A stretch of DNA of 64,000 nt, from sequence record OQ834936. The stretch is one strand, 5' to 3'. The notes beneath the pieces were generated by a model. That model had not been told where the DNA came from and did no database searches. It saw only the letters and a list, made by a program, of their open reading frames with translations. How positions within the stretch are numbered: the stretch's first letter is position 1; each line of letters starts with the position of its first letter. Positions 1-64,000 of this stretch are shown piece by piece. This DNA comes from Shigella phage Henu12. The translations under genes were made by a program, and so were the position numbers.

Positions 1-229
1 CTTCGGTCTCGCTGTCCAGCTTAAGGGTAACATCAAAGGACACTTTAAATTTCTTCGTGATAGCCATAATAATTTCTCCTATAGAATTAGTGACATACGG
101 CCCAATTAGGCCCCATCTTACAGCAGATTCTTTTCCGTTGTCAACCACTTTACCATTTAGTTTTTTAGCAGTTGCGCGAGCGTCATCACGAGATTTTGCA
201 GATACAATGATGTTTTTGATAGTAGCCAT
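1..229 (-). CDS. hypothetical early protein, 3'-truncated by window edge (starts MATIKNIIVSAKSRDDARATAKKLNGKVV...)
   Basis: Minus-strand ATG at 227-229 preceded by GGAG RBS inside a conserved leader; frame stays open to position 1. Not in the ORF track because it runs off the window. Confidence 0.4.
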   Translation of the reverse strand, partial: MATIKNIIVSAKSRDDARATAKKLNGKVVDNGKESAVRWGLIGPYVTNSIGEIIMAITKKFKVSFDVTLKLDSETE

Positions 230-319
230 TTTGATACTCCAGTTTAGGTTGATTGTTGGTAAAGCTCTTTATCTGGGGCTTATCTTATCTAACTATAAAC
301 CCCATGTAAAGGACTTTAT
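230..319 (-). promoter_or_regulatory. repeated intergenic cassette copy A1: sigma70-like promoter (-35 TTTACA 310-305, 17-nt spacer, -10 TAAGAT 287-282), stem-loop, conserved leader with GGAG RBS
   Basis: Near-identical element recurs at 701-784 and partly at 1166-1200; hairpin GGGGUUUAU/AUAAGCCCC shows a compensatory base-pair change relative to copy A2. Confidence 0.5.
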
Positions 320-700
320 TTAATTAATTTTGAAAACTGTAACGTAGCCGTCACTACCAATAGTTTGGGATACTCCAGCTTTCTCTACATCATACCCCAT
401 TTTATCAAGATGATACATTGCATCTTCATATCCATATTTTCCGCCTTGATAGCGTCTTTTTTCGCATCGTATCACAGTTTTACCACGTCCTGCAATAGCA
501 TTTATGATAGCTTTTTCACCGGATAATGTACCGTCAAGCATAGTAGCTTTGTAGTGGTTGATACGGTTACCATTAACATCATACTTAAAATTGTAAGCGT
601 GAACAACAATTATTTTTCCTTTGAAGTTTTCTTTCATAGTTTCCTCTAAGATACTACGAAAGTTTTCTTTGTTGATAAATTTAGGCGCACGATATTTCAT
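320..700 (-). CDS. hypothetical protein (126 aa)
   Basis: ORF track; start directly preceded by conserved leader and GGAG RBS; co-oriented with neighbours. Confidence 0.55.
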   Translation of the reverse strand: MKYRAPKFINKENFRSILEETMKENFKGKIIVVHAYNFKYDVNGNRINHYKATMLDGTLSGEKAIINAIAGRGKTVIRCEKRRYQGGKYGYEDAMYHLDKMGYDVEKAGVSQTIGSDGYVTVFKIN

Positions 701-784
701 TTCAGATTCTCCAGTTTAGGATTGTTGGTAAAGCTCTTTATCTGGGGCTTAAGATACTAGCTTTTAAACCCCATGTAAAGTACT
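701..784 (-). promoter_or_regulatory. repeated intergenic cassette copy A2: promoter (-35 TTTACA 779-774, -10 TATCTT 756-751), stem-loop 745-772, conserved leader/RBS
   Basis: Direct repeat of the 230-319 element; conserved tail CCAACAATCCTAAACTGGAGAATCTGAA immediately before the ATG. Confidence 0.5.
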
Positions 785-946
785 TTATGCAATAATTTTT
801 ATAAAATCTTTCATGGTTATTTTATCGCCATTTGTAAGGGCTACACAATTATTACCCATAGCAGATTTATAGAGATAGAAGACTTTACCAATTTTTGGGT
901 ATCCGTCTAAATCTTTGTATTGTATTACATCGTTTTCTTTAATCAT
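785..946 (-). CDS. small hypothetical protein (53 aa, MIKENDVIQYKDLDGYPKIGKVFYLYKSAMGNNCVALTNGDKITMKDFIKIIA)
   Basis: Hand translation of minus strand; ATG 944-946 with GAAGG RBS; stop 785-787 abuts cassette A2. Below the track's 60-aa cutoff. Confidence 0.4.
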   Translation of the reverse strand: MIKENDVIQYKDLDGYPKIGKVFYLYKSAMGNNCVALTNGDKITMKDFIKIIA

Positions 947-958
947 TGTCAAGCCTTC

Positions 959-1165
959 TTAAACGTTGTAATAATAAATTGCTGTATGTCTTGTAAACTG
1001 TCTTGTATGATTTGTCAAGTAACAATCTGACCTGATTGACGTATTAACATATTTATCAAAATCTTTTTCTGAGATACGTTGCCAAACATCACAAATTAGC
1101 ATATAGAAACGACGTTTATTTGTTTTGTTGTTGTCAACAATCATTAACTCACGTTGATATAACAT
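959..1165 (-). CDS. hypothetical protein (68 aa)
   Basis: ORF track; preceded by the conserved leader/RBS (copy A3). Confidence 0.5.
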   Translation of the reverse strand: MLYQRELMIVDNNKTNKRRFYMLICDVWQRISEKDFDKYVNTSIRSDCYLTNHTRQFTRHTAIYYYNV

Positions 1166-1200
1166 TTTCAGATTCTCCAGTTTAGGATTGTTGGGATGTT
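1166..1200 (-). promoter_or_regulatory. partial copy A3 of conserved leader/RBS (CCAACAATCCTAAACTGGAGAATCTGAAA-ATG)
   Basis: Third occurrence of the leader, with a different upstream region. Confidence 0.45.
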
Positions 1201-1214
1201 TCCCGTTGATGCAA

Positions 1215-1243
1215 ATACTATAAGACTGGATTTATGAAGTCAA
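1215..1243 (-). promoter_or_regulatory. sigma70-like promoter (TTGACT-N17-TAGTAT) heading the small early gene block
   Basis: Read on minus strand: -35 at 1243-1238, -10 at 1220-1215; lies about 50 nt upstream of the 1165 start. Confidence 0.4.
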
Positions 1244-1412
1244 CAAAATTTTTAAAAATATTTTTGATGTTTCGTGAATAGAACGCACGTATGCGGATAC
1301 ACTAAAACAGGAATCTAGTCAAGAATTATTTTTGAGTTCTCTACAAATTTTTATCTTGACTTTTGGGAGGAAGGGGAGTAAGAGGGGATGGTGGGGCTGG
1401 TTTCCTACAGCT

Positions 1413-1650
1413 ACCTACCTGCACAAACTGAAAATGAATTTTCCCTTTGGAGTCCAACTGCATCTGCACAGATTGAAAATGAAAAACCCCTTTGGAGTCT
1501 AAACCTGCACAAATTTGAAATGAATTTTCCCTTTGGAGTTCAGCTAAAGAAATCTGTCCAGAGTTCTATGCAACTATACCTGCACAAATTTAAAATGAAA
1601 AAGCCCTCCTTACCTGAGATTTTAAACTCAAACTTTGGAGGGCTTGTCTA
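1413..1650. repeat. tandem array of four imperfect direct repeats of about 45 bp (core CTGCACAAAtTtGAAAATGAAttTTCCCTTTGGAGT), last unit ending in an inverted repeat
   Basis: Units start near 1418, 1463, 1504 and 1578; intergenic between the 959-1165 gene and the macro-domain gene. Confidence 0.7.
1590..1650 (-). terminator. putative intrinsic terminator downstream of macro-domain gene (stem AAGCCCUCC/GGAGGGCUU then U-rich run)
   Basis: Inverted repeat 1602-1610/1635-1643 followed on the minus-strand RNA by UUUUCAUUUUAAAUUU; the loop is large so efficiency is uncertain. Confidence 0.35.
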
Positions 1651-1669
1651 TGTTTATCTGGGTAACTTA

Positions 1670-2464
1670 TTAGTTACGTGCTTCAACATAGTTTACGTTT
1701 TCATGTGTGATATAATCTTCTGCAAACTCTTCTGTAGTCGCATTGATATATACACTTGCATCATCGCCAAACGTTACCGCTCTGTGGTGGTGGCCTTGTA
1801 ACGGGTGGGTAACTTGAGCGTTACTTCGATTGTACTTCTCAACCGGAGGGTAACTGGTGTGTACCTTGCCATTACGCTTCACCTTGAGGGTAACTTTATC
1901 CTTGCCTACCACAGCAACACCATCAAAGTATTGAGGCTCACTGAAGTTCTCCCAACCAGTAACAGGACTAGTCAACTGACTGTACATCTTATCTTCATAG
2001 ACATACATATAAACGTCAACATCCTTCATAGTCTGGTTGATAATGGACAGTACAGCCATGCTATCAAGACCACCAATCCCTGCACCAATCATCGGAAGCC
2101 CAACTTTCTTAAGTTGATTAACTTTACAGTAGTTGTTAAGACGCTGTAAAGCTGCTTCTAAGGCGTTGTATCGTGCATCTTTGCCAGTGATAACCTGAGT
2201 GTAAAGGTTAGCAATTCGACCCTGCTTAAAACGTGCTACAGAGATGTTACCAAGCATTAGATGCTTAGGGTTATGATTTTCACCACCTACTGTAGCATAA
2301 ACTTCAGCGTCAGTTTCATAAGCTTTTGGGTAGCGTTTAGCAATTGTTGCTGCGATACCTGCTGGCATCAAGTTCATGCAGTTACAACCGTGACCAATGA
2401 TATCAAACTTCTTACCATCAAAATCTTTAAAGATATCACCTTTAATAATTTTTACGATACCCAT
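1670..2464 (-). CDS. macro-domain protein, TARG1/DarG-like (putative ADP-ribose glycohydrolase) with C-terminal extension
   Basis: Motifs GHGCNCMNLMPAGIAATIAKRYP and GLPMIGAGIGGLD resemble the TARG1 HCISEDCRMGAGIA and PRIGCGLD signatures. Start moved to internal Met (MGIVKIIKGDIF) with GGGAG RBS and ATGA overlap with the upstream stop; the track ORF extends to 2521. Confidence 0.6.
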   Translation of the reverse strand: MGIVKIIKGDIFKDFDGKKFDIIGHGCNCMNLMPAGIAATIAKRYPKAYETDAEVYATVGGENHNPKHLMLGNISVARFKQGRIANLYTQVITGKDARYNALEAALQRLNNYCKVNQLKKVGLPMIGAGIGGLDSMAVLSIINQTMKDVDVYMYVYEDKMYSQLTSPVTGWENFSEPQYFDGVAVVGKDKVTLKVKRNGKVHTSYPPVEKYNRSNAQVTHPLQGHHHRAVTFGDDASVYINATTEEFAEDYITHENVNYVEARN

Positions 2465-2465
2465 A

Positions 2466-2666
2466 TTAGTAATGCTCCCAACGTTCGTTATCTTCAGATG
2501 GTTTAACTCGGTTACCTTCATGGTCTACCCATAAAGCACCGCAACCTTCACAGATTACTGGCATTGCTGAACCAGCTTTAAATTCTGCCTTTGTAAAGAG
2601 ACCTTTTAAGTCTCCTGTATCTTTTCCAAACATCTCAACAGAACACTTAGTGCAGAAATCAGCCAT
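2466..2666 (-). CDS. small zinc-ribbon protein (CxxC...CxxC)
   Basis: ORF track; two Cys pairs (CTKC, CEGC). Confidence 0.5.
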   Translation of the reverse strand: MADFCTKCSVEMFGKDTGDLKGLFTKAEFKAGSAMPVICEGCGALWVDHEGNRVKPSEDNERWEHY

Positions 2667-2880
2667 TTGATATTACCTCTTGGAAGTATGTATGATTACT
2701 GGTGAAAGTCTGTTTAAAACTTTCAACGTTTGAACGTAAGAAGCCTTCATCTAAATAATATTTGAAGGTTTCTTTATGTGAGAAAACCTCGGTAAACGGG
2801 ATTACTTCACTTCTCCCTACATAGATACCAGATGCTATAATTTGCCGTGTCTTTTTATTTCTGACGATTAGAACTTTCAT
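2659..2880 (-). CDS. hypothetical protein (73 aa)
   Basis: ORF track; co-oriented and tightly packed. Confidence 0.45.
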   Translation of the reverse strand: MKVLIVRNKKTRQIIASGIYVGRSEVIPFTEVFSHKETFKYYLDEGFLRSNVESFKQTFTSNHTYFQEVISNG

Positions 2881-3181
2881 ACATTACCTTTTCAGTTAGT
2901 TGATATAAGTCTACATGTTCAATGCCAACAATGTCAATACCAATTTTAGCGTAACGCTCTTTGATATCATTGTCGTTCATCCAAACGAGACACCAATGAT
3001 TTCTAACAGACTCTTCGAGCTTATGTACACAATCTTGGAATGTTGGGGTATCGCCTCTTGTACCAATCATGGCGATTACACCATATAGAAACTCACCATT
3101 GCCATATGTCACTTGGGCTACACCAATATCTTTCTCATTATCTGAGAAGACGGCTACAATGGTTTTACCATTAAGTTCCAT
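2855..3181 (-). CDS. hypothetical protein (108 aa)
   Basis: ORF track. Confidence 0.5.
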   Translation of the reverse strand: MELNGKTIVAVFSDNEKDIGVAQVTYGNGEFLYGVIAMIGTRGDTPTFQDCVHKLEESVRNHWCLVWMNDNDIKERYAKIGIDIVGIEHVDLYQLTEKVMYESSNRQK

Positions 3182-3337
3182 TATAGATTACCTCTTTAAT
3201 TTGTTGTAAGATTGCTTCTGAAGCTTCTTCCCATAAGGTAGAGTTTTCAATTGAATCTTTAACCTGTGCAATACCAATATTAAAACGGGTATCACCATAC
3301 TCTTCAATCAAGTTAAGAAGCTTCTGTTTGTCCACAA

Positions 3338-3607
3338 TCACTTCCTCGTTTTAAGGACTGCATAGATTTCTTTAGACTCTTCTCCGAACCATGTGTAGTG
3401 ATTCTCGTTGATTTCAGGATGGTTGTCAACACGTATTTTGCAATCTCTTCCAACATGTTTAAGTTGTGCAGAAACACCCTGCATAAAGATGTGACAAGTT
3501 ACATCATCCATAACCGTTGGCATAATGTCAAATCTCATGTAAGTGTTATTTGGTCTTGGTAACAGAAGATAACCTTCCACAAAAAATGTTTCATTCTTCT
3601 CTGTCAT
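3338..3607 (-). CDS. hypothetical protein (89 aa)
   Basis: ORF track; overlaps the downstream gene start by 4 nt. Confidence 0.5.
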   Translation of the reverse strand: MTEKNETFFVEGYLLLPRPNNTYMRFDIMPTVMDDVTCHIFMQGVSAQLKHVGRDCKIRVDNHPEINENHYTWFGEESKEIYAVLKTRK

Positions 3608-3873
3608 TGCTGCCTATTCCCTAACAAAATCATATCAATTAAATTGTTTGCCTTAATAGTACATTCATAGTAACCATCACGATAAAACTCAAGAGCACTT
3701 GCAAGGTCTTCACCTTTAGTGCCTTTAACCTCATATCGTGCTTCTTCTTGAGTGTACTTGTCACTCTCACTTACTTGGGAGTTTTTGAAGGTACTGTTCA
3801 CTTTGTTCGTTGAACACCCTGACATAAGGCTCAGTAGCACAATCATTAATAAAGACTGTCTTAGTTTTTTCAT
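3604..3873 (-). CDS. putative o-spanin (outer-membrane lipoprotein; signal peptide ending LMSGC)
   Basis: Lipobox-like signal; gene starts inside the 3' end of the upstream TM/coiled-coil gene in another frame, as in Rz/Rz1. Confidence 0.5.
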   Translation of the reverse strand: MKKLRQSLLMIVLLSLMSGCSTNKVNSTFKNSQVSESDKYTQEEARYEVKGTKGEDLASALEFYRDGYYECTIKANNLIDMILLGNRQQ

Positions 3874-4114
3874 AGTTCAATACCTCTTTGGTGTGTTTGT
3901 TTTTAGCAAGCACATCTTTCAAATCATTTTTGTAATTGGAGCTAAGATTTGATAAACCTTCTTGATAAGCATCTTTAGCAACACTTACAAGTCTCTGGTT
4001 AGTTAACTCCTTTTCATTAACTTGACTGGTCTTGTAAGTGTAACCTCCCCAAGCACCAACACCTATTAAGAAAATGATTACAAAAGCTGCTTGACAAAAT
4101 TCTTTAAACGTCAT
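3767..4114 (-). CDS. putative i-spanin (N-terminal TM helix plus periplasmic domain)
   Basis: N-terminal hydrophobic helix FVIIFLIGVGAWGG; overlaps the lipoprotein gene by about 107 nt. Confidence 0.5.
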   Translation of the reverse strand: MTFKEFCQAAFVIIFLIGVGAWGGYTYKTSQVNEKELTNQRLVSVAKDAYQEGLSNLSSNYKNDLKDVLAKNKHTKEVLNYEKTKTVFINDCATEPYVRVFNEQSEQYLQKLPSK

Positions 4115-4130
4115 TTAACTTCTCCTAGAA

Positions 4131-4156
4131 ATGAAAAAGGCTCCCGAAGGAGCCTC
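4131..4156 (-). terminator. intrinsic terminator GGCUCC-UUCG-GGAGCC plus U5
   Basis: Perfect hairpin with UUCG tetraloop and U-tract on the minus-strand RNA, just downstream of the 4167-4631 gene. Confidence 0.7.
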
Positions 4157-4166
4157 TATAATAACT

Positions 4167-4631
4167 TTAACCAAGAACTTTCGCAAGGACATTTGCTGCC
4201 ATTGTTGAGGCTTTTGAAGCAGCAGCTACGCCAGCCTTAATGGTATTATCCTTAATCGCAGAAACCGTTGCAGTATCTGTGAAGAGGTAAGTGGTAGTCT
4301 GAGAACCACTTGTAAAGGAAAGCATAAGAGCAGTTTCCAGATTGAAAGAACGGTAAGGAGCACCGGATTGTACAATCCCTTTTGCACCTAACTCTGAAGC
4401 CATACCCATATCATAGATAGTCATCAGATTTTCTTTATGAGCAGTAGTTGAACCAACACCTTTAACGTGTTTTGTGACATTCAACATTGCACGATACTCA
4501 CGAATGTTACCATCAGCTTTCACGTTTACTGCACGAAAGATTTTACCATCGAAATTACTTTTGATAATCTCACGAACTATCTGTGATTTGTTACCGGAAG
4601 CATCGATAGCTACTGTAATAATATTTTGCAT
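4167..4631 (-). CDS. hypothetical protein (154 aa)
   Basis: ORF track; followed by a terminator. Confidence 0.5.
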   Translation of the reverse strand: MQNIITVAIDASGNKSQIVREIIKSNFDGKIFRAVNVKADGNIREYRAMLNVTKHVKGVGSTTAHKENLMTIYDMGMASELGAKGIVQSGAPYRSFNLETALMLSFTSGSQTTTYLFTDTATVSAIKDNTIKAGVAAASKASTMAANVLAKVLG

Positions 4632-4642
4632 GGTTTACTCTC

Positions 4643-5338
4643 TCAGTTTTTAACAAGCATTGTTTTGATGTGTGGTAAGATTCTTTCAACCTTTGCCACG
4701 TTCTTCACTGTATCTTCTATAAAGCATACTACATCATAGTAAGGTAGAATGCAAGACTGAAGCATACGAACTTTCAAACTTTCTGCACTAATCTCATTGT
4801 CACCAAATCCACGCATAAACAGTAGGAAATCACTGTCTACATTCTCATTCAGGAAAAGATGTGTGACAACTCTTTGTGATTCTCCACGAGCAGTTAAGAA
4901 TCCTATATCAGCATTTCTTGATATACCACACAGGATGTTAAAAACATATGTTGGTTTAGCTCTGCGAGAGTCTACCAAGTTAGTATACTGTGAGTAAGTA
5001 CCATCATCTAACAAAGTTGCATTAAGCTCCTTATTAAAGCTTGTAAGAACACCGTCAATGTCTGCTAAGACCATTTTACGTTTTTCTTCCAAGTTCTTTG
5101 CAACCAAGATAAGGCTGTTACGACCAACATCTACAGTTTTACCTGTTAGCAAATCCTGACAAGGAATCTGTGTCTTTGTTGAGTGGAAGTCTTCAAATCT
5201 ACACACAACATTTCTTGCTGTATCTGCAAAGTCAGCTTTAGCAATATCTGACCAACTTGCAGAACTGATATCTAAATCAAGTGGCTTAATATCATAAGCA
5301 TGACACAGAACCATATCAAATTGTTTTGATTCGCTCAT
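4643..5338 (-). CDS. HAD-superfamily phosphatase-like protein
   Basis: Motif LADIDGVLT (DxDGxL/T), the HAD motif I. Confidence 0.45.
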   Translation of the reverse strand: MSESKQFDMVLCHAYDIKPLDLDISSASWSDIAKADFADTARNVVCRFEDFHSTKTQIPCQDLLTGKTVDVGRNSLILVAKNLEEKRKMVLADIDGVLTSFNKELNATLLDDGTYSQYTNLVDSRRAKPTYVFNILCGISRNADIGFLTARGESQRVVTHLFLNENVDSDFLLFMRGFGDNEISAESLKVRMLQSCILPYYDVVCFIEDTVKNVAKVERILPHIKTMLVKN

Positions 5339-5864
5339 ATTTTACCTTTTTAATGTTTGTTGCAAACTCACATTGAGCAAGCAGTTTCATGTTATTGTAC
5401 ACATCTTGAGAGTATTGTCTAGCCTTTGGAATCTTGTATTTGTAACCAGCATTATAAGAAGCTAGGACACGCTTCATAGAGTACTTTCCATCTGGGTTAC
5501 CATGAACCTTAGTCCAGAATAATAGCTCCTTATGAGCCTCTTTCGCTGAGTAATGGAAGTCACTTACTAGCTTCTTCTTAGCAACCTTTGGAGATACCTT
5601 GTTACGCTTTACAACAGTCTTCAAGTGATTTTGGAAAACACCATAATCATGAGTCTTTTTATTTTCTAACATGACACCTAATTGTGACTCTTGTAAGGCT
5701 ATAGCTGCTAAAGGGATTCCCCAACCTTTTCCCATCTGTCCTTCGCCATAGTTATATGCTTTTAACATATTAACTTTCTGGCTGATTGTAAGCTCTGGAC
5801 AGTCAGACGCTGTAGCTAAATGTGCTGTAAAGAATAAGCACAAACCTAAAACAAATTTCTTCAT
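5316..5864 (-). CDS. secreted lytic transglycosylase (SLT domain), candidate endolysin
   Basis: Signal peptide MKKFVLGLCLFFTAHLATA; SLT-like motifs ES, YGVFQ and YNAGY; start set at Met9 with AGGAG RBS (track start 5888). Confidence 0.55.
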   Translation of the reverse strand: MKKFVLGLCLFFTAHLATASDCPELTISQKVNMLKAYNYGEGQMGKGWGIPLAAIALQESQLGVMLENKKTHDYGVFQNHLKTVVKRNKVSPKVAKKKLVSDFHYSAKEAHKELLFWTKVHGNPDGKYSMKRVLASYNAGYKYKIPKARQYSQDVYNNMKLLAQCEFATNIKKVKYERIKTI

Positions 5865-5920
5865 TTGCACTCCTATTTTGTTAAACATGCAGATAATTAT
5901 ACACTAACCTGCACATTTTT

Positions 5921-5950
5921 CAAATAAAAAAGGCTGCCGAAGCAGCCCCT
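5921..5950 (-). terminator. intrinsic terminator GGCUGC-UUCG-GCAGCC plus U6
   Basis: Hairpin and U-tract on minus-strand RNA downstream of rIIB. Confidence 0.7.
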
Positions 5951-5965
5951 TTAGGAATTTACTTA

Positions 5966-7087
5966 TTAAACTTCACGTTTACGCTGAGAAATCAGTTCAC
6001 CAGCAGTACCTACAACTACGTGAAGTGCTTCTGAACCATCCCACTCTTTGATGATTTCACGGCGACTATTTACAATCGCTGCAACTTCATAACGGGAAGC
6101 TCGCATTTTCATGTCGTTGTAGTCAGTTGGTACTGAAACAACATCACGAGGATGAACACGAACTTTCAGGATAGTGTCACCAGAGAAGCTAGTTACATAA
6201 TCCCAAGCACCAACGTGCAGACCCTGAGAGCAGGTTACATGGCGGTTATTATCAACCATCCAACGTGGCATCTCTACAATGTTACCCAAATCATTTGGAA
6301 CTTTGCAGGTACGAGAGTCAAACAGTTTACCACCACGAGTTGTGACTTTCTTCCAACCGATGATATAACCTTCTTCATCAATTTCAACATCGAGGTGTGA
6401 TACGAAGCCCCAAAGTTGTTCTACAGAGTCTTTTGATGGGTTTTCCATCAGTTTTTCAAAGAATGCAATCAGTCGAACAAAGCCATTATCACCTTTCTTC
6501 ATCATATCCAGAATACGGTCTACCAGAGTTGAGCGCATCTGAACAGCACCGTAATACAGGTTGTCACCTTTGATGGTTACAGCACCTTGAGTGAAGTTCT
6601 CAATAGACTTGCGAATGTTCATCAGTTCAAAAGCTTTCTTGTACTCACCTGAAACAACAGCCATTACAATATCAGTGTAGTTAGGGTGAGTTGACTCAAC
6701 AATCTCAGACTCTGCACCGAAAGTCATGATAACAGAATCACCAGTAATCATGTATTCAATCTGGCTGTTATTCTGCATTGCTTCATGCAGAGCATTTACA
6801 GGTTCTGCTTTGACTGCTTCTTTAACAGCTTTTGCAACAGGTTTCTGCTTAGATACCTTCTTGGTCGCTTTAACTTTCTTAGCACTCTTTGCAATATCTT
6901 TCAGAGTCTTTGCAGGTTTTGCTTTGGTTTTCCCTGACAGCAGCGTTGCTTCATGGCGCTCTACAGCACGACCTACCGAACGGGTTGAAGTGTTATACTT
7001 CAGAGCGATTGCAGTTTTGGTCAGTTTACCTTCTTTAACCAGTGCATAGATTTCTGCGTCGATTTGTGCTTTAGTCTTAGTAGTCAT
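5966..7087 (-). CDS. rIIB: rIIB-like protein
   Basis: C-terminal half matches remembered T4 rIIB blocks (LVDRILD, ENPS, KVHPRDVVS-P-DYND-KMR); lies directly downstream of rIIA as in T4. Confidence 0.8.
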   Translation of the reverse strand: MTTKTKAQIDAEIYALVKEGKLTKTAIALKYNTSTRSVGRAVERHEATLLSGKTKAKPAKTLKDIAKSAKKVKATKKVSKQKPVAKAVKEAVKAEPVNALHEAMQNNSQIEYMITGDSVIMTFGAESEIVESTHPNYTDIVMAVVSGEYKKAFELMNIRKSIENFTQGAVTIKGDNLYYGAVQMRSTLVDRILDMMKKGDNGFVRLIAFFEKLMENPSKDSVEQLWGFVSHLDVEIDEEGYIIGWKKVTTRGGKLFDSRTCKVPNDLGNIVEMPRWMVDNNRHVTCSQGLHVGAWDYVTSFSGDTILKVRVHPRDVVSVPTDYNDMKMRASRYEVAAIVNSRREIIKEWDGSEALHVVVGTAGELISQRKREV

Positions 7088-7130
7088 TTCAATATCTCTC
7101 TTTGTTGTTTAAAATTACTTAGTGGTTCGT

Positions 7131-7159
7131 ATTCTAAGGGGCTTTTCAGCCCCTGTCAA
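7131..7159 (-). promoter_or_regulatory. sigma70-like promoter TTGACA-N17-TAGAAT upstream of rIIB, with the GGGGCUGAAAAGCCCC palindrome in the spacer
   Basis: -35 at 7159-7154, -10 at 7136-7131; 16-nt palindrome at 7138-7153. Confidence 0.45.
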
Positions 7160-7167
7160 ACTATTTT

Positions 7168-9540
7168 TTAATCCCAGCATACAGTATCTTCTGGAATGCT
7201 CTTAGTGTCAAAACCTAAAAACTTACCAACTTCGACGGGTGATACTTTATTCCAATCCAGATTAGAAAGCAAGAAGTTTTCTTTACGGCGTTTCTCAAAG
7301 TAATCTTTGAACTTACTTTCAAGACGCTTCTTAGCGTTATCCAGAACCTTTCTTGGCTTACAAGAGCCTCTCATATTCCTGCGAATGGTATCAAGAGTGC
7401 TGGTAATATCTTTGTAAGCAACTGGTGCAGCAGTGTATGCCAAGCGTCCAAACATTGCTTCTATAGCCTCTTCATTCCCCTCTAAGAAAATAGTCTTCTT
7501 AAAGTCTTTACTGTAAATGTGGCCTCTGGACTTACGCTTATCAGCAAACATAAAGTTTCGAGAAATCACATTACAATCAGTAATATCATGATTATTAGTC
7601 ATATATTGGTGAGTCAAGAAACGATGATACTCAATCCAATGTGTAGCATCAATGAAATCTTTCATCACTTGTTCATTGACTTCTGTCCAGTCTTCAGGAA
7701 TCTTTTTCCAGTTGGCTTTACGGAAGACATAAACTGACTGTCCAGTTAACTCTGTCATCAACGTTGCAGCACGTTCTGGTGAACATGAGAAGATTCCACC
7801 AATCACTTCATCACTCTGTGCTTTGATATACAGTTGTGGTTCTTCAATCTCATCAAAGTTCTCTTTAACCTCTGTATAACGAATCATGTAAGTATTTGGA
7901 CATATAAATGCTTTATACAGTTTTACAACACCACGTACAATAGTACGTTTTTCATAGTGGTGCTCTTTAGATGACATTGTATGCACACTTAACAGACTCT
8001 TGTCAAGCATATGCAAAGCTACAAACTCATCAAATTGCTGCTGACTGCTGAACAAGAAAGCAATACCATTGTAGCGACGGAAGTTAGAGTCTTCCTGTTC
8101 ACGGTCACGGCAAGCTCCACGGATAATCTGGTTTTTACCAGTTGTCTTCTCAGACCCGTTCTTGTTTCGACGGTCATTAATAAGGAACAAATAGTTGCTC
8201 AACTTGTCTTTACTCATTGCACCAAAGATACTAAACATTGCTGCATCTTGTGAATAAGTTGCTGAAGTTGCTCGAATACGGTTCTCCAGACTGCTGTACT
8301 TGTAGTATGCTACAGGTTCATACAGATTACCAATATTAGGAACTGGATTACCATCTTTGTCAAGCCTCAAGTTACCTGCATCATCTTTCAAGAATGACGG
8401 AGAACCATCTGCTTCAGTTAACTGACCACGACGGATACCTAACAGTTTTTGTTCAAGCTTTTTCAAGTTCTGGCCTTGCCATTCCAGAGAATCTTGGACG
8501 TGAATAAAGATTTCACGAGCCTCCTTCCTCATGGTATCATAGGCTTGAGCAGCATCAATCAGAGTTGGCTTGTTAGCAATCTCTTTTACCACATCTTCTA
8601 CGATTGTCTTAGTGATTTTCTTCACAGCTTCAACAATCTTGGTCTTAGTGGTCTCATTCATCTGCAATGCTTCACGAGATGCAGCAATAGCCACTGAACC
8701 AATTGGCATGTAGATGTTAACAAGGTCTACAGCACTACGGAAGAACTGAGGCAGAATGTTTGTAAACTCTGAGCCAAGCAACTCACCCATTTCAACCGGA
8801 TAAGCAATGTTACCCATGATTACATTGAAATGGACGCTGTTACTATTTGAGCGCCAGTTCTCTTTGTACTTCATTGCATCATAGACACCATCTTCACGAG
8901 AAATGGAAGTCATTGCTTCAAGAATGTCATAGTACTCAACATTACACTCTGGCTTAACTTTAAAGTACGAGTATACATTGCTCGCTTCTTCATGAAACTT
9001 GTTGATACGGTTATCGGATACCGCTACTCGAACAGCTAAACCATTTGGCTCTGTAGTTGGGTTAGTAGTCAACTTAGTTACTTGAGGGATACCATTCTCA
9101 AGGTAAACTGAGTATTTGTTAACTACACCATCAACATAGCTTGATACAGTGAATGACTGAGCAATTGCAAATGGGGACTTTGAACCGATACCCATAGCAC
9201 CAATGTAGTCGTTTGAATCGTTCTTTGTAGATTCTCCATAGGTCATGTAAAGTTTCATAACTTTATCATGAGTCAGTCCTGTACCAAAGTCACGAACTTC
9301 AAAGAATGGCTCGAAACGAGTTGGTAAGTGAACCAAGAAAGGTTTATCAACGTTACCAGAATCAATGTGAGCATCTACTGCGTTACATGACAATTCACGA
9401 ATTACAGCACGTTCTTTATATGTGTAAACACCTGAGCTTAGAAGACTGAACATTTCAGGTGTCATCTTAATCTGAGCCTGAGAGGTTTCCAGTGTACTTG
9501 AGCTTTTAATTACCGTTGCGTGGTCATTTACCATGCGCAT
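7168..9540 (-). CDS. rIIA: rIIA-like protein (GHKL ATPase-like N-terminus)
   Basis: N-terminus PEMFSLLSS...AVIRELSCNAVDAH...RDFGTGL...IGAMGIGSKSPF matches the T4 rIIA pattern as I recall it. Confidence 0.85.
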   Translation of the reverse strand: MRMVNDHATVIKSSSTLETSQAQIKMTPEMFSLLSSGVYTYKERAVIRELSCNAVDAHIDSGNVDKPFLVHLPTRFEPFFEVRDFGTGLTHDKVMKLYMTYGESTKNDSNDYIGAMGIGSKSPFAIAQSFTVSSYVDGVVNKYSVYLENGIPQVTKLTTNPTTEPNGLAVRVAVSDNRINKFHEEASNVYSYFKVKPECNVEYYDILEAMTSISREDGVYDAMKYKENWRSNSNSVHFNVIMGNIAYPVEMGELLGSEFTNILPQFFRSAVDLVNIYMPIGSVAIAASREALQMNETTKTKIVEAVKKITKTIVEDVVKEIANKPTLIDAAQAYDTMRKEAREIFIHVQDSLEWQGQNLKKLEQKLLGIRRGQLTEADGSPSFLKDDAGNLRLDKDGNPVPNIGNLYEPVAYYKYSSLENRIRATSATYSQDAAMFSIFGAMSKDKLSNYLFLINDRRNKNGSEKTTGKNQIIRGACRDREQEDSNFRRYNGIAFLFSSQQQFDEFVALHMLDKSLLSVHTMSSKEHHYEKRTIVRGVVKLYKAFICPNTYMIRYTEVKENFDEIEEPQLYIKAQSDEVIGGIFSCSPERAATLMTELTGQSVYVFRKANWKKIPEDWTEVNEQVMKDFIDATHWIEYHRFLTHQYMTNNHDITDCNVISRNFMFADKRKSRGHIYSKDFKKTIFLEGNEEAIEAMFGRLAYTAAPVAYKDITSTLDTIRRNMRGSCKPRKVLDNAKKRLESKFKDYFEKRRKENFLLSNLDWNKVSPVEVGKFLGFDTKSIPEDTVCWD

Positions 9541-9573
9541 AAGAATATCTCCTTAGTTGTCGATGTGGCAAAC

Positions 9574-9601
9574 TATATAATTTTATAGATGCCACTGTCA
9601 A
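9574..9601 (-). promoter_or_regulatory. sigma70-like promoter TTGACA-N16-TATATA for rIIA
   Basis: -35 at 9601-9596, -10 at 9579-9574, then AGGAGA RBS and the rIIA ATG at 9540. Confidence 0.55.
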
Positions 9602-9602
9602 G

Positions 9603-9782
9603 TTACTTTTTAAATTTCTTTCCAGTTCCATTACAGTAAGGGCAACAATGACCTATACCAACTACCCCAGAACCTTCACACTCATCACAAGGTTCAGTCT
9701 CTGAGAAGTACTTGCATAGTAACATTGCAATAGCAACTATACAACCGAGTGAAAGAACAATTTCTAACCAATAACCTTGCAT
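9603..9782 (-). CDS. small membrane-anchored protein with two CxxCxGxG (DnaJ-type) zinc-finger motifs (59 aa)
   Basis: Hand translation MQGYWLEIVLSLGCIVAIAMLLCKYFSETEPCDECEGSGVVGIGHCCPYCNGTGKKFKK; AGGAGA RBS 6 nt before the ATG; just under the track cutoff. Confidence 0.45.
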   Translation of the reverse strand: MQGYWLEIVLSLGCIVAIAMLLCKYFSETEPCDECEGSGVVGIGHCCPYCNGTGKKFKK

Positions 9783-10111
9783 ACCTTATCTCCTATAGTT
9801 CTGAATAGGACAAAACTTCTGTCATGAACAATACTCGAAGATACTGCAAAACTATTCTCAAGTATCTTTTTGTTTGGATTGTAAAATTCTTCTTGAAACA
9901 AATCAAGAGCTTCTTGATGGTTCTGTGGAAGACCTTTGATATAGACCTTCAAAGTAACCGTTGTATAAATCTCAGAAGCTAACTCTGATTGTGCTGCTTG
10001 AAACAGTTCATTGATAAACTTATGACCATCTTCAGGACGCTTAATGTTTTCCCAACGTTCTTCAATGATTAAATTAACATTCATCTGTTTAATTTTCATA
10101 GTAATCTCCAC
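9764..10111 (-). CDS. hypothetical protein (115 aa)
   Basis: ORF track; GGAG RBS after the upstream terminator. Confidence 0.5.
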   Translation of the reverse strand: MEITMKIKQMNVNLIIEERWENIKRPEDGHKFINELFQAAQSELASEIYTTVTLKVYIKGLPQNHQEALDLFQEEFYNPNKKILENSFAVSSSIVHDRSFVLFRTIGDKVCKVIG

Positions 10112-10113
10112 AA

Positions 10114-10140
10114 ATTAAAAAGGCTCCCGTAGGAGCCTCT
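10114..10140 (-). terminator. intrinsic terminator GGCUCC-UACG-GGAGCC plus U5
   Basis: Hairpin and U-tract downstream of the Nampt-like gene. Confidence 0.7.
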
Positions 10141-10152
10141 TATCATACTGTT

Positions 10153-11979
10153 TTAAAGTTGCTTGTCAATAGTATTTCGAACATCACGCAGGTTAACGTA
10201 ACCATAAGGTTGCGAGTTACTAAATACCAGTTTCAAAGCACTATGACAGTTGTCAATTGCACCTTCAAACTCTGCAAAGCCAAAACCATCTACAGCTACC
10301 AGCTTGTCACCATCCCACATAGGGACAACTCCACCAAAAGCAGACTTCTTAAGACCGCTGTCAGTTTTAGGGTCTTTAGCCAGCATAATTTCTTGACCAT
10401 CCATCTGTGCAAGAGTTGCTTTAACAGCAAATGCAAAGGTGTCACGAGTCAGGTACTGATAGGTGTATGAGCCTACACCAAACACTACGTTAGAACTTGC
10501 AAAACCTTTATCAGCAAGACGTGACAGAATCTCATTAGCCCTTTCCAGAGTGATAGAATCACCGTAGATTAGCCCAATGTGCTCATCCAGTACTTTGTAC
10601 CCTTTGGAGTTAACAGTGCCACCAAAGATGTTATACAGCGTGTGTATAGCTCCATCAATTTCTGCTGTTAACATACGCTTCACAGTAAACTGTCCAGTTT
10701 TCTGAGCGGTAATCAGGTTGATTGTGTCAATATAATCAAAATCTTCATTTTCAACAACCATCTCATAACCTTCAGAGATTAACCAAGCAGAGAACCCAAA
10801 ACCAATATCAGACATTTCACAATTCAAGATTGTGTCATGCAGATGGGTATTATCTGGTGCAAGACCTTTCATGTGCTTGTAGAACATTGACTTAGCAGTT
10901 TCCCATTCAACGGCTTTGTAACCTGTAACAATGTGAACAGGGTCTCCAGAGTCTGGACGAATTACCAACTTACCATCACGATTCAGAATTACATTACGTA
11001 GCTCTGGCAGAATCTGTGTAACAGTACGCCAGAAGTTGTAAGTATCTGATACGGCACTTGCAATACCAGTTGGGTAAACTTCTGTCAGAAGGCGATGGAA
11101 AGTTTCTACCTCACCACGCCAACGTTTGGCATCTAGTAATCCTTCAGACTGCATAATGTACTGTGAGTGAATATCCTCTTCTGTCAGGTCTTTCATATTC
11201 CATGAAATGTTTGCACACATCACAGAGTGTTCAGTTGCTGGTACAGAGTTGCCAATATCACTGATTGTCATAAACTGACCATAAGCACGTTTAGCAGTAT
11301 ACACAGCAGGGAAGCTGTCAGTACCTTTAAAGCTGGTCAAGTGACCTACAGCATTAAAAGCATCATCTGTGAAGCCAGACATACCACGCATTGCAAAATC
11401 ATGACACTGCCAAGGTAAATGGAAGTCATTGTCACAGGTCTTGTCAGCCCATTGTTTACAGATACGTTTGTAATGCAGTGCAATAGTTGCAATCGTACAA
11501 GCCTTCCAGATTTCAGCAGAGAAAGCATCTTCAAGGTAACCAGCTACCCAATGGAATCCCTCTACAGTGTTTTTAAAGACAATCATCGGGACACGCATAG
11601 GGACAATTGTACCTTCCTCTACAGAGTAGACTTCAACAGGTAGGTAACCCAAGTCATGAAGTTCTTCCCAATGTTGACGACCAATAGCATCTGCACCAAG
11701 GACACCATTCATGATTTCCAAGATTTCGTCAATGGCTTCTTTCTTATCACGTTCAAAGAACGTTGCATTCCAGTGGTCTACCAGATAGTCTTTTACAAAA
11801 CGCTGAATACCAAAGGCTACAACACCATCAATCTCTAACGGAGAGTTAAACCATTTATCTCCACGAGGTGTTAAGTTCAGCATAAGATACTGTGTAGCAT
11901 CTGGATACTGGTAGAAATGGCCAGATTTGTAGGCATCTGCATTAAGTGCTGCTGGTACTGCATAAAGTGATTTAGTCAT
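10153..11979 (-). CDS. nadV: nicotinamide phosphoribosyltransferase (Nampt/NadV)-like protein
   Basis: 608-aa protein with Nampt-family character (by my recognition of the translation); adjacent to the Prs-like gene. Confidence 0.8.
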   Translation of the reverse strand: MTKSLYAVPAALNADAYKSGHFYQYPDATQYLMLNLTPRGDKWFNSPLEIDGVVAFGIQRFVKDYLVDHWNATFFERDKKEAIDEILEIMNGVLGADAIGRQHWEELHDLGYLPVEVYSVEEGTIVPMRVPMIVFKNTVEGFHWVAGYLEDAFSAEIWKACTIATIALHYKRICKQWADKTCDNDFHLPWQCHDFAMRGMSGFTDDAFNAVGHLTSFKGTDSFPAVYTAKRAYGQFMTISDIGNSVPATEHSVMCANISWNMKDLTEEDIHSQYIMQSEGLLDAKRWRGEVETFHRLLTEVYPTGIASAVSDTYNFWRTVTQILPELRNVILNRDGKLVIRPDSGDPVHIVTGYKAVEWETAKSMFYKHMKGLAPDNTHLHDTILNCEMSDIGFGFSAWLISEGYEMVVENEDFDYIDTINLITAQKTGQFTVKRMLTAEIDGAIHTLYNIFGGTVNSKGYKVLDEHIGLIYGDSITLERANEILSRLADKGFASSNVVFGVGSYTYQYLTRDTFAFAVKATLAQMDGQEIMLAKDPKTDSGLKKSAFGGVVPMWDGDKLVAVDGFGFAEFEGAIDNCHSALKLVFSNSQPYGYVNLRDVRNTIDKQL

Positions 11980-11999
11980 CTTTTTATCTCTCTCAAAGT

Positions 12000-12015
12000 G
12001 GGGCTTTTCAGCCCC
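12000..12015 (-). other. conserved stem-loop GGGGCU-GAAA-AGCCCC between Prs-like and Nampt-like genes
   Basis: Perfect 6-bp stem with GNRA-type loop; same 16-mer at 7138-7153 and a variant at 45251-45266. Confidence 0.55.
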
Positions 12016-12023
12016 TAAAGTTG

Positions 12024-12923
12024 TTATTCAATATTTGCTACGGTCACTTGTGAGAAGTGGGAAAGACCACGGTCTTTTTCATCCCCTAGTGAGTTTGTAG
12101 TGTAGATATGGTCGATACCATTGTCAAGGAGATTTTCAACACCTTTAGAGAAAATCCCATGAGTGACATACAGTTCCACACGTTCTGCTCCAGCTTCACG
12201 AAGATACTTTGCAGCCTCGATAAAGGTTCGACCACCGTCACAGATATCATCCAGAATCATGACAGTCTTACCTGTCAAGTCTACATCATCAAGGATTCGC
12301 ATACCAGTGATTTCACCAGTTTTCAGGTTTCGTACCTTAGCCATTGTAATATAAGGTTTATCAACCTCTTTAGCAGCCTCTTCAGTCTTCTTAGCTGCAC
12401 CTGCATCTGGAGCCACTAAGTAATCAATGCGTGGGTCACTTGCAAAGTGGACTGCTGCCTCTTTTTGAGGGAGGTTGTAGAAGCTCTTAAACAAATTCTC
12501 TGCAACATTACTGTGAGTATCCAGAGCACATACTGCATCGAACTCCATAGCATTTACAAGATTTGCAAAGACTTTAAGTGCTGCTGCATCACCTTTAAAC
12601 ATGTGACGGTCATAGCGAGCATTTGGTAAGAATCCAAAGACAACAGTTTTCAGAGTTGCTTTCTGAGGAATCAAACGGTCAATTGCTTCTTTAGCCATAG
12701 CTAATGCAAAGAGTGTGTCTTTGTCATAACCTTGTACTGTGAAGACTACGTTTTCAATCTTACCAGCAGCATGTTCAGCAAAGTCTACTAAGTCTTCTGA
12801 GAAGTTACCACCAATCTCCCCAGAAGGGAACTGGATAATGTTGAAGGTCTCTTGATGAGAACCTTTGGAATTTGAATTAAGTAGAACTCGAATAGTAGTT
12901 TTCATAATATTTCTCTCAGTCAA
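12024..12923 (-). CDS. ribose-phosphate pyrophosphokinase (Prs)-like protein
   Basis: PRPP-binding loop VMILDDICDGGRT; 299 aa. Confidence 0.8.
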   Translation of the reverse strand: MTERNIMKTTIRVLLNSNSKGSHQETFNIIQFPSGEIGGNFSEDLVDFAEHAAGKIENVVFTVQGYDKDTLFALAMAKEAIDRLIPQKATLKTVVFGFLPNARYDRHMFKGDAAALKVFANLVNAMEFDAVCALDTHSNVAENLFKSFYNLPQKEAAVHFASDPRIDYLVAPDAGAAKKTEEAAKEVDKPYITMAKVRNLKTGEITGMRILDDVDLTGKTVMILDDICDGGRTFIEAAKYLREAGAERVELYVTHGIFSKGVENLLDNGIDHIYTTNSLGDEKDRGLSHFSQVTVANIE

Positions 12924-13221
12924 AAGTTACAAATGTTACAGCCATAGCTGATTTACATTTCTTTGGGTCTACAATGTGGTAGATAACTGAACAGTTTCCT
13001 GTTCCGTCTGGTACTGGTTTTGTCCAAGTACGTTCAATATTTGGCTCTCCAAACTCTTTATAGAATCCGTTGGAATAGTGGTTTACCATCTCAATAGCAA
13101 GTGCATCTGGAACGTGACCACGTATCATATACATCTCACAACCATTTCCACCATCACTCACTAGTGGTATAATATCCCATTGTTCTCTAGCCATGATAAG
13201 TTGCCTCATAAACTGTCTCAA
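12916..13221 (-). CDS. hypothetical protein (101 aa)
   Basis: ORF track. Confidence 0.45.
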   Translation of the reverse strand: MRQFMRQLIMAREQWDIIPLVSDGGNGCEMYMIRGHVPDALAIEMVNHYSNGFYKEFGEPNIERTWTKPVPDGTGNCSVIYHIVDPKKCKSAMAVTFVTFD

Positions 13222-13702
13222 GCTTCAACAAGAGAGATATTGCCAGAAATGCGTATTCCCTGTCAAGCATTGGTGGCATATTATTTATAAGATATGCTTC
13301 CTGTTCTTCCCAAGTCATCTTAGGAGCTTCTGGAAGCTTCTCTCCCTGCTTCTGGTTATCTTCTTGAGTCTGGATAAACCAGTTCGAGCAATGGTGCTCT
13401 CCACCTTTTGTCACGGGCTTATGGTGGCCTAATGTGAAAGCTTTCTTTCCAGAATATCTACAAAGCTTATTAAGAGTTGCAATAGTGTTCTTGACAACAC
13501 AGTATTCATAGAGGTTGTCAATAGTATAGTGAGGGTAGTACTGGAACAAGGCACTATCACGAAACTTACCACGGTTCCAAAGTACCATGTGGTTAGAATT
13601 TGAAGGGTCATACTGATGTGAATCGATGAACTCTTGACGCTCATCAAAATCAAGACGAAGAACAGACATTGCAGCAGCACGTTTCAGATTTGAATGGTAC
13701 AT
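13187..13702 (-). CDS. HNH endonuclease-like protein
   Basis: Motif GHHKPVTKGGEHHCSNW (His-His...Asn...His). Confidence 0.55.
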   Translation of the reverse strand: MYHSNLKRAAAMSVLRLDFDERQEFIDSHQYDPSNSNHMVLWNRGKFRDSALFQYYPHYTIDNLYEYCVVKNTIATLNKLCRYSGKKAFTLGHHKPVTKGGEHHCSNWFIQTQEDNQKQGEKLPEAPKMTWEEQEAYLINNMPPMLDREYAFLAISLLLKLETVYEATYHG

Positions 13703-13711
13703 GATTTCTCC

Positions 13712-13742
13712 AAAATAAAAAGGGAACCTTTTACAGTTCCCT
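13712..13742 (-). terminator. intrinsic terminator AGGGAAC-loop-GUUCCCU plus U-tract
   Basis: Hairpin followed by UUUUUAUUUU on minus RNA, then GGAG RBS of the HNH gene. Confidence 0.6.
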
Positions 13743-13754
13743 AATCATATACGT

Positions 13755-14066
13755 TTACTGAGCTATTTTCAAGACTTTTAAGAAACCTTCCTCACCAATT
13801 GCATCATAAACGTTTTCAGTTGGCTTGATAAGGTTATTCAAGCATACAATTTTCTTACGCTTCTTGTCATAAGTAAGCTTCAGTTGTTTCAACTCTTTGT
13901 CATCTTCAGGGTGCTCATTGTACATCTTCACAGCTTCTTTAAAGCTAATGTAGCCACCACCTAGAGTAAGGAAACCTGTACCACAATAGTGGGAGTTGTG
14001 TTTATCAGCCATAAACTGGCACAGGATAGAAATCTGAATTTTACGAGTGTTATAAACCTTTTCCAT
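13755..14066 (-). CDS. hypothetical protein (103 aa)
   Basis: ORF track. Confidence 0.5.
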   Translation of the reverse strand: MEKVYNTRKIQISILCQFMADKHNSHYCGTGFLTLGGGYISFKEAVKMYNEHPEDDKELKQLKLTYDKKRKKIVCLNNLIKPTENVYDAIGEEGFLKVLKIAQ

Positions 14067-14077
14067 TTTAATAATCC

Positions 14078-14335
14078 TTACTTGCTACGTTTACGGTTGC
14101 GAGCTTTTTTAGCTGCACGTTTAATTGCTGCTGCACCAGTTTGGCGATGAGCTTGCTTCTTACCACCTTTACCACGTCCAACATGGATGTAAGGTTGCTG
14201 TTCAATCTGGCTTGCAAGAACCTGTGCAACTGCTGAAGCGTCTACTCCAACCTGCTTACCAGTCATTGAAACGATAGCTGCTGCTTTTGCCAGAGCTGCT
14301 AAGAAACCTGCTTTCATGTTTGAAAAAATTCCCAT
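14078..14335 (-). CDS. hypothetical protein with basic C-terminus (85 aa)
   Basis: ORF track; Lys/Arg-rich tail. Confidence 0.5.
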   Translation of the reverse strand: MGIFSNMKAGFLAALAKAAAIVSMTGKQVGVDASAVAQVLASQIEQQPYIHVGRGKGGKKQAHRQTGAAAIKRAAKKARNRKRSK

Positions 14336-14350
14336 TTTAATATCTCTCTG

Positions 14351-14671
14351 TTAAAGTTTAATACAGAACTGCTTCAGTTCTTCTTCTGTTACTGCGACAA
14401 CTTTATCATCAACTCTCAAGTTTGTCGCGTAAAAGTTTGAGAAATGTGCTTTGTATTTTACTTTAAATACTCCGGCGTCCTCAATCTGCTTCAAGGCTGT
14501 CATTCCAGTGGAATCAAATAGGCTTTTTGTGTAGTTTCTCCACTCTTCAAGAGTTTCTGGATTGACTTTATAGCTACCAAACAGTGACATGTTACAAGCT
14601 ACCATAACAATCTCACCACGTTTGAATCCACCATTACTCTGTACGCCATTGACAGTCGCCTTGCCAGCCAT
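14351..14671 (-). CDS. hypothetical protein (about 106 aa)
   Basis: Start set at internal Met (MAGKATV) preceded by GGAGAAAAG RBS; track ORF extends to 14752 over nrdG. Confidence 0.45.
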   Translation of the reverse strand: MAGKATVNGVQSNGGFKRGEIVMVACNMSLFGSYKVNPETLEEWRNYTKSLFDSTGMTALKQIEDAGVFKVKYKAHFSNFYATNLRVDDKVVAVTEEELKQFCIKL

Positions 14672-15125
14672 ATTCTTTTCTCCACAAGTTTTGGTTATCT
14701 GAACCACGATATGGTTTGTTCGTTGGTTTAGAAGCATCATACTTACCATCAATCACTACGTCAACATATTTCATCACTTCTTTGTTAATTTTTTCATGAA
14801 GCTGAAATCCTGTCCACAGCCAGATAGTCTTGTCTGGATAGATAGACTTAACCTTCTGACAAATCTTGGTGACTTCCTCAATATTACGGTCATCAAGTGG
14901 TTCTCCACCAAGAATTGACAGACCACTTATAGAGTCATCTTCCAAGAGTCTTATAATGCCATAAAGGTTTGCATAAGTAAACTCTTTACCAGCATTAAAC
15001 TTCCAAGATTCCTTGTTAAAACAACCTTCACAGTGATGTTTGCAGCCAGCTACAAAAAGACTGACACGAGCACCTTCACCGTTCGCTGTATCGAATTTTC
15101 GTATTTCCATGTAGTTCATTAGCAC
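14634..15125 (-). CDS. nrdG: anaerobic ribonucleotide reductase activating protein (radical SAM)
   Basis: CxxxCxxC cluster (CKHHCEGC), about 160 aa, adjacent to nrdD. Confidence 0.8.
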   Translation of the reverse strand: MLMNYMEIRKFDTANGEGARVSLFVAGCKHHCEGCFNKESWKFNAGKEFTYANLYGIIRLLEDDSISGLSILGGEPLDDRNIEEVTKICQKVKSIYPDKTIWLWTGFQLHEKINKEVMKYVDVVIDGKYDASKPTNKPYRGSDNQNLWRKEYGWQGDCQWRTE

Positions 15126-15511
15126 ACCTCAACTTCAAAACTTACATGTTTTGTGACGTACTCTTCACAATGCTCTTTAATAAATTCCTGAAGCAGTTCA
15201 TCTTCCTGAGCACGAGTCATCAAAGCAACATACTTTGGATTTATTGTTTGCTGAATACTGTAGAAAGACATGTCACCAATTTCTGTACCATATGAATCTG
15301 ACCATGTTCCAGTTACTACTAAGACTTTATCACTCAACTCCGTAGGGAGTTCAATGTCATCATCCTTTGCGTCATCAATAACAGAGTCAGTTATTAAAAG
15401 AGTACATGCTATGTAAAACTCTGAGTATTTTCTGTGAGTTTTCTCACAAGAGCCACACTCTAAAGCATAGTCTTTAAGCCAGTTCATTTGATTTTTATTT
15501 AATTTAGTCAT
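15119..15511 (-). CDS. hypothetical protein (130 aa)
   Basis: ORF track. Confidence 0.5.
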   Translation of the reverse strand: MTKLNKNQMNWLKDYALECGSCEKTHRKYSEFYIACTLLITDSVIDDAKDDDIELPTELSDKVLVVTGTWSDSYGTEIGDMSFYSIQQTINPKYVALMTRAQEDELLQEFIKEHCEEYVTKHVSFEVEVC

Positions 15512-15608
15512 TTCTCTTTCCTTTCAATGTGTTGTATAAAAGCCCTAACAAGAAACCTAGTAAGACAGAGCCTACTAAGGTGACTAACAAGAATGTCTTA
15601 ATCATCAT
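15504..15608 (-). CDS. small hydrophobic single-TM peptide (34 aa, MMIKTFLLVTLVGSVLLGFLLGLLYNTLKGKRND)
   Basis: Hand translation; start overlaps the upstream TGA (TGATG) and stop overlaps the downstream ATG, so it is translationally coupled on both sides. Confidence 0.4.
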   Translation of the reverse strand: MMIKTFLLVTLVGSVLLGFLLGLLYNTLKGKRND

Positions 15609-15865
15609 CAATACCACCATATTGTTTGGTTGTTATCACAAACATACAGGTACTCTGTCCCGATTTGTGGGACGATGATTGTAGTGTTGCCTGATATGAC
15701 TGTCATATAGTATATGTATTCCCTGCTTTGTGATGTTTGCTGACAATTGTTTGCATTCATCCAAATTCTTGTTTGATAAGTGTCATATATTAGTAACCCT
15801 ACTAGTATTGCTAATGCAATTCCAAGGAACCATAACCAGAATTTAGGCCAAAAGTCATAACTCAT
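15608..15865 (-). CDS. hypothetical membrane protein
   Basis: Hydrophobic segment FWLWFLGIALAILVGLLIY; start set at Met10 (track start 15892). Confidence 0.45.
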   Translation of the reverse strand: MSYDFWPKFWLWFLGIALAILVGLLIYDTYQTRIWMNANNCQQTSQSREYIYYMTVISGNTTIIVPQIGTEYLYVCDNNQTIWWY

Positions 15866-16044
15866 ACTGTGACCTCTTGATAAACTTTCCAAACATTCTT
15901 TGTAAACTCTTCATCGTACCAAACACCGTTAGCAGCTTGCCAAGACACAGTGTATTTGTCTTCAGACACATGCTTGAGAACAGCCTCAAAAGTTCGATTA
16001 GATTTTCCTGCAACGAAAAGATAGACCTTACCAATTTCCAGCAT
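15862..16044 (-). CDS. hypothetical protein (60 aa)
   Basis: ORF track; preferred over the overlapping 15855-16058 frame on composition. Confidence 0.4.
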   Translation of the reverse strand: MLEIGKVYLFVAGKSNRTFEAVLKHVSEDKYTVSWQAANGVWYDEEFTKNVWKVYQEVTV

Positions 16045-16108
16045 TGTGGTATCTTCAATAAAAAAGGTGATGCAAGCCTATCAAGACCTACACCACCTTG
16101 TCAACTAC

Positions 16109-18249
16109 TTACATAGATTTTCTATCCTGAATCTCAGCAATTTTTGCATCGTTCATTCTGGAAGTGCCTTTAATCTTAGTCCAGCCAAGATAACCACAAA
16201 CACGGTTAATCACAGAGATATCATGTGAGTTGCACTTAGGACATAATTCAACATCTGCACTTGGACGGTGACCACAATTTTCACAGATTGCTAAATCAAA
16301 GTTAACACCTTGGTAGAAACCTTTACCCATACCTCTTGTCACACAAGCTCTGATAGCTTTATGGTTCTCTGGGTTAGCAATACGAACATATTGGATATGA
16401 CCACCATTACAAGAGTGGAAGAAAGGTTCTTCTAGGTCTTGCTTTTCAAATGGTGTAATATCTGCACCAACATTCATATGGAAGCTGTTTGTGAAGTATT
16501 CTTTATCAGAAACACCTTTAACAACCCCGAACATATTTCTAAACTGCTTCAATTGCGTACCACAAAGACTCTCAGCAGGTGTACCATAAAGTGCATACAG
16601 GAAGCCGTCTTCCTGCTTAAACTGCTCCAGCTTGCTATTCAGATAGCTTAAAACCTTGCTTGCAATATCACCATCAGACTCATGCAATCTTCTACCTTGA
16701 GCAAGCACTGTTAATTCATCTAATGCGGTCACACCAAAAGATGCTGTAAAAGACTTAACAGTGTCCCAACCAATCTTATCAGTTGGCTTCTTATGACCTT
16801 TATACAATCCACCTTGTGTAAATGCTAAAGGGTTAGAACTTGCTGGCATATTAGCAATCATCTCATAACGCTTCTTATGGAAGCTTCGAATCATTTCAAG
16901 GTATTTGTCAAGCTCTTTCCAGAAGTCTAAATCATTCTCTTCAGAGTACTTGTAAATCATCGGCAGATTAAGAGATACTGCACCAATGTTTGCTCTACCT
17001 GTGTAGAACTCTTTACCTTCCTCATCATAGTAAGGAGATAAGAAAGCCCTACAACCCATTGGAGAGATAACTGCACCTGAACGTTCAAAAGCTTCTGCAA
17101 CAGAACCATGACCAGACACACTTAAGAAGTCTGGATACATAGCTTTAGAGCAACACTCAATAGCCTTATCATAAAGCTGCCCCTGCCAAGGGTCTAACAT
17201 ATGTCTTGTTTCATCATAGATATAAACCAGTTTAGGGAACACAACAGGCTTCTTAGATTTACCTTGACCATTCATCCTAACATCTAGAATAGTCTTAGCA
17301 ACCATAAATTGCAAACGGTTATCTTCACTAGCCATGTCTGGTTCAAGTAAACCAAATGTTAATGTTGTGAATGCAAAGTCACCACGACTGCAAGGAACAG
17401 TGTTCAGTTTCATTTCCAAAGATTGGAATCCTTGAGTTAGTTCAATCTGGAGTTGCTCTTTAGCGTAGTGGTATACTTCCTTGCTTGGAATATTATATTG
17501 CTTTGCTTTTTCCAGATGATACTCAAAAGACTTCTTAGCATATGGCACAAGAACCTTGTCAATCTCTGGGATGGTGAATCCTCCAAACTGCTGTGCAGTT
17601 GCTGAAAGTACAACATCACCGATAACCTGTAAAGCTGAGAGTACAGACTTAGGTTCACAGTACTCAATGCCGGACATTTCAAAGCCACCTTTCAGGACAC
17701 TTCCAATGTCAAACAAGCAGCAGTTAATACCCCCGAAGATTAAATCTCTTAAGTCATGGATATAAATAAATCCATCCTCAATAGCTCTTGTTTCTTCTGG
17801 TGTTAAGTGGTACTGCTTAAAGATTTCTTTTGTCAGATACCCACGAATGATTGAACCTTTTGTAGAGATTAAGCTGCTGTCAAAGTTAGCATTCTCACGG
17901 TCACCTAAGAAGAGTGTGTCTTTAGTTTTCTGGTAAAGTTCATCCCAATTCTGTGCAACCTCTTTACGATAGTTTCTGTAGGTTGAGTATGACTCATAGA
18001 TTTCATGGTTTACCTCTGCCAGAGTTCCCTCTACAATACTGTGAACATCATCTACAGAGATGAGCATAGCATTCTGATTAGTTGCTCTGACAAGCAATCT
18101 CATAAAGGCTGATTCAAGAGCGTGAATAACTTCTAGTGGTAACTCTTTGTAGCCAACTCTATTAGCTGACTTGGTAACTGCTTCGACGATTTTATTTACA
18201 TTTGGTTTTTCCAGTGAACCGTCTTTCTTAATAATTTGTACTTTAACCA
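16109..18249 (-). CDS. nrdD: anaerobic ribonucleoside-triphosphate reductase
   Basis: C-terminal glycyl-radical motif RVCGYLG; start set at MVKVQIIKKDG with AGGAG RBS (track start 18319). Confidence 0.9.
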
Positions 18250-18263
18250 TTCTGACTCCTAAT

Positions 18264-18290
18264 GCAAAAAAGGTCTCCGAAGAGACCCTT
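18264..18290 (-). terminator. intrinsic terminator GGGUCUC-UUCG-GAGACC plus U6
   Basis: Hairpin and U-tract immediately upstream of the nrdD RBS. Confidence 0.7.
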
Positions 18291-18299
18291 ATATTAATT

Positions 18300-18500
18300 C
18301 TACTTAGAAAACTTTTCAATAAGCTTTTTAAGCTTTCCGCTCAAATCATGTTTGATATCTAATATCTCAAAGATAACCCATACTAACATAGCTCCAAACA
18401 GAGCACCTTGTTTTAAATCAGTAAATAGGCTAGTAACCATGAATGCCAGAGCAATCATCGGAGCATCTTCAACAAAACCATCCCATAAACGTTTAAGCAT
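18300..18500 (-). CDS. small membrane protein (66 aa)
   Basis: ORF track; two hydrophobic segments. Confidence 0.45.
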   Translation of the reverse strand: MLKRLWDGFVEDAPMIALAFMVTSLFTDLKQGALFGAMLVWVIFEILDIKHDLSGKLKKLIEKFSK

Positions 18501-18735
18501 TATTCACCTCTGCCATAAAGTTTTGTAGTGTTCCAACAGGTTTCATTTCATTATCTTCAACCTTCATAATGAAAGGCATCTGACGAACAGGTATCTTTGC
18601 AATATCCATCAGGTCACTTAGCTCATAATCTTTCCCAAGCATTCTAACAACATGGTCTAAGCCACGAGCCTGAGCAAAGTTCTTAGCAGTCACACACTGT
18701 GGGCATCCATCTTTTGAGTAAATTACATAAGTCAT
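18493..18735 (-). CDS. nrdH: glutaredoxin-like protein (NrdH-like)
   Basis: CPQC active-site motif near the N-terminus; 80 aa; next to nrdB. Confidence 0.7.
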   Translation of the reverse strand: MTYVIYSKDGCPQCVTAKNFAQARGLDHVVRMLGKDYELSDLMDIAKIPVRQMPFIMKVEDNEMKPVGTLQNFMAEVNNA

Positions 18736-19808
18736 TAAGGAACCTCTAAAAATCCTGAATTTAAATCATCAACAACAGTATTCAAAAGATACGCACCATT
18801 TTGTTGTTCTTGGTTAGCGTTTTGCTCTTTATCAATTTCCATCTTCTTAATCATATATTTCAAAGGTGGTTCTTTAGGAGCTACGAAGTCTCTTGGAATA
18901 CCAAACATATCATACAATGGAGCAGCGTTGTAGTAAACCCATTCGTGAAGAAGTTTTGTATTTAAACCTACAACAGCACGTCCTTCAGAGAAAATATAAT
19001 AAGACCATTTCTCTTCACTTTCAACTACCTCATCCAGAATTACTTTAATTTCTGGGAGTACTTGACGGAAAGCTTCTTGCCACTCTTCATCTTTCAAAGT
19101 TTCTTTTAATGCTTCGATATCAATCTTTGTGTGAATGATTTCGTCAAGCATAATTTTCTGTACTGCTTGTGCAATCCCTTGGAACTTATCTTGTGCATCA
19201 AGTGCAAAGGTACATGCAAAGGATGCCATGAAGGAAATACCCTCAAGTGCTGTTACTGCAAAGAGACCTTTTAAGATTACTTTGTGGAAGTGTAAAGGGT
19301 CTTTCTCCATTAGCTCTTGACGAACATATCTTAAACGATAGTTAATACCTTCGTCAAGAAGTTCTGCCAGTGCTCTGTTCACAGTCTTCAATCTGTCCTG
19401 AACAGCAGCGTTCTGGTTAATCTCATCAAGGATTGTTTCAGGGTTCTTGATACACTGACGAACAATCTCTGAATAAGTTAGTGCATGAAGGTTCTCAATT
19501 TCTGATTGCTTCATGATAGCAGTTGCATAGATATCATCAGAGATGAATGGTGCAAATGCAAAAGCTAAACTCTTAGCAACCTGTGTATCTGCTTCCCATT
19601 GCCATTTCAGAATCTCAAGCATTACACCAGACATTGATTGAGGGACACTCTCAAAGTCTAAACGTGACTGTTCAAATGGGAACTCATCTTCAGACCAGTC
19701 TTGTGCTTTCTGCTGCTTATACAGTTCAAAGATTTTTGGATAGTGTTTATTCAGTGAGTCGAAAGTTTTTCGTTCACCGCCTAAGAAAATTGGATGTGGA
19801 TTAATCAT
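18735..19808 (-). CDS. nrdB: ribonucleotide reductase class Ia beta subunit
   Basis: 357-aa protein with R2-family character by my recognition; directly downstream of nrdA. Confidence 0.88.
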   Translation of the reverse strand: MINPHPIFLGGERKTFDSLNKHYPKIFELYKQQKAQDWSEDEFPFEQSRLDFESVPQSMSGVMLEILKWQWEADTQVAKSLAFAFAPFISDDIYATAIMKQSEIENLHALTYSEIVRQCIKNPETILDEINQNAAVQDRLKTVNRALAELLDEGINYRLRYVRQELMEKDPLHFHKVILKGLFAVTALEGISFMASFACTFALDAQDKFQGIAQAVQKIMLDEIIHTKIDIEALKETLKDEEWQEAFRQVLPEIKVILDEVVESEEKWSYYIFSEGRAVVGLNTKLLHEWVYYNAAPLYDMFGIPRDFVAPKEPPLKYMIKKMEIDKEQNANQEQQNGAYLLNTVVDDLNSGFLEVP

Positions 19809-20080
19809 TCTGGTAAGATTCCTGTATCTAGAAAGTTTCTGGCTTCAGTTGTTGTCATAACAACCCATTTGTCCTTGTTGAACATATCAAGTGGTCTTGC
19901 ATATGTTTGCTTTGGATTAAAACAATCAACATATCGTATATGTTCTTTCCAAGAACCATCTGGCATCTTAACTTTTAAGTCTAAGTCTGCAATATAATAC
20001 AAAGACCGTCTTGGAATATAAAATAAATATAGTGAGTTATCTTTGCTACGTATTCTCGCATTGCGAATTAAATCTAGCAT
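19805..20080 (-). CDS. hypothetical protein between nrdA and nrdB
   Basis: Start set at internal Met with GGAGAAAGG RBS (track start 20188 overlaps nrdA). Confidence 0.45.
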   Translation of the reverse strand: MLDLIRNARIRSKDNSLYLFYIPRRSLYYIADLDLKVKMPDGSWKEHIRYVDCFNPKQTYARPLDMFNKDKWVVMTTTEARNFLDTGILPE

Positions 20081-20103
20081 ACCTTTCTCCAAGTTAATTT
20101 TAG

Positions 20104-20123
20104 AGGGTCTTTTACGACCCTCA
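20104..20123 (-). other. stem-loop GAGGGUC-loop-GACCCUC between nrdA and the downstream gene
   Basis: 7-bp perfect inverted repeat; no clear U-tract. Confidence 0.35.
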
Positions 20124-20135
20124 TAGTTATTCAAA

Positions 20136-22370
20136 CTAAACGCCACAACCCTCACAGTAGGCATCTTGTAGTGCTGATTTACCAACACCGATACGACTGT
20201 TAAGGTAGTACATAGTTTTCAAACCAACAAGGTTTGCATAAATCATGTACTTCAAAGCTTGCTCTAATGATACCTTCTTAGACTTCGAGTAGTCAACATA
20301 GAAATCTGAAGAGATAGCTTGACCAGTGAATTTTTGAACAATTGCATAGCAATCAATCATATCAAATGTGTCAATACCCCAAGCAATTTCATATACATAC
20401 TTCAACTCTTCATAATCAGGTACAATAAACAGAACGTTACCAGTTGCAGACTTCTTAGTTAAGATGAAGTCACGAATAGGGTACAGACCGTTTGTTGTGT
20501 TAGTTGCCAGAGAAGAACTCTCATTAGGCATGTAAGCCTCTAACACAGAGTTACGGATTCCTCCATTTTCTTTGATTCGCTGTGACAGGTCGTCCCAATC
20601 ATAACGAAGTTTTGCATCGTGCTTTTCATCAATTTTCTTGTTAGCAGTCTTAGGTGGAACCCAACCATCAGGGTACTTAGTAAACTGCATGTACTCTGGT
20701 ACACCACGCTCTTTTGCGAGTCTTAAAGATGCTTCATGCAAGAAGTAAGAGTGCATCTCAGCCAACTCATGAAGTTTAGTTTTACCAGCCCTTGATGAGT
20801 AGTTCACATAGTTCTTCGCAAGGTAGTGAGCCACATTAGTAAGGCCAATACCAACAGAACGACGCTTCTGAACATGGTTACGCATCGACGGATACGGATA
20901 ATCCATAAGGTCAATAACGGAGTCAACCATTGCCAGAGCATAATAAGCAACGTCAGCGTATTCATCTTCTGAGATTCTCCCTGCAACCAAACTAGCTAGG
21001 AAGCAAAGAGCAACTTCACCGTCTTCTTTCTTGGCTGTGTAGCTATACAGGTCTCTTTCATCCTCAAAACCGTGAACTGGTAAGACAATCTCCATACACA
21101 GGTTTGACATTTTCAAAGGCTCTTTGAAAGGTGTATGATAGTTTGCGTTGTTAGTAAAGAACGGGTAAACACGTCCTGTAGCATAACGTTGTTGAATAAA
21201 CAACTTGGCAACTTCACGAGCCTTTACACGTTTATGTTTAACACCTGTATGAACTGCGTGACCTACTGCCATAGCAAATTCATCAGCACTTGCTGTGTAG
21301 AACATGTCATACAGTCTTGGTGCATCTTTGTAAGAGAATAGCAACCAATCTGTATCGTACTGTACACATTGCCAGAAGTAATCATTTGCACCAAATGAGT
21401 AATCCATTTCATTAATACGCTTTGCAGGAACCGTTGTAGGGTGCTTCAAGCGTAGCAAATCCTCAATCTGTGGGTCTAATGCAGTGAAGAAGTTATTAGC
21501 TGAACCACCACGACTCTTCTGCTTATTAGCCTCTACAGCAGCACGTACAAGCTTATAATAAGGGAGTTTTCCCATATGCTCAATAGTGTTTTGTCGGATT
21601 CCATCACCAATTGTTCTGGTCTCCATCAGCATACCAATACCTGCTTGCTTAGTGGTCATGTCATAAGCTACTTTTGTAGCAATGCCAAGAGATTCAGCAG
21701 TATCATTTGCTTTAATTAGGCAGCAAGAAGCATAGCCAGATTTTGTAGCTCTCAGACCGTTCAGGTACGGTGTAGGAGCATTAATCTTCAGGTCAGATAG
21801 ATATGTGTAGAGCTTAATAACATCATCTAAACGACGCTGTTTAGGCTGTCTTTCAAAGGCTTTCATAGCCATACCCATGAACATAAACTGTGGAGACTCA
21901 AACAGTTTACCACTTTTAATATCACGAATGCCGTATTTATCACGGAACTGTTTCAGTACTGCATAACCGTATGAGATATCTTTTGAGTGAACGATGTGAC
22001 CTTGTAAATAGTCAATTTCTTCAGGTGTATAATCCATGTGCTCCCAAAGTCCCATCTGTTCCATCTTCATCACGAATGGAAGTAGCTGAGGAACCTTTGT
22101 AAATCCACCAAAAGCTTCTTTGTAGATAATGCCAAGAAGTAGTCTCCCAGCCATATCAGAGTACTCTTGAGTTTGTTTATCAATACAAACGTCAATCATA
22201 GCTTGGTGCATTTCTTTTGTTGTGCAACCTTCATAGACACGCTTCATAGCTTCCATTACAACCTCTGACCAGATAATTCCTCTCTTGTCAGCCCATGAAG
22301 CCCATTTATTTAAACGTTCTGGTTCGAATGGTACGATTGTACCGTCTGATTTGCGAATAGTAGTAATCAT
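20136..22370 (-). CDS. nrdA: ribonucleotide reductase class Ia alpha subunit
   Basis: 744 aa; C-terminal CxxC (YCEGCGV); N-terminal ATP-cone-like region. Confidence 0.92.
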   Translation of the reverse strand: MITTIRKSDGTIVPFEPERLNKWASWADKRGIIWSEVVMEAMKRVYEGCTTKEMHQAMIDVCIDKQTQEYSDMAGRLLLGIIYKEAFGGFTKVPQLLPFVMKMEQMGLWEHMDYTPEEIDYLQGHIVHSKDISYGYAVLKQFRDKYGIRDIKSGKLFESPQFMFMGMAMKAFERQPKQRRLDDVIKLYTYLSDLKINAPTPYLNGLRATKSGYASCCLIKANDTAESLGIATKVAYDMTTKQAGIGMLMETRTIGDGIRQNTIEHMGKLPYYKLVRAAVEANKQKSRGGSANNFFTALDPQIEDLLRLKHPTTVPAKRINEMDYSFGANDYFWQCVQYDTDWLLFSYKDAPRLYDMFYTASADEFAMAVGHAVHTGVKHKRVKAREVAKLFIQQRYATGRVYPFFTNNANYHTPFKEPLKMSNLCMEIVLPVHGFEDERDLYSYTAKKEDGEVALCFLASLVAGRISEDEYADVAYYALAMVDSVIDLMDYPYPSMRNHVQKRRSVGIGLTNVAHYLAKNYVNYSSRAGKTKLHELAEMHSYFLHEASLRLAKERGVPEYMQFTKYPDGWVPPKTANKKIDEKHDAKLRYDWDDLSQRIKENGGIRNSVLEAYMPNESSSLATNTTNGLYPIRDFILTKKSATGNVLFIVPDYEELKYVYEIAWGIDTFDMIDCYAIVQKFTGQAISSDFYVDYSKSKKVSLEQALKYMIYANLVGLKTMYYLNSRIGVGKSALQDAYCEGCGV

Positions 22371-22389
22371 TATATTAAATCCTACAGGT

Positions 22390-22416
22390 GAAAAAGGGTC
22401 TCCGAAGAGACCCCTT
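22390..22416 (-). terminator. intrinsic terminator GGGGUCUC-UUCG-GAGACCC plus U5
   Basis: Hairpin and U-tract upstream of nrdA. Confidence 0.7.
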
Positions 22417-22421
22417 AGAGA

Positions 22422-22757
22422 TTAAATGCTAAAAATCTTTTTACTTACCCAGAGTTCAACGAACTTCTGTGATACTTTTGTCAGTGAACCTTTAGACATT
22501 GCATTCATGTACCAGTAACGTTTACCTTCATCGAATGCCATGTCAAGTTTTTCACTAACATCATCTTCAAGTCGTGCAATTGAGAAGTTGCCACGTACTT
22601 TGCAGACAACACGACCAAATTTGATATCACTGCGACCTTTGCAATCTTCAGTGTACATTACAAAGTCACCATGACGGAGTGTCTCACCAAACTTATCAGT
22701 GCCTAATTCTTCGCCAGATTTAATTTCTTCTTTAGTTAACTTTTTAGCTTTAGACAT
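22422..22757 (-). CDS. hypothetical protein (111 aa)
   Basis: ORF track. Confidence 0.5.
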   Translation of the reverse strand: MSKAKKLTKEEIKSGEELGTDKFGETLRHGDFVMYTEDCKGRSDIKFGRVVCKVRGNFSIARLEDDVSEKLDMAFDEGKRYWYMNAMSKGSLTKVSQKFVELWVSKKIFSI

Positions 22758-23076
22758 GGTATCTATCCAAGTTTCGTTTCAAGTAAATCCACTGGTCATC
22801 TGTGCGCTCTACACCCATGAACAGGGGGGCTACAACAACTTTACCAAAAGTATTTCTGTGCTGGCAAATCTCGTAAGAGTACGGTTTATCAATATTCAGC
22901 CCATACTTATACAACACTGCTGCTAATACTTGTTCATTATCCAGAATCGTTTCTGGCTTCTCTCCGTACTTGTCTAACAGTGAATCATTCATAAACACTG
23001 TCATAGAGAGGTTGTAGTTGGAGAAGTGGCTTTTTGCCACCACTTCTTCACCTTTATTAATGTTCTGTGAATCCAT
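22750..23076 (-). CDS. hypothetical protein (108 aa)
   Basis: ORF track. Confidence 0.45.
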   Translation of the reverse strand: MDSQNINKGEEVVAKSHFSNYNLSMTVFMNDSLLDKYGEKPETILDNEQVLAAVLYKYGLNIDKPYSYEICQHRNTFGKVVVAPLFMGVERTDDQWIYLKRNLDRYHV

Positions 23077-23812
23077 TATAACCGACTCCTTTCAACCACT
23101 GCTTGAGGTTGATTGCATCATAATTCAATTTCGGATATGAGGTTACATGGAACTTCTCACCATCATAGTACACAATATCCGCAAGCCATAATCCATTCTC
23201 ACGGCAGAAATCTTTATCTGCTTTTGAAGAGATTGGTTCAACTTTAGAAAAGTTTTTAATGCCAAGACTACCAAGACTTCCAATCAGTCCTTGGCAGATA
23301 ACGCATGTGTCAGATGTTACCACAAATAATTCTTTTGCGTCAACTTCTGCAATAAAACTTTCAAGTTGAACTTTTGGAAGATTAGACTGTTTCATAATCT
23401 TACCATCAGACTTGCGAATAATTGCAAACCACTCTTTACCTTCAATAATTGATTGACGCAGGTAACATTCATCACCAGTACGTTTTTCAATATCAAACAT
23501 TCGCTGTACAGCTTCTTGATAGTCGTCTGTGTATTTGAGGTTGTTGTTTTCACAAACAGCCTTAATAGCACCATCATGGTCATGCTGTGTCAGGAAAATT
23601 AAACCGTCAAGTACATACTGCAAATCAGCTTGAGCATCAAGGGTCTCAACAGGGTCTTTGGCTTCTACTGCTGCGACTAACTCTCTAGCTTCTTCAAGCA
23701 TACACAGGGATTGACTTTTCAGTGATTCCCAATACTCTGTGCTGTATGGCTCTTTTGGATTATTGCCACAACGTAGATTCCAATCTCTTACGGATTCTCT
23801 GGAATTAAACAT
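23057..23812 (-). CDS. hypothetical protein, N-terminal region weakly MazG/NTP-pyrophosphohydrolase-like
   Basis: Helical acidic segment YWESLKSQSLCMLEEARELVAAVEA; weak call. Confidence 0.35.
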   Translation of the reverse strand: MFNSRESVRDWNLRCGNNPKEPYSTEYWESLKSQSLCMLEEARELVAAVEAKDPVETLDAQADLQYVLDGLIFLTQHDHDGAIKAVCENNNLKYTDDYQEAVQRMFDIEKRTGDECYLRQSIIEGKEWFAIIRKSDGKIMKQSNLPKVQLESFIAEVDAKELFVVTSDTCVICQGLIGSLGSLGIKNFSKVEPISSKADKDFCRENGLWLADIVYYDGEKFHVTSYPKLNYDAINLKQWLKGVGYNGFTEH

Positions 23813-24042
23813 TAAGCCTCCTTATCTTCAAACAACTTTTGTTGAGACTCAATATAGTCCATTCGTTCTTTGAGTTCAACACGTTTGCTTAACAGATGTT
23901 GAATTTGTGATTCCAGAGCATCCATCTCAGCTTCTGTAGCTGACTTAGCTTTATTGATAGTCTCCTTCAGTGCTGCTACGCCGCTCTGGATTTTAGAAAC
24001 ATGGTCATTTTTGATTTTATTAAACATTTTAAACTCTCTCAT
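23812..24042 (-). CDS. small coiled-coil protein (76 aa)
   Basis: ORF track; heptad-like charged sequence. Confidence 0.45.
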   Translation of the reverse strand: MREFKMFNKIKNDHVSKIQSGVAALKETINKAKSATEAEMDALESQIQHLLSKRVELKERMDYIESQQKLFEDKEA

Positions 24043-24529
24043 TAAGTTTCATGATTTTAGTGATTCTCTTCTCAGCTTCATCATAAGTCTCTTTTGTAAG
24101 AAACTTGATTGCTGCAATGTTTGCATTGTAGAAGAGTCGAAGCTTAGAGTCAATCCTTTTTGTCATGACGTCAAACTTATGTTGTAGGTTAGCTTCGCCG
24201 TAAACTAAGCCACCTCGCGTATAGTAAGTCTGGATAATGTAGAAGTCAAATTCTTTTTCACCAAATGCTTCAATATCTTTCTTGATGTACTCAGAAGAAG
24301 TTTGGTAGACCATCCAATCACTTTCTTTTGTCACTACTTTACGTCTGGTCTTTCCAGCAACCTTCTTCTTAGTGATACTGTTAAACTGCTTTTTACCCAA
24401 ATAATATTGACCAGTCTTTTTACAGTATACTAAGTAGACAAATCCGAAGTACTTAGCGGGGTCAATCTCCCCGCATAGTGAAATCCAGTGACCATAAGTA
24501 GGGCAATTGCCAAAACCTTTAATCTTCAT
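24029..24529 (-). CDS. GIY-YIG-like nuclease domain protein (possible homing endonuclease)
   Basis: Segment FGFVYLVYCKKTGQYYLGKK resembles the GIY-(10 aa)-YIG motif. Confidence 0.4.
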   Translation of the reverse strand: MKIKGFGNCPTYGHWISLCGEIDPAKYFGFVYLVYCKKTGQYYLGKKQFNSITKKKVAGKTRRKVVTKESDWMVYQTSSEYIKKDIEAFGEKEFDFYIIQTYYTRGGLVYGEANLQHKFDVMTKRIDSKLRLFYNANIAAIKFLTKETYDEAEKRITKIMKLNERV

Positions 24530-25026
24530 TCATAAGTTTCTCCGTGATTTGCAAACTCTCTGTGGAGTTCTTCTCTTTTCTTTCTAATTGCTTCTTTGGC
24601 ATCATCAACGTTATCAAACAGACCAAGGAAATGTGTTACACCGTGAACCATAATCCTTGCTCTCCACTTCTGTGAAGCTTTGTTGAATGATACACCTTTT
24701 ACACCAGATGTATTGTTGGAGTGTATTTTTCTATTCCAACAATTTTCAGCTTGAGTGCAAACTCTCAAGTTCATTCTTCGGTTGTCATCAGTAATTCCGT
24801 TACGATGGTCTACACGGTCTGGTAAGAACCCCTCTGTGTAAAGAATGGCTAAATCATGAGCCATGTATGATTTTCTCTTTATGGTAATCCTGATATAACC
24901 CCTTTTATGGGGTGTTCCAGCAACTGAACCAATGACTGTCCTATTAGCCGATTTCTTCAACCAAGTAAAGACCCCTGTTTCGGGGTCATAGTGTAGATAT
25001 TCTTTAAGAATCTGCCGAGTTAACAT
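24526..25026 (-). CDS. HNH homing endonuclease with AP2-like DNA-binding domain
   Basis: Motifs YDPETGVFTW, VDHRNGITDDNRRMNLRVCTQAENCWN and a C-terminal AP2-like block; paralogue of the 34605-35120 gene. Start set at internal Met (track 25062). Confidence 0.65.
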   Translation of the reverse strand: MLTRQILKEYLHYDPETGVFTWLKKSANRTVIGSVAGTPHKRGYIRITIKRKSYMAHDLAILYTEGFLPDRVDHRNGITDDNRRMNLRVCTQAENCWNRKIHSNNTSGVKGVSFNKASQKWRARIMVHGVTHFLGLFDNVDDAKEAIRKKREELHREFANHGETYE

Positions 25027-26077
25027 TTGGTGTCCACCCATACTTATCAAAAGTGAAATCATCTTTCTTATTTCTTTCCTGATAAGCTAAGAAAAAGTGT
25101 TGCTGCATTAACTCTAAAGGTGTTCTGGTAATTGTCTGACCATCCCATGAAACATAAGTGTAAGAGTCTTTCTTAGCATACAGTTCATAAATTGCATCAA
25201 GACATTCTTTGTAAGTAGTTTTACCTTCAAGAGCTTTCATTACTGCAACTTTACCAGCACCCTTTAAACCGAAGTAGTTATCTGCGTTATCACCAGCTAC
25301 GGCTTGGTAGCAGAGGAATTTAAATCCTACTCCAACTGTCTTCTTAGCTTTTGGTGTAGATTTTATTGGGCAATCCCAAATTTCACCAACGTTATTATCA
25401 GCGATAAAAATCAATGGGGCTTTCTCATAAGTCATATCAATGCAGTAAGTACCTTCAGCTTGTCGAAGGTCTTTGTCAATACTCATGAGGGCAGCTTTTT
25501 TACCCATCTTTTCAGCTTTTGCAATAACGATAGAGTCAGCTTCAAACCCATCAAGAATCAGCTTAAACTCTGGTCGTGACAGAAGATACTCACGACAAGC
25601 AACTAGGTGTGTAGGTGTTACAGCTTCTTTTCTGTTACCTTGGTATTGGTGTTCAAGACCTTTGATATCCTTGTGTTTGTGAACACCTTTCTCAGTAAGG
25701 TAACCCATCCATTTGCGTTCTTTACCAACGACTTTCAACCACTCCTGAAGAACTTGCTGTGTAGCCATAATTGCTTCAGCTTCACTTTTAGCTTCTTTCC
25801 AAGTCTGTCTTTCCCATTCATCTTCATCAAAGTCAAGTCCTAACTCTTCAGTTAAAACTCTTTGGTCAGACAACCATTGTGCTGCCAGTTTTGCACTATC
25901 AAAAGCATCGGATTCTTCAGCAGTGATTTTATTCACATACTTGTACTTTGCTTTTTCAACTACACAAGCACCTTTGTAAGCAATGCTATCAGAGTCAATA
26001 AAGACGTGTGTAACGCTCTCTGGGAGCTTTGTTAAGGTGTATTGTTCCATTGTACTCTCCATACGAAAAAGCCCCAT
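25004..26077 (-). CDS. 5'-3' exonuclease / flap endonuclease (RNase H-like)
   Basis: Motif AVAGDNADNYFGLKGAGKVAVMKALEG resembles the 5'-nuclease helix-3-turn-helix signature. Confidence 0.65.
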   Translation of the reverse strand: MGLFRMESTMEQYTLTKLPESVTHVFIDSDSIAYKGACVVEKAKYKYVNKITAEESDAFDSAKLAAQWLSDQRVLTEELGLDFDEDEWERQTWKEAKSEAEAIMATQQVLQEWLKVVGKERKWMGYLTEKGVHKHKDIKGLEHQYQGNRKEAVTPTHLVACREYLLSRPEFKLILDGFEADSIVIAKAEKMGKKAALMSIDKDLRQAEGTYCIDMTYEKAPLIFIADNNVGEIWDCPIKSTPKAKKTVGVGFKFLCYQAVAGDNADNYFGLKGAGKVAVMKALEGKTTYKECLDAIYELYAKKDSYTYVSWDGQTITRTPLELMQQHFFLAYQERNKKDDFTFDKYGWTPNVNSADS

Positions 26078-26096
26078 ACGTCTGTACAGGGCTTTG
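26066..26096 (-). terminator. putative intrinsic terminator (AAGCCC...GGGCUU plus U5)
   Basis: Hairpin with 14-nt loop and U-tract downstream of the SSB candidate. Confidence 0.45.
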
Positions 26097-26112
26097 TAGT
26101 AGTTACTGACTA

Positions 26113-26973
26113 TTACTCGTCGTCAGTTTCGAAATCATCTTCGTCGTCATCATCTGGGTTTGGCAGGTCGTCGTCATCGTCATCACCACCTTTACCTTCA
26201 TCACCAGAATCTTTTGCATCTTCTTCAGTGATTTCACCGTTGTCTTCAACACCTGCAAGACCAAGCATTGCCAGTTCATCTTCATCCAGTTCAGTCTCAG
26301 TAGCACCACCAGTACCACCAGTGTAAGGAACCAGAGTATCAATGATAAATTGTTCCTGAATTGGCTTGGTCAGAACGTTACCTTCAAATGTGTAGAAGTG
26401 AGTCGCCAGAATCACACTACCAAATGAACCGTTACCAACTGCAATATCTGGATGAATTACATCGTAAGTCTTATCATCATCGTGCTTATCAGATTTTGCT
26501 GCCTTGATTTTCTTCATAGGCTGCTTAACTGCAACACGCTTACCGTTGATTTCTTCAACCAGCATTACAGGGAAACTCTGTTTTGCTGACCACACAGCAC
26601 CGTCTTTATATGCTGCTGAACGGCTAACCTTCAGGATGTGATAGGTGTCAGCTTCAAACGGAGGCTCACAACCAAACTTCTCTTCGAAGTCATCTGCATC
26701 AACAGCCTCTGTAGTAACTTTATCCCAACCTTCAGGACTCTTTTTAGACTTGGTGAACTCTTTAAAGAGCTTGTTACCATCTTTTGCCAGAATTGAAACG
26801 CTGTAGTTACAATCTTTGCCCGGAAAATGCTTATCCACAGATTTACCCTTTTGAGGACGTGGAATAGTGTTCAGGTAATAGAACCAAACATCTTTCAGCA
26901 GGTAACGAAGAGTCTCACGTTCTTGACCATTGTACTTCTCTACCGGAGCTTTCATTTTAACAACTTTAGACAT
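26113..26973 (-). CDS. putative single-stranded DNA-binding protein (T7 gp2.5-like, acidic C-terminal tail)
   Basis: C-terminus GDDDDDDLPNPDDDDEDDFETDDE; sits among T7-type replication genes. Confidence 0.5.
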   Translation of the reverse strand: MSKVVKMKAPVEKYNGQERETLRYLLKDVWFYYLNTIPRPQKGKSVDKHFPGKDCNYSVSILAKDGNKLFKEFTKSKKSPEGWDKVTTEAVDADDFEEKFGCEPPFEADTYHILKVSRSAAYKDGAVWSAKQSFPVMLVEEINGKRVAVKQPMKKIKAAKSDKHDDDKTYDVIHPDIAVGNGSFGSVILATHFYTFEGNVLTKPIQEQFIIDTLVPYTGGTGGATETELDEDELAMLGLAGVEDNGEITEEDAKDSGDEGKGGDDDDDDLPNPDDDDEDDFETDDE

Positions 26974-27024
26974 TTTAATACCTCTTTCTCAAATTAACTT
27001 TCAACTCAACTATCAAGGAGTACA

Positions 27025-27053
27025 ATCTTACAGACTTCGTACTCCCTTGTCAA
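27025..27053 (-). promoter_or_regulatory. sigma70-like promoter TTGACAAGG-N-TAAGAT upstream of the SSB candidate
   Basis: -35 at 27053-27048, 17-nt spacer, -10 at 27030-27025. Confidence 0.45.
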
Positions 27054-27058
27054 ACACT

Positions 27059-27196
27059 TTAAGCAGATTTCTTAGCTGCTTTACGAGCCGTCTTACCTGT
27101 ACGAACTCGCTTCTGTACATAGTGTTCAGCAGATTTACCAGCAGTTGCTTTCATGGAATCGCCAAATACTTTCTCGAATGCTTTAGAATGTTTCAT
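27059..27196 (-). CDS. small basic protein (45 aa, MKHSKAFEKVFGDSMKATAGKSAEHYVQKRVRTGKTARKAAKKSA)
   Basis: Hand translation; GGAGAG RBS; ATGA overlap with the upstream stop at 27193. Confidence 0.4.
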   Translation of the reverse strand: MKHSKAFEKVFGDSMKATAGKSAEHYVQKRVRTGKTARKAAKKSA

Positions 27197-27474
27197 GAAT
27201 CTCTCCGATATATTTCATATTCAAAATGTTTATTAGTCAAGGTAAAGGTGTAAACTGTAGATAACCCATCAATCGCTAATGCAAATTGCTCAACATTATC
27301 TTTTGATAAGTGTTCAAACTTTACTTCATGTCCCTTGTTGATGAGTACTTTACCGAACTGCTCTATCTTAGTCAAGCACTCTTTTACAAATTTTTCTCTG
27401 CTTTTTTCTGAATAGAAGGGTTCAAAACCCTCCTTCAGATAACTATCAATCAGTTTCGAACGGACAGTCATCAT
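27193..27474 (-). CDS. hypothetical protein (93 aa)
   Basis: ORF track. Confidence 0.5.
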   Translation of the reverse strand: MMTVRSKLIDSYLKEGFEPFYSEKSREKFVKECLTKIEQFGKVLINKGHEVKFEHLSKDNVEQFALAIDGLSTVYTFTLTNKHFEYEIYRRDS

Positions 27475-29437
27475 TATCCTCGTTAATCACAGGTGGAATG
27501 GTGGAACTTTCACGTTGTTCTTGTGTGTAAATCTCTCCAGATTCACGGTCAAAATCAACATCTTCATAGTGTGGCATAGAGTCATCGTAATGGTCTTCAG
27601 CCTCACCAATACCAAACTGCTGACGAATATTCTCTGCTGCACCATCAATATCAACACCACATCCAGCAGCCTTTACAAGACGACCTGTATCTGGATTATA
27701 CCAAGTGTGACCAGCAATACCAGTTGACTTACCATGACGGCGACATTTTGTTAGCTTGATTTTTGTCAAGTTCTTTTTAACAGGGTCTGGGTCAACCTTG
27801 TTACGCATAAGCAAAATGTTGTTCATGGAAATCTGGAAGTATGCACCAGAACCCTTGATATCTTCTTCAGAAATATCACCACCTTCAGAGTTGGCCTTTT
27901 GACCACCTGCACTCTTACGAACGTGACATACGTTTACCTGAGCATACTGATAACGCTTACAGCGACGAAGTAACTCAGACAGAACTTCTTCTTCATCTGT
28001 ATCAGAGCGTGACAGTGCCAATGTAATAGGGTCAAGGATGATAATCTTACAATCGAGACTGTTAACCAGATAGTCAACAAACTCCAGCAGGTTATCTTGG
28101 TCAATTGCCCCTTGGTGGTCTACGATGTGAATACGACGACCTTTTGACAACTCAGCATGTGCAACCTTAATCTCATCCCAATTACGCTCATCGTAAGGAA
28201 TCTCTGAAATCTGCTTACTAAGATGGATTGCACAGAGCATTTCCATAAGTTCTTCGTAAGTATCTTCTACAGGAATTACACCGATGTTGTACTCAGTATC
28301 TTTCCATGCTTTGTAAATCATCTCACGAGTATATGCAGATTTACCTACAGATGAAGGTGCAGCAAGGGTTGTAATCTCACCTAAACCATACCCGCCATAA
28401 GTCAGCTTATTCAAATCCCCGAAAGAATCTGGGAAAGGAATTAAAGGAATCTGACCACGATTCTTCATAGCATCGAAACCATCTGCAAAGTTCTTGATAC
28501 CAGCAGGGCAGTAACGAGGTGCATTGTAGATTCGTTGTTTAAATCCTTCTAAGACTGTATCTTTGTCTTTGAAGAACTTAGTCCACCACTCACTAAGGTC
28601 TTTAATACCTTCAGGATACTGGAATAGTCTTACTTTCTCAATAGGTAAGATACCAGCAGCTTCCTTAGTTGCTTTAGCCCCTGCTTCATCATTATCAAAG
28701 CATAGGTAAATCTCATCAAAGGAAGTAATATACTGATAGTTCTCTTTGATAGACTTAACATTAGCACCAGATGGTACAGAAACGTGGCAGTAATTCTTAC
28801 GTCTAGACTTATCTTTAATTGCTAAAGAAGTCATGTAGATTGCTGTAGCACATTCCATCTCACCTTCCCAGATGAAAAGACGGTTACCACCTTCTGGAGC
28901 AATCCATGAACCGAACATAGCCAGTTCACCTTTAATATCTCCGACACCACCAGAAAAGTCTTTCAACTTCCCACGTAAGTGCTCTTTGTGATAGTCATCT
29001 GGATATTTGTGACGAACACGATAACCTACATGTTGCAACTTACCATCTTCATCCTTTTTGTATGTTGGATAGAAATGTGCATCAATATCACCGTTATCAT
29101 CAATATCAACTTTAATACCGAGACGCTCAAGGACTTTTGCAGGAATCTTCCTATCTTTTAAATCCATTGCTTCTAGGTTTTCTTTCACATCATCCAAATC
29201 CATACCACGAAATGTACGGTTTTTATTCTCTGAACCTGAAGTATGAGTACTCACAATCTGCCCTTTATCAAAATCCCACTCTGGAAAACCTTTTCCACAA
29301 CTGAAACATGTCATTGAATATGAACCGTCATCATGACGATATATAGAACCTGCATCTGAAGATAAACATTGAGGGCGTGGACATGCACAGTGGCCTACAA
29401 ATGTTCCAGCATCTTTCAGTTTTCTCTGTTTAGCCAT
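27446..29437 (-). CDS. DNA primase-helicase (T7 gp4-like)
   Basis: N-terminal zinc-binding CxxC...CxxC; C-terminal Walker A (SSVGKSAYT) helicase domain. Confidence 0.85.
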   Translation of the reverse strand: MAKQRKLKDAGTFVGHCACPRPQCLSSDAGSIYRHDDGSYSMTCFSCGKGFPEWDFDKGQIVSTHTSGSENKNRTFRGMDLDDVKENLEAMDLKDRKIPAKVLERLGIKVDIDDNGDIDAHFYPTYKKDEDGKLQHVGYRVRHKYPDDYHKEHLRGKLKDFSGGVGDIKGELAMFGSWIAPEGGNRLFIWEGEMECATAIYMTSLAIKDKSRRKNYCHVSVPSGANVKSIKENYQYITSFDEIYLCFDNDEAGAKATKEAAGILPIEKVRLFQYPEGIKDLSEWWTKFFKDKDTVLEGFKQRIYNAPRYCPAGIKNFADGFDAMKNRGQIPLIPFPDSFGDLNKLTYGGYGLGEITTLAAPSSVGKSAYTREMIYKAWKDTEYNIGVIPVEDTYEELMEMLCAIHLSKQISEIPYDERNWDEIKVAHAELSKGRRIHIVDHQGAIDQDNLLEFVDYLVNSLDCKIIILDPITLALSRSDTDEEEVLSELLRRCKRYQYAQVNVCHVRKSAGGQKANSEGGDISEEDIKGSGAYFQISMNNILLMRNKVDPDPVKKNLTKIKLTKCRRHGKSTGIAGHTWYNPDTGRLVKAAGCGVDIDGAAENIRQQFGIGEAEDHYDDSMPHYEDVDFDRESGEIYTQEQRESSTIPPVINEDNDDCPFETD

Positions 29438-29630
29438 TCACACCTCTTCGTTGTAGTTCTGCCTTAAGACCGTTTTCAATCTTATCAAGCTCATGGATTT
29501 CTTCTGCAATCTCTTTCCTTCTTGAAGCGACCCTTTCAAGTCGCTCCATCATAACTTCTTTGGAAAGAGATGAGAGTTCCACTGTACGGTGGTCAATTAC
29601 TTTAAAGTTATTATCTCTCATCTTCAACAC
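29430..29630 (-). CDS. small coiled-coil protein (66 aa)
   Basis: ORF track. Confidence 0.4.
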   Translation of the reverse strand: MLKMRDNNFKVIDHRTVELSSLSKEVMMERLERVASRRKEIAEEIHELDKIENGLKAELQRRGVNG

Positions 29631-29633
29631 CTT

Positions 29634-30374
29634 TTATAGATTGATAATGGTTTTAAGTTTACTCTCTAACTCTTCCATCGTTCCGTTATTCTGGATAATA
29701 TCACGGGAGAAGTTAGTGGAGATACCTTTTTCAGAACTGTGTGACGCAACCTGAATAGCATTGTTTCTGGTCACCTCAATTATCTGACTATCATAACTCT
29801 GAAGAAACTCTGCTTCAAGGTCAAATCGTAAATCACATATTAGAGCAATACCTATATGAGACTTGTTATGACATTCTCCAAAGAATGATTCCATTCTCTC
29901 AGCAAGGTCTCTTATCCAGAACTTCTCACCTAACACTTTACGGACAACTTCACTACCCCATATCTGCTGGATTTGGCGTGATGAGAATATGTACTCTTCT
30001 TTTAAACCGAGCCTTGTTTTGAAAGTCGGTTTAGCCACCTTCTTAATTTCAGTGATAAGTTTATCTGCAATTTCACCACACAATTTATCATCACTGTGGA
30101 TACCTTTGTCTTTCATAATTTTGTAGAAAGCCCACTTAACTTTTTGTAATACTTCTGAGAATGTCAAGTCAAACTTTTTAGGAGTTTCCTTTGTTGCCCC
30201 ATACAGGTCTTGCCAATCCAAATCAAAGATGAATCCAGCAGTTGCTTTTAAGTTGTCTGCAAACGCAAAAACTTTAACAGTATAGCCAGAGTCAATCAAG
30301 AGGTTTTTCACAAGTGTGCATGATGTATCTTTTCCAGAGCGAGCCTTTCCAGTGAATGCAATTACTGATTTCAT
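29634..30374 (-). CDS. deoxynucleoside monophosphate kinase (T4 gene 1-like)
   Basis: P-loop AFTGKARSGKDT and C-terminal NNGTMEELESKLKTI resemble T4 dNMP kinase. Confidence 0.7.
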   Translation of the reverse strand: MKSVIAFTGKARSGKDTSCTLVKNLLIDSGYTVKVFAFADNLKATAGFIFDLDWQDLYGATKETPKKFDLTFSEVLQKVKWAFYKIMKDKGIHSDDKLCGEIADKLITEIKKVAKPTFKTRLGLKEEYIFSSRQIQQIWGSEVVRKVLGEKFWIRDLAERMESFFGECHNKSHIGIALICDLRFDLEAEFLQSYDSQIIEVTRNNAIQVASHSSEKGISTNFSRDIIQNNGTMEELESKLKTIINL

Positions 30375-30384
30375 TGTGTATCTC

Positions 30385-30418
30385 CATAATAAAAAGCCCC
30401 CAATTAAGGAGGCTTAAA
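30385..30418 (-). terminator. putative intrinsic terminator (AGCCUCC...GGGGGCU plus U-tract)
   Basis: 7-bp stem with one G-U pair, followed by UUUUAUUAU. Confidence 0.45.
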
Positions 30419-30430
30419 AGTTAATAACTG

Positions 30431-31225
30431 TTACTGCAAGCGAGCACCAGACAGTTCACGTTCAGCCATGCTGTCTAACTGTTCAACAAACTCATCACCA
30501 AAGTTGATTGCCAGCTTAGTACTCAGTACTGCTGCACCAGTTTGCGTGAAGACTTCGTTAAGTGCTTTTGAGTGAGCACCTTGAGAGATTTCTTCAACAA
30601 ACGCAGGGTCTGCTTCAAGCATCTTAGAAACCTCTAAGAGAGCATGGATACCCATAATGCTGAAGATTGCATTGAGCATTGAAGTTAATTGAACCTGAAC
30701 AGGATTCATTTCAATATCTTCACTAATCTCAACAAGACGCTTCATAGTCTCTTCAGTGAGAGTCAGAACTCGTTCAGAGATTTCTTCAAAGCCCCAATCC
30801 AGTTTTGCATAACGTGGAGCTTGGTCACTCATACGTTTTTCAAGTGAAGCCATTACAGATGCAACAGATGCACAGATACACTTCATGATTTCTGCATCAG
30901 ACATGTTATCAAGTTCTTTGATACCAGCTTCAGTCATCTGGATATAACCACCAGAATACATCTCTGCAAATACGTATGCAGCAAAGGCATCAACACCAAT
31001 TGCAATGGTTTTCAAAGCAACTGTCTGGTTACTCAGAAGATATTCAACCTCTTTACGGAAATCTTCGTCATTCTCTACAGCGTTTTTTACAACACGCAGA
31101 GATTCAGGGATAAATTTTCCTGACAGTGAGTTGCTACGCATAATGATAGCAAGAGTCTCAACAGTGTTCAGCATGAATGCTTCGTCAATACCTTTTTCTT
31201 CCAGAATCTCATTTACAGTTTTCAT
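30431..31225 (-). CDS. hypothetical protein (264 aa)
   Basis: ORF track. Confidence 0.5.
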   Translation of the reverse strand: MKTVNEILEEKGIDEAFMLNTVETLAIIMRSNSLSGKFIPESLRVVKNAVENDEDFRKEVEYLLSNQTVALKTIAIGVDAFAAYVFAEMYSGGYIQMTEAGIKELDNMSDAEIMKCICASVASVMASLEKRMSDQAPRYAKLDWGFEEISERVLTLTEETMKRLVEISEDIEMNPVQVQLTSMLNAIFSIMGIHALLEVSKMLEADPAFVEEISQGAHSKALNEVFTQTGAAVLSTKLAINFGDEFVEQLDSMAERELSGARLQ

Positions 31226-31649
31226 CTTTAATCTCTCTCATTTTGTTAATAGTAAGTCGTGATAATCTTAAGCTTTCTTGTGAAGAGAAGTCAAGTCCTT
31301 TTTCAGACCGTGGGAAGTAATTTCTGTCCCACGTATTCTCTGCATCCTGAAGCAGTTGGGATAGACTATCTAAGTCCGTTCCATTTTGCAACTTATTTTT
31401 TAAGGTATCTATCAAAAAGATTGTGTCTTTCGCTTTACGTCTTTCTGAAGATATCTCTTTCATGTGCTCAAATACAGAACACTTTAAACCTTCGTCGTAT
31501 CCACTTGATAGTTCTATCTCATGCTGAACATCAACCATTCGACGATGTTGATAAGCATACTCCTTCTGAGCCTCGATGTAAAGTGCTTCAACTCTTTCTA
31601 AAGCTTGGACAAGGTTATTGATATCTGGGTGAACGTACATCCTCTGCAT
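31209..31649 (-). CDS. hypothetical protein (146 aa)
   Basis: ORF track; first gene of the minus block after the divergent region. Confidence 0.5.
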   Translation of the reverse strand: MQRMYVHPDINNLVQALERVEALYIEAQKEYAYQHRRMVDVQHEIELSSGYDEGLKCSVFEHMKEISSERRKAKDTIFLIDTLKNKLQNGTDLDSLSQLLQDAENTWDRNYFPRSEKGLDFSSQESLRLSRLTINKMREIKDENCK

Positions 31650-31908
31650 GATTGCCTCTGTTAAGTATCTATAAAGATTTTAATCTCTTATCTTTATGTA
31701 TGTTATACATATAACTTTAAAGCTTTTTAAAAGCTATTAAAAATCTTTTAAGACTTTTAAAGAAACTGTATAGTTAATCTATAAAGGGAGTCTATTAAGA
31801 TAAAACCCACTTCGAAAAGACTAACACCTTGTCAAGTAGTTTGTCAACTTGCTTTTTGCAGAAAATTGCTGTAGGGTATTATCCAGAATGATTTGAGAGG
31901 GAGTAAAA
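31650..31908. promoter_or_regulatory. AT-rich divergent intergenic region with short repeats and two TTGTCAA copies
   Basis: Strand-switch point between the minus and plus blocks; near-palindrome AGCTTTTTAAAAGCT. Confidence 0.5.
31855..31882 (+). promoter_or_regulatory. candidate sigma70-like promoter TTTGCA-N16-TATTAT for the DNA polymerase gene
   Basis: Read on plus strand; followed by GAGGGAG RBS and ATG at 31909. Confidence 0.4.
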
Positions 31909-34608
31909 ATGGACAATGTAGATTTCGAAAAATTACATTTGGTTGGTGATACAGAAACTGATGGGTTGCTCCTTGAGTTTACAAAAGCACACGTAATGGC
32001 TTTCGCAGACTATAAAGATGACAGTGATGAACCTGCTGTGTGGGTTTTCACTGATGAGCCTATTCTTGGTCACAAGTATACAAAATACATCAAAGGTGGT
32101 CTGCGTGAAGGTGTTGAGTTTGCACTGAAAGCTAAACGTCTTTGTATCCACAATGGTCTTGGTTATGACTGGTGGGTGTTTAATCACATTGCACCTGACC
32201 TGTGGAACTTTGAGAATCCTAAGTGTAAGCCTTGGAGTGACTTCTTTCAGGATTCACTTATCCAATCTCGCGTACAGTGGATGGATAGACCTACACCAAA
32301 AGGTTACAAAGGTGCTCATGGTTTGGCTGCATGGGGTGCTCGTGTTGGTGTTCGTAAACCAGAGATTGAAGAGTGGGGTGTATGGAATGCAGAGATTCTT
32401 ACTCGTGTTGTAGAAGATATTAAGATTAACGCCAAAACTAAACGTGCTCTTGATAATGAGTACCTTAAGCTTAAGAAGTGTGGTGTTGACACTTATGAAA
32501 CCTATATGCGAGCTAAAGAAACATCTTTCTGGATGAGCCAGCAAGCTATCAACGGTTGGAAAGCTGATGTAGAACTTATGCAGTTCCATGTTAAAGAACT
32601 TGACAAGTTAACTAATGAGTTAGCTGCTGAGGTTGAGCCACACCTGCCACCAACTATCAAGACAAAAGGTAAGGTCACAGGTGAAGAGTTTGCTAAGTCT
32701 TGGAATGAGTATGTGGATACATTTGGTCACGTTGACGGCTTAAAAAGGATTACCAAGTACCCTAAGACAAAGTATCGTGAACAGATGCGTGAAGGTGAGT
32801 TGAAGCAATACCCTATCAAGCCATATGGAAAGCCAACTACAAAGATTTTTAACGTTGAGAAACGTAACTGCTACACACCAACTAATACGGTTACCAAAGA
32901 AGAGTACCCTGAAGGTTTCGTAGCAATGAAAGATGCTCGTGCAGTTTGTAATGAACTGAATGAGAAGATTGGGAAGAAGTGTAAAGATTGGAAACCAGTT
33001 AAGACTGTGAAGATTGTGAAGTACTATAATGTGCATGTTGTAAATCACTTCGAGTTGGAGTCAAGTCGCTACACTGGTTTGATTGATGCACCATTCACAC
33101 CAATTGAGTTTGAAGTTTCACGAATGACTCAGGTAGCTGTGGTGAAGGATTACTTAAAATCTGTTGGTTGGATTCCTGATGATTGGAACTACAAAAAAGA
33201 TTCTGATGGTCGTCCGGTTAAGGTTTGCAGATTCAAAGACAACAAAAAGATGATTCGCAAACATCCTAAGTGGGATGAGATGGTTGAGCGTTGTGGGTTG
33301 AACTATATTGAGCATGAAGGTGTCTATTACATCGAGCATAACTGGTCTGTTAAGAAGTACACAGATGTGCTTGAGCCTTGCTTGATTAGGACTTCACCAA
33401 AGCTTACAGAGTCTTCTTATGATACAATCGAAGGTGAGCTTGGACAGAAGATTGCGAAGTACTATACTTTGATGCACCGACGCAGGACTATTGAGAACTC
33501 AAAGGATGATGAGAAAGGTTGGCTGAACCAGATTCGTCCAGATGGTCGTTTGAGTGCAGGTGCAATGGTGTTTGGTACTTCTACTGGACGTATGACTCAG
33601 TATGGTATTGTAAACGTACCTTCTGGTGCTGCTGTTTACGGTGAGCCAATGAGGGCAGTGTGGATTTGTGAAGAGGGAACCAACGTAGTATCTGTTGATA
33701 TGAACTCTGCACAGCTTGTACTACTCTGTAACTTCATGGGTGATAAAGACTTCACCAAAGCGGTAACAGAGGGTAAAGAAGAGATTGAGTTTGTTCGTCA
33801 AGAGGATGGAAGATACTACTGCAAACACTTTGACCAGTATCTGAATCCAGAGATTGACAAGTATCTGCGTTATGACTCTGAAAACGATTTGTACGTAGTT
33901 TACTCAGGGACTGATGCTCACACTCTGAACAGTATCTACTTCAGCCTTAATGATGAGCAAGATATCTTGACTTGTCGTGCTACTCAGGATGAGAATCTTC
34001 TTCATGAGATTAGCAAGGGACGTAAGAAAGCTAAGAATGGTATCTATGCCCTGTTGTTCGGTGCAGGTGATGAGAAGTTTGCTAAAACAATTAAAGCAGC
34101 AACTACTCAGGAAGGTGCATTGACTAAGCAGACTTACTTTGTGCGCTTGCCGAAGATTAAGAAACTGTTAGACAACTTGGAAGCTGATTTCAAAGCAACT
34201 AAGAAAGCACTTGAAGAGGTGTTTGGTAAAACTGCTGCGATAGCTAAAGGTGGTTTTGTGAAGGTTGCTGGAGCTTGGCTGTGGTGTAAGTCTCCACACA
34301 AGCTGTTAAATTACCTTTTGATGGGTTCAGAAAGTCAAGTCCAGAATGAAGCAATTAACCTTGCATGTCGTCGTATGATTGATGAAGGTTTGATGAAGTT
34401 GAATGGTCGTAAACCAGCTATTGGCGCTCGCTTACTCTGTGCTTACCACGACGAAACAAGTTGGGAATGTCCAGAGCACATGACAGCAGATGTGAAAGCA
34501 GTAACTGACTGGTATTATGGTCAAGCATCTAAGAACCTTGGACTAAGGAAAGAAACCTTGGTAACAGGTACTGGTAAAGTTGGTAAGAGCTGGTATGAGG
34601 TACATTGA
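31909..34608 (+). CDS. DNA polymerase, family A (T7 gp5-like) with 3'-5' exonuclease domain
   Basis: DTETDG exo motif; HGLAAWGARVG, YALLFGAGDEK and HDE blocks resemble T7 DNA polymerase. Confidence 0.9.
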   Translation: MDNVDFEKLHLVGDTETDGLLLEFTKAHVMAFADYKDDSDEPAVWVFTDEPILGHKYTKYIKGGLREGVEFALKAKRLCIHNGLGYDWWVFNHIAPDLWNFENPKCKPWSDFFQDSLIQSRVQWMDRPTPKGYKGAHGLAAWGARVGVRKPEIEEWGVWNAEILTRVVEDIKINAKTKRALDNEYLKLKKCGVDTYETYMRAKETSFWMSQQAINGWKADVELMQFHVKELDKLTNELAAEVEPHLPPTIKTKGKVTGEEFAKSWNEYVDTFGHVDGLKRITKYPKTKYREQMREGELKQYPIKPYGKPTTKIFNVEKRNCYTPTNTVTKEEYPEGFVAMKDARAVCNELNEKIGKKCKDWKPVKTVKIVKYYNVHVVNHFELESSRYTGLIDAPFTPIEFEVSRMTQVAVVKDYLKSVGWIPDDWNYKKDSDGRPVKVCRFKDNKKMIRKHPKWDEMVERCGLNYIEHEGVYYIEHNWSVKKYTDVLEPCLIRTSPKLTESSYDTIEGELGQKIAKYYTLMHRRRTIENSKDDEKGWLNQIRPDGRLSAGAMVFGTSTGRMTQYGIVNVPSGAAVYGEPMRAVWICEEGTNVVSVDMNSAQLVLLCNFMGDKDFTKAVTEGKEEIEFVRQEDGRYYCKHFDQYLNPEIDKYLRYDSENDLYVVYSGTDAHTLNSIYFSLNDEQDILTCRATQDENLLHEISKGRKKAKNGIYALLFGAGDEKFAKTIKAATTQEGALTKQTYFVRLPKIKKLLDNLEADFKATKKALEEVFGKTAAIAKGGFVKVAGAWLWCKSPHKLLNYLLMGSESQVQNEAINLACRRMIDEGLMKLNGRKPAIGARLLCAYHDETSWECPEHMTADVKAVTDWYYGQASKNLGLRKETLVTGTGKVGKSWYEVH

Positions 34609-35120
34609 TGCGAGATTGTGGATTCACACATGAACAGTTAAAGTCTTGGTTAAACTATGACCCCGAAACAGGGGTCTTAACGTGGATTGGCAGGCCTCCA
34701 CATAGTAGTAGGGTGGTTATTGGGAGCCAAGCCGGAGCAATCAAGCGCACAAGGTCTGGTGTGTATATGCACACACAGATTTTAGGATACAGGACAGGCA
34801 ATCACCGAATTGCTTGGTTCTGGATGACAGGCAAGTGGCCTGATAAACACATTGACCACAAAGATGGAGATGGTTTGAATAACGCTTGGGACAATCTCAG
34901 GGAGGCCACAAAAGAACAGAACATGTCTAATAGGAGACAACCCAGAACATCAAAAAACTTAAAAGGTACAAGTAGAAGCAAGTCTGGTAAGTGGATAGCC
35001 CAGATTAACCATAATGGCAAGACTATACATATAGGTACATACACAACAGAAGAAGAAGCCCATAAAGCTTACTGTGAAGCTGCTATTAAACTCCACGGAG
35101 AGTTTGCAAAACTAAGTTGA
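34605..35120 (+). CDS. HNH homing endonuclease with AP2-like domain
   Basis: YDPETGVLTW, IDHKDGDGLNNAWDNLREATKEQN and AP2-like C-terminus; ATGA overlap with the polymerase stop. Confidence 0.7.
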   Translation: MMRDCGFTHEQLKSWLNYDPETGVLTWIGRPPHSSRVVIGSQAGAIKRTRSGVYMHTQILGYRTGNHRIAWFWMTGKWPDKHIDHKDGDGLNNAWDNLREATKEQNMSNRRQPRTSKNLKGTSRSKSGKWIAQINHNGKTIHIGTYTTEEEAHKAYCEAAIKLHGEFAKLS

Positions 35121-35171
35121 CAAGGTGCTCATGGAAGAGTACCTTATACTATATCTTGTATAGGAGGTTAC

Positions 35172-35390
35172 ATGACACTTTCAGACGTTATCCAACAACT
35201 TCAGGTAAGTGGTTACACTCAAGAGCAAATTGATGAGCTAAACATCATATCCATGCCAAACCGTTTTGTTAAAGCTTTTGGGTTAGAAGTTGTAAGGATG
35301 GCACATATACTCATTGTGGATGGTCTTCTTATCAAAGACAGAACTGGTGCTTTGAAAGGTAAGAGAATCGATATCACGGAGATATTATGA
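35172..35390 (+). CDS. hypothetical protein (72 aa)
   Basis: ORF track; AGGAGG RBS. Confidence 0.45.
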   Translation: MTLSDVIQQLQVSGYTQEQIDELNIISMPNRFVKAFGLEVVRMAHILIVDGLLIKDRTGALKGKRIDITEIL

Positions 35391-35596
35391 GTCACCGTGG
35401 TAGAACTCATCTTGCCATGATGCAAGGGGCTTCAAAAGAGACTATCAAGAATCGTAAGAAAACTCTTTTTGACAGAATGAATAGACTCATTGACAATGCA
35501 AGTCTACCTAACTCTGAAAAGGTTTTCTTGAAAGGGAATCTGAAGAGTATTGCACAGGAACTTATTGACATTGAATTTTGGAGACACCAAAAATGA
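35387..35596 (+). CDS. hypothetical protein (69 aa)
   Basis: ORF track. Confidence 0.45.
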   Translation: MSHRGRTHLAMMQGASKETIKNRKKTLFDRMNRLIDNASLPNSEKVFLKGNLKSIAQELIDIEFWRHQK

Positions 35597-35796
35597 CTTA
35601 TGAAGAAGCTATTGAAGCCATGAAGAGTGGTCACAAAGTACGTAATGAAAATTTCACATCTGATGAGTTCTTCGAAATGAAAGATGGGAAGATTGTCTGT
35701 GAAATGGGTTACCCAATGGCTACATGGTATAAGGGAGAACCTTGGCAGAAAACTGGATGGAGTATCTTTAATGAAATTTTACACCATTTGGGGTAG
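35578..35796 (+). CDS. hypothetical protein (72 aa)
   Basis: ORF track; preferred over the overlapping 35684-35914 frame. Confidence 0.4.
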   Translation: METPKMTYEEAIEAMKSGHKVRNENFTSDEFFEMKDGKIVCEMGYPMATWYKGEPWQKTGWSIFNEILHHLG

Positions 35797-35903
35797 AGTC
35801 GGTAAAGGTTATGACTGGATTCTCCTTAAAACAAATGTTAAAAGTAATGAGATAGTTTACTACAAAGTCTATTACCATAAAACTTTTAGAGAGGTAGAGT
35901 ATC

Positions 35904-36155
35904 GTGAGCAGTAGAGAAGAAGAAGCTTTAGCAATCTTCAAGAATGAAGATAAATCAATATCTTTTGTATCAGAGGCTTGGTGCAGGGGCTTAGGTTATG
36001 ATTGGTATCTCTTCTTATGTGCTAAGAAAGATGTTAAACCAGTTGATGAAACCCGATTCAAAGAACTGTATACTGTCTGCCAAGAGGGTTATGAAGAACA
36101 CTACGAAGGCTCTTTGAATCCTGTAAATTCAAAAGCTTCAGATTTATTTTATTGA
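35904..36155 (+). CDS. hypothetical protein (83 aa)
   Basis: ORF track. Confidence 0.45.
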   Translation: MSSREEEALAIFKNEDKSISFVSEAWCRGLGYDWYLFLCAKKDVKPVDETRFKELYTVCQEGYEEHYEGSLNPVNSKASDLFY

Positions 36156-36165
36156 GAGGTCTAAA

Positions 36166-36402
36166 ATGTTAAAATTATTGATACCAGCTTTAGTAGTTCT
36201 ACTAGTTGGGTGTAACCCTTCTTACGAGAATAAGGATGCTTCTTACAGACTTCCTCCAGAAATGCAAGACTGCAAGATTTATAAGCTTAATGGTGATGCA
36301 ACTAGCAGGGATGTTATTGTAGTTCGCTGTCCAAATTCTCAGACGACTACTTCTTACAAGTATGGAAAGAATAGTCAGTCACATACTACTGTTTTTGATT
36401 GA
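36166..36402 (+). CDS. putative lipoprotein (signal peptide ending LLVGC)
   Basis: Lipobox-like LVGC after a hydrophobic signal. Confidence 0.5.
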   Translation: MLKLLIPALVVLLVGCNPSYENKDASYRLPPEMQDCKIYKLNGDATSRDVIVVRCPNSQTTTSYKYGKNSQSHTTVFD

Positions 36403-36412
36403 GGATATTAAT

Positions 36413-36619
36413 ATGCAGGTTCTGGTAAATTTTATCTATAAGTATGAAAACATCTTCAGCACCATGACTGAAGGTCAACGCAATCCAGTTATCCCACGGG
36501 AAGGGGAGATTGTTGAGATTAATGACTGGAACCACAGAGTTGCAGAGGTCAAGCATAAACTTAAAGATGGTTATGACCACCAAGTTGTAAATGTGTATTT
36601 AGAAGGTAAGTGGCAATGA
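36413..36619 (+). CDS. hypothetical protein (68 aa)
   Basis: Start set at internal Met with GAGGA RBS (track start 36362). Confidence 0.4.
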   Translation: MQVLVNFIYKYENIFSTMTEGQRNPVIPREGEIVEINDWNHRVAEVKHKLKDGYDHQVVNVYLEGKWQ

Positions 36620-36710
36620 GCATCTTACATATCATCTCTGAAGATTTTGGAGGGTGCTCTTGGCACTCATTTTTCACAAAAGGTTGTCTAGCTTGTGAGG
36701 CACGTAAAAA

Positions 36711-37811
36711 ATGACAATTCTGTACAAACAAAACAAAGATGGTTCTTTCAACGTTTGGTCATGTGTTGCTGTAGGTGATAAAGTTGTTACAACCTACGGT
36801 AAAGAAAATGGCAAGATGATGTTCGAAGAGTACACAGCAGAACCAAAGAACATTGGTAAGAAGAATGAGCGTAATGCTGAACAGCAAGCTCTCTTTGAAG
36901 TTGCTGCTAAGTACAAGAAGCAGGTTGACCGTAAAGGGTATGCTTACACAAAGTCTGAAGCAGAGAATGTTGAGAAGGTTGGTGTACAGCTTGCTCAGGA
37001 TGCTTCCAAGATAAGTCACAAGAAGTATCTGGTATTCCCTGCCGATGCTCAACCTAAACTTGATGGTGTTCGTTGCAGGATTTCAAGAGATGCTGACTCA
37101 GAAAGTTTTACGGCATATTCTCGTGAGAACACGGTATACAACATTCCTGTAGAGTTGATTCCTGATGTTCTTCTTATGCTGAAACTGCACAAAGATGTTG
37201 AGGATTTCGATGGTGAGATTTATGCTCATGGTTGGGACTTGGAAGATATTGTATCTATGATTAAGAATGCTGACAATCCAGACCGTCACCTTCTTAAGTT
37301 CTACTGGTATGATATCTGTGACAAGACTAAATCTTGGCCTGAGCGTCGTGAAGTTATTGAGACTTCACCTTTAAATGACCTGAGAAATGGCTGTAGAGTT
37401 GTCCCTGTTAAATCTCGTCGTGTTAACTCTTGGGAAGAATTTGACACTGCTCATGATAAGTGGGTTGAAGCGAAGTTTGAAGGGGCAATGTACCGTTCAA
37501 TCTCCCCAGATTCATTCTATGAGTGTGGTCACCGTTCATACTTCTTGATTAAACATAAGAAGATGCACACCAAAGAGTTCACAGTAACGGGTGTGAAGAC
37601 TGATAAGCGTGGTCATGGCAAGTTCGTTGTAGAGACTCTTCCTAACGTCTTTGTAGATGTTTCATGGAAAACTACACACGAGAAGAAAAAGTATCTTGCT
37701 GAACATCCTGAAGAGTTTATCGGGAAGCCTTTAACGGTTCAGTTCCAGAAGATGACTCGTAAGGGTTCTTTACAGTTCCCTGTTGGGCTAGTAATTCGAG
37801 ACTATGAATAG
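36711..37811 (+). CDS. ATP-dependent DNA ligase
   Basis: Adenylation motif I KLDGVR and overall size (366 aa) typical of phage ligases. Confidence 0.75.
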   Translation: MTILYKQNKDGSFNVWSCVAVGDKVVTTYGKENGKMMFEEYTAEPKNIGKKNERNAEQQALFEVAAKYKKQVDRKGYAYTKSEAENVEKVGVQLAQDASKISHKKYLVFPADAQPKLDGVRCRISRDADSESFTAYSRENTVYNIPVELIPDVLLMLKLHKDVEDFDGEIYAHGWDLEDIVSMIKNADNPDRHLLKFYWYDICDKTKSWPERREVIETSPLNDLRNGCRVVPVKSRRVNSWEEFDTAHDKWVEAKFEGAMYRSISPDSFYECGHRSYFLIKHKKMHTKEFTVTGVKTDKRGHGKFVVETLPNVFVDVSWKTTHEKKKYLAEHPEEFIGKPLTVQFQKMTRKGSLQFPVGLVIRDYE

Positions 37812-37819
37812 AGGCCAGT

Positions 37820-37969
37820 ATGTTTAGTGCAATTGTTCTGTTTATATTTGTTGTTTTATCATTGGCTTACTTCACAAGTAAACTCTTAAGTATAACATAC
37901 AAAGCAGCCTTAGCCCTTACTCTGTTGTCATTTGCAGTAAATGCAGCAGTTAGAATGTATTTAGTATAA
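37820..37969 (+). CDS. small hydrophobic membrane protein (49 aa)
   Basis: Hand translation MFSAIVLFIFVVLSLAYFTSKLLSITYKAALALTLLSFAVNAAVRMYLV; GAGG RBS 5 nt upstream. Confidence 0.35.
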   Translation: MFSAIVLFIFVVLSLAYFTSKLLSITYKAALALTLLSFAVNAAVRMYLV

Positions 37970-37974
37970 AATTG

Positions 37975-38003
37975 TTGACATGAGTAACCTGACGGGTATA
38001 CTA
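37975..38003 (+). promoter_or_regulatory. sigma70-like promoter TTGACA-N16/17-TATACT
   Basis: Good -35 and -10 about 40 nt upstream of the secreted-protein gene. Confidence 0.55.
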
Positions 38004-38046
38004 CCTATATAGAAAATTATATAGGAACCCGTCAGAAACCTCGGGG

Positions 38047-38433
38047 GTGTTTATGAAAAAGTTACTTGTTGGTGTCATTGCTCTTGGTATGAGTTTTAGT
38101 GCAGCAGCTATGAAGATGCCTGAAGCAAACTTTAATGGTATCGCTTTAGAATCTTGTAAGATTGTACAGAAAATCGCTTCAAATGCTGGAGAGTTGACTA
38201 AACCGTTGTCTGCTCAGACTGTTCAAGAAATGACTGATAAGATGGTTGACTACAACTACCATTTTATGGGAGATTACTATGACAGATTAGCAGATGAGAT
38301 GGTCACTCAGAACGTTGACCTTCTTGATAGCAAAGGTATTGAGACTGTAGAAGATGTGAAAGACAACTTTATGCGTGAGTCTTTCAAAGGTGTTCAATAC
38401 TTTATTGAAAATCGTCACTGCATGGGTTTATAA
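38047..38433 (+). CDS. secreted/periplasmic hypothetical protein (signal peptide)
   Basis: N-terminal signal MKKLLVGVIALGMSFSAAA. Confidence 0.5.
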   Translation: MFMKKLLVGVIALGMSFSAAAMKMPEANFNGIALESCKIVQKIASNAGELTKPLSAQTVQEMTDKMVDYNYHFMGDYYDRLADEMVTQNVDLLDSKGIETVEDVKDNFMRESFKGVQYFIENRHCMGL

Positions 38434-38435
38434 TC

Positions 38436-38639
38436 ATGAAGAAGAACATCTGTAGAACAGACTATGGTGAAGTGGTCGATGATGACGGAGTAGTTATTTA
38501 CAGAGTTTGGGCTAATGATTTTGCAACCGTTGTAGAATCTTTAGATAACTACATTAATGGGACTCGTGAAAACGTCAGAGCAACTAATCTTGATTCGTTA
38601 ATAGACACTTCTCGAAAACGGAGAAAGAAAGATGAATGA
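38436..38639 (+). CDS. hypothetical protein (67 aa)
   Basis: ORF track. Confidence 0.45.
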   Translation: MKKNICRTDYGEVVDDDGVVIYRVWANDFATVVESLDNYINGTRENVRATNLDSLIDTSRKRRKKDE

Positions 38640-38931
38640 AGTCTTTGACCCATATGCACCTCAAGATTCTTGGGAGGCTGATAGAGAGGCTGAAATGGAG
38701 AGTTATGTCTGTCCAATGGATATAGAAGAGATGAAAGACTTTGTATCTTTCAGATTCTTTAAAGAGATTGAGAAGCTAAAACTTTCTCAGGCTCAAGTAG
38801 CAACTGTTTGTGAAATCTCGCAGAGTCGTGTGTCAAATATCATTAACGACCCTCAAAAGATTTCTTTAGAGTACATGCTTAATGCTTGTACAAAACTTGG
38901 TGTAAATTTTAACTTAAGGCTGGCAGATTAA
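38632..38931 (+). CDS. helix-turn-helix DNA-binding protein
   Basis: HTH-like segment LSQAQVATVCEISQSRVSNI. Confidence 0.5.
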   Translation: MNEVFDPYAPQDSWEADREAEMESYVCPMDIEEMKDFVSFRFFKEIEKLKLSQAQVATVCEISQSRVSNIINDPQKISLEYMLNACTKLGVNFNLRLAD

Positions 38932-38932
38932 T

Positions 38933-39292
38933 ATGAAACGTGAAAATGCAATCTTTAATGATAACTTTGCAATTGGCTTCTATGGTAAACCAACTCCAGC
39001 AGAGAAACTTTATGGTAATGCAATTCTGGAGACCTTGAAAGAGGTTTACACAACTGGTGGTATGAAGCATACTGAAGCAAACCGTGTAAGAGGTTATATG
39101 GCAATTGGCTCTGCAATCTCTAACATCAAACTTGAAACTACAAGTGCTAAAAAGGTACGAGACCACTTCATCAAAGAGTTGTCAGATAACCTAGATGGTG
39201 TTGAAGTCAAGGCTGTCTGGTTAGATGTTGATGGTCACAACTACACAACTTTTGTGTTTAAAAATGAGGATATCAAATGTCTCTTCCCTTAA
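38933..39292 (+). CDS. hypothetical protein (119 aa)
   Basis: ORF track. Confidence 0.5.
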   Translation: MKRENAIFNDNFAIGFYGKPTPAEKLYGNAILETLKEVYTTGGMKHTEANRVRGYMAIGSAISNIKLETTSAKKVRDHFIKELSDNLDGVEVKAVWLDVDGHNYTTFVFKNEDIKCLFP

Positions 39293-39780
39293 AACTCGAT
39301 TTATACTTTGGGTACAGTGTATTGCAAGGCAGCATACTATCACTACCAAAGTCAGATTATCGTTGTGATTTAGGTTCTGTGAAACGTGCATCACACTTTA
39401 ACAACAACATCTTAGGCTTGCAGACACTTCACAGGTGGCTTGAGGAAGATGGACGGTTGAATGAATATCTTCACCAACTAGAACTAGCCAAAGAAGAAGG
39501 GCATATGGGTTGGGATTTACTACCCCATCTGTACAAGCCTGCAAGCCCTATGGAGATACGCTATAACGAACAAGCAATTGATAGTTATAACAAATATAAT
39601 ATAACTATTGGCTCCAGAGCTTGGAAGGAGTATATGAAACTCCGTGAAATCATCATACAGACTATTGGAAAGCGTGTAGCAAAAGGTCTTGCTTATGATG
39701 AAAAGGTTGACTGGAATACACAAAAGTGTATAAAATTCTTCAAGTACGATAATGACAAGGATACTTTTGTAGAGGTTTAA
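39277..39780 (+). CDS. hypothetical protein (167 aa)
   Basis: ORF track. Confidence 0.5.
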   Translation: MSLPLKLDLYFGYSVLQGSILSLPKSDYRCDLGSVKRASHFNNNILGLQTLHRWLEEDGRLNEYLHQLELAKEEGHMGWDLLPHLYKPASPMEIRYNEQAIDSYNKYNITIGSRAWKEYMKLREIIIQTIGKRVAKGLAYDEKVDWNTQKCIKFFKYDNDKDTFVEV

Positions 39781-39781
39781 C

Positions 39782-40297
39782 ATGAAAATTGGAATTACCT
39801 TTTGCCAGCCTGAAGCAGAGTTCTTGAAATCAATGTTGTCTGAGCATATGAAAGCTACAAATCATACTGAGAAGACATTCTTGATTGACACTAACTATGA
39901 TGCAGGAACTATTGAGTTCATTGATGAAGACACTGCTGACTCTCTGTGTGTTCTTCCTGCTCACTTATTTACTCCAGAGCTACGTGACAGTCGTTCTATT
40001 GAAGTTAATCTGGAGCCAAGTATTGAACTCTACTCAGACATACAGTATCCAAGAAGCTTTAAAGCATTGCTAAACATCTTCATAGCTGATATTGTAGAGA
40101 TTGTTAAGCAGACCGAAGGTGGTCATGTAGTAACTGCTGAGTATGAACAAGGGACTATCAAACTGACAGGTGACTTTGGTTCTATGAGTTTCTTAGACTT
40201 TGTTCCAAAACACTTTGAAGATTTCCTGTCAAGTGAAGTTGATGACCTTGATTTCATACTAAAATTTGAACGCACTTTTAAGGTAAACAAAAAATGA
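39782..40297 (+). CDS. hypothetical protein (171 aa)
   Basis: ORF track. Confidence 0.5.
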   Translation: MKIGITFCQPEAEFLKSMLSEHMKATNHTEKTFLIDTNYDAGTIEFIDEDTADSLCVLPAHLFTPELRDSRSIEVNLEPSIELYSDIQYPRSFKALLNIFIADIVEIVKQTEGGHVVTAEYEQGTIKLTGDFGSMSFLDFVPKHFEDFLSSEVDDLDFILKFERTFKVNKK

Positions 40298-40566
40298 AAA
40301 TCTTAAGCGGAGTATCACAGTGTTACATGAATGATGGTGAGCCAGTTAAATGCTGCCATTGTGGAGGTGAGAACTTCCAAGGTGAAGTTTCAGAGATTGT
40401 CTCTGGCAACATCGCTGAAGAGTACACCCGTTGCTGTGGATGTGGAAAGATTTTATCTTTTTGGGCTTATGGAAGTTATGAACCACAACCTCACCTTATT
40501 TACCATCCGAACAGGATTGTGAAGCGTGTTCTGAACTGGTTCATTATCAAAGGATTTACAAAATGA
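40294..40566 (+). CDS. zinc-ribbon protein (CxxC...CxxC)
   Basis: CCHCGG and CCGCG cysteine clusters. Confidence 0.45.
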   Translation: MKILSGVSQCYMNDGEPVKCCHCGGENFQGEVSEIVSGNIAEEYTRCCGCGKILSFWAYGSYEPQPHLIYHPNRIVKRVLNWFIIKGFTK

Positions 40567-41108
40567 TTAAGCTAATTTTTGCAAGTGGTATTAACGGGGA
40601 ATTTGGCACAGCTACTGGAATGCCTTGGCCTCGTAATAAACAAGATATGGCAGAGTTTAAGAAGCAGACTATTAACCAGTTAGTCTTGGTGGGTAGCGAA
40701 ACTTGGAAGACTCTTGGGAGCAAACCTTTGCCAAACCGTGAGAACCTTGTCTTGACAAACTCTCTTGACTTTTATGGTCTGGACTTTAAAGATGATTCTC
40801 ATTGCAAAGCAAAAGTTAAGTCTGAAGCTTTTGGGGCTTTCCTAAAGTATATTGATAGTTCTATTGATGAAGATGTTTTAGTAATCGGTGGAGCCAATAT
40901 CTTAATCTCAGCTTTGCCGTATGCTGACGTAGTTTTCCACAGTGTTATTAAGGAAGTTACTGAAGAGGCTACTGTCAAGCTACCTTATGAGGGTTTCTTC
41001 CAGTACTTGTATGACACAGAGTTATTTGCTAAAGTACAGTCCAAACCCTCAGAAGATAAGTCTGTGGTGTTTGATACCTATGTTCCACAAGTAAGAGGAC
41101 GTTTCTAA
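40563..41108 (+). CDS. frd: dihydrofolate reductase
   Basis: DHFR-like N-terminus (GMPWP...F) and VIGGANI glycine motif; directly upstream of thymidylate synthase. Confidence 0.75.
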   Translation: MIKLIFASGINGEFGTATGMPWPRNKQDMAEFKKQTINQLVLVGSETWKTLGSKPLPNRENLVLTNSLDFYGLDFKDDSHCKAKVKSEAFGAFLKYIDSSIDEDVLVIGGANILISALPYADVVFHSVIKEVTEEATVKLPYEGFFQYLYDTELFAKVQSKPSEDKSVVFDTYVPQVRGRF

Positions 41109-41109
41109 T

Positions 41110-42009
41110 ATGTCACAAGCAGATGTAAGCTACAAAGCTATTTTAAACCATGTTTTATCAGTTGGTGAGTTGCGTAAAACCCGAACTGGCTCAGTGATTT
41201 CGACCTTTGCTCCACCTGAGTTCCGTTTTGATATGCGTAGTGGATTCCCATTAATCACCTCAAAACAAACATTTATGCGTCAAGTCCTCGGTGAAGCATT
41301 ATGGTTTATGAACGGTGAAAACCAACTAGGCCATTTGCGTTACAGAACTTGGGGGGAGAACGACGGAGAGCGTTGGACTATCTGGACAGATGATTTTAAA
41401 CGTTGGTTGAAAACAACCTATGCTACAGAGAATGATTGGCTGGAGGACGCTGGAGGAAGAATCTACGGAGTACAATGGAGAGCCTACGAAGGTCATGGTG
41501 GCGTTGTTGTAGACCAGTTGAGTAATCTTGTAGAGAAGATGAGAAAGTCCCCTACAGACCGTTACATGCTCGTTAACGCATGGAATGCAGCAGATATCTC
41601 AAGTAACTCTATGGCATTAGCACCTTGTCATGTACTTTTTCAGATTTATATCTCGAACACTAATGAGGTGGATTTGAAATGGTATCAGCGTTCTTGTGAT
41701 ACGTTCTTAGGGTTACCGTTTAACATCGCTTCCTATGCCTTTATCTTGGAAGTGTTGTGTAAACTGACGGGATATACACCGCGATATCTGATAGGGACTT
41801 ATGGTGATACTCAAATATACCAGAACCATATGTCGCAGGTTTTTCAACTTCTTGGTAATGAAGAGTTTCCAGCACCTAAGTTTGAAATTCATCAAGATTT
41901 GAAGTCTCTTGAAGACTTGAGACATATGACAGCAGATGACTTTCTAGGTGGGTTGAAAGGGTATAAACATGCTGGTAAGATTGAAGCACCTTTATCAGTA
42001 GGTAAGTAG
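41110..42009 (+). CDS. thyA: thymidylate synthase
   Basis: Active-site block PCH-FQ and QRSCDTFLGLPFNIASYA. Confidence 0.92.
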   Translation: MSQADVSYKAILNHVLSVGELRKTRTGSVISTFAPPEFRFDMRSGFPLITSKQTFMRQVLGEALWFMNGENQLGHLRYRTWGENDGERWTIWTDDFKRWLKTTYATENDWLEDAGGRIYGVQWRAYEGHGGVVVDQLSNLVEKMRKSPTDRYMLVNAWNAADISSNSMALAPCHVLFQIYISNTNEVDLKWYQRSCDTFLGLPFNIASYAFILEVLCKLTGYTPRYLIGTYGDTQIYQNHMSQVFQLLGNEEFPAPKFEIHQDLKSLEDLRHMTADDFLGGLKGYKHAGKIEAPLSVGK

Positions 42010-42010
42010 A

Positions 42011-42050
42011 AACAAAAAAGGCTCCCGTAAAAAGGAGCCTTAGAATTATT
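42011..42050. terminator. bidirectional intrinsic terminator (GGCUCC-loop-GGAGCC flanked by A- and U-runs) at the convergence point
   Basis: Hairpin 42020-42039 with A6 upstream and U-rich downstream; sits between the thyA stop and the stop of the 42046-42420 gene. Confidence 0.6.
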
Positions 42051-42420
42051 TCTTTTTAGTGCTTTGGGTATTTTGTTCTGTAATTGCTTGCAAAGCTGAT
42101 ACAGATTGTGCTAAGTTGTTAACACTGTCAGAGAACTTATCAAGGGTCTTAGTCAACTTAGCGTTTTCTCCCTTAACATTCTCTAGCTGAACTTTCTGGT
42201 TCTCCATCCCTAATTGTAGGAGCTTCATATCAGACTGTAAATCACGAATAGCTGAATAGTTACCTTTTGAGTAACTATCCAACTGTTGTAACTTTGTGTT
42301 GATAGAAACTTCTTGCTTTCCATCAGAGACCTGCATCGTAGTGTACATGCCAATTACACTGAAAATACCTACAACAATTGCACCAATGTTGTTCTTAAAA
42401 GCCTCTTCAATCCACTTCAT
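42046..42420 (-). CDS. membrane protein with N-terminal TM helix and coiled-coil domain
   Basis: Hydrophobic helix IGAIVVGIFSVIGMY followed by heptad-like Q/L/K-rich sequence. Confidence 0.5.
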   Translation of the reverse strand: MKWIEEAFKNNIGAIVVGIFSVIGMYTTMQVSDGKQEVSINTKLQQLDSYSKGNYSAIRDLQSDMKLLQLGMENQKVQLENVKGENAKLTKTLDKFSDSVNNLAQSVSALQAITEQNTQSTKKK

Positions 42421-42614
42421 TATTTTTCACCCTTAAAAGCCTTTTCCAAGGTATCTACAAATTCATCATCGATAGGTGTGTCTGTTTTACTCGCAAGGTA
42501 TCTTGCAAGCTTAAAGAACACTTTTTCAATCATGTATTCGCTAAGAAGAGAAAGTAGAAGCTTCCAGAAGAATGCCCCAAGATTTTTCAAGAGGATTGCT
42601 AGAATGGTTGGCAT
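42420..42614 (-). CDS. small membrane protein (64 aa)
   Basis: Hydrophobic N-terminal half, charged C-terminus. Confidence 0.5.
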   Translation of the reverse strand: MPTILAILLKNLGAFFWKLLLSLLSEYMIEKVFFKLARYLASKTDTPIDDEFVDTLEKAFKGEK

Positions 42615-42663
42615 TTAATCACCTTACTTCTTGAGCCAAGATGGTGAGAATACCTACTAAGAA

Positions 42664-42692
42664 ATATTAACACCATCTTGACAGTTAGTCAA
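42664..42692 (-). promoter_or_regulatory. sigma70-like promoter TTGACT-N17-TAATAT bracketed by a perfect 10-bp inverted repeat (CAAGATGGTG, 42637-42646 and 42671-42680)
   Basis: -10 lies inside the 24-bp loop of the inverted repeat; operator-like arrangement. Confidence 0.45.
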
Positions 42693-42700
42693 CAAGGTAA

Positions 42701-45232
42701 TTATGCAGTTCTTACCCAAGCCATTAGTTTAATGTAAGTGTTAAGAACACTGAATGCTGCACCAGAACCAGTTGCCCCAGTGTTACCACTTAATGTGTGG
42801 GCATGAGCACCAATTGTCACAGTGTGTGTATGGTTACCATCGCCAGCAGCACTACCAGAGAATCCGTGAGCGTGGTCACCTACAGCTTCTGTTGCTTGAT
42901 AACCTGCAACACCAGCCCATTGACCAGCAGCACCGACATAAGCAAACTGCTGAGAAGTGTTCAGGTAACGAACTGCAACATTATGGGCGTGACCACCCGC
43001 ACCAGCCGTTGAACCAGACACAGAGTGTCCATGCCAACCATTTAATGAAGTCCCAATCGTCCCGTGGTCATGTGTAGATGTTGTTGCAGAGAAACTATGT
43101 GTATGACTTGGAAGATGACCTACAGCAATACTCTTAGAGTCTGAGCCACCTACAGAACCAACATCCTCACCAGTTGAAGAGGCAATTCTAATAGTTCTGA
43201 ACTGACCATTTGATAGGTAAGCCCAAGTAGTTCCTGCAAATGCTGTATTAGGGTTTACATTCGATGCAAAGAACGTTACCATACCAACTGGATAGATTTT
43301 GTTAAGGTCTGTTGAGTTAGAAATAGCTGTTGCAATCTTCTGGTCAGTCTCTGCTTTAGTGTAAGCTCCAACATCTCCAGCAGAAGGTTTCTGGAAAGTG
43401 TTGTAATCAATTACCACATAACCATCAACCGCATTAGCTGGCTTAGTAGATGACACAGTAGGAGCAGAATGGACAGTAATAACTGCACCATTGACACCCT
43501 GAAACTCTACCAGAGTACCCATCGCATATGGCCCAACTTGTAAGTAAACATCATAGTTATCTCCACCAACTGAAACAGTACATACATCAACACCAACACC
43601 ACTATCTGTACTTCTGTAAAGAACAGCATTTAGACCCGATGGGTTTGCATTTCCACTTCTCAATACTAGTTCATTTTTACCACACTGATTAAATGAACCA
43701 ACGTTGAAACCTGTACCACCATAGAGTCTTAAAGTTGCTGTTGATGGTGTTTGTGGCATTGTTACAGTAGCAATTTTCACCCAACCACTGTCATAAGTTG
43801 TTGCATTCATAGCAGTAGCTCTTGAGAATACAGTATTAGCAACACTTTGTGTGTAGTACCTTGCATCAAAGTTAGATACATCTGTAGGGATAACTTGACC
43901 TTCAACTCTTAAAGGTTTATTGAGATAAGCTACATCCCTTAACTCTAGATATGTATTCACCTTATAGTTGTGAAAGCGAATAACATCAGAACTGTCGAAA
44001 TTACCAATAAACCATCTACCAGCACCAGTACTATCTTTTGCAATAACCCCGTTGCTATTCATTGGCTGGGTATTCTGAAGAACTAGTGGAACTCCATCTG
44101 CAAGAATAGTTTGAGCACCTGTGAAAGTGTTTGCAGAGTTATTTCTTGCAAGACTACTTAATGTTGCAGCCGGAATATATCTTGAGTCAAAGTTAGCAAA
44201 GTCAGATGGTTTAACCTGACCAGTCACATTCAGAGGCTTGCTGAAGAAGAACTCTGTAGAGAGTCTCATAGTTGCACCTGTCATCTGGTTAAACAAGTTA
44301 ACATCCTGCTTAGTCCCATCAGGTTGACCAAGATACCAAGACTCTGAACCAGAACCTGCGTAGGCTTGAACAAATACTGCACCGTTTGCTGTAGCTGGTT
44401 TCAATCTAAGCAAAGACCCATCAGAAATAATTGTCTGATAGTTTGTGAAGTTGTTTGCACCTGAGAAGGTATTATTTTCAGTTAGTCTTGCAAATCTTTG
44501 GTCAGCAGCATTCTGAGTGAAGTATCTAGCATCTAAGTTAGAGAAGTCAGAAGGTTGAACTTGACCAGTGATTCTTAGTGTTTTATTGATAGCAATATCA
44601 TTAGTGAGATTAACTAGGGAACCGGTCTTGTTGTTGTAGAAAATAACATCGTCACTTCCTGAATCATTACCTACATACCACCTATTAGCTCCAGTACTAT
44701 CCTGGCCTCTGATATACAACGGTGAGTTCTCAGAAGAGTTTTTTAACCTAATAGCTTCACCATTTGCTTGAATAACTTGTTGGGAGGTAAAGATGTTATT
44801 TGCAGCTAGTCTTGAGTATCTTGCATCATTTTCCTCATTTGTTCTCATACCCAAATCAGCAGGGCTTGGTTTATTTAGAGTATGGTAAACAAATGCTGTT
44901 CTTGTTGCATCAGAAACCTTCAAAGCTAACCCATTAGCGTTAATTTTAAAAGTCTTGGCAACATCCCCTAAAATAATCTCAGAAGAACCTGTTGGGTCTA
45001 ATAAATCTTTTCCACCGTAAGTTAACTTAACAATACCCAGATTACCTGTCATATTCCCGCCAGCTAATTGCAAGAATCTTTCAAGTCTGAATGAAGCTAA
45101 GAAGTTTGCATAGGTCATTTTACGGTCTTCATCACCTAGCATATCTGACCTTTTAATTACTCTCAAATGTAATAGGTCGTCTGAGCGAACTGTATCAATT
45201 GTGTTTAGTTCACTTAGTTTGTATTCAGCCAT
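42701..45232 (-). CDS. tail fibre protein with internal roughly 100-aa repeats and C-terminal His-x-His repeat domain
   Basis: Three tandem modules each ending (V/I)xGQVxPxDxxNFDxRY; C-terminal HxH motifs (HGHSV, HAHNV, HAHGF, HTHTV, HAHTL). Confidence 0.75.
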   Translation of the reverse strand: MAEYKLSELNTIDTVRSDDLLHLRVIKRSDMLGDEDRKMTYANFLASFRLERFLQLAGGNMTGNLGIVKLTYGGKDLLDPTGSSEIILGDVAKTFKINANGLALKVSDATRTAFVYHTLNKPSPADLGMRTNEENDARYSRLAANNIFTSQQVIQANGEAIRLKNSSENSPLYIRGQDSTGANRWYVGNDSGSDDVIFYNNKTGSLVNLTNDIAINKTLRITGQVQPSDFSNLDARYFTQNAADQRFARLTENNTFSGANNFTNYQTIISDGSLLRLKPATANGAVFVQAYAGSGSESWYLGQPDGTKQDVNLFNQMTGATMRLSTEFFFSKPLNVTGQVKPSDFANFDSRYIPAATLSSLARNNSANTFTGAQTILADGVPLVLQNTQPMNSNGVIAKDSTGAGRWFIGNFDSSDVIRFHNYKVNTYLELRDVAYLNKPLRVEGQVIPTDVSNFDARYYTQSVANTVFSRATAMNATTYDSGWVKIATVTMPQTPSTATLRLYGGTGFNVGSFNQCGKNELVLRSGNANPSGLNAVLYRSTDSGVGVDVCTVSVGGDNYDVYLQVGPYAMGTLVEFQGVNGAVITVHSAPTVSSTKPANAVDGYVVIDYNTFQKPSAGDVGAYTKAETDQKIATAISNSTDLNKIYPVGMVTFFASNVNPNTAFAGTTWAYLSNGQFRTIRIASSTGEDVGSVGGSDSKSIAVGHLPSHTHSFSATTSTHDHGTIGTSLNGWHGHSVSGSTAGAGGHAHNVAVRYLNTSQQFAYVGAAGQWAGVAGYQATEAVGDHAHGFSGSAAGDGNHTHTVTIGAHAHTLSGNTGATGSGAAFSVLNTYIKLMAWVRTA

Positions 45233-45250
45233 TTATCAATCCTCTTTATA

Positions 45251-45266
45251 GGGGCTGTGTAGCCCC
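45251..45266 (-). other. stem-loop GGGGCU-N4-AGCCCC between the two tail fibre genes
   Basis: Same arms as the 7138-7153 and 12000-12015 elements; 18 nt upstream of the fibre ATG. Confidence 0.5.
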
Positions 45267-45277
45267 TTTATAAATTT

Positions 45278-46486
45278 TTAAGCAACTCTCTTCCACACAT
45301 AAACAACATAAGATGGTTGTTCAACACTGAAAGCTTGTCCACCACCAGTGCTACCAGAAGTACCAGAGTGAGTGTGGTCAGCATTAGCAATGTTAACCGT
45401 AATGTTGTGTGAGTGAGCACCAATAGCTACAGAGTGGCTATGTGAGCCAATTGCTACAGAGTGAGCGTGAGCACCAACATACAAAGAGTGGTTGTGTGCT
45501 CCAATCGTCACAACGTGAGAGTGGTCACCTGCCCCATAAGTTGGTTGTGAAGTTGATGTTACACCACCATCACCACCTGCTGCAAAGTTGTTGTTACCAC
45601 GTCCACCAACGTTCTGTACAAGAGCTTGGTGAGTGTGATTGCCAGAGTTGTTTGTATTCCTTGAACCATAGTCAAAAGTACTGGTATACTTAGTTCCATA
45701 GTCAAAGTCACTTGTAGATTTTGTACCATAATCAAACACACTCGTTGTCTTATTTCCGTGGTCGAAACTTGAAGCTGACGCACTATTACCATGCGTGTGA
45801 GTTCCACCAGTTAAATAAATAGAGTGGGTGTGTGGTGGTAAGTTATTCTGAGAAAGTGCTACAGATGCACTACCAAAATTAGTTTCAACTGGTCTTGTGT
45901 CAGAATCATAACCAACTAATGCTCTACCTTTAGAGACAAGTTCCCAAGTCCCTCCGCACAGTAAATATGTAGCAGGGTTTGCAGGGTTAACTGACAAATG
46001 AATAGTACCAATTGGATAGCTATTCTGGATAGCTCTATATAAAGCATTCACAGCTTTTGCAGTAGCATACTTATCAGCATCTTCAGAGTAAGAGTTTGAA
46101 TATGTCCAGTTTTGAATATTAGACAAACCTACTTGAATCTTGTTAGTGTTGTGAGGGTTATTCTTGTCATTAATGTGATTTTGAATAAGGGCATTAACTT
46201 CATCACTTGAAAGGATTCCAAGGTTTAATCTAGCCTCAGCAACATTTACCACGTCTGACAAGTTATTAGCAGCCACTAATTGGAGTGCGTTAACAACATT
46301 ACCAAGTTCTACGTGAACCTTTGTAACACCGTGTGGGTTATTTCTTAAAGATGCGTGTGGAGCAAGTAATTGCTCAAGTGTGCATCGTTTATCCTCAATA
46401 CCTTGCTTAAGGTGAAAGATATCACTTAAATCAATAGGCAACGAGGCTTGAGGTAATGCACTAATTTGAATTTCACCTACTGGCAT
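45278..46486 (-). CDS. tail fibre protein with FDYGTK repeats and His-x-His repeats
   Basis: Repeats FDHGNKTTSV/FDYGTKSTSD/FDYGTKYTST/FDYGSRNTNN; C-terminus GAHNHS/GAHAHS/GSHSHS/GAHSHN similar to the C-terminus of the 843-aa fibre. Confidence 0.75.
   Translation of the reverse strand: MPVGEIQISALPQASLPIDLSDIFHLKQGIEDKRCTLEQLLAPHASLRNNPHGVTKVHVELGNVVNALQLVAANNLSDVVNVAEARLNLGILSSDEVNALIQNHINDKNNPHNTNKIQVGLSNIQNWTYSNSYSEDADKYATAKAVNALYRAIQNSYPIGTIHLSVNPANPATYLLCGGTWELVSKGRALVGYDSDTRPVETNFGSASVALSQNNLPPHTHSIYLTGGTHTHGNSASASSFDHGNKTTSVFDYGTKSTSDFDYGTKYTSTFDYGSRNTNNSGNHTHQALVQNVGGRGNNNFAAGGDGGVTSTSQPTYGAGDHSHVVTIGAHNHSLYVGAHAHSVAIGSHSHSVAIGAHSHNITVNIANADHTHSGTSGSTGGGQAFSVEQPSYVVYVWKRVA
45646..45772 (-). 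repeat. intragenic tandem repeat of about 27-30 bp encoding (F)DYGTKxTSx four times
   Basis: Direct DNA repeats visible on plus strand (ccatagtcaaa...); approximate coordinates. Confidence 0.5.
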
Positions 46487-46488
46487 TA

Positions 46489-46788
46489 TTAGCTCCCTTT
46501 ATATTCGTATGTGTAAAGGTTAGTCGTGCTAGTGGGTGCAGTTCCTGTTACTGTGTCAATTAATTCCCAACCATTGGAAACTAAATCAGGTTGCTCTGTA
46601 GCAAATGAACGAACCTCTCCAACCGTACCATTTACTTTGTTAAGCAAATAGTTGATAATATAGTTAAACCACTGACGACCCATAGGCTCACCCCTTAATA
46701 GGCCAGTGGCTTGAATTTCTGGAGGTGGTAAAACTTTAAGCTGGTTACCATCAGCATCAACTGTGTCTGTAGACCATGAAAGAGACAT
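46489..46788 (-). CDS. hypothetical tail/fibre-associated protein (99 aa)
   Basis: ORF track; located between baseplate and fibre genes. Confidence 0.45.
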
Positions 46789-47684
46789 TATGAACTTCCT
46801 TCTTGTTGAGATTTATCTTTTCTGCCTTTGACGATTTGGGCGACTTCTGCCATAATCCCATAATCACCACCTGCTACTGTTTCTTTACCAGCAATGAAAT
46901 AGTCGTTGCTATTGTTTGTTTTGCTGACTTTTAAATAATCTTTACTGGTACTTCCACCAGTTTTATCCACTCTTACATAACCATCTCTTACACCTGCATC
47001 TGCAAAACTACCTAATTTATTTGCTTCTAGAGAGCCACCTGTGTTGTTCGTAATAAGACCCTTGTTAGTGTTTGTTACAAACCAGTTATTGTTCTCATCA
47101 GTAATTGCCAGAGATGAATCAGCAACCTCTACAGGAGTCCAAGCAGTACCATTTAAGGTAACATCTCTAAGGATAACTGCTGAACCAATAGTTGTTGCAG
47201 CAATCTTAGAAAGTGTGTATGCTGTATCTAACACGTTATTACGAGTGTTTACACGGATAACAATTCCACCAGTCATTGGTGTGATATGTTCAAAGATTTG
47301 ACTAAACGTTGCATTGTAAAGGGTCATAACAGCCCTTTGTAAGAAGCTTGGTGTGGTATCAGAACGTCTTAAGAAAATTTGAATGTAGAGGATAGCTCTG
47401 TAAGTGTCATCATCAGCACCAATAGGTCTAGGGACTTTAATCAAAGCCCCAATGTTATCAAGTTGTGTGCCAACACCTACACGAATATTTCTTTCAGTAT
47501 ATAACTGATTACTGATATCCTCTAATAATTGTAACTCATCTGTGATAGATTTCAATAGACTCGTGTAAATAAACTTATCTTTGAATTGAGTTACAGTTCT
47601 TTCGTCCAATGTTTTCTCATAAAAGTTTTCAATCTTTTTAAACATTGTTACTCCTTGGTAATTGTATACTGTGAGCTTTCCCAA
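46788..47684 (-). CDS. baseplate/fibre-attachment protein (P2 gpI-like position)
   Basis: Synteny: follows a J-like gene and precedes the fibres. Confidence 0.45.
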
Positions 47685-49117
47685 ACAGTGTACTGGTCAC
47701 CATCAATAGTGATTCTTGAAGTTGTGTACTGCCCCTCAGCAGGTGGAATTGCTTGGTTATTTGAAAGTGCTACTTTGATTTCATTAATCTCGATACCTTG
47801 AATCACATCATAGATATGTCCATAGATTCTGTTAGGGATTACATCGTTACCAACTTTCAAAGTTCTACCGTAGGCATTAATACCTTGAACAATTCTGTCA
47901 TGAATATCCTGTTCAGGGATGTTAAGAGTTTCTTCATCGTAAAGAGAGTAAGTAACCTTGACAAAAACGTATTTAGGCATTGGTCTACTAAAGTAAACGT
48001 CGTGAGGTAATGAACCTAAGTCATATGCAGTACCAAAGATAGTACCAAATGCACGAATACCAGCAGGTTTCGTGTCCCAGATTGCCTGTGCAATATTATC
48101 ATTCTGACCACCAACTACAACAATCTTAAAAGACTTCGGAGGAAGACCATCAGCGTTTGTTGTCTCAGTATCATTTTCTACACCAGAAGCATCAGACACA
48201 CCTTGAACCCTCTTGACAGCAGCCACAATAGCGTCTAAAGTACCTACACCAGTAACGGCTAAGGATTCTAGGTAACGCTGTCTAAGCTCTGTGTCAGTTT
48301 CTTCGTTACGACCAGTTACTAAATCATATCTGTTGAATACACTATCAAGACCATCTACAGTTGTCTCAATTTCAATAAGTGTCCCTGCTAAGGTCTGGAT
48401 AGCTCCAGTTTCTTCAGCTACAACGTCACTAATTGACACAATCTTTGTAAATGTTAGGAAGGTTGTTGCAGTTACAACCATAGGGTTTGTTCTTGCAATG
48501 ATATCTCCAGTATCTTTGTAGATTCTTAATAGGGAGCCATCATTAATAACTTCAGCCTTTGCAACAATACCACCATTAATAGCATCTGCTAAGTTTTGTA
48601 GCAGGGTTGTGATGGTGTCGGAACTTGTAGGGTGATAAGAGTACTCAACGTTATCAATGATAATAACATAGTTTGCATCAGTACGTAAAGAGTTAACTTC
48701 CAAATTTGCTTCAACACAGTAAGAAGGTGTCAATGTAAATGTATTCACAGGGTAAAAGATATTACCTGCTGTGCTTCTTAATCTTGTAGTGGCTGGTACA
48801 GGAGCACCAGAATTACCAGTGAACTCAGCTTGGCCTCTTGTAGCCTGTGCCACATATCTGTATACAGCATTCAAAGCTGTTACATCATCTAAACTGAATC
48901 CTTCAGCTTTGTCAATAGTACCACCGTCATAAATTTCTGACAAGATTTCATGAACGTCTGCAAGACCCCGGCAAACAGAAGCTAAGAATAACCCAAGTTC
49001 GCTATCTTCAGAAACATCAAGGTTTGGTGAGATATCTCTATACAGACTTGCTTTAACATCATCCAAGATTTCTTGATATCTTTTTGTTTGTAAACCTGTA
49101 GTTGTTAATCCAGCCAT
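47648..49117 (-). CDS. baseplate J-like protein
   Basis: Size (489 aa) and position in a V-W-J-I-fibre order. Confidence 0.55.
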
Positions 49118-49532
49118 TAAATGTTTACCTCTGTATTAATTTCAACATCGTCAGCAGTTGTCGTTGCATTAAATCTTACTGACACTTTCCTCATTGCATT
49201 ATCCATTGTTGAAGAGTAGTTGTAGATGTTTGTTACATCTCTCGTTTCAACAAGGTAACCTTTCATATAATTATCAAAAATAGAGGTCTTCTGCTTGAAC
49301 TTAGCAAGCTGTAAATAAGGGAATCCAGCAGATGTATTAAAGAATACCTCTCCAGCCCTTAGAAGACACCTAATATGTAATCTTTGAGCTACCTGAGTAG
49401 CTTTATCGTCTTCTGGGATAATTCTAATCTGATTACCCGTAATTTTTAAATCTCCGTGAGCAACGTATACAGAATCATTTCCTAATTTAGCTACGTAGTC
49501 ACCACCAAGATTAATTGCAAAATCTGTTTTCA

Positions 49533-49533
<1 letters not shown>
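49117..49533 (-). CDS. baseplate protein (gpW/gp25-like position)
   Basis: 138 aa, between V-like and J-like genes. Confidence 0.45.
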
Positions 49534-52294
<2,761 letters not shown>

Positions 52295-52295
<1 letters not shown>

Positions 52296-54532
52296 TATTC
52301 ATCCTCTGGGTAGCTAGAGTTTAACAGAATATCTTCCTGACTCTTATCAGTGATATCCACCATCTTAGTAGCAATCTGCTTACCATCCAGATTAAAGGAA
52401 ACGTTAAGCGTCTGCTTAGTTTGCAATGGTAGTCCAGAGGGAGTCATCATCATAGGTGTCTGGTTAAACTTGTTTGCAAAGTTATTTAGAGACTCAGACA
52501 GGTTGTTCATGATAATATCCCAATTTGACAAACCATTATCAACCCTCTGAATATTTCCAGAAGTGTCTGTGGTATATTGTGCAAACTGAAGTTGCCCATT
52601 CTGGTCAAAGAACATTGGACGTTTTGGATTAGTGATTCCTGAGATAGCTTCATTGAAAGGATTAGGTGTGTTAACCTCGTTAAATCTCTTTCCAGCATTC
52701 TTGTCAACTGAACCAGATAACATTAATGCAGAACCACCTACACCAAGAGCCATTCTGGTTGCTGATACACCAGCCGTTGTAGCTGCTGTTTCTGCTGCTG
52801 TAGTTAATCCAAACTTCTGTGCAATCTTAGCTAAGATACCTTCTTCAAAGATACTCTTGACAAATGCTACAGTACCACCAAAGATTTTAGCGACTTTTGT
52901 AATAGCTGCAATTGAGACACCAATAGCGGTGAACGTAGCAACTAACTCAGCAGAATCCTTGATTAGTTTCTGTTGACTAGCATCTAATTCCTTGAAATAG
53001 CCCATTGAGGTATAGTACAATGAAGAAATGCGGTACATGATATCTGTCACGAAGTCTAGAAGGTTACTAGCACCTTTTAAAAGGTAACCAATACCTGTAC
53101 CAAGTGCTTCAGATGTACCAAGGGAACCTTGCAAGAACATTGCAACTGAGTTAGAGAGTTGTGAGATACCTTCGCTAGAGTTGTTAAACAAAGCTACAAG
53201 GGTGTTATCCCACATTGCCTTTGCTTGACCCATAGAGGTAGCTGTCTGCTTAGAAACTGCATTCATACCACCTGCTGCTTCAACAAGCTCTCTCATTTTT
53301 TCTGAGACTTTTGGTAGAACGTCTTTTGCAAGAAGCTGACCATCTTTCATCATCTTGTCAAGTTCTTGTGGAGTTTTACCAATAGCATCAGCAAATAACT
53401 GAACCGCACCTGCCAAACGGTCACCTAACTGACCACGAAGTTCTTCAGCCTGAATCTTACCTTTAGATGCCATTTGCTGGAAAGCAACCATGATACCTTT
53501 CAAGTCTTCATCAGAAGCACCACGAATACGTGAGAACATAGCAGCATTTTTATAGAACTCTTGAGTTCCTTTAAAACCTAACTCTGGTTGAGCACCAGCA
53601 GCGAAGTTTGAGTACTGCTTCATAGTGTCTGTGTAGTTCTGACCAATCTGGTGAGAGAACGTAGCAGCGAACATTCTAGCTTGCTGTGTATCCCCTCCAA
53701 AGATAGCTGTTGAGGCTAACTGTGCAGACTGTCTCTTTACACCTGCATCAATAGTCTTCTGAGCTAATTCCAGCATAGCATACGCTGAAACAAAACCACC
53801 TACAAGCTGTCTTAGTGAAGAGTTTGCTCTGTCTTGTAACCAAGCTGACTCTCTGACTGCCTTAAGTCTAGCATTTTCTGCAATAACCCAACGTTTGGTA
53901 GTGTCAATGAGTTTCTTGACTTCCATCTCATACTCACCAACTTTACCACTACCTTTGTACTTATTATAGATTCCTTGTAAGCTTCCTCTGAAGGAAGTAG
54001 CCATTTGGTTACCTTGTCCACCAATTGTTTCAAGACGACGAGTCAAACCAGAATAGAAGTTGTTGTTAAACATTCTTTCCATCTGTCTTTGAGCAATATC
54101 AGGTCTAACTCTAGGTGAACCACCACCTCCAACCGGAGGGATAGTGTTACCACGGCCTCTACCAACTCCACCACGAACATTGACTTTACCTTCAACATTC
54201 ATAGCTTGTCTTAGAGCCTTATTAATTTCTTTGGCTGTTTTCTTACCCTGTGTTTCTAATCTACGAAGTGATTTTACACCTTGTGAATCTAAATTCATAG
54301 CATTGTTTAGGGATTTATTGATTCTGCCTGAAGCAGTCTGAGCGTTTTTTACAAGTCTGTTTAGAGCGTCTTGTGAACTTCTATTAGGCTTCACATCAAA
54401 GGCTTTATTGATATTGCGTTCAATACGTTGAGCAGACTGCATAGCCATTTTCTCAACTCTTTGCAAACCCTTAATAACCTTTTCACTGAATCCAAGTTCA
54501 ACAATAAAACTATCAACTGTATATTGTGCCAT
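52295..54532 (-). CDS. tail tape measure protein
   Basis: 745 aa, helical repetitive composition, G-rich segment, glycine-zipper-like hydrophobic stretch; positioned after the chaperones. Confidence 0.75.
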
Positions 54533-54821
54533 TAAATTTTACCTGCTTTTCTGAGTTCGTTGTAAGCCATTTCTTCTTTATATGACTTCTGGATTTCTAA
54601 ATATTGACGTAGAGATAATAAATCAACGAAGGTCATATCAAAAAGTTGGTTGAGTGTTTCTTTACACCCATCCATACCATAAATAGCAAGCACAAATTTC
54701 ATCTCATCTGCTTCATCATAAGTTGCCTTTACAGCCCCGTCAGTCAGCGGGGTCTGCATAGAATAACTTAAGCTTCCTGTTGAGAAGTTAGGCTTTTGAA
54801 AATGCTTGCCTCGAAAAAACT
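54532..54821 (-). CDS. tail assembly chaperone -1 frameshift extension (fusion with the 54768-55169 product)
   Basis: The -1 frame is open from 54855 to the stop at 54532 and passes through slippery heptamer U UUU UUC (54819-54813). Confidence 0.5.
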
Positions 54822-55169
54822 TCCGAAGTTTGCCTCCAAAGCAAAAGCTAAAAAGTCAATAAATTCACCGTAGTTCGCTTGGAAGTAACTATCAATTTTC
54901 AGTGGGAAGTCATTAACTGTTGCCCCCTGAAATAGTGTCTCTGCCATTGCATCAATATCTAGTTCATCAACCTTTTCAAAGCAAGCTTCAACGAGTTCTT
55001 TAAATGGGATTTTAGATTCCCCATCTTTAGAGGTTAAACCAGAGAACATCTGTGCAAATGCTGGTACAACTGCTTTACCAAGTTTCATAGAGATACGGAT
55101 ACCATCTCTTGCTCCAAGAAGAATAATAGTTACCTTCTTGCCATTAATCATTTTAGTTTCAGTCTTCAT
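54768..55169 (-). CDS. tail assembly chaperone
   Basis: 133-aa acidic protein between tail tube and tape measure; followed by the frameshift-accessible ORF. Confidence 0.6.
   Translation of the reverse strand: MKTETKMINGKKVTIILLGARDGIRISMKLGKAVVPAFAQMFSGLTSKDGESKIPFKELVEACFEKVDELDIDAMAETLFQGATVNDFPLKIDSYFQANYGEFIDFLAFALEANFGSFFEASIFKSLTSQQEA
54813..54819 (-). other. slippery heptanucleotide UUUUUUC (X XXY YYZ) for programmed -1 ribosomal frameshift
   Basis: In the upstream gene's frame reads AGU UUU UUC GAG; the -1 frame reads UUU UUU CGA. Confidence 0.5.
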
Positions 55170-55192
55170 TGTGATTCCTTAAAAGTTATGCT

Positions 55193-55233
55193 ATAAAAAC
55201 ACAAAAGGGGAAGACCTTTTACAGTCTCCCCCT
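55193..55233 (-). terminator. intrinsic terminator (GGGGGAGAC-loop-GUCUUCCCC plus U-rich run) after the tail tube gene
   Basis: 9-bp stem and UUUUGUGUUUUU on minus RNA. Confidence 0.6.
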
Positions 55234-55245
55234 TATTAGGATTTG

Positions 55246-55692
55246 TTAAACGCTTGACGCAGGGATTGTTGAAGTGTAGTCTAACTTCTCACAACCGAAA
55301 ATCCAAGTTTTCGAGTTCTGGTCACGACCTAATTCAATCTGTGGAAGCTCTTGCAACCAAGCATTAATACCTGTTGCCAGAACTGAACCAGATGGGTCGT
55401 AAATTACAAAGTTAGATGAGATATCTTCTTCAAGTTCCATGTCATCTTGTTTAGCTTGAATTGCAGAAAGCATCTGGTTTGATAGAGAAGTCTGCATTAG
55501 CTCAATCTCAATCGTACCTGTCTTGTCTGCATTTCTTGTCAGAGCTACTTGACCACCTGCACCTACAACTGGCGTAACAAGTGGAGAAGTTCTCTGAAGA
55601 CGCAAGAATGAGTCTGGTGCAAAACCTTCAATGGCAATGCCATTCCAGCTACAAACTACATCTTTAGGGGAATATTGCTGATACATAGCCAT
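55246..55692 (-). CDS. tail tube protein
   Basis: 148 aa, immediately downstream of the sheath gene. Confidence 0.6.
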   Translation of the reverse strand: MAMYQQYSPKDVVCSWNGIAIEGFAPDSFLRLQRTSPLVTPVVGAGGQVALTRNADKTGTIEIELMQTSLSNQMLSAIQAKQDDMELEEDISSNFVIYDPSGSVLATGINAWLQELPQIELGRDQNSKTWIFGCEKLDYTSTIPASSV

Positions 55693-55706
55693 TCCTAATT
55701 ACTCCT

Positions 55707-57059
55707 TTATTCGTAAGCCACTGTGCCTTTCAAGTCAACATCCAAGATAGCCCCTGCAAGAATACCGTGGAAGGTAACGTCTTTCAGGATACGTGCTTTC
55801 TTATCTGCCAATGCAACTTGTGAGGCTTTAGGAACAGTAACGGTGTAAGTTGACAAAAAGTTTCTGTTAACTGCTCGCTGAAGAGATGTTTCAATGACCT
55901 GACGAATACGGGTAATACCAGTATCATCATAAGTAATCTTACCACCCTTCTGATTAATTAGCAAGTCTCTCAGAGATGTTTTCAAATCAGATTCAAGCCA
56001 ATCAACACCACGTACAATATCAATCCATTCACCACCAGAAGTGATACCTCTACGCACTACAGGAACCCCACCATCGAGGTCAATGAAATTACAGCTACGG
56101 GTATCCAAAGCTGACTTCTGAATGCTTGTCAGTGGTCTCTGGTTAGCAGGTTGTAGAGATGCTGCAACACCAGTTAATTGAGCGTTACCCCAAGCAATTG
56201 AACCTGCATCATATGGAGAACCATATGCGATGTAAGCCATTTCTGGGTAGTCATACTCGGCTGTGTGATGCCACAAGCAAACTGTACGAGTGTACTTGCT
56301 CTTAGCTAACTGTGCCGGAACGTCAGTAGCAGAAGCCAGTTCAGTTCCTTGCAGAGCTTTCACGTCATTGCTTGCTGTGAAGAAAATCTTTCTGCGAGCC
56401 TGAATCTCAGAAGCCATTGCAGTAACGAACTGTGAAGTTCTGTCTTCAGTTGCAATAAAGTACCAATCAGTTGAGTACGTTTCAATTGCAGCCAGAGCTA
56501 CAGAAGCACTATCAGCAGTTGTTGCAGAGATTGAAAGAGTCTGTGCAGTTGTTGTAACTTTTACGAAATCATTCTCTCCAGCTTTTGTGATAATCATCGT
56601 AGCAGAACCAGCAGAACCGGAAACGCTAACTGTTACATTATCCTTCAAAGCAGGGTTTGCTTCAATCTGTGTCTTAAACTGAGTCAGTACAACTTCAGCA
56701 GTGTCATCAGACTGAGCAGTGTACTGGAACGGTTGAGAAACACCGCCACCTACAGCAACTGTCAGAGAGTAATCTGTACTTTCAGTAACTTCGTCAGGAA
56801 TAGAAACAGTATATTGCATAGTTCTTCTACCAATATACAGTTGAGTTACTTTTGGAGTTTGGCTCCATAGCTGTTTTGCAGCTTTATACGCAGCAGTACT
56901 TTCATCAAAGTCTTCAGCTACTTCTGTTAATGAAGTATAACCACGGATTCTTTCTTCAAAGTTATCTGTTGAAGCAAGGAATAATGGTAAACCAAAACCT
57001 TCTCTTGTAGTTCCTGCTGTGTTCAATGTAATATCTACATTAACAATTGGATTCCACAT
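55707..57059 (-). CDS. contractile tail sheath protein
   Basis: 450 aa; position and general character of sheath proteins. Confidence 0.7.
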   Translation of the reverse strand: MWNPIVNVDITLNTAGTTREGFGLPLFLASTDNFEERIRGYTSLTEVAEDFDESTAAYKAAKQLWSQTPKVTQLYIGRRTMQYTVSIPDEVTESTDYSLTVAVGGGVSQPFQYTAQSDDTAEVVLTQFKTQIEANPALKDNVTVSVSGSAGSATMIITKAGENDFVKVTTTAQTLSISATTADSASVALAAIETYSTDWYFIATEDRTSQFVTAMASEIQARRKIFFTASNDVKALQGTELASATDVPAQLAKSKYTRTVCLWHHTAEYDYPEMAYIAYGSPYDAGSIAWGNAQLTGVAASLQPANQRPLTSIQKSALDTRSCNFIDLDGGVPVVRRGITSGGEWIDIVRGVDWLESDLKTSLRDLLINQKGGKITYDDTGITRIRQVIETSLQRAVNRNFLSTYTVTVPKASQVALADKKARILKDVTFHGILAGAILDVDLKGTVAYE

Positions 57060-57659
57060 TTATTTTACCCCTTTGGAGTCTACATCTAGATGGATAGTAT
57101 ATTCTGGTGGCTCCTGTCCTTCCTCGTAAACCAATTCACCATCCACAATGACACGTTCAATAATACTTCCACGTTCATCTTTTAATACTGAATTTTTTAC
57201 AAGGGTTACAACAAGAGGTGCAGAATTTTCAAAATCTGTGTTGAGATAAGTATAATCATTTGGGATAGCCCCTGTATCAAGTACTGAAGCACCTGTCATG
57301 TCAGCTAGATAATCTCTTGTAGTACTCATCTCTAATCTTTGTTTTAGCTCAAGCATAATACTGTGAGCACCTTTACCATTTACAGTAATCAGTACAGGAA
57401 TCTGAAAAGCAATTCTATAACAAACTACATCATCTTCCACGAACTTATCAAGAACCCAACCATAAGGTGTGGTAGCATCTTGACAGTATACTGTAATAAA
57501 AGGCTGGTCTGGTTTTAGACCTTTATCATTGGAATTATCTGAAGGGTAAGCCCTAATAACATTTGGTCTGTTATTCTTGTCTCTCGCTAAACGGTGACCA
57601 ATAACATCAACCAAAACTCGGACAATACCTTTCTCAAGTTCTGCTGTTTCTAACTGCAT
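57060..57659 (-). CDS. neck/tail completion protein (putative)
   Basis: Synteny between capsid and sheath. Confidence 0.4.
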   Translation of the reverse strand: MQLETAELEKGIVRVLVDVIGHRLARDKNNRPNVIRAYPSDNSNDKGLKPDQPFITVYCQDATTPYGWVLDKFVEDDVVCYRIAFQIPVLITVNGKGAHSIMLELKQRLEMSTTRDYLADMTGASVLDTGAIPNDYTYLNTDFENSAPLVVTLVKNSVLKDERGSIIERVIVDGELVYEEGQEPPEYTIHLDVDSKGVK

Positions 57660-58035
57660 TCATCTTATCCCTTCTAATAATGATATACTCATAATGGGAT
57701 GTGTGAGCTAATTGTTCAGACCAATCCATTGTCATAAAGACTTCGTATTCGTGTCCCTTAATCATGACAATATCCGCTTCAGTCCAATCAACATCATCAG
57801 ACGTTCTTAACTCAGCTACAGTGAAAAGGATTCTTGTATCTGTCAATCTGATACCTTCAGGTAAAACAATCTGTGTACCATTCTTTACAGAACCCTTAAT
57901 ATAAGGTTGAATATTACCTTTACAGTTAATTGATACAATATCCTGTGAAGCTACCCAATCACCATCTTCATTGTAATAACCATCTTCAGATACCTTCCTT
58001 TTAACTACAAAGCTGTGTCTATTTAAGAGTCTCAT
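57634..58035 (-). CDS. head-tail joining protein (putative)
   Basis: Synteny. Confidence 0.4.
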   Translation of the reverse strand: MRLLNRHSFVVKRKVSEDGYYNEDGDWVASQDIVSINCKGNIQPYIKGSVKNGTQIVLPEGIRLTDTRILFTVAELRTSDDVDWTEADIVMIKGHEYEVFMTMDWSEQLAHTSHYEYIIIRRDKMNAVRNSRT

Positions 58036-58514
58036 TTTTTAATACCTTTCTTAGTAGAGATTTTATAAACAAGGTTATCTCGTAAATCTCCAGTTTCCAC
58101 AAGAGGGGCATTGAAACCTTTCTTTTTAACTGTAGATGGAGCGTTAGGAGGCAATATAGCCGTATTACCAAAACCTCTTTTAATTGCTTTCTGAGCACTC
58201 TTTGCAAATGCTTCTAAAGTATCTGAGGGGTCAGTATTAAGACTGTTTAATTGCTTATAGAGATTCTTCTTAGTCTGCTCTAACAAGGCCTGTCTGTGTA
58301 ACATCATAGTAATTTCAAACAACCTACGATATACTTTGCCTGAAGCTGCTGGTACACCAATAACTTCATGCAAGTACATTAAAGCAGAGTAAGAAAAACC
58401 AGAGCTATGTTGACCTTGTTCCTGAAAATACCCAACTTGAGCATTAGCCGTATGCAAGTTCTTCATAGCCCCGACTAATTTAGCTCTAGCGGGGTGAATA
58501 ACCCTTTTAACCAT
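58032..58514 (-). CDS. head-tail adaptor / virion morphogenesis protein (putative)
   Basis: Synteny. Confidence 0.4.
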   Translation of the reverse strand: MVKRVIHPARAKLVGAMKNLHTANAQVGYFQEQGQHSSGFSYSALMYLHEVIGVPAASGKVYRRLFEITMMLHRQALLEQTKKNLYKQLNSLNTDPSDTLEAFAKSAQKAIKRGFGNTAILPPNAPSTVKKKGFNAPLVETGDLRDNLVYKISTKKGIKK

Positions 58515-58963
58515 TATTCATCTCGCTCGATAATAAATACACCGTTGACACGTTCACAGTAATCTCTACCATAGTATCTAACAGCATCGCCATATTCAGT
58601 ATATTTCTTGACAGAGCAAGGATTTTGACGACGCATGTCAATATCACACTGGTTAATACCACCCGCATAAGGGAGGCCACTAACAGAGCTTTTAACTAGG
58701 TCGTCATAGACAGCTTTCAGAGATTTGAATCTGGAAGAGTTTCGTAAATAAACACCACCAACTTTCTCATCTCCCATCTTGGCTACTTGAAAGAGTAAAT
58801 ATTTAAGAGCTTTGATGGCTGCTTTCTTTTCATCCTTTCCAGATTCTTGGTAGAACCACTCTAGCACCGATTGGTCAATGAGGATTTCATTGTTGTCAGT
58901 ATCGGTGCAGAGGATTCGAACTCTATCAAGAGGGTTATTAGCGGGGTCGCCTGTATAACACAT
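58514..58963 (-). CDS. head completion protein (putative)
   Basis: Synteny directly downstream of the major capsid gene. Confidence 0.4.
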   Translation of the reverse strand: MCYTGDPANNPLDRVRILCTDTDNNEILIDQSVLEWFYQESGKDEKKAAIKALKYLLFQVAKMGDEKVGGVYLRNSSRFKSLKAVYDDLVKSSVSGLPYAGGINQCDIDMRRQNPCSVKKYTEYGDAVRYYGRDYCERVNGVFIIERDE

Positions 58964-58985
58964 TTATAACCCTCCTTTCAAGTTA

Positions 58986-60089
58986 TTACTCAGCGTCTGA
59001 ACGAACGTCAACAAGCAGTTGAGGACGTGTGCAGTATGGCAGCATGTAAGAGTGGGCTTCGAAGTCAATACCTTCGTCACGGTCTTTCTCATATTCGAAC
59101 ACATACAGTTCCTGACCCAGAGTGTTTGCATAACCCATCTTAGGACATGGAGCGTAAGCAACTTCGAAGATGTTGTTAGCTTCACCCAACATTGCTACGT
59201 TAGGGAATGCGTGACCTACACCAACATTAGTATCAGATACACCGTCAATGCTAACCAGAGTATGAGTCTTACCACGCTTATCTTTGAACTTACCGTTGTA
59301 CTGTACGAATACAACACCACCGTAGTAGAAGCGGTTCATGTGAGCCTGAACACCATCAGTACCACCAGTTCTCAGAGAACCAGTAATCTGTTGCCAAGCC
59401 AGCGGAGTCTGCTGTGCAAGGTATGCGTCACGAATCTTAGGATGCTTGATAAGCTTGCTGAAGAAAGTTCTGTCAACAACGATGTGAATTTCTTCACCGT
59501 TGATTACAGTACCTGTCTTAGCTTCATCTTCCATGTGCATACGCAGGTCTTCAATGTGCGCATCGATATCAGAGTTCGGGTTGTCCAAGTCGAAGTAGAT
59601 AGTCTTCTTAGTTACATCGAACTGCTTGTACAGGTCTGCGTACAGAACACCGTTAGCGTCGATAACTTTACCCTTCAGGGCTTGCATAAACAAGAACTCA
59701 CGAGTAATATCAAACTTGGTACGAATCTTCATCAGCTTCTTAGCACGTACAACTGCTTCAGTAGTCAGTTCATTTGCAGTGCCTGGCTGACGAACACCCT
59801 GAATCTCATCAGGAGTGATGCTCTCAACTTCCTTGAAGTACATCATCGGGAAGCTAATCTGACGAACACGCTCAGGAGCGCTAGTCTCAGCTTTACGGCT
59901 GGTACGGTCTACCGCATCCAGTAAGCTGATATCCCAATCAGTCAAGTCCATCAGGAAAGTAGTCTGTGTTTGTGGAGCAGAACGGAACAGTCCCAGACCA
60001 GAGATATATCCGTAAGTATTTGGAATAGACTGGACTTCACCAGTTAAGTCAGCAAGGAAAAATCTGCTTTTTTCAGAATTAGTCAACAT
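58986..60089 (-). CDS. major capsid protein
   Basis: 367 aa, downstream of protease/scaffold and decoration genes. Confidence 0.7.
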   Translation of the reverse strand: MLTNSEKSRFFLADLTGEVQSIPNTYGYISGLGLFRSAPQTQTTFLMDLTDWDISLLDAVDRTSRKAETSAPERVRQISFPMMYFKEVESITPDEIQGVRQPGTANELTTEAVVRAKKLMKIRTKFDITREFLFMQALKGKVIDANGVLYADLYKQFDVTKKTIYFDLDNPNSDIDAHIEDLRMHMEDEAKTGTVINGEEIHIVVDRTFFSKLIKHPKIRDAYLAQQTPLAWQQITGSLRTGGTDGVQAHMNRFYYGGVVFVQYNGKFKDKRGKTHTLVSIDGVSDTNVGVGHAFPNVAMLGEANNIFEVAYAPCPKMGYANTLGQELYVFEYEKDRDEGIDFEAHSYMLPYCTRPQLLVDVRSDAE

Positions 60090-60120
60090 TGTAAAATTCT
60101 CCAGAATGTCTTATTATTAA

Positions 60121-60498
60121 TTACAGGCCAGTTGGGACGAAATCAATACCTTTCGCCTTAAGAGCAGACTTGACAGCAGCAGCATCAACACTATCTGCCA
60201 GAGTTAGCATGTCTTTCAGTTCAGCGTCACGGTAAATACCAACAACTTTTAACTGACCGTGGTAAGACAGTTGTAGGTCTGCGTAGAAGTTAACGATACA
60301 TACAGAATCTGCCTGAGCTTCTTCACCTGCTGCAACTTTAGTACCATCAGCTTTCAGAACTTCACCTACACGATACTCAGTGCTGGCTACTGGAGCGTAC
60401 TCTTTACGAGAGTGACCAGTTGGTGTAATCTGTTCCCAAAGGATGATATCGTTCAGAGGTTCTCTGTTACCTAATTTAGTAAAACCTTGATATGCCAT
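60121..60498 (-). CDS. head decoration protein (putative)
   Basis: 125 aa, between protease/scaffold and capsid genes (lambda gpD-like position). Confidence 0.5.
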   Translation of the reverse strand: MAYQGFTKLGNREPLNDIILWEQITPTGHSRKEYAPVASTEYRVGEVLKADGTKVAAGEEAQADSVCIVNFYADLQLSYHGQLKVVGIYRDAELKDMLTLADSVDAAAVKSALKAKGIDFVPTGL

Positions 60499-60510
60499 TA
60501 TTTGTGTTCC

Positions 60511-61857
60511 TTATTTGATAAGAGTTTTCAAAGCATTCTGGAGAGCCAGTTTGCGTTGGTCAGCGTTAGCATTAGCATTTGCTTCTGGAGCGGTGTCTTT
60601 ACCGTCATCCACTTCTGCTTCGCCGTCATTGCCAAGTTCTTCCATAGCGTTTGAGTGTTCCAGAACAGCACCAGCAGTTTCTTTCAGCTTAGTGATTTCA
60701 GAATCCTTCTCAGACATGGCAGAAGCATGGGACGCGATAGTTTCATTAAGTTTCTGGTTAGCACCTTCCATAGCATTCATAAACAGAACACTCAGAGGGT
60801 TGTCAAGACCAGCACCTAAAATAGCTGTTGCAGCTTCTTTTGCATCAAACCCAAAAGCTTCAGCAGATGCAGAAATCTTACCAGTTAAATCTGTAAGAAC
60901 TGTTTCCTGTTCCTTAGCTTTCATTTGAGCAACCTGAAGACGCAGAGCTTCTAGTTCTTGCTTTTCTTGTTCAGTCATTTCTTCACCTGAATTGTTTGTG
61001 TTTAAACTTACAGGAGCTTCTTCAGAACCTTGTAAGTAATTTAAGAAATCATCTTGAGACATGATAGAGTTAATTAAACCAAGTTCAAGAGCTTCCTGAG
61101 CAGAATAAACATTCGCCTCAGTATTCTTTACAGCTTCTTCAGAGATATTACGTGAGTCTGCAACAAAACTAGTAAAAGTCTTGTAAGTGTCATCAATTCT
61201 CTTTTGAAGTCTATTCTTGCTTTCTTCTGATAATGCTTGGAATGGGGAACCCATACCTTTAAATTCACCAGCTTTAATAACGTTAATAGTTACGCCATTC
61301 TTTTCAAATGCTTTAGTTAATTCTTGGTGAACCATAATCACACCAATTGAACCAACATCTGCATCTGGTGATGCAATAATTTCTTCAGCGGAAGATGCAA
61401 GAGCGTATGCAGCAGAGCAAGCAAACTCATCTACATAAGCAATAATTTTCTTTTGGCCTCTTGAAGCCATGATGTGACGTGCCAACTCAAAACAACCTGA
61501 CGCTTCACCACCACCTGAATCAACGTGCAGCACGATAGTCTTAATAGACTCATCTGCTAGGGCTTCGTCAAAGCCTCTGCGTAAACCTTCATAAGAACTT
61601 AGTCCACCAGTACACATTGCATCCATGAAGGTCATACGATGTGTTAGGCCACCCATAATAGGGATGATAGCAATGTCTTCTTTAACTTTTAAAAGACTTC
61701 TTGCTTCACCTTTTGGCTTATCGAAGTTTACTGCTGCTTGTACCTCACCTAACAAGCGGTTATTAACATAAGTCGCTGCTGAGTGGGCTAATGATTCTGT
61801 AGCTAGTAAAGGTTGGTTGAATAATCTGTCAGCAAGTCTGAAGATATTCGAACTCAT
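60511..61857 (-). CDS. prohead protease (S49/ClpP-like) fused to scaffold-like C-terminal domain
   Basis: S49-like core with G-rich turn before the nucleophile region (VDSGGGEASG...AYVDEFACSAAY); C-terminal half coiled-coil and Ala/Glu-rich. Confidence 0.7.
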   Translation of the reverse strand: MSSNIFRLADRLFNQPLLATESLAHSAATYVNNRLLGEVQAAVNFDKPKGEARSLLKVKEDIAIIPIMGGLTHRMTFMDAMCTGGLSSYEGLRRGFDEALADESIKTIVLHVDSGGGEASGCFELARHIMASRGQKKIIAYVDEFACSAAYALASSAEEIIASPDADVGSIGVIMVHQELTKAFEKNGVTINVIKAGEFKGMGSPFQALSEESKNRLQKRIDDTYKTFTSFVADSRNISEEAVKNTEANVYSAQEALELGLINSIMSQDDFLNYLQGSEEAPVSLNTNNSGEEMTEQEKQELEALRLQVAQMKAKEQETVLTDLTGKISASAEAFGFDAKEAATAILGAGLDNPLSVLFMNAMEGANQKLNETIASHASAMSEKDSEITKLKETAGAVLEHSNAMEELGNDGEAEVDDGKDTAPEANANANADQRKLALQNALKTLIK

Positions 61858-61868
61858 TTTTACTCACC

Positions 61869-62201
61869 CTATTTATTTAAGTCAATGGATACTGAAGAGA
61901 TAACATAAATTCCTTCTTCAGCAAAGAACTGAGGGCTACTTAGAGCACCTGTTGCCACGCACTTAGAGTTGTCATCCCATAAACTAAAATGAGAAACTGT
62001 AGCAGAAGCCGGAACAGTAATATTAACTGTGTCTTCTGAGGCAATTAATCCATTGTTAGGTTCTGAGAAGAAGATAGCCACTGGCTGAGTAACCTTGTTT
62101 GCTGTAGGGTCTGCCGTTGGGTCTACATTGTGTAATACAATAGTTGTCGGGGTTAGTGTGGCTAGGATTTTATTCTTACCATCAATCGTTAATGTTCCCA
62201 T
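61869..62201 (-). CDS. hypothetical head protein (110 aa)
   Basis: ORF track. Confidence 0.4.
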   Translation of the reverse strand: MGTLTIDGKNKILATLTPTTIVLHNVDPTADPTANKVTQPVAIFFSEPNNGLIASEDTVNITVPASATVSHFSLWDDNSKCVATGALSSPQFFAEEGIYVISSVSIDLNK

Positions 62202-62701
62202 TAATTAAACCTTACTTTTTGTTTAAGGATTGTTGAATGGTTACCAGATTCATCTACCACATTTACAATCATATCATAAACTTTACCTTTGACAAGTACT
62301 TTGTAATCATTTTGTGAAAAAATGTACTCAAGTCTGTTAGACTCTTTATTTACTGTCATTGGAGATTGAAATGCTGTATCAATGGTAATGAATGCAGCTT
62401 CAACACTATTAACGTTAACACGTTTATTCTCACAGTTATATAACTTTACACCCAAAAGGCATGAACTGTCAAATGGAATTTTAACAATTTCGTTACAATT
62501 GTTTGAAATAAACTGTTTTCCGCTCATTGGAGCATCAAGTAACCTGCAAATAGTGAAAACGTCAGAGGTTCCACCATCACTAACATACCCTGAAAGGCTG
62601 ACCCTTGAGCCAGCCTCTACAGTTAATTCATCAGTGATAATTAAGACACCTCTATAAGAATGCACTCGCGTAGCATTGGAAATAGAGATAACTTCTGCCA
62701 T
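62201..62701 (-). CDS. hypothetical head protein (166 aa)
   Basis: ORF track. Confidence 0.4.
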   Translation of the reverse strand: MAEVISISNATRVHSYRGVLIITDELTVEAGSRVSLSGYVSDGGTSDVFTICRLLDAPMSGKQFISNNCNEIVKIPFDSSCLLGVKLYNCENKRVNVNSVEAAFITIDTAFQSPMTVNKESNRLEYIFSQNDYKVLVKGKVYDMIVNVVDESGNHSTILKQKVRFN

Positions 62702-64000
62702 TATTTGTTTGCCTTATTAGCCGTACTTGGGTCTTTAGCTGAAGGAGTTTTAGCAGTCCCTTCTCCAGCAGTTTGATAACCATCACCAGAACGACTTTGA
62801 GTGTTTGGAGATAGCTTCTCAGATACTGGTTTAGACTCATCAGCAGGTTCAAGGTCAAGATATTCTCTAAGCTTGTTAGACAATGGTTTGTCAACTTCCA
62901 GAGCACCAACTGCAACGGTCTTCTGAATAAAGGATGCAATAGCTTCCAAATCTGGAGTCTCAATATCATCATACACAATTTCTACGTGTTCTTCATCATC
63001 CCACATATTCAGTGCATAAGTCTGAGCAACCAAATCACGGTTAATTACATTCTTCACTTGCTTCAGAAGAATATCAACTGACATTGCCAGTAAGCTTGTC
63101 TTAGAATCTGCCAGAGAGAATGAGCCATACTTTGACTGTCCCATAGCAAGAACATCAGACATAAACGCCATCATAATTTGCTTAGAGTATCTATCAATGA
63201 TAGAACCTGTATCATAAGCTTTAGCACCCTGTCGAGAAACTAATGAGAACTCAAAGATATCTTCTTTAGTTTCTGGGTCGATAAATCTAGGCCAAATTAA
63301 ACCTGCTCTGTCATTAGCAATTAAATCATTTACTACTTCTTGGCAGTATTTAACAAAAGCTTTCTTTTCAGGTTCTGCATCTTCACCTAAGTAATCAGGT
63401 GGAAGACCAATCTTTGGCATACCTACTAAGTCTCTGGAAACACCAACTGCTTCAAACTCTTCAATTTGAACTTTGTATTTCCAAGGAACATAAGCATTAA
63501 GTAATGGTGAACGTCCCTCTGGGTTACCATATTCATCGTCATACTTGAACAATAAGAATTTACTTCTAGGAAGCTTTCTTGTCAATGGTTGTTCACCAAG
63601 ATTAATTGCTCCTGCAATATGGGAAACATTACGCAGGTTCTGTCTAACACCAATGACTTTTCTATAGTCAGAGTCAAAGTACCATTTGTCTAATGTAGTC
63701 TGATTACGGATTGGTAATTTAGCCCAACCAATTAAACCATCATTATATTTTGAAGGGTACTTACCTTTCTTGCCTTGACGTTTCTTATAAACTTTCTCGT
63801 TTACACAGAAACCGTAAGTACAGAATGACATTACAGAGTTAATAAAGTCAGCCCAATCGTGCTCCATGTCATTCATTAGTGAGTTAAAGAAATTAGCCCT
63901 TTCAATCATCTTGGCATCTTTCTCTTTTCCCTTCGGTGGTACGAATCTCCAGTTAACCTTTCTGACAAACATCTTAATAATATTTACAGAGGCTGCTACT
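62701..64000 (-). CDS. portal protein (5' end probably beyond the window)
   Basis: Large ORF at the head of the head module upstream of the protease; track begins at Met 63972 but the frame may continue upstream. Confidence 0.55.
   Translation of the reverse strand, partial: VAASVNIIKMFVRKVNWRFVPPKGKEKDAKMIERANFFNSLMNDMEHDWADFINSVMSFCTYGFCVNEKVYKKRQGKKGKYPSKYNDGLIGWAKLPIRNQTTLDKWYFDSDYRKVIGVRQNLRNVSHIAGAINLGEQPLTRKLPRSKFLLFKYDDEYGNPEGRSPLLNAYVPWKYKVQIEEFEAVGVSRDLVGMPKIGLPPDYLGEDAEPEKKAFVKYCQEVVNDLIANDRAGLIWPRFIDPETKEDIFEFSLVSRQGAKAYDTGSIIDRYSKQIMMAFMSDVLAMGQSKYGSFSLADSKTSLLAMSVDILLKQVKNVINRDLVAQTYALNMWDDEEHVEIVYDDIETPDLEAIASFIQKTVAVGALEVDKPLSNKLREYLDLEPADESKPVSEKLSPNTQSRSGDGYQTAGEGTAKTPSAKDPSTANKANK

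What the first reader, a model, noticed from the sequence alone, without database searches (positions are those of the whole stretch)
15504..15608. Unannotated 34-codon hydrophobic peptide gene translationally coupled on both sides
Seen: the minus-strand ORF encodes MMIKTFLLVTLVGSVLLGFLLGLLYNTLKGKRND, one predicted TM helix with a basic tail. Its ATG overlaps the upstream stop (TGATG) and its TAA overlaps the downstream ATG, a hallmark of real coupled genes. It is below the 60-aa track cutoff. Inference: a small membrane peptide; function unknown.
Basis: seen in the sequence. Interest (0 to 1): 0.5.

Follow-up and report, generated by a model that had tools for sequence, protein, structure and literature searches.

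The report
Conserved small phage membrane peptide gene
The short open reading frame is a real, evolutionarily conserved gene for a 33-34-residue single-pass membrane peptide of Felix O1-like phages; gene callers often miss it, but other records already list it as a "hypothetical membrane protein", and its function is untested.

Summary
The window is a Mooglevirus (Ounavirinae, 99.7% to Shigella phage Sf13). The ORF fills the only gap in a run of five overlapping genes between nrdD and nrdG.

It is a real gene:
- The frame is intact in 43 of 46 related loci. The other three have replaced the gene rather than broken it.
- In the transmembrane (TM) core, substitutions are almost all synonymous (12 synonymous vs 0 non-synonymous between phages HP1 and S.Kent 1-2-1).
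- Distant lineages keep an invariant L-G-F-x-L-G-L-x-Y block containing a small-xxx-G-xxx-G motif.

- The conserved start is the second ATG (15605, 33 aa).
- The stop does not touch the downstream ATG; the two ORFs overlap by 8 nt (ATGACTAA).
- Upstream coupling is not universal.

The gene is already annotated in ESh20, HP1 and KMM4. Its Felix O1 homologue is Felix01p220, "membrane protein" (PHROG 20082). No homologue was found outside the E. coli/Salmonella/Shigella/Citrobacter Ounavirinae (genera Felixounavirus, Mooglevirus, Suspvirus).

Function is untested. My best inference is an accessory inner-membrane micropeptide (N-terminus out, C-terminus in) that works by helix-helix packing. This is an ordinary finding of low novelty.

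The parts
15504..15605 (-). Peptide coding sequence from the conserved start: MIKTFLLVTLVGSVLLGFLLGLLYNTLKGKRND plus TAA (33 aa).
   Evidence: sequence, ORF. (only this ATG is shared by all lineages). (purifying selection in this frame).
15613..15618 (-). Shine-Dalgarno-like GGTGGT, 7 nt before ATG 15605 and 4 nt before ATG 15608. It lies inside the Trp-Trp-Tyr codons at the end of the upstream gene.
   Evidence: The same GGTGGT with 5-7 nt spacing occurs in the Michonne-type and ESh21-type junctions, and AGGA 8 nt upstream occurs in Moogle and phiSUSP1.
15608..15610 (-). TGA stop of the upstream 85-aa gene.
15537..15593 (-). Transmembrane core, residues 5-23 (FLLVTLVGSVLLGFLLGLL).
   Evidence: additive Hessa free energy -2.9 kcal/mol, mean Kyte-Doolittle 2.62; 0 non-synonymous vs 8-12 synonymous differences among Moogle-type phages.
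15534..15560 (-). Near-invariant block L16-G17-F18-x-L20-G21-L22-x-Y24. Together with S13 (codon 15567-15569) it forms a small-xxx-G-xxx-G (glycine-zipper-like) motif.
   Evidence: G17, F18, L20, G21 and L22 are invariant in 10 divergent family members. Position 13 is S or A. Mean column entropy is 0.44 bits for columns 15-24 vs 1.02 for columns 5-14.
15507..15533 (-). C-terminal tail NTLKGKRND (net charge +2, three K/R), predicted cytoplasmic. Its codons also carry the AGGA Shine-Dalgarno sequence (15519-15522) and the ATG of the next gene.
   Evidence: A net-positive tail is kept with different sequences in the other lineages.
15504..15511 (-). 8-nt overlap ATGACTAA between the end of the peptide ORF and the start of the 130-aa gene.
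   Evidence: An overlap with the next gene is kept in every lineage seen: 4 nt (ATGA) in L042 and L044, 17 nt in ESh21 and L041, 25 nt with the 66-aa gene in the Felix O1 type.
15608..15865 (-). Upstream neighbour: 85-aa protein (MSYDFW...), one TM helix plus a small beta domain with two Cys (PHROG 8826). Its ATG overlaps the stop of the 60-aa gene (ATGA).
   Evidence: AlphaFold2 model, pLDDT 87; only uncharacterised phage proteins match.
15119..15511 (-). Downstream neighbour: soluble 130-aa protein (PHROG 4382, homologue of Felix01p222). Its TAA overlaps the nrdG ATG by 1 nt (TAATG).
16064..16099 (-). Intrinsic terminator hairpin after nrdD. In Moogle, phiSUSP1 and the Felix O1 type, the peptide gene follows this hairpin directly, or follows a homing endonuclease gene inserted after it.
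   Evidence: 16-bp stem plus T-run; annotated terminator in Michonne.

Best explanation
This is a real protein-coding micro-gene. It is the Mooglevirus member of the Felix01p220 / PHROG 20082 "membrane protein" family of E. coli, Salmonella, Shigella and Citrobacter Ounavirinae.

Expression (inferred from the anatomy): it is translated within the tightly overlapped run 60aa-85aa-peptide-130aa-nrdG. The most likely start is ATG 15605, using the GGTGGT Shine-Dalgarno-like site. Its own termination sits 5 nt past the start of the next gene, so ribosomes are handed on.

Product (inferred from sequence rules): a 33-aa peptide that inserts as one helix in the inner membrane. The four-residue N-terminus faces the periplasm. 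The K/R-rich tail faces the cytoplasm, by the positive-inside rule.

Mechanism (inferred, not shown): the near-invariant inner-leaflet half of the helix (S13...L16-G17-F18-x-L20-G21-L22-x-Y24, a small-xxx-G-xxx-G surface) packs tightly against other TM helices. The partner would be the peptide itself and/or a larger host inner-membrane protein. The peptide would then act as a non-lytic accessory modulator of the host membrane, made with the early/middle nucleotide-metabolism genes. That is how bacterial regulatory TM micropeptides work.

Shown here: the ORF, frame conservation, purifying selection, motif conservation, synteny and family restriction. Inferred: translation, membrane insertion and topology, helix-packing mechanism, accessory role. 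My confidence is about 0.9 for "real membrane-peptide gene" and about 0.35 for the specific modulator-by-packing mechanism.
For: - The frame is intact in 43 of 46 related loci (some loci are duplicate copies of the same phage). The other three (nataliec type) have a different gene at that place, not a broken frame.
- Nei-Gojobori counts in the 19 TM codons: HP1 vs S.Kent 1-2-1, 12 synonymous and 0 non-synonymous (binomial P=4e-7); window vs HP1, 8 and 0; L042 vs L044, 14.8 and 6.2 (P=3e-5).
- Over the whole ORF, omega is about 0.06-0.09. The other five frames have stops or mostly non-synonymous change.
- Lineages with only about 72% DNA identity keep the peptide: ESh21/KMM2, L042, L043, L044, EcSzw-2 and the Felix O1 type.
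- G17, F18, L20, G21 and L22 are invariant, and position 13 is S or A.
- The hydrophobic 19-mer has a favourable insertion energy, and the C-flank is net positive in all four variants scored.
- PHROG 20082 matches the window peptide at E=2e-4, the intermediate L043 variant at 4e-5 and the Felix O1 type at 2e-40.
- The position between nrdD and nrdG is the same in all lineages, and the ORF always overlaps the next start codon.
- Independent gene callers annotated it in ESh20, HP1, KMM4, Felix O1, VpaE1 and UAB_Phi87 (PMC4837284).
- No RNA explanation was found: no Rfam match and a folding z-score of +0.92.
- Accessory role: nataliec-type Felixounaviruses lack the gene. In the CRISPRi-ART screen of phage SUSP1, the flanking genes agp066-agp073 all score "Not Fit" (PMC11879866).
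Against: - There is no direct evidence of translation, membrane location or any phenotype. No ribosome profiling or proteomics for this phage group was found.
- The SUSP1 screen did not target the peptide, because it is not annotated there.
- Conservation is not confined to one helical face (conservation moment 0.16). A simple one-face heterodimer is therefore not specifically indicated.
- small-xxx-G motifs are common in TM helices.
- One isolate (wV8, L014) carries G21E in the invariant glycine. Either the motif is dispensable in that phage, or this is a defect or a sequencing error.
- The tail sequence is partly constrained by the Shine-Dalgarno site and start codon of the next gene.
Confidence: 0.75

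Rival explanations
1. Membrane-permeabilising peptide. The glycine-zipper helix assembles into a homo-oligomeric pinhole that depolarises the inner membrane, like the single remaining TM helix of a pinholin or a type I toxin such as Fst, Ldr or TisB. It would be used for lysis timing, host shut-off or exclusion.
For: - The architecture fits: a short N-terminus, one TM helix and a charged C-terminal tail in 31-41 aa.
- An invariant small-xxx-G-xxx-G motif is present, and conservation spreads over more than one helical face, as expected if each helix contacts two neighbours in a ring.
- Glycine-zipper surfaces in channel-forming helices and in pinholin TMD2 are established knowledge (recalled, not tested here).
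Against: - The gene sits in the nrdD-nrdG nucleotide-metabolism operon. It is translationally chained to nrdG, whose function needs an energised, living host. No endolysin, holin or spanin gene is nearby.
- No antisense promoter or terminator, no Rfam antitoxin RNA, and no Pfam or NCBIfam toxin or holin family match were found.
- The TM has no charged or strongly polar lining residues apart from Ser and Thr.
Confidence: 0.15
2. Dedicated subunit of a small phage membrane complex. The peptide pairs in the membrane with the neighbouring phage membrane proteins: the 85-aa TM-plus-beta protein in Mooglevirus, or the 66-aa two-TM protein in Felixounavirus.
For: - It is always embedded in a cassette of small membrane-protein genes and is translationally coupled to them.
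- The cassette is mosaic. One chimaeric protein joins the N-terminus of the 66-aa protein to the C-terminus of the 85-aa protein (P0012).
Against: - The peptide occurs without the 85-aa protein (Moogle, phiSUSP1, Felix O1 type) and without the 66-aa protein (Mooglevirus). No phage membrane partner is constant.
- The apparent "fusion" in nataliec-type phages is not a fused peptide. EcSzw-2 has both the two-TM version and a separate peptide, and the extra TM helices resemble each other rather than the peptide.
Confidence: 0.1
3. Coupling device only. The ORF matters because its translation delivers ribosomes to the buried start of the next gene, and the amino-acid sequence is incidental. In the limit, it is a chance ORF in a spacer.
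For: - The start codon and Shine-Dalgarno site of the next gene always lie inside the 3' end of the ORF.
- ORFs of this length are common by chance.
Against: - Selection acts on the amino-acid sequence: 0 non-synonymous vs 8-12 synonymous changes in the TM core, and an invariant GFxLGL block across lineages whose synonymous sites are saturated.
- No RNA structure sequesters the downstream start (z=+0.92).
- Extreme hydrophobicity is not needed for coupling, and only 5 of 1,427 short segments reach it.
Confidence: 0.05

Closest known systems
Felix01p220 (ORF118) "membrane protein" of Salmonella phage Felix O1 and its Felixounavirus orthologues (PHROG 20082; e.g. VpaE1 ORF118, UAB_Phi87 ORF75, AYO145A)
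   Same: - Same place in the genome: after nrdD and its terminator, before the Felix01p222 homologue and nrdG.
- Same architecture, and an identical core GS(V/T)LLGFxLGLxY.
- It also overlaps the next gene's start.
- Intermediate sequences (L043, EcSzw-2) bridge the two types.
   Different: - The N-terminus (MIKTF vs M(LD)MAESII) and the tail (KGKRND vs RDKLKCLKYQKR) differ.
- The next gene is the 130-aa protein here, rather than the 66-aa membrane protein.
- The PHROG match of the window peptide itself is weak (E=2e-4).
- Felix-type records annotate 54-55 aa, but the extra 13 N-terminal residues are a translation of the nrdD terminator hairpin and are not frame-conserved.
Bacterial regulatory TM micropeptides (AcrZ, KdpF, MgtS, CydX class)
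   Same: They work alike in principle: 30-50 aa, one TM helix, no enzymatic domain, and action by packing against a larger membrane protein. This resemblance is recalled from the literature and is a lead only.
   Different: There is no sequence relationship (no Pfam, NCBIfam or PDB hit). The gene is phage-encoded, and its partner is unknown.
Pinholin TMD2 and type I toxin peptides (S21-68, Fst/Ldr, TisB, Hok)
   Same: One TM helix with a charged C-terminal tail, and a small-residue (glycine-zipper-like) surface.
   Different: It is not in a lysis cassette. It has no antisense RNA or independent regulation, and no family match. It is co-translated with nucleotide-metabolism genes.

Membership tests
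PHROG 20082 / Felix01p220 small membrane protein family | Significant match to the family profile | tested here: met
   Window peptide E=2.2e-4 (22 bits) over the conserved core. The L043 intermediate scores 4e-5 and the Felix O1 type 1e-28 to 2e-40. A profile built from window, Felix-type and Moogle-type sequences retrieved only these clusters from 1.84 billion proteins.
PHROG 20082 / Felix01p220 small membrane protein family | Conserved position (nrdD ... peptide ... Felix01p222 homologue ... nrdG) and overlap with the next gene's start | tested here: met
PHROG 20082 / Felix01p220 small membrane protein family | Single TM helix with the core motif G-S-x-x-L-G-F-x-L-G-L-x-Y | tested here: met
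Holin / pinholin | Encoded in a lysis cassette beside an endolysin or spanin gene | tested here: not met
   The neighbours are nrdD, nrdG and three hypothetical proteins. No lysis gene lies within 13000-18500, and none is annotated in the homologous stretches of Michonne, KPS64 or Sf17.
Holin / pinholin | At least one TM helix and a charged cytoplasmic C-terminus | tested here: met
Holin / pinholin | Lethal membrane hole formation on expression | not testable with these tools
   This needs an induction experiment.
Type I toxin peptides (Hok, Fst/Ldr, TisB, Ibs, ShoB) | Cis- or trans-encoded antisense RNA antitoxin with its own promoter and terminator, and an independently regulated toxin mRNA | tested here: not met
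   No promoter-like or terminator-like pair was found on the opposite strand, and site counts did not exceed shuffled controls. There is no Rfam match. The ORF is translationally chained inside an operon.
Type I toxin peptides (Hok, Fst/Ldr, TisB, Ibs, ShoB) | Match to a toxin family profile | tested here: not met
   Pfam gave only sub-threshold DUF6789 and LapA_dom hits. NCBIfam and PADLOC gave none.
Bacterial lipoprotein / cleaved signal peptide | Lipobox L-(A/S/T)-(G/A)-C, or a signal-peptidase site followed by a mature domain | tested here: not met
   The window peptide has no Cys. The Cys positions in the Felix-type and ESh21-type peptides are not conserved and lack a lipobox context. Only 10 residues follow the TM helix.
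Regulatory TM micropeptides (AcrZ / KdpF / MgtS-like) | Physical association with a larger membrane protein | not testable with these tools
   Only the size and single-TM architecture are met. There is no sequence homology.

The most novel reading that the evidence does not exclude
The peptide is a phage-made glycine-zipper micropeptide with a specific host target in the inner membrane. Examples would be blocking a transporter or receptor, blocking DNA entry by superinfecting phage, or neutralising a membrane-acting defence effector. That would give the first function to a family carried by roughly 200 sequenced Felix O1-like therapeutic phages, and a rare example of a viral TM micropeptide regulator in bacteria.
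Probability: 0.15. Interest if true: 0.55.

Novelty: already known. Interest (0 to 1): 0.22.

Why it matters
- Annotation. The gene is missing from many records, including Sf13, Sf14, Sf17, Michonne, KPS64 and phiSUSP1, and from many Felixounavirus records in which nothing is annotated under the match. It is in the wrong frame in ESh21, and is probably over-extended at the N-terminus in Felix O1-type records.
- Screens. Genome-wide screens that rely on annotated genes, such as the CRISPRi-ART screen of SUSP1, never tested it.
- Biology. These phages are widely used for typing and therapy of Salmonella, Shigella and E. coli. A conserved membrane micropeptide is a reasonable candidate for an exclusion or host-takeover function.
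- Limits. Nothing here shows a new kind of system. It is one more small hypothetical membrane protein.

Tried and rejected
1. Fusion ("Rosetta stone") idea. Nataliec-type Felixounaviruses have a 127-aa two-TM protein where the peptide gene normally is. I considered that the peptide had fused to the 85-aa-type protein. I rejected this because EcSzw-2 has both a 112-aa two-TM version and a separate peptide. Also, the extra TM helices resemble each other, not the peptide, and lack the Gly motif.
2. RNA element. There is no Rfam hit at E<=1, and the RNA fold is no more stable than shuffles (z=+0.92).
3. Terminator-like hairpin inside the ORF (15579-15556). By eye it is not kept in the ESh21-type and is weaker in the Felix-type sequences. 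The number of such sites is within shuffle expectation.
4. Antisense ORF (+15529..15678, 49 aa). It is open in the Moogle type but has a stop in ESh21 and KMM2. It also fits the substitution pattern worse than the peptide frame in most comparisons: window vs HP1 gives 4 synonymous / 6 non-synonymous changes in the antisense frame against 8 / 2 in the peptide frame, although window vs S.Kent gives 7 / 3. It is a by-product.
5. tblastn with the peptide found only identical copies (E=0.6), so it was too insensitive. DNA searches and neighbour-anchored locus retrieval were used instead.
6. Remote homology. The word-seeded search of 5.8 billion proteins gave 5 clusters, all Felix-type or Moogle-type variants by sequence (one is named only as an unclassified Caudoviricetes metagenome sequence). 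The exhaustive HMMER scan of 1.84 billion representatives gave 2 clusters. Nothing outside this family was found. One call failed because the query was under 40 aa.
7. More distant Ounavirinae. Hafnia phage SarahDanielle and Pectobacterium phage Arno162 have no homologue in the nrdD-nrdG region.
8. Context from the neighbours. AlphaFold2 models of the 85-aa protein (pLDDT 87) and the 130-aa protein (pLDDT 89) matched only uncharacterised phage proteins (BFVD) or nothing significant (PDB).
9. Paralogues. None was found in the window.
10. Literature. No functional, ribosome-profiling or proteomic data were found for this gene.

Full report
**What is in the sequence**

The window is a Mooglevirus (Ounavirinae). 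The 341 bases around the finding are 99.7% identical to Shigella phage Sf13, and the wider region matches Citrobacter phages Michonne and Mordin at about 95%.

On the minus strand, five genes follow one another with overlapping stops and starts. The run begins after nrdD (16109-18319) and its intrinsic terminator (16064-16099).
- A 60-aa gene (15862-16044).
- An 85-aa membrane protein gene (ATG 15865, joined to the 60-aa gene by an ATGA overlap).
- The peptide ORF.
- A 130-aa gene (15119-15511).
- nrdG (ATG 15119, joined to the 130-aa gene by a TAATG overlap).

The upstream TGA (15610-15608) shares one base with that ATG.

The downstream junction was mis-described. The ATG of the 130-aa gene (15511-15509) lies 5' of the TAA, so the two ORFs overlap by 8 nt (ATGACTAA).

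Without the peptide ORF there would be a gap of about 96 nt, the only sizeable one in this overlapped run.

**Is it more than chance?**

Length alone is not evidence: 518 stop-to-stop segments of at least 42 codons occur in the window. Hydrophobicity is unusual. Only 5 of 1,427 short segments have a 19-mer this hydrophobic, and three of the other four were checked and lie off-frame inside long genes.

The decisive evidence is comparative. I assembled 46 related loci from GenBank phages, IMG/VR and Logan assemblies.
- 43 loci carry an intact ORF in this frame (some loci are duplicate copies of the same phage).
- The other three are nataliec-type Felixounaviruses with a different gene at that position, not a disrupted frame.
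- In the 19 transmembrane (TM) codons, HP1 and S.Kent 1-2-1 differ by 12 synonymous and 0 non-synonymous changes (P=4e-7). Window vs HP1 gives 8 and 0. L042 vs L044 gives 14.8 and 6.2.
- Over the whole ORF, omega is about 0.06-0.09. The other five frames contain stops or show mostly non-synonymous change.
- The open antisense frame acquires a stop in ESh21 and KMM2.
- Rfam finds nothing, and the RNA folds no better than shuffled sequence.

The region is therefore under selection as a protein.

**The start codon and the coupling**

Only the second ATG (15605) is shared by every lineage.
- Michonne, HP1, KMM4 and S.Kent 1-2-1 read ...W-R-M-I-K-T-F, with an ATGA stop/start overlap.
- ESh21 has TAA immediately followed by ATG.
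- Moogle and phiSUSP1 have no upstream gene and only this ATG.

A GGTGGT Shine-Dalgarno-like site lies 7 nt before ATG 15605 and 4 nt before ATG 15608. The product is therefore most likely 33 aa; 34 aa cannot be excluded for this window.

Upstream coupling is lineage-specific. Overlap with the start of the next gene is universal among the loci seen: 4, 8, 17 or 25 nt.

**The family**

The Felix O1-type homologue, M(LD)MAESIIGLFIGSVLLGFFLGLSYCELRDKLKCLKYQKR, sits at the same place, after the nrdD terminator.
- It is annotated in Felix O1 as Felix01p220, "membrane protein".
- It is also annotated in VpaE1 and in UAB_Phi87 as a 41-aa hypothetical membrane protein (PMC4837284).
- It defines PHROG 20082. 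That profile matches the Felix O1 type at 2e-40 and the window peptide at 2e-4.
- Intermediates link the two types: L043, MIADMLGLLISAILLGFVLGLLYNVLKGKKNDKTN, and EcSzw-2, MLINILGMFIGSVLLGFFLGLLYCDLRGKLKCLKSPKR.

The window's own peptide is annotated as a CDS in ESh20 (34 aa), and its 33-aa form in HP1 and KMM4. It is missing from Sf13, Sf17, Michonne, KPS64 and phiSUSP1. Many of the 149 Felix-type records that contain the DNA have nothing annotated there.

The family appears confined to this clade.
- A word-seeded search of 5.8 billion proteins found 5 clusters, all Felix-type or Moogle-type variants by sequence.
- An exhaustive HMMER scan of 1.84 billion representatives found 2 clusters.
- More distant Ounavirinae (Hafnia, Pectobacterium) lack it.
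- Pfam, NCBIfam, PADLOC and PDB sequence searches gave nothing significant.

**Anatomy of the peptide**

The layout is a four-residue N-terminus, a 19-residue hydrophobic helix with favourable insertion energy, and a C-terminal flank that is net positive in all four variants scored. By the positive-inside rule, the N-terminus faces out and the C-terminus faces in.

Across ten divergent members, G17, F18, L20, G21 and L22 are invariant. L16 and Y24 are nearly so, and position 13 is S or A. This gives a small-xxx-G-xxx-G (glycine-zipper-like) motif. Conservation is concentrated in the inner-leaflet half of the helix, with mean entropy 0.44 vs 1.02 bits, and is not confined to one face.

The tail codons also carry the Shine-Dalgarno site (AGGA 15522-15519) and the ATG of the next gene. 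The positive charge is nevertheless kept with unrelated sequences in other lineages.

**How it most likely works**

Shown: a conserved, selected coding frame for a very hydrophobic peptide with an invariant Gly-rich helix surface, chained into the nrdD-nrdG operon.

Inferred: it is translated by coupling, inserts into the inner membrane, and acts by tight helix-helix packing with itself and/or a larger membrane protein. It would be a dispensable accessory function.

I prefer a non-lytic modulator over a pore for three reasons.
- The gene is co-translated with nrdG and other metabolism genes that need an energised host.
- No lysis genes are nearby.
- No toxin-type regulation is visible.

Dispensability is suggested by its replacement in nataliec-type phages. 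It is also suggested by the "Not Fit" scores of all flanking genes in the SUSP1 CRISPRi-ART screen. That screen did not target the peptide, because it is unannotated there.

A dedicated partnership with the neighbouring phage membrane proteins is unlikely, because neither neighbour is constant. AlphaFold2 models of both neighbours gave no functional lead.

**Verdict**

The interpretation (a real small membrane peptide) is supported.

The gene is not new. It belongs to a catalogued family of hypothetical membrane proteins, and identical copies are annotated in other records. No function is known, and none can be established with these tools. Interest is low. The main practical value is as an annotation fix and as a candidate for a simple expression and knockout test.

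Noticed in passing
L006 (Shigella phage ESh21) 974-1078 vs 987-1097: The small CDS annotated by PHANOTATE in ESh21 (MVVLNDKRIFIDNTNRFDY...) is in a different frame from the conserved peptide (MIKEFLLITLIGSTTLGFCLGLLYTHFAGNKNDKTN). The annotated frame is probably wrong.
   Followed up: yes
L012-L033, L046 (Felixounavirus loci), about 45 nt upstream of MAESII: Felix01p220-type CDSs are annotated as 54-55 aa. The first 13 residues (MWVLIGLHHLFYW) are a translation of the nrdD terminator hairpin and T-run. T-run length differences shift that part out of frame in five loci. The real start is probably the internal Met (41 or 38 aa).
   Followed up: partly
L014 (IMG/VR copy of an 88,487-bp Felixounavirus, probably wV8): It carries G21E in the otherwise invariant GFxLG glycine (GFFLELSY). 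This is either a defective copy, a tolerated change or a sequencing error.
   Followed up: no
L021, L027, L038 (nataliec-type), L039 (EcSzw-2); P0012: The small membrane-protein cassette between nrdD and nrdG is highly mosaic. The beta-domain protein occurs in 85-aa one-TM, 112-aa two-TM and 127-aa two-TM versions. A 66/71-aa two-TM protein is present or absent. One phage (vB_SflM_004) has a chimaera of the 66-aa N-terminus and the 85-aa C-terminus.
   Followed up: partly
window 15119-15511 (130-aa protein): It has remote homologues (27-33% identity) in T7-like Klebsiella, E. coli, Shigella, Salmonella and Enterobacter podophages, in some next to the "HNS binding protein" gene. Several Ounavirinae records label it "tail tube protein", which looks like an annotation error given its place in the nrd operon. 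Its confident AlphaFold2 model has no significant PDB match.
   Followed up: partly
L011/L040 (phiSUSP1) 272-835; L005 (VpaE1) 3-539; L015, L019, L047: Homing (HNH/MobE-like) endonuclease genes are repeatedly inserted between nrdD and the peptide gene. In UAB_Phi87, nrdD itself is split by one (PMC4837284).
   Followed up: no
L043 1217-1504 vs 1410-1517: In one Logan contig, the upstream gene (homologue of a 68-aa protein in L044) lacks its usual stop. It is called as 95 aa, running across the whole peptide gene in another frame. This is probably an over-extended call.
   Followed up: no
window 15119-16044, minus strand: Five consecutive genes are linked by stop/start overlaps (ATGA, TGATG, ATGACTAA, TAATG). 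Whole-run translational coupling downstream of the nrdD terminator is therefore expected.
   Followed up: yes

What the first reader, a model, noticed from the sequence alone, without database searches (positions are those of the whole stretch)
16094..35118. Recurring extended -35-like motif TTGACAAGG(TG) in several intergenic regions
Seen: TTGACAAGGTG occurs at 35108-35118 (plus strand), 31825-31836 and 16094-16104 (minus-strand reading), and TTGACAAGGG at 27044-27053 upstream of the SSB candidate. An 11-mer recurring three times in 64 kb is far more than chance. Only some copies have a good -10 at the right spacing. Inference: an extended -35 for a subset of early promoters, or a binding site for a phage or host factor.
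Basis: seen in the sequence. Interest (0 to 1): 0.4.

Follow-up and report, generated by a model that had tools for sequence, protein, structure and literature searches.

The report
Promoter-plus-hairpin cassettes in a FelixO1-like phage
The repeated TTGACAAGG(TG) is most likely not one extended promoter signal but a standard host -35 box joined to the first bases of an RNA hairpin, inside small conserved promoter/terminator cassettes of a kind already known from T4-like phages.

Summary
The window is a FelixO1-like myovirus (Ounavirinae, about 94% identical to Citrobacter phage Michonne).

**Observation.** TTGACAAGGTG occurs exactly three times: 16094-16104(-), 31825-31835(-) and 35117-35127(+). 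TTGACAAGG also occurs at 27045-27053(-) and, by chance, inside nrdD at 17554-17562.

**Significance.** Recurrence alone is weak evidence, because 179 different 11-mers occur at least three times here. The real signal is that four of five 9-mer copies lie in the 4.7% of intergenic DNA, all sense to the next gene. The three 11-mers also sit at the same orthologous sites in Felix O1, and two of the three cassettes match about 258 related phage records.

**Interpretation.**
- TTGACA is a sigma-70 -35 hexamer.
- At three of the four sites, AAGG(TG) is the 5' base of an RNA hairpin that starts right after the -35, spans the -10 and ends in CCTT.
- At 16.1 kb the hairpin is the nrdD intrinsic terminator, and position 11 of the motif covaries with its pairing partner.
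- In distant relatives (Yersinia, Erwinia phages) the two or three orthologous sites present keep "-35 hexamer + hairpin + -10" but lose AAGGTG.
- Two cassettes are conserved islands between alternative genes and HNH insertions.

This matches PeSL cassettes of T4-like phages. The 31.8 kb copy has no supported hairpin and is unresolved. No transcription data exist.

The parts
16057..16104 (-). Cassette after nrdD. The -35 TTGACA is at 16099-16104. A 16-bp hairpin has its 5' arm at 16084-16099 (AAGGTGGTGTAGGTCT) and 3' arm at 16064-16079. A T-run follows at 16057-16063. The candidate -10 is TAGGCT at 16075-16080 (18-nt spacer). The next gene's ATG is at 16044.
   Evidence: Terminator scan hit. 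Sense RNA folds at -23.3 kcal/mol (z -6.2) against -6.6 kcal/mol (z -1.1) for the antisense strand. Pairing holds in 98.7% of cells with one compensatory pair. Annotated as a terminator in Michonne. TAGGCT aligns with the TAAGAT -10 of a homologous cassette in Erwinia phage Coenus.
27015..27053 (-). Promoter cassette upstream of the 286-aa gene 26113-26973. The -35 TTGACA is at 27048-27053 and the -10 TAAGAT at 27025-27030 (17-nt spacer). The hairpin arms are 27038-27047 and 27015-27024, so the -10 lies in the loop. There is no T-run.
   Evidence: 10 of 12 promoter match. Fold -14.4 kcal/mol, z -3.6. G-C to A-U compensatory pair in 3 of 8 distinct relatives. TTGACA-17-TAGAAT/TAACAT/TAATAT is kept in relatives although AAGG is not.
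31818..31847 (-). Tandem -35-like hexamers in the divergent region between the DNA polymerase gene and the leftward replication genes. TTGACA copies are at 31842-31847 and 31830-31835; the second is the 11-mer copy. TGT-TAGTCT at 31818-31826 is a possible extended -10 for the first hexamer (18-nt spacer). A long leader of about 150-170 nt follows, down to the ATG at 31649.
   Evidence: Conserved in 27 of 28 relatives and in Felix O1. No supported secondary structure. A paralogous arrangement exists at Michonne 77.6 kb. The -10 assignment is my inference from the sequence.
31855..31882 (+). Candidate rightward promoter for the DNA polymerase gene (TTTGCA-16-TATTAT), lying back to back with the leftward hexamers.
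   Evidence: 9 of 12 match in the promoter scan. Weakly conserved in relatives.
35117..35167 (+). Cassette after the DNA polymerase/HNH genes. The -35 TTGACA is at 35117-35122 and contains the HNH stop codon TGA at 35118-35120. The hairpin is AAGGTGCTC (35122-35130) with GAGTACCTT (35137-35145). The candidate -10 is TACCTT at 35140-35145 (17-nt spacer). The SD TAGGAGG is at 35161-35167 and the ATG at 35172.
   Evidence: Fold -12.9 kcal/mol, z -4.6. The 51-nt block is at least 95% identical in 215 of 258 records, while the surrounding 10 kb is 80-90% identical in most. The only variation across the -35 and hairpin stretch is one loop base plus two rare single-base changes; the remaining variable positions lie downstream of the hairpin. 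Orthologous sites in distant phages are TTGACG-16-TATAAT and TTGACA-17-TATCTT, each with its own hairpin.
17552..17562 (-). Chance copy TTGACAAGGTT inside the nrdD coding sequence (I-D-K-V).
   Evidence: Present only in Moogleviruses.
7131..7159 (-). Sister cassette without AAGG: TTGACA followed by the GGGGCT-GAAA-AGCCCC hairpin in the spacer, then TAGAAT.
   Evidence: fold z -3.35.
9565..9601 (-). Sister cassette: TTGACA followed by the GTGGCA...TGCCAC hairpin, which encloses an AT-rich -10 region.
   Evidence: fold z -3.55.
10117..10169 (-). Sister cassette: TTGACA-16-TATGAT directly followed by the terminator hairpin AAGAGGCTCC-TAC-GGGAGCCTTTTT.
37975..38035 (+). Sister cassette: TTGACA-16-TATACT (11 of 12 match) enclosed by the CTGACGGGT...ACCCGTCAG hairpin.
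   Evidence: fold z -3.1.

Best explanation
The TTGACAAGG(TG) copies are junctions inside small composite regulatory cassettes. Each cassette holds a host sigma-70 -35 hexamer (TTGACA), immediately followed by the 5' arm of an RNA hairpin (AAGG...). The hairpin spans the promoter spacer and -10 region and closes with ...CCTT.

**Proposed mechanism.** Transcripts arriving from the upstream gene contain both arms. They fold the hairpin and are terminated (16.1 kb, which has a U-run) or attenuated/stabilised (27.0 and 35.1 kb, which have none). RNA polymerase starting at the cassette's own promoter begins inside or beyond the 3' arm, so its transcript lacks the hairpin and reads on into the next gene. 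The cassettes thereby insulate and re-start transcription units in very little space.

Because they are conserved islands, they also serve as crossover points where neighbouring genes and homing-endonuclease genes are swapped.

**Shown:** the sequences, the hairpins and their covariation, conservation, the mosaic flanks, and the geometry.

**Inferred:** promoter activity, start sites, termination, and the recombination role.

The copy at 31.8 kb fits only partly. It is one of two tandem -35 hexamers in the divergent early control region, with no supported hairpin.
For: **Hairpins abut the hexamer.**
- The 48 nt after intergenic, sense-oriented TTGACA copies fold at a mean of -13.0 kcal/mol. 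All other TTGACA copies average -6.1 (P=0.005).

**The 16.1 kb hairpin is an RNA structure.**
- It is strand-specific: -23.3 kcal/mol in the sense strand against -6.6 antisense.
- It is followed by a T-run and is called as a terminator.
- Across 14 distinct relatives, 98.7% of cells stay paired. Motif position 11 shows a G-C to A-U double change, and six one-sided changes all keep G-U or A-U pairs.

**The 27 kb site is a promoter with a covarying hairpin.** It reads TTGACA-17-TAAGAT, has a compensatory pair, and loses AAGG in Felix-type phages.

**Distant relatives keep the architecture, not the sequence.**
- Yersinia phage P778, after nrdD: TTGACA + GGGGTTCTGC..GCAGAATCC + T5.
- P778, after pol: TTGACG-16-TATAAT with an ATACAC/GTGTAT stem.
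- P778, before the 286-aa homologue: TTGACA-17-TAAAGT within GTGAGGGTA/TACTCTCAC.
- Erwinia phage Coenus, after pol/HNH: TTGACA-17-TATCTT within GTGTGT/ACACAC.

**Cassettes look related by descent.** The window's 16.1 kb cassette matches the Coenus cassette at a different locus in 35 of about 45 positions (z 4.6). That alignment places TAGGCT opposite TAAGAT.

**Flanks are mosaic.**
- BLAST homology in many relatives starts at the T of TTGACA and ends about 50 nt later.
- All four combinations of upstream (pol end or HNH) and downstream (two alternative genes) flanks exist at 35.1 kb.
- Five alternative downstream genes follow the 16.1 kb cassette.

**The architecture is general in this genome.** Four more cassettes occur in the window. 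Arrays of 85-nt TTTACA|hairpin|TAAGAT repeats precede the small early ORFs.

**It matches the published PeSL description.** PeSLs have a sigma-70 promoter, a stem-loop between -35 and -10 or overlapping the -10, an SD and ATG at the 3' end, A3-4G3/C3T3-4 stems, and degraded forms with an intact -35 and stem-loop but no -10 (PMC2839356; PMC4122927).
Against: - No transcription start or 3'-end data exist for any FelixO1-like phage in the library searched, so promoter and terminator activities are predictions.
- The -10 candidates at 16.1 kb (TAGGCT, 18-nt spacer) and 35.1 kb (TACCTT) match only the TAnnnT skeleton.
- The hairpins at 27.0 and 35.1 kb have no U-run, so they are not classical terminators.
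- The 35.1 kb stem shows no variation, and therefore no covariation. Its near-invariance would also fit sequence-specific recognition.
- The 31.8 kb copy has no supported hairpin.
- Three stems sharing AAGGTG is more than the generic AAGG...CCTT stem base explains. I estimate roughly 1 in 250 if the two extra bases were free.
- Common descent of the three cassettes is only marginally supported (16.1 kb versus 35.1 kb, z 2.6).
Confidence: 0.65

Rival explanations
1. TTGACAAGGTG is a discrete recognition element. It would be a -35 hexamer plus a downstream extension read by a phage-encoded (or host) factor. This would define a delayed-early or middle promoter class in the replication and nucleotide-metabolism module and compensate for weak -10 boxes.
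For: - The three exact copies have poor -10 boxes, whereas cassettes without AAGGTG have good ones.
- All three lie in the replication/nucleotide-metabolism region.
- The 11-mer is nearly invariant at 31.8 and 35.1 kb, and the 31.8 kb copy has no hairpin to explain this.
- The Felix O1 authors found no ordinary promoter in the equivalent divergent region and state that temporal control is unknown.
- A small HTH protein is encoded at 38632-38931.
Against: - At 16.1 kb, 5 of 21 distinct variants change AAGGTG. The change at position 11 is compensated in the partner arm.
- Conservation at 31.8 and 35.1 kb extends well beyond the 11-mer and gives no 11-mer-shaped footprint.
- Orthologous sites in distant relatives lack AAGGTG but keep the hexamer, a hairpin and a -10.
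- The paralogue of the 31.8 kb region reads TTGACAAGTGT.
Confidence: 0.12
2. The sites are only terminators or RNA-stability hairpins. The adjacent TTGACA is not a working -35 at 16.1 and 35.1 kb, making these degraded cassettes of the 'half-PeSL' kind.
For: - The -10 boxes at these sites are weak.
- Michonne annotates the 16.1 kb site only as a terminator.
- Degraded PeSLs with an intact -35 and stem-loop but no -10 are described in T4-like phages.
Against: - TTGACA is conserved in nearly all relatives at both sites, even though the upstream flank is exchanged. A non-functional hexamer would be expected to drift.
- Distant orthologues have full promoters at the same positions.
- Downstream genes change from phage to phage and would need their own promoter after a terminator.
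Confidence: 0.13
3. The conserved blocks are maintained mainly as DNA-level sites: homing-endonuclease targets, recombination linkers or protein operators (DNA palindromes). They would not be transcription signals.
For: - HNH genes are inserted immediately upstream of both the 16.1 and 35.1 kb cassettes in subsets of phages.
- The flanks are mosaic.
- The 35.1 and 27.0 kb inverted repeats fold almost as well on either strand.
Against: - The two HNH proteins are unrelated (E=2.7), so one shared target is unlikely.
- The cassettes are equally conserved in genomes without HNH genes.
- The 16.1 kb repeat is strongly strand-specific through G-U pairs, which argues for RNA rather than a DNA palindrome.
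- The AAGG and CCTT half-sites start 33, 31 and 19 nt apart at the three sites (my own count). That is unlike one dimeric operator.
Confidence: 0.06
4. The shared 11-mer is coincidence among unrelated sites.
For: 179 different 11-mers recur at least 3 times in the window. TTGACA and AAGG-initiated stems are both common here.
Against: - Four of five 9-mer copies fall in the 4.7% of intergenic DNA, all in sense orientation.
- The copies are orthologously conserved across the enteric Ounavirinae.
Confidence: 0.04

Closest known systems
PeSL (promoter-early stem-loop) cassettes of T4-like phages (Arbiol et al. 2010, PMC2839356; Comeau et al. 2014, PMC4122927)
   Same: - A sigma-70-type promoter is combined with a stem-loop placed between -35 and -10 or overlapping the -10.
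- The SD and ATG of the next gene lie at the 3' end.
- Stems are of the A-run/G-run ... C-run/T-run type.
- The cassettes sit at insertion, deletion and replacement boundaries between related genomes.
- Arrays occur in front of small early ORFans.
- Degraded forms with an intact -35 and stem-loop but a poor -10 are known.
   Different: - The phage subfamily is different (Ounavirinae, not Tevenvirinae/Straboviridae).
- The TTGACAAGG cassettes are single-copy, orthologous and located in the core replication and nucleotide-metabolism module, not in hyperplastic regions.
- Promoter and terminator activity and mini-circle formation are untested here.
Intrinsic (Rho-independent) terminators
   Same: The 16.1 kb site has a long, stable RNA stem (6 G-C and several G-U pairs among 16) followed by a U-run directly after a stop codon. 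It was annotated as a terminator in Michonne.
   Different: The stem is unusually long (16 bp with several G-U pairs) and is fused to a perfect -35 hexamer. The 27.0 and 35.1 kb hairpins lack the U-run.
T4 middle promoters (MotA box at -30 plus a -10, used with AsiA/MotA) and the PmSL variant in phage nt-1
   Same: The shared idea is a phage-specific promoter class for replication genes with an altered upstream element, sometimes coupled to a stem-loop.
   Different: Here the upstream element is an intact consensus -35, not a TGCTT MotA box. No factor is known, and the extension is not conserved independently of base pairing.
Coupled or overlapping promoter-terminator elements in bacteria (bioRxiv 10.64898/2026.08.19.745784; only the start of the abstract was seen)
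   Same: The shared concept is that initiation and termination signals of adjacent units are physically coupled.
   Different: The paper could not be read, so no detailed comparison was possible.

Membership tests
PeSL-type composite promoter/stem-loop cassette | Sigma-70-like promoter with -35 and -10 hexamers about 17 nt apart | tested here: inconclusive
   The 27 kb site meets this: TTGACA-17-TAAGAT, 10 of 12. At 16.1 and 35.1 kb the -35 is perfect but the -10 is only TAnnnT (TAGGCT at 18 nt, TACCTT at 17 nt). Distant orthologues have good -10 boxes. At 31.8 kb the assignment is uncertain.
PeSL-type composite promoter/stem-loop cassette | Stable stem-loop placed between -35 and -10, or overlapping the -10 | tested here: met
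   Met at 16.1, 27.0 and 35.1 kb: fold z -6.2, -3.6 and -4.6, with covariation. Not met at 31.8 kb.
PeSL-type composite promoter/stem-loop cassette | AT-rich stretch upstream of the -35 | tested here: inconclusive
   Counted by eye. The 20 nt upstream are about 75%, 70% and 60% A+T at 16.1, 27.0 and 35.1 kb, against a 61% genome average. These bases are partly coding. The 31.8 kb site has an AAAAAG tract.
PeSL-type composite promoter/stem-loop cassette | Shine-Dalgarno sequence and start codon of the downstream gene at the 3' end of the element | tested here: met
   The ATG lies 55-80 nt after the first base of TTGACA at 16.1, 27.0 and 35.1 kb. The 31.8 kb site has a long leader of about 150-170 nt instead.
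PeSL-type composite promoter/stem-loop cassette | Located at insertion, deletion or replacement boundaries between closely related genomes | tested here: met
   Homology breakpoints fall at the cassette edges. All four flank combinations exist at 35.1 kb, and five alternative downstream genes follow the 16.1 kb cassette. No such mosaicism was seen at 27.0 or 31.8 kb.
PeSL-type composite promoter/stem-loop cassette | Repeated copies clustered in hyperplastic regions in front of ORFans | tested here: not met
   The TTGACAAGG cassettes are single-copy per genome and lie in the core replication module. The genome does carry such arrays, but of a different cassette (TTTACA|TGGGG hairpin|TAAGAT) at window 230-1340 and Michonne 76-84 kb.
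PeSL-type composite promoter/stem-loop cassette | Demonstrated promoter and terminator activity; mini-circle formation by recombination between cassettes | not testable with these tools
   This needs reporter fusions, in vitro transcription and inverse PCR, as in PMC2839356.
Intrinsic terminator (16.1 kb site only) | G+C-containing RNA stem followed directly by a U-run, downstream of a stop codon | tested here: met
   16 pairs, 6 of them G-C, followed by TTTTATT. The structure is sense-strand specific.
   Position 11 covaries with its partner. AAGG is lost at 27 kb in Felix-type phages. AAGGTG is absent at the orthologous sites of P778 and Coenus.
T4-type middle promoter (MotA-dependent) | MotA box (TGCTT) centred near -30 in place of a -35, with motA/asiA genes in the genome | tested here: not met
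   The sites carry an intact TTGACA and no TGCTT box. The presence of motA/asiA-like genes was not tested.

The most novel reading that the evidence does not exclude
TTGACAAGGTG marks a separate, factor-dependent promoter class. It would be a perfect -35 plus AAGGTG read by a phage protein, with a weak -10, and would time expression of the replication and nucleotide-metabolism genes. FelixO1-like phages have no known transcription regulator and their temporal programme is unexplained. On this reading the tandem copy in the divergent pol/primase control region (31.8 kb) would be its master site.
Probability: 0.1. Interest if true: 0.6.

Novelty: new member of a known kind. Interest (0 to 1): 0.3.

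Why it matters
**For FelixO1-like phages.** These phages are widely used for Salmonella typing, biocontrol and therapy. The original genome paper could not find promoters in the divergent early region. It also left open how transcription passes the many terminators and how timing is controlled.

Recognising that this family uses compact promoter/hairpin cassettes gives concrete, testable positions for transcription starts and stops. It also improves annotation: for example, the annotated start of Felix O1 ORF118 lies inside the hairpin.

**For the PeSL idea.** The result suggests that the 'regulatory cassette as recombination linker' model extends beyond T4-like phages.

**For scanning.** A recurring extended -35 can simply be a -35 hexamer fused to a stem.

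It is not a new kind of element.

Tried and rejected
1. **AGGTG as a Shine-Dalgarno for a leader peptide at 35.1 kb** (ATG GAA GAG ... TAG, 10 codons). Rejected because the ATG is AGG in about a third of relatives.
2. **TATACT at 35146-35151 as the -10.** Rejected because the spacer would be 22-23 nt and the final T is A in many relatives.
3. **A conserved RNA structure at 31.8 kb.** RNAalifold found no compensatory pair and a positive covariation term. The single-sequence fold gave z -0.7.
4. **Known RNA families.** No Rfam hit anywhere in the window.
5. **A shared homing-endonuclease target.** The two HNH proteins next to the cassettes are unrelated.
6. **Literature.** The string TTGACAAGGTG appears only in unrelated primer lists. 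I found no transcript mapping for Ounavirinae. PeSL mentions are confined to T4-like phages and cyanophages. The preprint on promoter-terminator coupling could not be opened.
7. **Felix O1 RT-PCR timing table**. It is too coarse, and ORF94 and ORF118 were not listed, so it could not test the cassettes.
8. **The 'SSB candidate' label for gene 26113-26973.** No Pfam, PDB or functional PHROG hit supports it.
Full report
**Identity of the window.** A 10-kb stretch around the finding is 93-95% identical to Citrobacter phages Michonne and Mordin and to Shigella phages of the genus Mooglevirus. It is 80-90% identical to more than 200 Felixounavirus records. The window is therefore part of a FelixO1-like myovirus (Ounavirinae).

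A simple gene map shows the layout. Leftward genes run from about 31.6 kb down to the window start: primase/helicase, exonuclease, nrdAB, nrdD and others. A rightward unit runs from 31.9 to 42.0 kb: DNA polymerase, an HNH endonuclease, small genes, ligase, DHFR and thymidylate synthase. Structural genes follow. These assignments agree with the Michonne annotation.

**Checking the observation.** TTGACAAGGTG is present exactly three times, at 16094-16104(-), 31825-31835(-) and 35117-35127(+).

The 9-mer TTGACAAGG has two further copies. One is at 27045-27053(-), as reported. The other is at 17554-17562(-), inside nrdD, where it encodes I-D-K-V. That copy is confined to Moogleviruses and is best read as chance.

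179 different 11-mers occur at least three times in this window, against about 50 in Markov shuffles. Location and conservation are the significant features:
- Four of the five 9-mer copies lie in the 4.7% of the window that is intergenic, all pointing toward the next gene.
- The three 11-mers sit at the same three orthologous places in Felix O1 (63544, 79299, 60290).
- They are present in almost all of 28 metagenomic relatives.
- Two of the cassettes each match about 257-258 phage records, once per genome.
- Window plus Michonne 55-84 kb together cover a whole genome, and there is no other copy.

**Anatomy of the 16.1 kb site.** Four bases after the nrdD stop codon comes TTGACA. Overlapping its last A, a 16-bp hairpin begins: AAGGTGGTGTAGGTCT-TGAT-AGGCTTGCATCACCTT. 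TTTTATT follows.
- The fold is -23.3 kcal/mol (z -6.2) on the transcribed strand, but only -6.6 (z -1.1) on the other strand, because it contains several G-U pairs. It is therefore an RNA structure, not a DNA palindrome.
- Michonne annotates it as a terminator.
- In 14 distinct relatives, 98.7% of pair cells remain paired.
- The G at motif position 11 changes to A in two lineages, together with C to T in its partner.
- Six further pairs change on one side only, and always to another allowed pair.

AAGGTG at this site is therefore stem.

**Anatomy of the 27.0 kb site.** This is a good sigma-70 promoter, TTGACA-17-TAAGAT. The arms AGGGAGTACG and TGTACTCCTT flank the -10. In Felix-type relatives the sequence after the hexamer is ATAGAGTA rather than AAGGGAGTA. 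A compensating C to T in the 3' arm accompanies this, and the promoter is kept as TTGACA-17-TAGAAT.

**Anatomy of the 35.1 kb site.** TTGACA, which here contains the TGA stop of the HNH gene, is followed by the hairpin AAGGTGCTC-ATGGAA-GAGTACCTT (z -4.6). The 3' arm contains TACCTT at the canonical 17-nt spacing.
- In 28 relatives the only variation across the -35 and hairpin stretch is one loop base plus two rare single-base changes. The remaining variable positions lie downstream of the hairpin.
- The 51-nt block is at least 95% identical in 215 of 258 records, although the neighbouring coding DNA is mostly 80-90% identical.

**Anatomy of the 31.8 kb site.** This copy is different. It is the second of two TTGACA hexamers 12 bp apart, in the 259-bp divergent region between the polymerase gene and the leftward genes. 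An AAAAAG tract precedes them.
- No fold is supported: single-sequence z -0.7, and no compensatory pair in the alignment.
- One reading from the sequence alone is that the first hexamer pairs with TGT-TAGTCT, an extended -10 at an 18-nt spacer. The GGTG of the 11-mer would then supply the TG.
- A candidate rightward promoter (TTTGCA-16-TATTAT) lies back to back with it.
- The Felix O1 authors reported finding no recognisable promoter in this region.

**The architecture is general in this phage.** Other intergenic TTGACA copies are also followed at once by hairpins that enclose or abut a good -10:
- 7159: GGGGCT-GAAA-AGCCCC, then TAGAAT.
- 9601: GTGGCA...TGCCAC.
- 37975: TTGACA-16-TATACT inside CTGACGGGT...ACCCGTCAG.
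- 10169: TTGACA-16-TATGAT, then a terminator hairpin.

The 48 nt after intergenic sense hexamers fold at a mean of -13.0 kcal/mol, against -6.1 for all other TTGACA copies (P=0.005).

At the left end of the window, and in front of about 15 small ORFs in Michonne 76-84 kb, an 85-nt repeat has the same layout: TTTACA, a TGGGG...CCCCA hairpin with TAAGAT in the loop, then a conserved leader. These are the unexplained '57-bp direct repeats' of the Felix O1 paper.

**Distant relatives separate architecture from sequence.**

Yersinia phage vB_YenM_P778:
- After nrdD: TTGACA + GGGGTTCTGC-TTTC-GGGCAGAATCC + TTTTT. By my own reading, CAGAAT lies 17 nt after the hexamer.
- After the polymerase gene: TTGACG-16-TATAAT with an ATACAC/GTGTAT stem.
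- Before the homologue of the 286-aa gene: TTGACA-17-TAAAGT inside GTGAGGGTA/TACTCTCAC.

Erwinia phage Coenus:
- After polymerase/HNH: TTGACA, again containing the HNH stop, then 17 nt, then TATCTT inside GTGTGT/ACACAC.
- Before the 286-aa homologue: TTGCAA-17-TAAGAT inside a hairpin.

That last Coenus cassette is identical to the window's 16.1 kb cassette at 35 of about 45 positions (z 4.6). The alignment places TAGGCT of the window opposite TAAGAT.

In these phages, intergenic TTGACAAGG is absent, and the few copies found are in coding sequence. The hexamer, the hairpin and the -10 geometry are therefore old. AAGGTG is a lineage-specific stem sequence.

**Mosaic flanks.** In many relatives, BLAST homology to the 35.1 kb region begins exactly at the first T of TTGACA and ends about 50 nt later. 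At 16.1 kb it begins about 11 nt upstream and ends just after the T-run.
- Upstream of the 35.1 kb cassette is either the polymerase stop or an HNH-AP2 endonuclease gene. Downstream is one of two unrelated small genes.
- All four combinations occur, in 9, 7, 5 and 4 genomes.
- The 16.1 kb cassette is followed by five alternative genes. In five relatives it is preceded by a different HNH gene.
- The two HNH proteins are unrelated.

The cassettes thus behave as conserved linkers at which neighbouring modules are exchanged.

**Mechanism proposed.** In each of the three hairpin-bearing cassettes, the whole hairpin lies between the -35 hexamer and the expected start site: about 16068, 27018 and 35152, roughly 7 nt after the -10 (inference).
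- RNA coming from upstream contains both arms. It is terminated at 16.1 kb (U-run present), or at least structured at 27.0 and 35.1 kb (no U-run, so attenuation, pausing or 3'-end protection).
- RNA started at the cassette's own promoter lacks the 5' arm and continues into the next gene.

This answers, in principle, the question raised by the Felix O1 authors of how transcription proceeds past the many terminators. The sequence features, folds, covariation, conservation and mosaicism are shown. Initiation, termination and recombination are inferred.

**Comparison with what is known.** The description of PeSLs in T4-like phages fits closely (PMC2839356; PMC4122927):
- a sigma-70 promoter;
- a stem-loop most often between the -35 and -10 or overlapping the -10;
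- the SD and ATG at the 3' end;
- a terminator function of the stem-loop shown by lacZ assays;
- a location at indel and replacement boundaries;
- stems of the A3-4G3...C3T3-4 type in phage nt-1;
- 'half' PeSLs with an intact -35 and stem-loop but no -10.

The differences are as follows. The phage subfamily is different. The TTGACAAGG cassettes are single-copy and sit in the core replication module rather than in repeated arrays. No functional test exists.

In the searchable library I found no paper applying this concept to FelixO1-like phages or mentioning the 11-mer. That search is not exhaustive.

**What remains unexplained.**
- Three stems sharing AAGGTG exceeds what the generic AAGG stem base predicts. 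Common descent of the three cassettes is only marginally supported.
- The 31.8 kb copy has no hairpin.
- The three exact copies are the ones with weak -10 boxes, and all lie in the replication/nucleotide-metabolism region.

A factor-dependent promoter class therefore cannot be excluded. I give it about 10%.

**Verdict.** The element is a new example, in another phage subfamily, of a known kind of composite promoter/terminator cassette. Interest is modest.

Noticed in passing
window 230-319, 701-784, 1166-1340 (- strand); L030 21445-28470 (Michonne 76-84 kb): About 85-nt repeated cassettes precede small early ORFs. Each has TTTACA, then a TGGGGTTTA...TAAGCCCCA hairpin with TAAGAT/TAGTAT in the loop, then a conserved leader ending CCTAAACTGGAG-N8-ATG. 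They correspond to the unexplained '57-bp direct repeats' of the Felix O1 genome paper and look like a PeSL-type array.
   Followed up: partly
window 1417-1586 and 5907-5915 (- strand): Exact TGTGCAGGT occurs four times, embedded in ATTTnAAAnnTGTGCAGGT(A/T)TAG. The copies at 1503-1511, 1578-1586 and 5907-5915 each directly follow a terminator-like hairpin or T-run; the context of the copy at 1417-1425, inside my called ORF 1341-1463, was not examined. At 5907 it lies in the spacer of TTGAAA-16-TATAAT. This may be a second family of terminator-promoter junctions.
   Followed up: no
L030 22565-22761 (Michonne 77564-77760, outside the window); window 31650-31850: A paralogue of the 31.8 kb control region exists elsewhere in the genome: TTGACA-N7-TTGACAAGTGT...TTCGAGGGGGTTTATCT. 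Both regions, and a roughly 1-kb non-coding stretch at Michonne 75.2-76.2 kb, are packed with 8-mers such as CTTAAAAG, CTTGTTAG, CTATACAG and CTTTATAG. The cumulative GC skew minimum is at about 32 kb. This could be a regulatory hub or a replication origin.
   Followed up: no
window 34608-35120 (+); L006 19995-20531: Free-standing HNH endonuclease genes are inserted immediately upstream of both conserved cassettes in subsets of phages. The window's HNH-AP2 gene ends with its TGA inside the TTGACA hexamer. The same overlap is seen in the distant Erwinia phage Coenus.
   Followed up: partly
L031 21300-21475 (Felix O1 79299-79474): The annotated start of Felix O1 ORF118 ('membrane protein', 79310) lies inside the terminator hairpin. 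The ATG about 30 nt further downstream, conserved in relatives, is the more likely start.
   Followed up: no
window 26113-26973 (-): The 286-aa 'SSB candidate' downstream of the 27 kb promoter has no Pfam or PDB sequence match and belongs to a PHROG of unknown function. The SSB label is unsupported by sequence. No structure prediction was attempted.
   Followed up: partly
window 42018-42041: A symmetric hairpin, AAGGCTCC...GGAGCCTT, sits between the convergent thymidylate synthase unit and the lysis/tail unit. It looks like a bidirectional terminator, though only the minus-strand reading is followed by a T-run, and it is conserved in Coenus.
   Followed up: no

What the first reader, a model, noticed from the sequence alone, without database searches (positions are those of the whole stretch)
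25004..37811. Mosaic replisome: T7-type replication proteins in a genome with T4-type rII and nucleotide-metabolism genes
Seen: family A polymerase with T7-like blocks, a gp4-like fused primase-helicase, an acidic-tailed SSB candidate, a 5'-3' exonuclease and an ATP ligase, alongside rIIA/rIIB, dNMP kinase, aerobic and anaerobic RNR, NrdH, DHFR and thymidylate synthase. Inference: a modular mix of T7-like replication with T4-like metabolic and membrane-protection genes; the combination resembles Felix-O1-type phages from memory.
Basis: partly seen in the sequence, partly recalled or inferred. Interest (0 to 1): 0.35.

Follow-up and report, generated by a model that had tools for sequence, protein, structure and literature searches.

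The report
T7-like replication genes in Felix-O1-like phage
The window comes from an already sequenced kind of Felix-O1-like (Mooglevirus) phage, whose T7-style DNA replication genes next to rII and nucleotide-synthesis genes were described in 2010; the one small addition is that a protein labelled "hypothetical" in every sampled relative is its T7 gp2.5-type single-stranded-DNA-binding protein.

Summary
The window is 96-99% identical to Shigella phage Henu11 and 94% identical to Citrobacter phage Michonne (Ounavirinae, Mooglevirus).

- **Primase-helicase:** 30% identical to T7 gp4 (E 1e-40).
- **Polymerase:** T7 gp5 is the nearest solved structure (Foldseek 8e-30, against 5e-18 for Klenow).
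- **Exonuclease:** falls in the same PHROG family as T7 gp6.
- **Ligase:** ATP-dependent, but no closer to T7 ligase than to ASFV or Chlorella virus ligases.
- **"T4-type" genes:** rIIA, rIIB and dNMP kinase are homologous to the T4 proteins. Thymidylate synthase (TS), DHFR and NrdD are no closer to T4 than to bacterial enzymes.

So the replisome is uniformly T7-like, and the mosaic lies at genome level. The 2010 Felix O1 genome paper already reported this.

The modest new points are the SSB assignment, an F-x-T-[E/D/A] motif (F-x-T-E in most) shared by the C-terminal tails of SSB and helicase, and a large folded polymerase insertion at the position I recall for T7's thioredoxin-binding loop.

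The parts
24526..25062 (-). HNH-AP2 homing endonuclease; its start overlaps the 3' end of the exonuclease gene. Mobile-element passenger, not part of the replisome.
   Evidence: Pfam HNH_3 at 5.9e-8 plus weak AP2. 35% identical to T7 gp3.8. Absent at this site in Michonne and present in Mushroom.
25004..26077 (-). T7 gp6-like 5'-3' exonuclease (FEN/PIN-like), 357 aa.
   Evidence: phrog_107 'exonuclease' at 5.8e-65. T7 gp6 falls in the same PHROG at 5e-79. blastp against gp6 gives 21% over 225 aa, E 4.5e-5. An H3TH-like stretch, AGDNADNYFGLKGAGKVAV, aligns with the Taq 5' nuclease. No Pfam hit.
26113..26973 (-). gp2.5-superfamily ssDNA-binding protein, 286 aa. An OB-fold core is followed by a ~60-residue tail that is 52% Asp/Glu and ends DDFETDDE.
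27193..27474 (-). 93-aa ORF of unknown function between the helicase and SSB genes.
   Evidence: phrog_4982, unknown function. Conserved at this position in relatives.
27446..29437 (-). T7 gp4-like bifunctional primase-helicase, 663 aa. It has a Cys4 zinc motif, a TOPRIM primase domain, an SF4 helicase domain, and an acidic tail ending CPFETD.
   Evidence: PDB 5ikn/6n7i (T7 gp4) at E 2.6e-38 over residues 151-594. blastp gives 30% over 440 aa, E 1e-40. Pfam Toprim_2 plus DnaB_C. phrog_239 is shared with gp4. Cys at 17/19, 24, 44 and 47. The Walker A sequence APSSVGKS aligns with T7 SGSGMGKS.
29634..30374 (-). T4 gp1-type deoxynucleoside monophosphate kinase, 246 aa.
   Evidence: Pfam DNMK PF21448 at 5e-20 over the full length. 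The only PDB hit is T4 dNMP kinase 1DEK, E 2.8e-4.
30431..31649 (-). Two conserved ORFs (264 aa and 146 aa) of unknown function, at the head of the leftward operon.
   Evidence: phrog_4251, labelled 'minor tail protein', and phrog_4039, unknown. No Pfam hits. The tail label is doubtful given the genomic position.
31650..31908 (.). Divergent intergenic region between the leftward operon (helicase/SSB/exonuclease) and the rightward operon (polymerase/ligase).
   Evidence: ORF orientation changes here, and GC skew flips sign here. Promoter-like hits in the whole scanned region 24000-38500 were at chance level.
31909..34608 (+). T7 gp5-like family A DNA polymerase with a 3'-5' proofreading domain, 899 aa. 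It carries large folded insertions at residues ~249-500 (thumb) and ~625-665 (fingers).
   Evidence: PF00476. Best PDB sequence hit is T7 gp5 at 1e-10, against 4e-4 for Taq. AF2 model has pLDDT 90.9. Foldseek ranks 1-27 are all T7 gp5 (8e-30 to 1.6e-22), with Klenow at 5e-18. Exo residues D14, E16, D87 and D170 are invariant. Motif B is R705/K709/Y713 (T7 R518/K522/Y526), and the protein ends in His899.
34605..35120 (+). HNH-AP2 homing endonuclease immediately downstream of the polymerase gene.
   Evidence: Pfam HNH_3 at 1.3e-14 plus AP2 at 1.9e-9. In some Felixounavirus genomes the polymerase match is in two pieces with an HNH gene under it.
35172..36619 (+). Run of about seven small ORFs (69-85 aa) of unknown function between the polymerase/HNH genes and the ligase gene.
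   Evidence: ORF list. All are 'hypothetical protein' in Michonne.
36711..37811 (+). ATP-dependent DNA ligase, 366 aa. It has nucleotidyltransferase and OB domains plus an N-terminal extension of ~95 aa.
   Evidence: Pfam DNA_ligase_A_M at 4.5e-9. KLDG motif at residue 116. phrog_114 is shared with T7 gp1.3. Nearest PDB sequences are ASFV ligase 6imj (2.5e-7) and Chlorella virus ligase. T7 ligase is not significant.
5966..9540 (-). rIIB (5966-7087) and rIIA (7168-9540) homologues.
   Evidence: blastp against T4: rIIB 39% over 277 aa, E 1e-59; rIIA 29% over 378 aa, E 9e-40.
14634..22370 (-). Ribonucleotide reductase cluster: NrdG 14634-15125, NrdD 16109-18250, NrdH-like redoxin 18493-18735, NrdB 18735-19808, NrdA 20136-22370.
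   Evidence: Pfam hits. CPQC redoxin ORF. NrdD matches T4 NrdD at 1.2e-84 and a 734-aa NrdD chain (9d3x) at 3.5e-84.
40563..42009 (+). DHFR (40563-41108) and thymidylate synthase (41110-42009).
   Evidence: Pfam DHFR_1. PDB searches show bacterial enzymes scoring equal to or better than the T4 enzymes.

Best explanation
The region is the DNA replication module of a known type of virulent myovirus (Ounavirinae, genus Mooglevirus; nearest relative Shigella phage Henu11). It encodes a complete minimal T7-style replisome.

Components and inferred roles:
- A single-polypeptide gp4-like primase-helicase unwinds the fork and lays down primers.
- A gp5-like family A polymerase with proofreading copies both strands.
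- A gp2.5-like SSB coats the lagging-strand template.
- A gp6-like 5'-3' exonuclease removes primers.
- An ATP-dependent ligase seals the nicks.

By analogy with T7, I infer that the acidic, aromatic-containing C-terminal tails of the helicase and the SSB dock on basic surfaces of the polymerase and so couple the parts. Both tails end in an F-x-T-[E/D/A] motif.

The module sits in a genome that also carries rIIA/rIIB and a large set of dNTP-supply genes: a T4 gp1-type dNMP kinase, class Ia and class III RNR, NrdH, DHFR and TS. Sequence and structure-prediction evidence shows the gene identities and homologies. The mechanism is inferred from T7 biochemistry.
For: **Genome identity**
- 94% identity over 100% of the region to Michonne.
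- 99%, 96% and 98% identity to Henu11 over the three window segments.
- Taxonomy comes from the database record.

**Primase-helicase**
- T7 gp4 structures at E 2.6e-38.
- 30% identity over 440 aa.
- Same PHROG as gp4.

**Polymerase**
- High-confidence model, pLDDT 90.9.
- The 27 best PDB matches are all T7 gp5, about 12 orders of magnitude in E-value ahead of Pol I.
- Exo and polymerase catalytic residues are invariant.

**SSB**
- 54 profile hits in 1.84 billion representatives. Of the 48 remote ones, 34 also match phrog_112 'Gp2.5-like', 6 match Pfam SBB_T7 and 6 match Enc34_ssDNA-bd.
- hhalign chain with probabilities 99.95% and 95.9%.

**Exonuclease**
- Same PHROG as T7 gp6, and blastp E 4.5e-5.

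**Tails**
- Helicase and SSB both end in F-x-T-[E/D/A] in all 8 Ounavirinae-like lineages examined.
- The x residue matches in some lineages: GFQTE/GFQTE in Arno162 and PFRTE/PFKTE in phiEa104.
- This parallels T7's ...DTDF and ...DGDF.

**Synteny**
- The order dNMP kinase - primase/helicase - SSB - exonuclease - GIY-YIG is conserved in divergent relatives.

**Prior literature**
- Whichard 2010 reached the same view for the polymerase, primase-helicase, ligase and exonuclease of Felix O1.
Against: - Identities to the T7 proteins are low: polymerase ~22%, exonuclease 21%. The SSB is detectable only through intermediates or by fold. Direct hhalign of the SSB family against gp2.5 gives only 18.7% probability.
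- The SSB model has low overall confidence: pLDDT 53 and pTM 0.54.
- The ligase shows no specific affinity to T7 ligase.
- The polymerase is 195 aa longer than gp5. It has a ~190-aa folded insertion at the place I recall for the T7 thioredoxin-binding loop, so its processivity mechanism may differ.
- In the Ounavirinae tails the aromatic residue is not the terminal residue, as it is in T7.
- No biochemical data were found for any Ounavirinae replication protein.
Confidence: 0.9

Rival explanations
1. A truly chimeric replisome. T7-type proteins would work together with T4-type replisome parts (clamp, clamp loader, gp32-type SSB, separate gp41/gp61 helicase and primase) encoded elsewhere in the phage.
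For: The genome does carry homologues of T4 proteins: rIIA, rIIB and dNMP kinase. About 25 kb of the ~89-kb genome lies outside the window and was not examined here.
Against: No T4-type replisome protein appears in the window ORFs that were scanned. None appears in the Michonne annotation covering 47.8 kb. The Felix O1 genome paper lists only a ligase, a polymerase and a primase/helicase as replication enzymes. All five functions needed for a minimal T7-style replisome are present and clustered.
Confidence: 0.03
2. The acidic-tailed 286-aa protein is not an SSB. It would be some other acidic protein, for example a DNA mimic or anti-restriction protein, or a scaffold, that merely contains a generic OB-like beta barrel.
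For: There are no Pfam or PDB sequence hits. Its own PHROG is 'unknown function'. The model confidence is low. Highly acidic phage proteins are often DNA mimics (my own knowledge).
Against: - Bridging homologues match Gp2.5-like profiles at up to 1e-17.
- The hhalign chain is significant.
- The gene sits between the primase-helicase and exonuclease genes in all relatives.
- The acidity is confined to a C-terminal tail with an invariant Phe, as in gp2.5.
Confidence: 0.06
3. The module was acquired recently by horizontal transfer from a T7-like podovirus into a T4-like backbone, so the mosaicism is recent.
For: Homing endonucleases flank the exonuclease and polymerase genes.
Against: - Identities to T7 are only 21-30%.
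- The module is syntenic across all Ounavirinae sampled, down to 43-64% protein identity.
- G+C content (0.37-0.42) is uniform across the module and its flanks.
- The structural genes are Felix-O1/rV5-like, not T4-like.
- Any exchange is therefore ancient and predates the subfamily.
Confidence: 0.03

Closest known systems
Replication/nucleotide-metabolism region of Ounavirinae phages (Shigella phage Henu11 OM953433; Citrobacter phages Michonne NC_028247, Mordin, Moogle; prototype Salmonella phage Felix O1 NC_005282)
   Same: The gene order and content are the same. Nucleotide identity is 94-99% to the Mooglevirus phages. The T7-like affinities of the polymerase and primase-helicase, the odd ligase affinities, the rII genes, the RNRs, DHFR, TS and dNMP kinase were all described for Felix O1.
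   Different: There are only small indels, mostly presence or absence of homing endonucleases. One example is the HNH gene at 24526-25062, which Michonne lacks. The SSB gene carries no functional annotation in any of the 40 sampled relatives.
Bacteriophage T7 replisome (gp4 primase-helicase, gp5 polymerase plus host thioredoxin, gp2.5 SSB, gp6 exonuclease, gp1.3 ligase)
   Same: The five functions match one for one. Primase and helicase are fused. The polymerase is family A with proofreading, with Tyr at the T7 Y526 position and a C-terminal His. The SSB has the gp2.5 fold. Both helicase and SSB carry acidic tails with an aromatic residue.
   Different: - Protein identity is only 21-30%.
- The polymerase is 899 aa against 704 aa, with a ~190-aa folded insertion at the position I recall for T7's thioredoxin-binding loop.
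- The tail motif is F-x-T-[E/D/A], not a terminal Phe.
- The ligase is not specifically T7-like.
- The genes lie in two divergent operons.
- There is no phage RNA polymerase.
- The virion is a myovirus.
Bacteriophage T4 rII, dNMP kinase and dNTP-synthesis genes
   Same: rIIA (29% identity), rIIB (39% identity) and dNMP kinase are homologous to the T4 proteins. The repertoire is the same: NrdAB, NrdDG, a redoxin, Frd and Td.
   Different: - No T4-type replisome proteins were found.
- TS and DHFR are at least as similar to bacterial enzymes as to T4's.
- NrdD carries an ATP-cone and is 713-736 aa long, against 605 aa for the T4 chain, whose match starts only after the cone.
- The genome adds NAMPT and PRPP synthetase genes. 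I recall no T4 counterpart, but I did not check this here.

Membership tests
Ounavirinae / Mooglevirus phage genome | High nucleotide identity and synteny with classified members across the genome | tested here: met
   Identity to Henu11 is 99%, 96% and 98% over the three window segments. Identity to Michonne, Moogle and Mordin is 94%. Gene order is the same. Only 64 kb of the ~89-kb genome could be compared.
T7 gp4-type bifunctional primase-helicase | One polypeptide with an N-terminal Cys4 zinc motif, a TOPRIM primase domain and a C-terminal SF4 (DnaB-like) helicase domain with a Walker A motif | tested here: met
   Cys at 17/19, 24, 44 and 47. Pfam Toprim_2 plus DnaB_C. A continuous alignment to T7 gp4 covers residues 151-594, E 2.6e-38, and includes APSSVGKS aligned to GSGMGKS.
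T7 gp4-type bifunctional primase-helicase | Acidic C-terminal tail with an aromatic residue that binds the polymerase | tested here: inconclusive
   The tail is present: net charge -12 over the last 40 residues, ending CPFETD, and the motif is conserved in 8 lineages. Binding to the polymerase is not testable with these tools.
T7 gp5-type family A DNA polymerase | Family A palm, fingers and thumb with motifs A, B and C, plus an N-terminal DEDD 3'-5' exonuclease domain | tested here: met
   PF00476. D14/E16/D87/D170, D597, R705/K709 and HDE848 are conserved. The best structural matches are T7 gp5.
T7 gp5-type family A DNA polymerase | Tyr at the O-helix position equivalent to T7 Y526 (Phe in Pol I) | tested here: met
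   Y713 aligns with T7 Y526 in the HMMER alignment and in motif B, RKKAKNGIYALLFG.
T7 gp5-type family A DNA polymerase | A ~76-residue thioredoxin-binding loop in the thumb, with host thioredoxin acting as processivity factor | tested here: inconclusive
   There is an insertion near the same position: window residues 289-475 correspond to T7 291-347 in blastp. It is about three times longer and is predicted to be a folded alpha/beta domain. No similarity to the T7 loop was detected. Thioredoxin dependence cannot be tested here.
gp2.5-like SSB / annealing protein superfamily (Pfam SBB_T7, Enc34_ssDNA-bd; phrog_112) | The gp2.5-type OB fold | tested here: met
gp2.5-like SSB / annealing protein superfamily (Pfam SBB_T7, Enc34_ssDNA-bd; phrog_112) | Sequence-profile membership | tested here: inconclusive
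   There is no direct Pfam or phrog_112 hit, and direct hhalign gives 18.7%. Transitive evidence is strong: A1-A3 at E 1.6e-37, A3-gp2.5 at probability 95.9%, and 34 of 48 intermediates in phrog_112. The protein belongs to the superfamily but falls outside the current family models.
gp2.5-like SSB / annealing protein superfamily (Pfam SBB_T7, Enc34_ssDNA-bd; phrog_112) | Acidic C-terminal tail with an essential aromatic residue; ssDNA binding | tested here: inconclusive
   The tail is present, with F281 invariant in 12 of 12 homologues. ssDNA binding and the essentiality of the Phe are not testable here.
T7 gp6 / FEN-type 5'-3' exonuclease | PIN-like nuclease domain plus an H3TH motif; homology to gp6 | tested here: met
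   phrog_107 is shared with gp6. blastp E 4.5e-5. An H3TH-like match to the Taq 5' nuclease. Individual metal-binding carboxylates were not mapped.
T7 gp1.3-type DNA ligase | Specific similarity to T7 ligase beyond the generic ATP-ligase nucleotidyltransferase and OB core | tested here: not met
   blastp against gp1.3 gives E 6. T7 ligase is absent from the PDB hits at E <= 0.1, and the best hits are ASFV and Chlorella virus ligases. Both proteins do fall in the broad phrog_114. It is an ATP-dependent ligase (KLDG at 116, PF01068), but it cannot be filed as T7-type.
T4 rIIA / rIIB | Sequence homology to T4 rIIA and rIIB, encoded by adjacent genes | tested here: met
   rIIA E 9e-40 and rIIB E 1e-59 against the T4 proteins. 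The two genes are adjacent at 5966-9540.

The most novel reading that the evidence does not exclude
Ounavirinae run a thioredoxin-independent variant of the T7 replisome. The polymerase carries a folded, net-basic ~190-250-aa thumb domain where, as I recall, T7 has its thioredoxin-binding loop. The helicase and the previously unannotated gp2.5-like SSB both dock on the polymerase through a shared, partly co-varying C-terminal F-x-T-[E/D/A] peptide. If so, this would be a second, independently evolved solution to polymerase-helicase-SSB coupling and to processivity.
Probability: 0.3. Interest if true: 0.35.

Novelty: already known. Interest (0 to 1): 0.13.

Why it matters
As stated, the finding matters little. 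The T7-like replication genes and the T4-like rII and nucleotide-metabolism genes of Felix-O1-type phages have been in the literature since 2010, and the window is nearly identical to deposited genomes.

The practical gain is an annotation fix. The gene family appears in 301 Ounavirinae records, and none of the 40 sampled records gives it a function (36 say 'hypothetical protein'). It can now be labelled as the gp2.5-like SSB, which completes the predicted replisome.

The shared F-x-T-[E/D/A] tails and the large thumb insertion give testable hypotheses. They address how a T7-style replisome is coupled and made processive in a group of phages widely used for Salmonella, E. coli and Shigella biocontrol.

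Tried and rejected
- **Direct searches on the SSB candidate.** Pfam, PDB sequence search and a per-member Pfam scan at E <= 10 gave nothing. Direct hhalign against T7 gp2.5 gave only 18.7% probability. The assignment needed fold comparison and a profile search for intermediates.
- **Pfam on the exonuclease.** No hits. PDB sequence search gave only a marginal match to the Taq 5' nuclease.
- **Ligase against T7 ligase.** Not significant. I dropped the 'T7-type' label for the ligase.
- **Test of 'T4-type' nucleotide metabolism.** For TS, DHFR and NrdD the PDB searches show no preference for T4 over bacterial homologues. I rejected specific T4 affinity for these.
- **Promoter and terminator scan, 24000-38500.** Counts equal chance (35 found against 34.5 expected; 10 against 9.3), so no regulatory claim is made.
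- **tRNA scan of the window.** None found. The Felix O1 paper reports 22 tRNAs for that genome, so any tRNA genes of this phage presumably lie outside the window.
- **Literature search for a prior SSB annotation in Felix-O1-like phages.** Nothing found. The supplement of Lopes et al. 2010 is not held, so prior detection cannot be excluded.
- **Scan of ten further unknown ORFs for T4-type replisome parts.** None found.

Full report
**What the window is**

Megablast of 25004-37811 against 50,697 phage records finds 279 matching records, essentially all of them Felix-O1-like myoviruses.
- Citrobacter phage Michonne (Ounavirinae, Mooglevirus) matches at 94.0% identity over 100% of the query.
- Shigella phage Henu11 matches at 96.3% over 91%.
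- The flanking 25-kb segments are 99.0% and 98.3% identical to Henu11.
- The annotated Michonne region has the same gene order as the window.

**Checking the observation**

The interval runs from the stop of a leftward exonuclease gene to the stop of a rightward ligase gene. The two operons diverge at 31650-31908, where GC skew also changes sign. Each named gene was tested.

*Primase-helicase (27446-29437, minus strand, 663 aa)*
- It aligns continuously with T7 gp4 structures over residues 151-594, E 2.6e-38.
- It is 30% identical to gp4 over 440 aa.
- It has Pfam Toprim_2 plus DnaB_C.
- It has an N-terminal four-cysteine motif.
- It shares phrog_239 with gp4.

*Polymerase (31909-34608, plus strand, 899 aa)*
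- It is family A (PF00476).
- By sequence, the best solved relative is T7 gp5 (1e-10), ahead of Taq (4e-4).
- An AlphaFold model built on 40 homologues is confident, with pLDDT 90.9.
- In Foldseek against the PDB, ranks 1-27 are all T7 DNA polymerase (8e-30 to 1.6e-22). Klenow, Bst and Taq start at 5e-18.
- The DEDD proofreading residues, motifs A to C and the C-terminal His are conserved.
- The O-helix carries Tyr713 at the position of T7 Tyr526.

*Exonuclease (25004-26077, minus strand)*
- It has no Pfam hit.
- It falls in phrog_107 together with T7 gp6.
- It gives blastp E 4.5e-5 against gp6.
- It carries an H3TH-like segment matching the Taq 5' nuclease.

*Ligase (36711-37811, plus strand)*
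- It is ATP-dependent, with PF01068 and KLDG at residue 116.

*dNMP kinase (29634-30374, minus strand)*
- It matches Pfam DNMK, and T4 gp1 (1DEK) is its only PDB hit.

*Genes outside the interval*
- rIIA and rIIB are homologous to the T4 proteins (E 9e-40 and 1e-59).
- NrdA, NrdB, NrdD, NrdG, an NrdH-like CPQC redoxin, DHFR and TS are all present.

**The acidic-tailed SSB candidate**

This was the only item that was not obvious. The 286-aa product of 26113-26973 (minus strand) has no Pfam or PDB sequence match, and its PHROG (3877) is 'unknown function'. tblastn finds it in 301 phage records, all Ounavirinae-like. Of 40 sampled records, 36 call it 'hypothetical protein' and four have no annotation there.

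Three independent lines place it in the gp2.5 superfamily.

2. *Bridging homologues.* A profile of 12 family members was searched against 1.84 billion representatives and found 54 proteins.
   - Of the 48 remote ones (mostly 200-245 aa), all match phrog_3877.
   - 34 also match phrog_112 'Gp2.5-like ssDNA binding protein' (best 1e-17).
   - 6 match Pfam SBB_T7 and 6 match Enc34_ssDNA-bd.
3. *Profile-profile comparison.* The family links to these intermediates at 99.95% probability (E 1.6e-37). The intermediates link to T7 gp2.5 at 95.9% (E 6e-9). The direct comparison is weak, at 18.7%.

The gene always sits between the primase-helicase and exonuclease genes.

**Tails**

The SSB tail (the last ~60 residues, 52% Asp/Glu) contains an invariant Phe and Thr (F281 and T283). 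The primase-helicase also ends in an acidic tail. In all eight Ounavirinae-like lineages examined, both tails end in F-x-T-[E/D/A].

| Lineage | Primase-helicase tail | SSB tail |
|---|---|---|
| Window | CPFETD | DDFETDDE |
| Mushroom | CPFETE | DFDTED |
| Arno162 | GSGFQTE | EEGFQTE |
| phiEa104 | IPFRTE | VPFKTE |
| Metagenomic relative L009 | CPFETE | APFETE |
| Metagenomic relative L010 | CPFETE | GFDTEDDDE |
| Metagenomic relative L008 | GFVTA | DFETE |
| T7 (for comparison) | DTDF | DGDF |

The eighth lineage, Michonne, has the same two tail endings as the window.

From established T7 biochemistry (my own knowledge), the gp4 and gp2.5 tails bind the same basic patches of gp5/thioredoxin. 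The shared motif here suggests the same arrangement. This is inference, not demonstration.

**Where the interpretation needs trimming**

- *The replisome is not mosaic.* All five replication functions are present, clustered and of the T7 kind. No T4-type replisome protein turned up in the window ORFs scanned, in the Michonne annotation, or in the Felix O1 paper's list of replication enzymes.
- *The ligase cannot be called T7-type.*
  - T7 ligase is not a significant match (blastp E 6; absent from PDB hits at E <= 0.1).
  - The best solved relatives are ASFV ligase (2.5e-7) and Chlorella virus ligase.
  - The Felix O1 paper likewise noted kinetoplastid ligases as the closest non-phage homologues.
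  - The ligase does share the broad phrog_114 with T7 gp1.3.
- *'T4-type nucleotide metabolism' holds as a repertoire, not as specific ancestry.*
  - TS scores better against E. coli TS (about 2e-48) than against T4 TS (8e-43).
  - DHFR scores about equally against bacterial and T4 enzymes.
  - NrdD scores equally against T4 NrdD and a 734-aa NrdD chain. It carries an ATP-cone and is 713-736 aa long, against 605 aa for the T4 chain, whose match starts only after the cone.

**Polymerase peculiarities**

- Against T7 gp5, the blastp alignments leave window residues 289-475 opposite T7 291-347. From memory, this is the region of T7's thioredoxin-binding loop.
- Against ~610-aa relatives, extra residues fall throughout 231-480 and in 641-700.
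- The model shows folded alpha/beta structure there, with pLDDT 73-89.
- Residues 231-500 are net +10, with 16 conserved basic positions between residues 253 and 517 in the long homologues.
- Motif A reads DMNSAQL. It has Gln where, by my hand comparison with motif sequences recalled from memory, T7 and Pol I have the steric-gate Glu.
- Phe717 aligns with T7 Tyr530 in the HMMER alignment.
- Whether the enzyme needs thioredoxin is unknown.

**Novelty**

Whichard et al. 2010 (PMC3185647) reported the following for Felix O1:
- The polymerase is most similar to those of the podoviruses PaP3, SP6, K1E, K1-5 and T7.
- The primase/helicase is most similar to those of T7-like phages.
- There is a 5'-exonuclease and an ATP ligase with eukaryote-like affinities.
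- The genome also encodes rIIA/B, aerobic and anaerobic RNR, DHFR, TS and dNMP kinase.

My tblastn of the polymerase reproduces that picture. The finding as written is therefore already known.

The SSB is not mentioned in that paper ('single-stranded' occurs zero times). I found no paper that annotates it, although not all of the literature is searchable. This is a modest annotation gain and not a new kind of system.

**Verdict**

I set interest at 0.13. The most novel reading still open is a thioredoxin-independent T7-style replisome coupled through F-x-T-[E/D/A] tails. I give it a probability of about 0.3 and moderate interest if true.

Noticed in passing
window 27446-27490 and 26113-26160 (C-terminal codons of the primase-helicase and SSB genes); L005, L006, L007, L008, L009, L010: Both proteins end in an acidic tail with a shared F-x-T-[E/D/A] motif in all 8 Ounavirinae-like lineages examined. 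The variable residue matches between the two proteins in some lineages: Q/Q in Arno162 and R/K in phiEa104. This parallels T7's ...DTDF and ...DGDF.
   Followed up: partly
window 31909-34608, polymerase residues ~249-500 and ~625-665: There are large folded insertions relative to T7 gp5 and to ~610-aa relatives. The first lies at the position I recall for T7's thioredoxin-binding loop and is net basic. Motif A has Gln602 where I expect the steric-gate Glu, and Phe717 aligns with T7 Tyr530.
   Followed up: partly
window 24526-25062 (-) and 34605-35120 (+): Two HNH-AP2 homing endonucleases, about 35% identical to T7 gp3.8, abut the exonuclease and polymerase genes. The first is absent in Michonne and present in Mushroom. 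In several Felixounavirus genomes the polymerase match is in two pieces with an HNH gene under it.
   Followed up: partly
window 24029-24529 (-): This 166-aa gene is annotated 'NAD synthetase' in relatives, and phrog_447 carries the same name. Its homologues in metagenomic relatives hit Pfam SegE_GIY-YIG, and it also matches a homing-endonuclease PHROG. The name is probably a propagated misannotation of a GIY-YIG endonuclease.
   Followed up: partly
window 10153-11979 (-) and 12024-12923 (-): Nicotinamide phosphoribosyltransferase and PRPP synthetase genes, which together supply NAD+ salvage. A PhageMaP preprint reports that two genes of the Felixounavirus Bas63 (g79 and g80), whose products synthesise NAD+, counter the Ec86 retron. 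I did not compare them with the window genes.
   Followed up: no
window 30431-31225 (-): A 264-aa ORF labelled 'minor tail protein' (phrog_4251 and the Michonne annotation) sits inside the early replication operon, between the dNMP kinase and polymerase genes. It has no Pfam support, so the label looks doubtful.
   Followed up: no
window 16109-18319 (-): The mechanical NrdD ORF starts at a TTG. The likely true start is the ATG at 18250, which gives 713 aa, as annotated in Michonne. The protein carries an N-terminal ATP-cone, whereas the T4 NrdD chain in the PDB is only 605 aa and its match starts after the cone.
   Followed up: partly
window 1670-2521 (-) and 4643-5338 (-): A phosphatase (phrog_335) and a polynucleotide kinase (phrog_3970) lie downstream of rIIB. 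They may form a T4 Pnk-like nucleic-acid end-repair function.
   Followed up: no
window ~31700 and ~42000: GC skew changes sign exactly where the direction of transcription changes (leftward before 31650, rightward from 31909 to 42009, then leftward again). The skew therefore tracks the coding strand.
   Followed up: no
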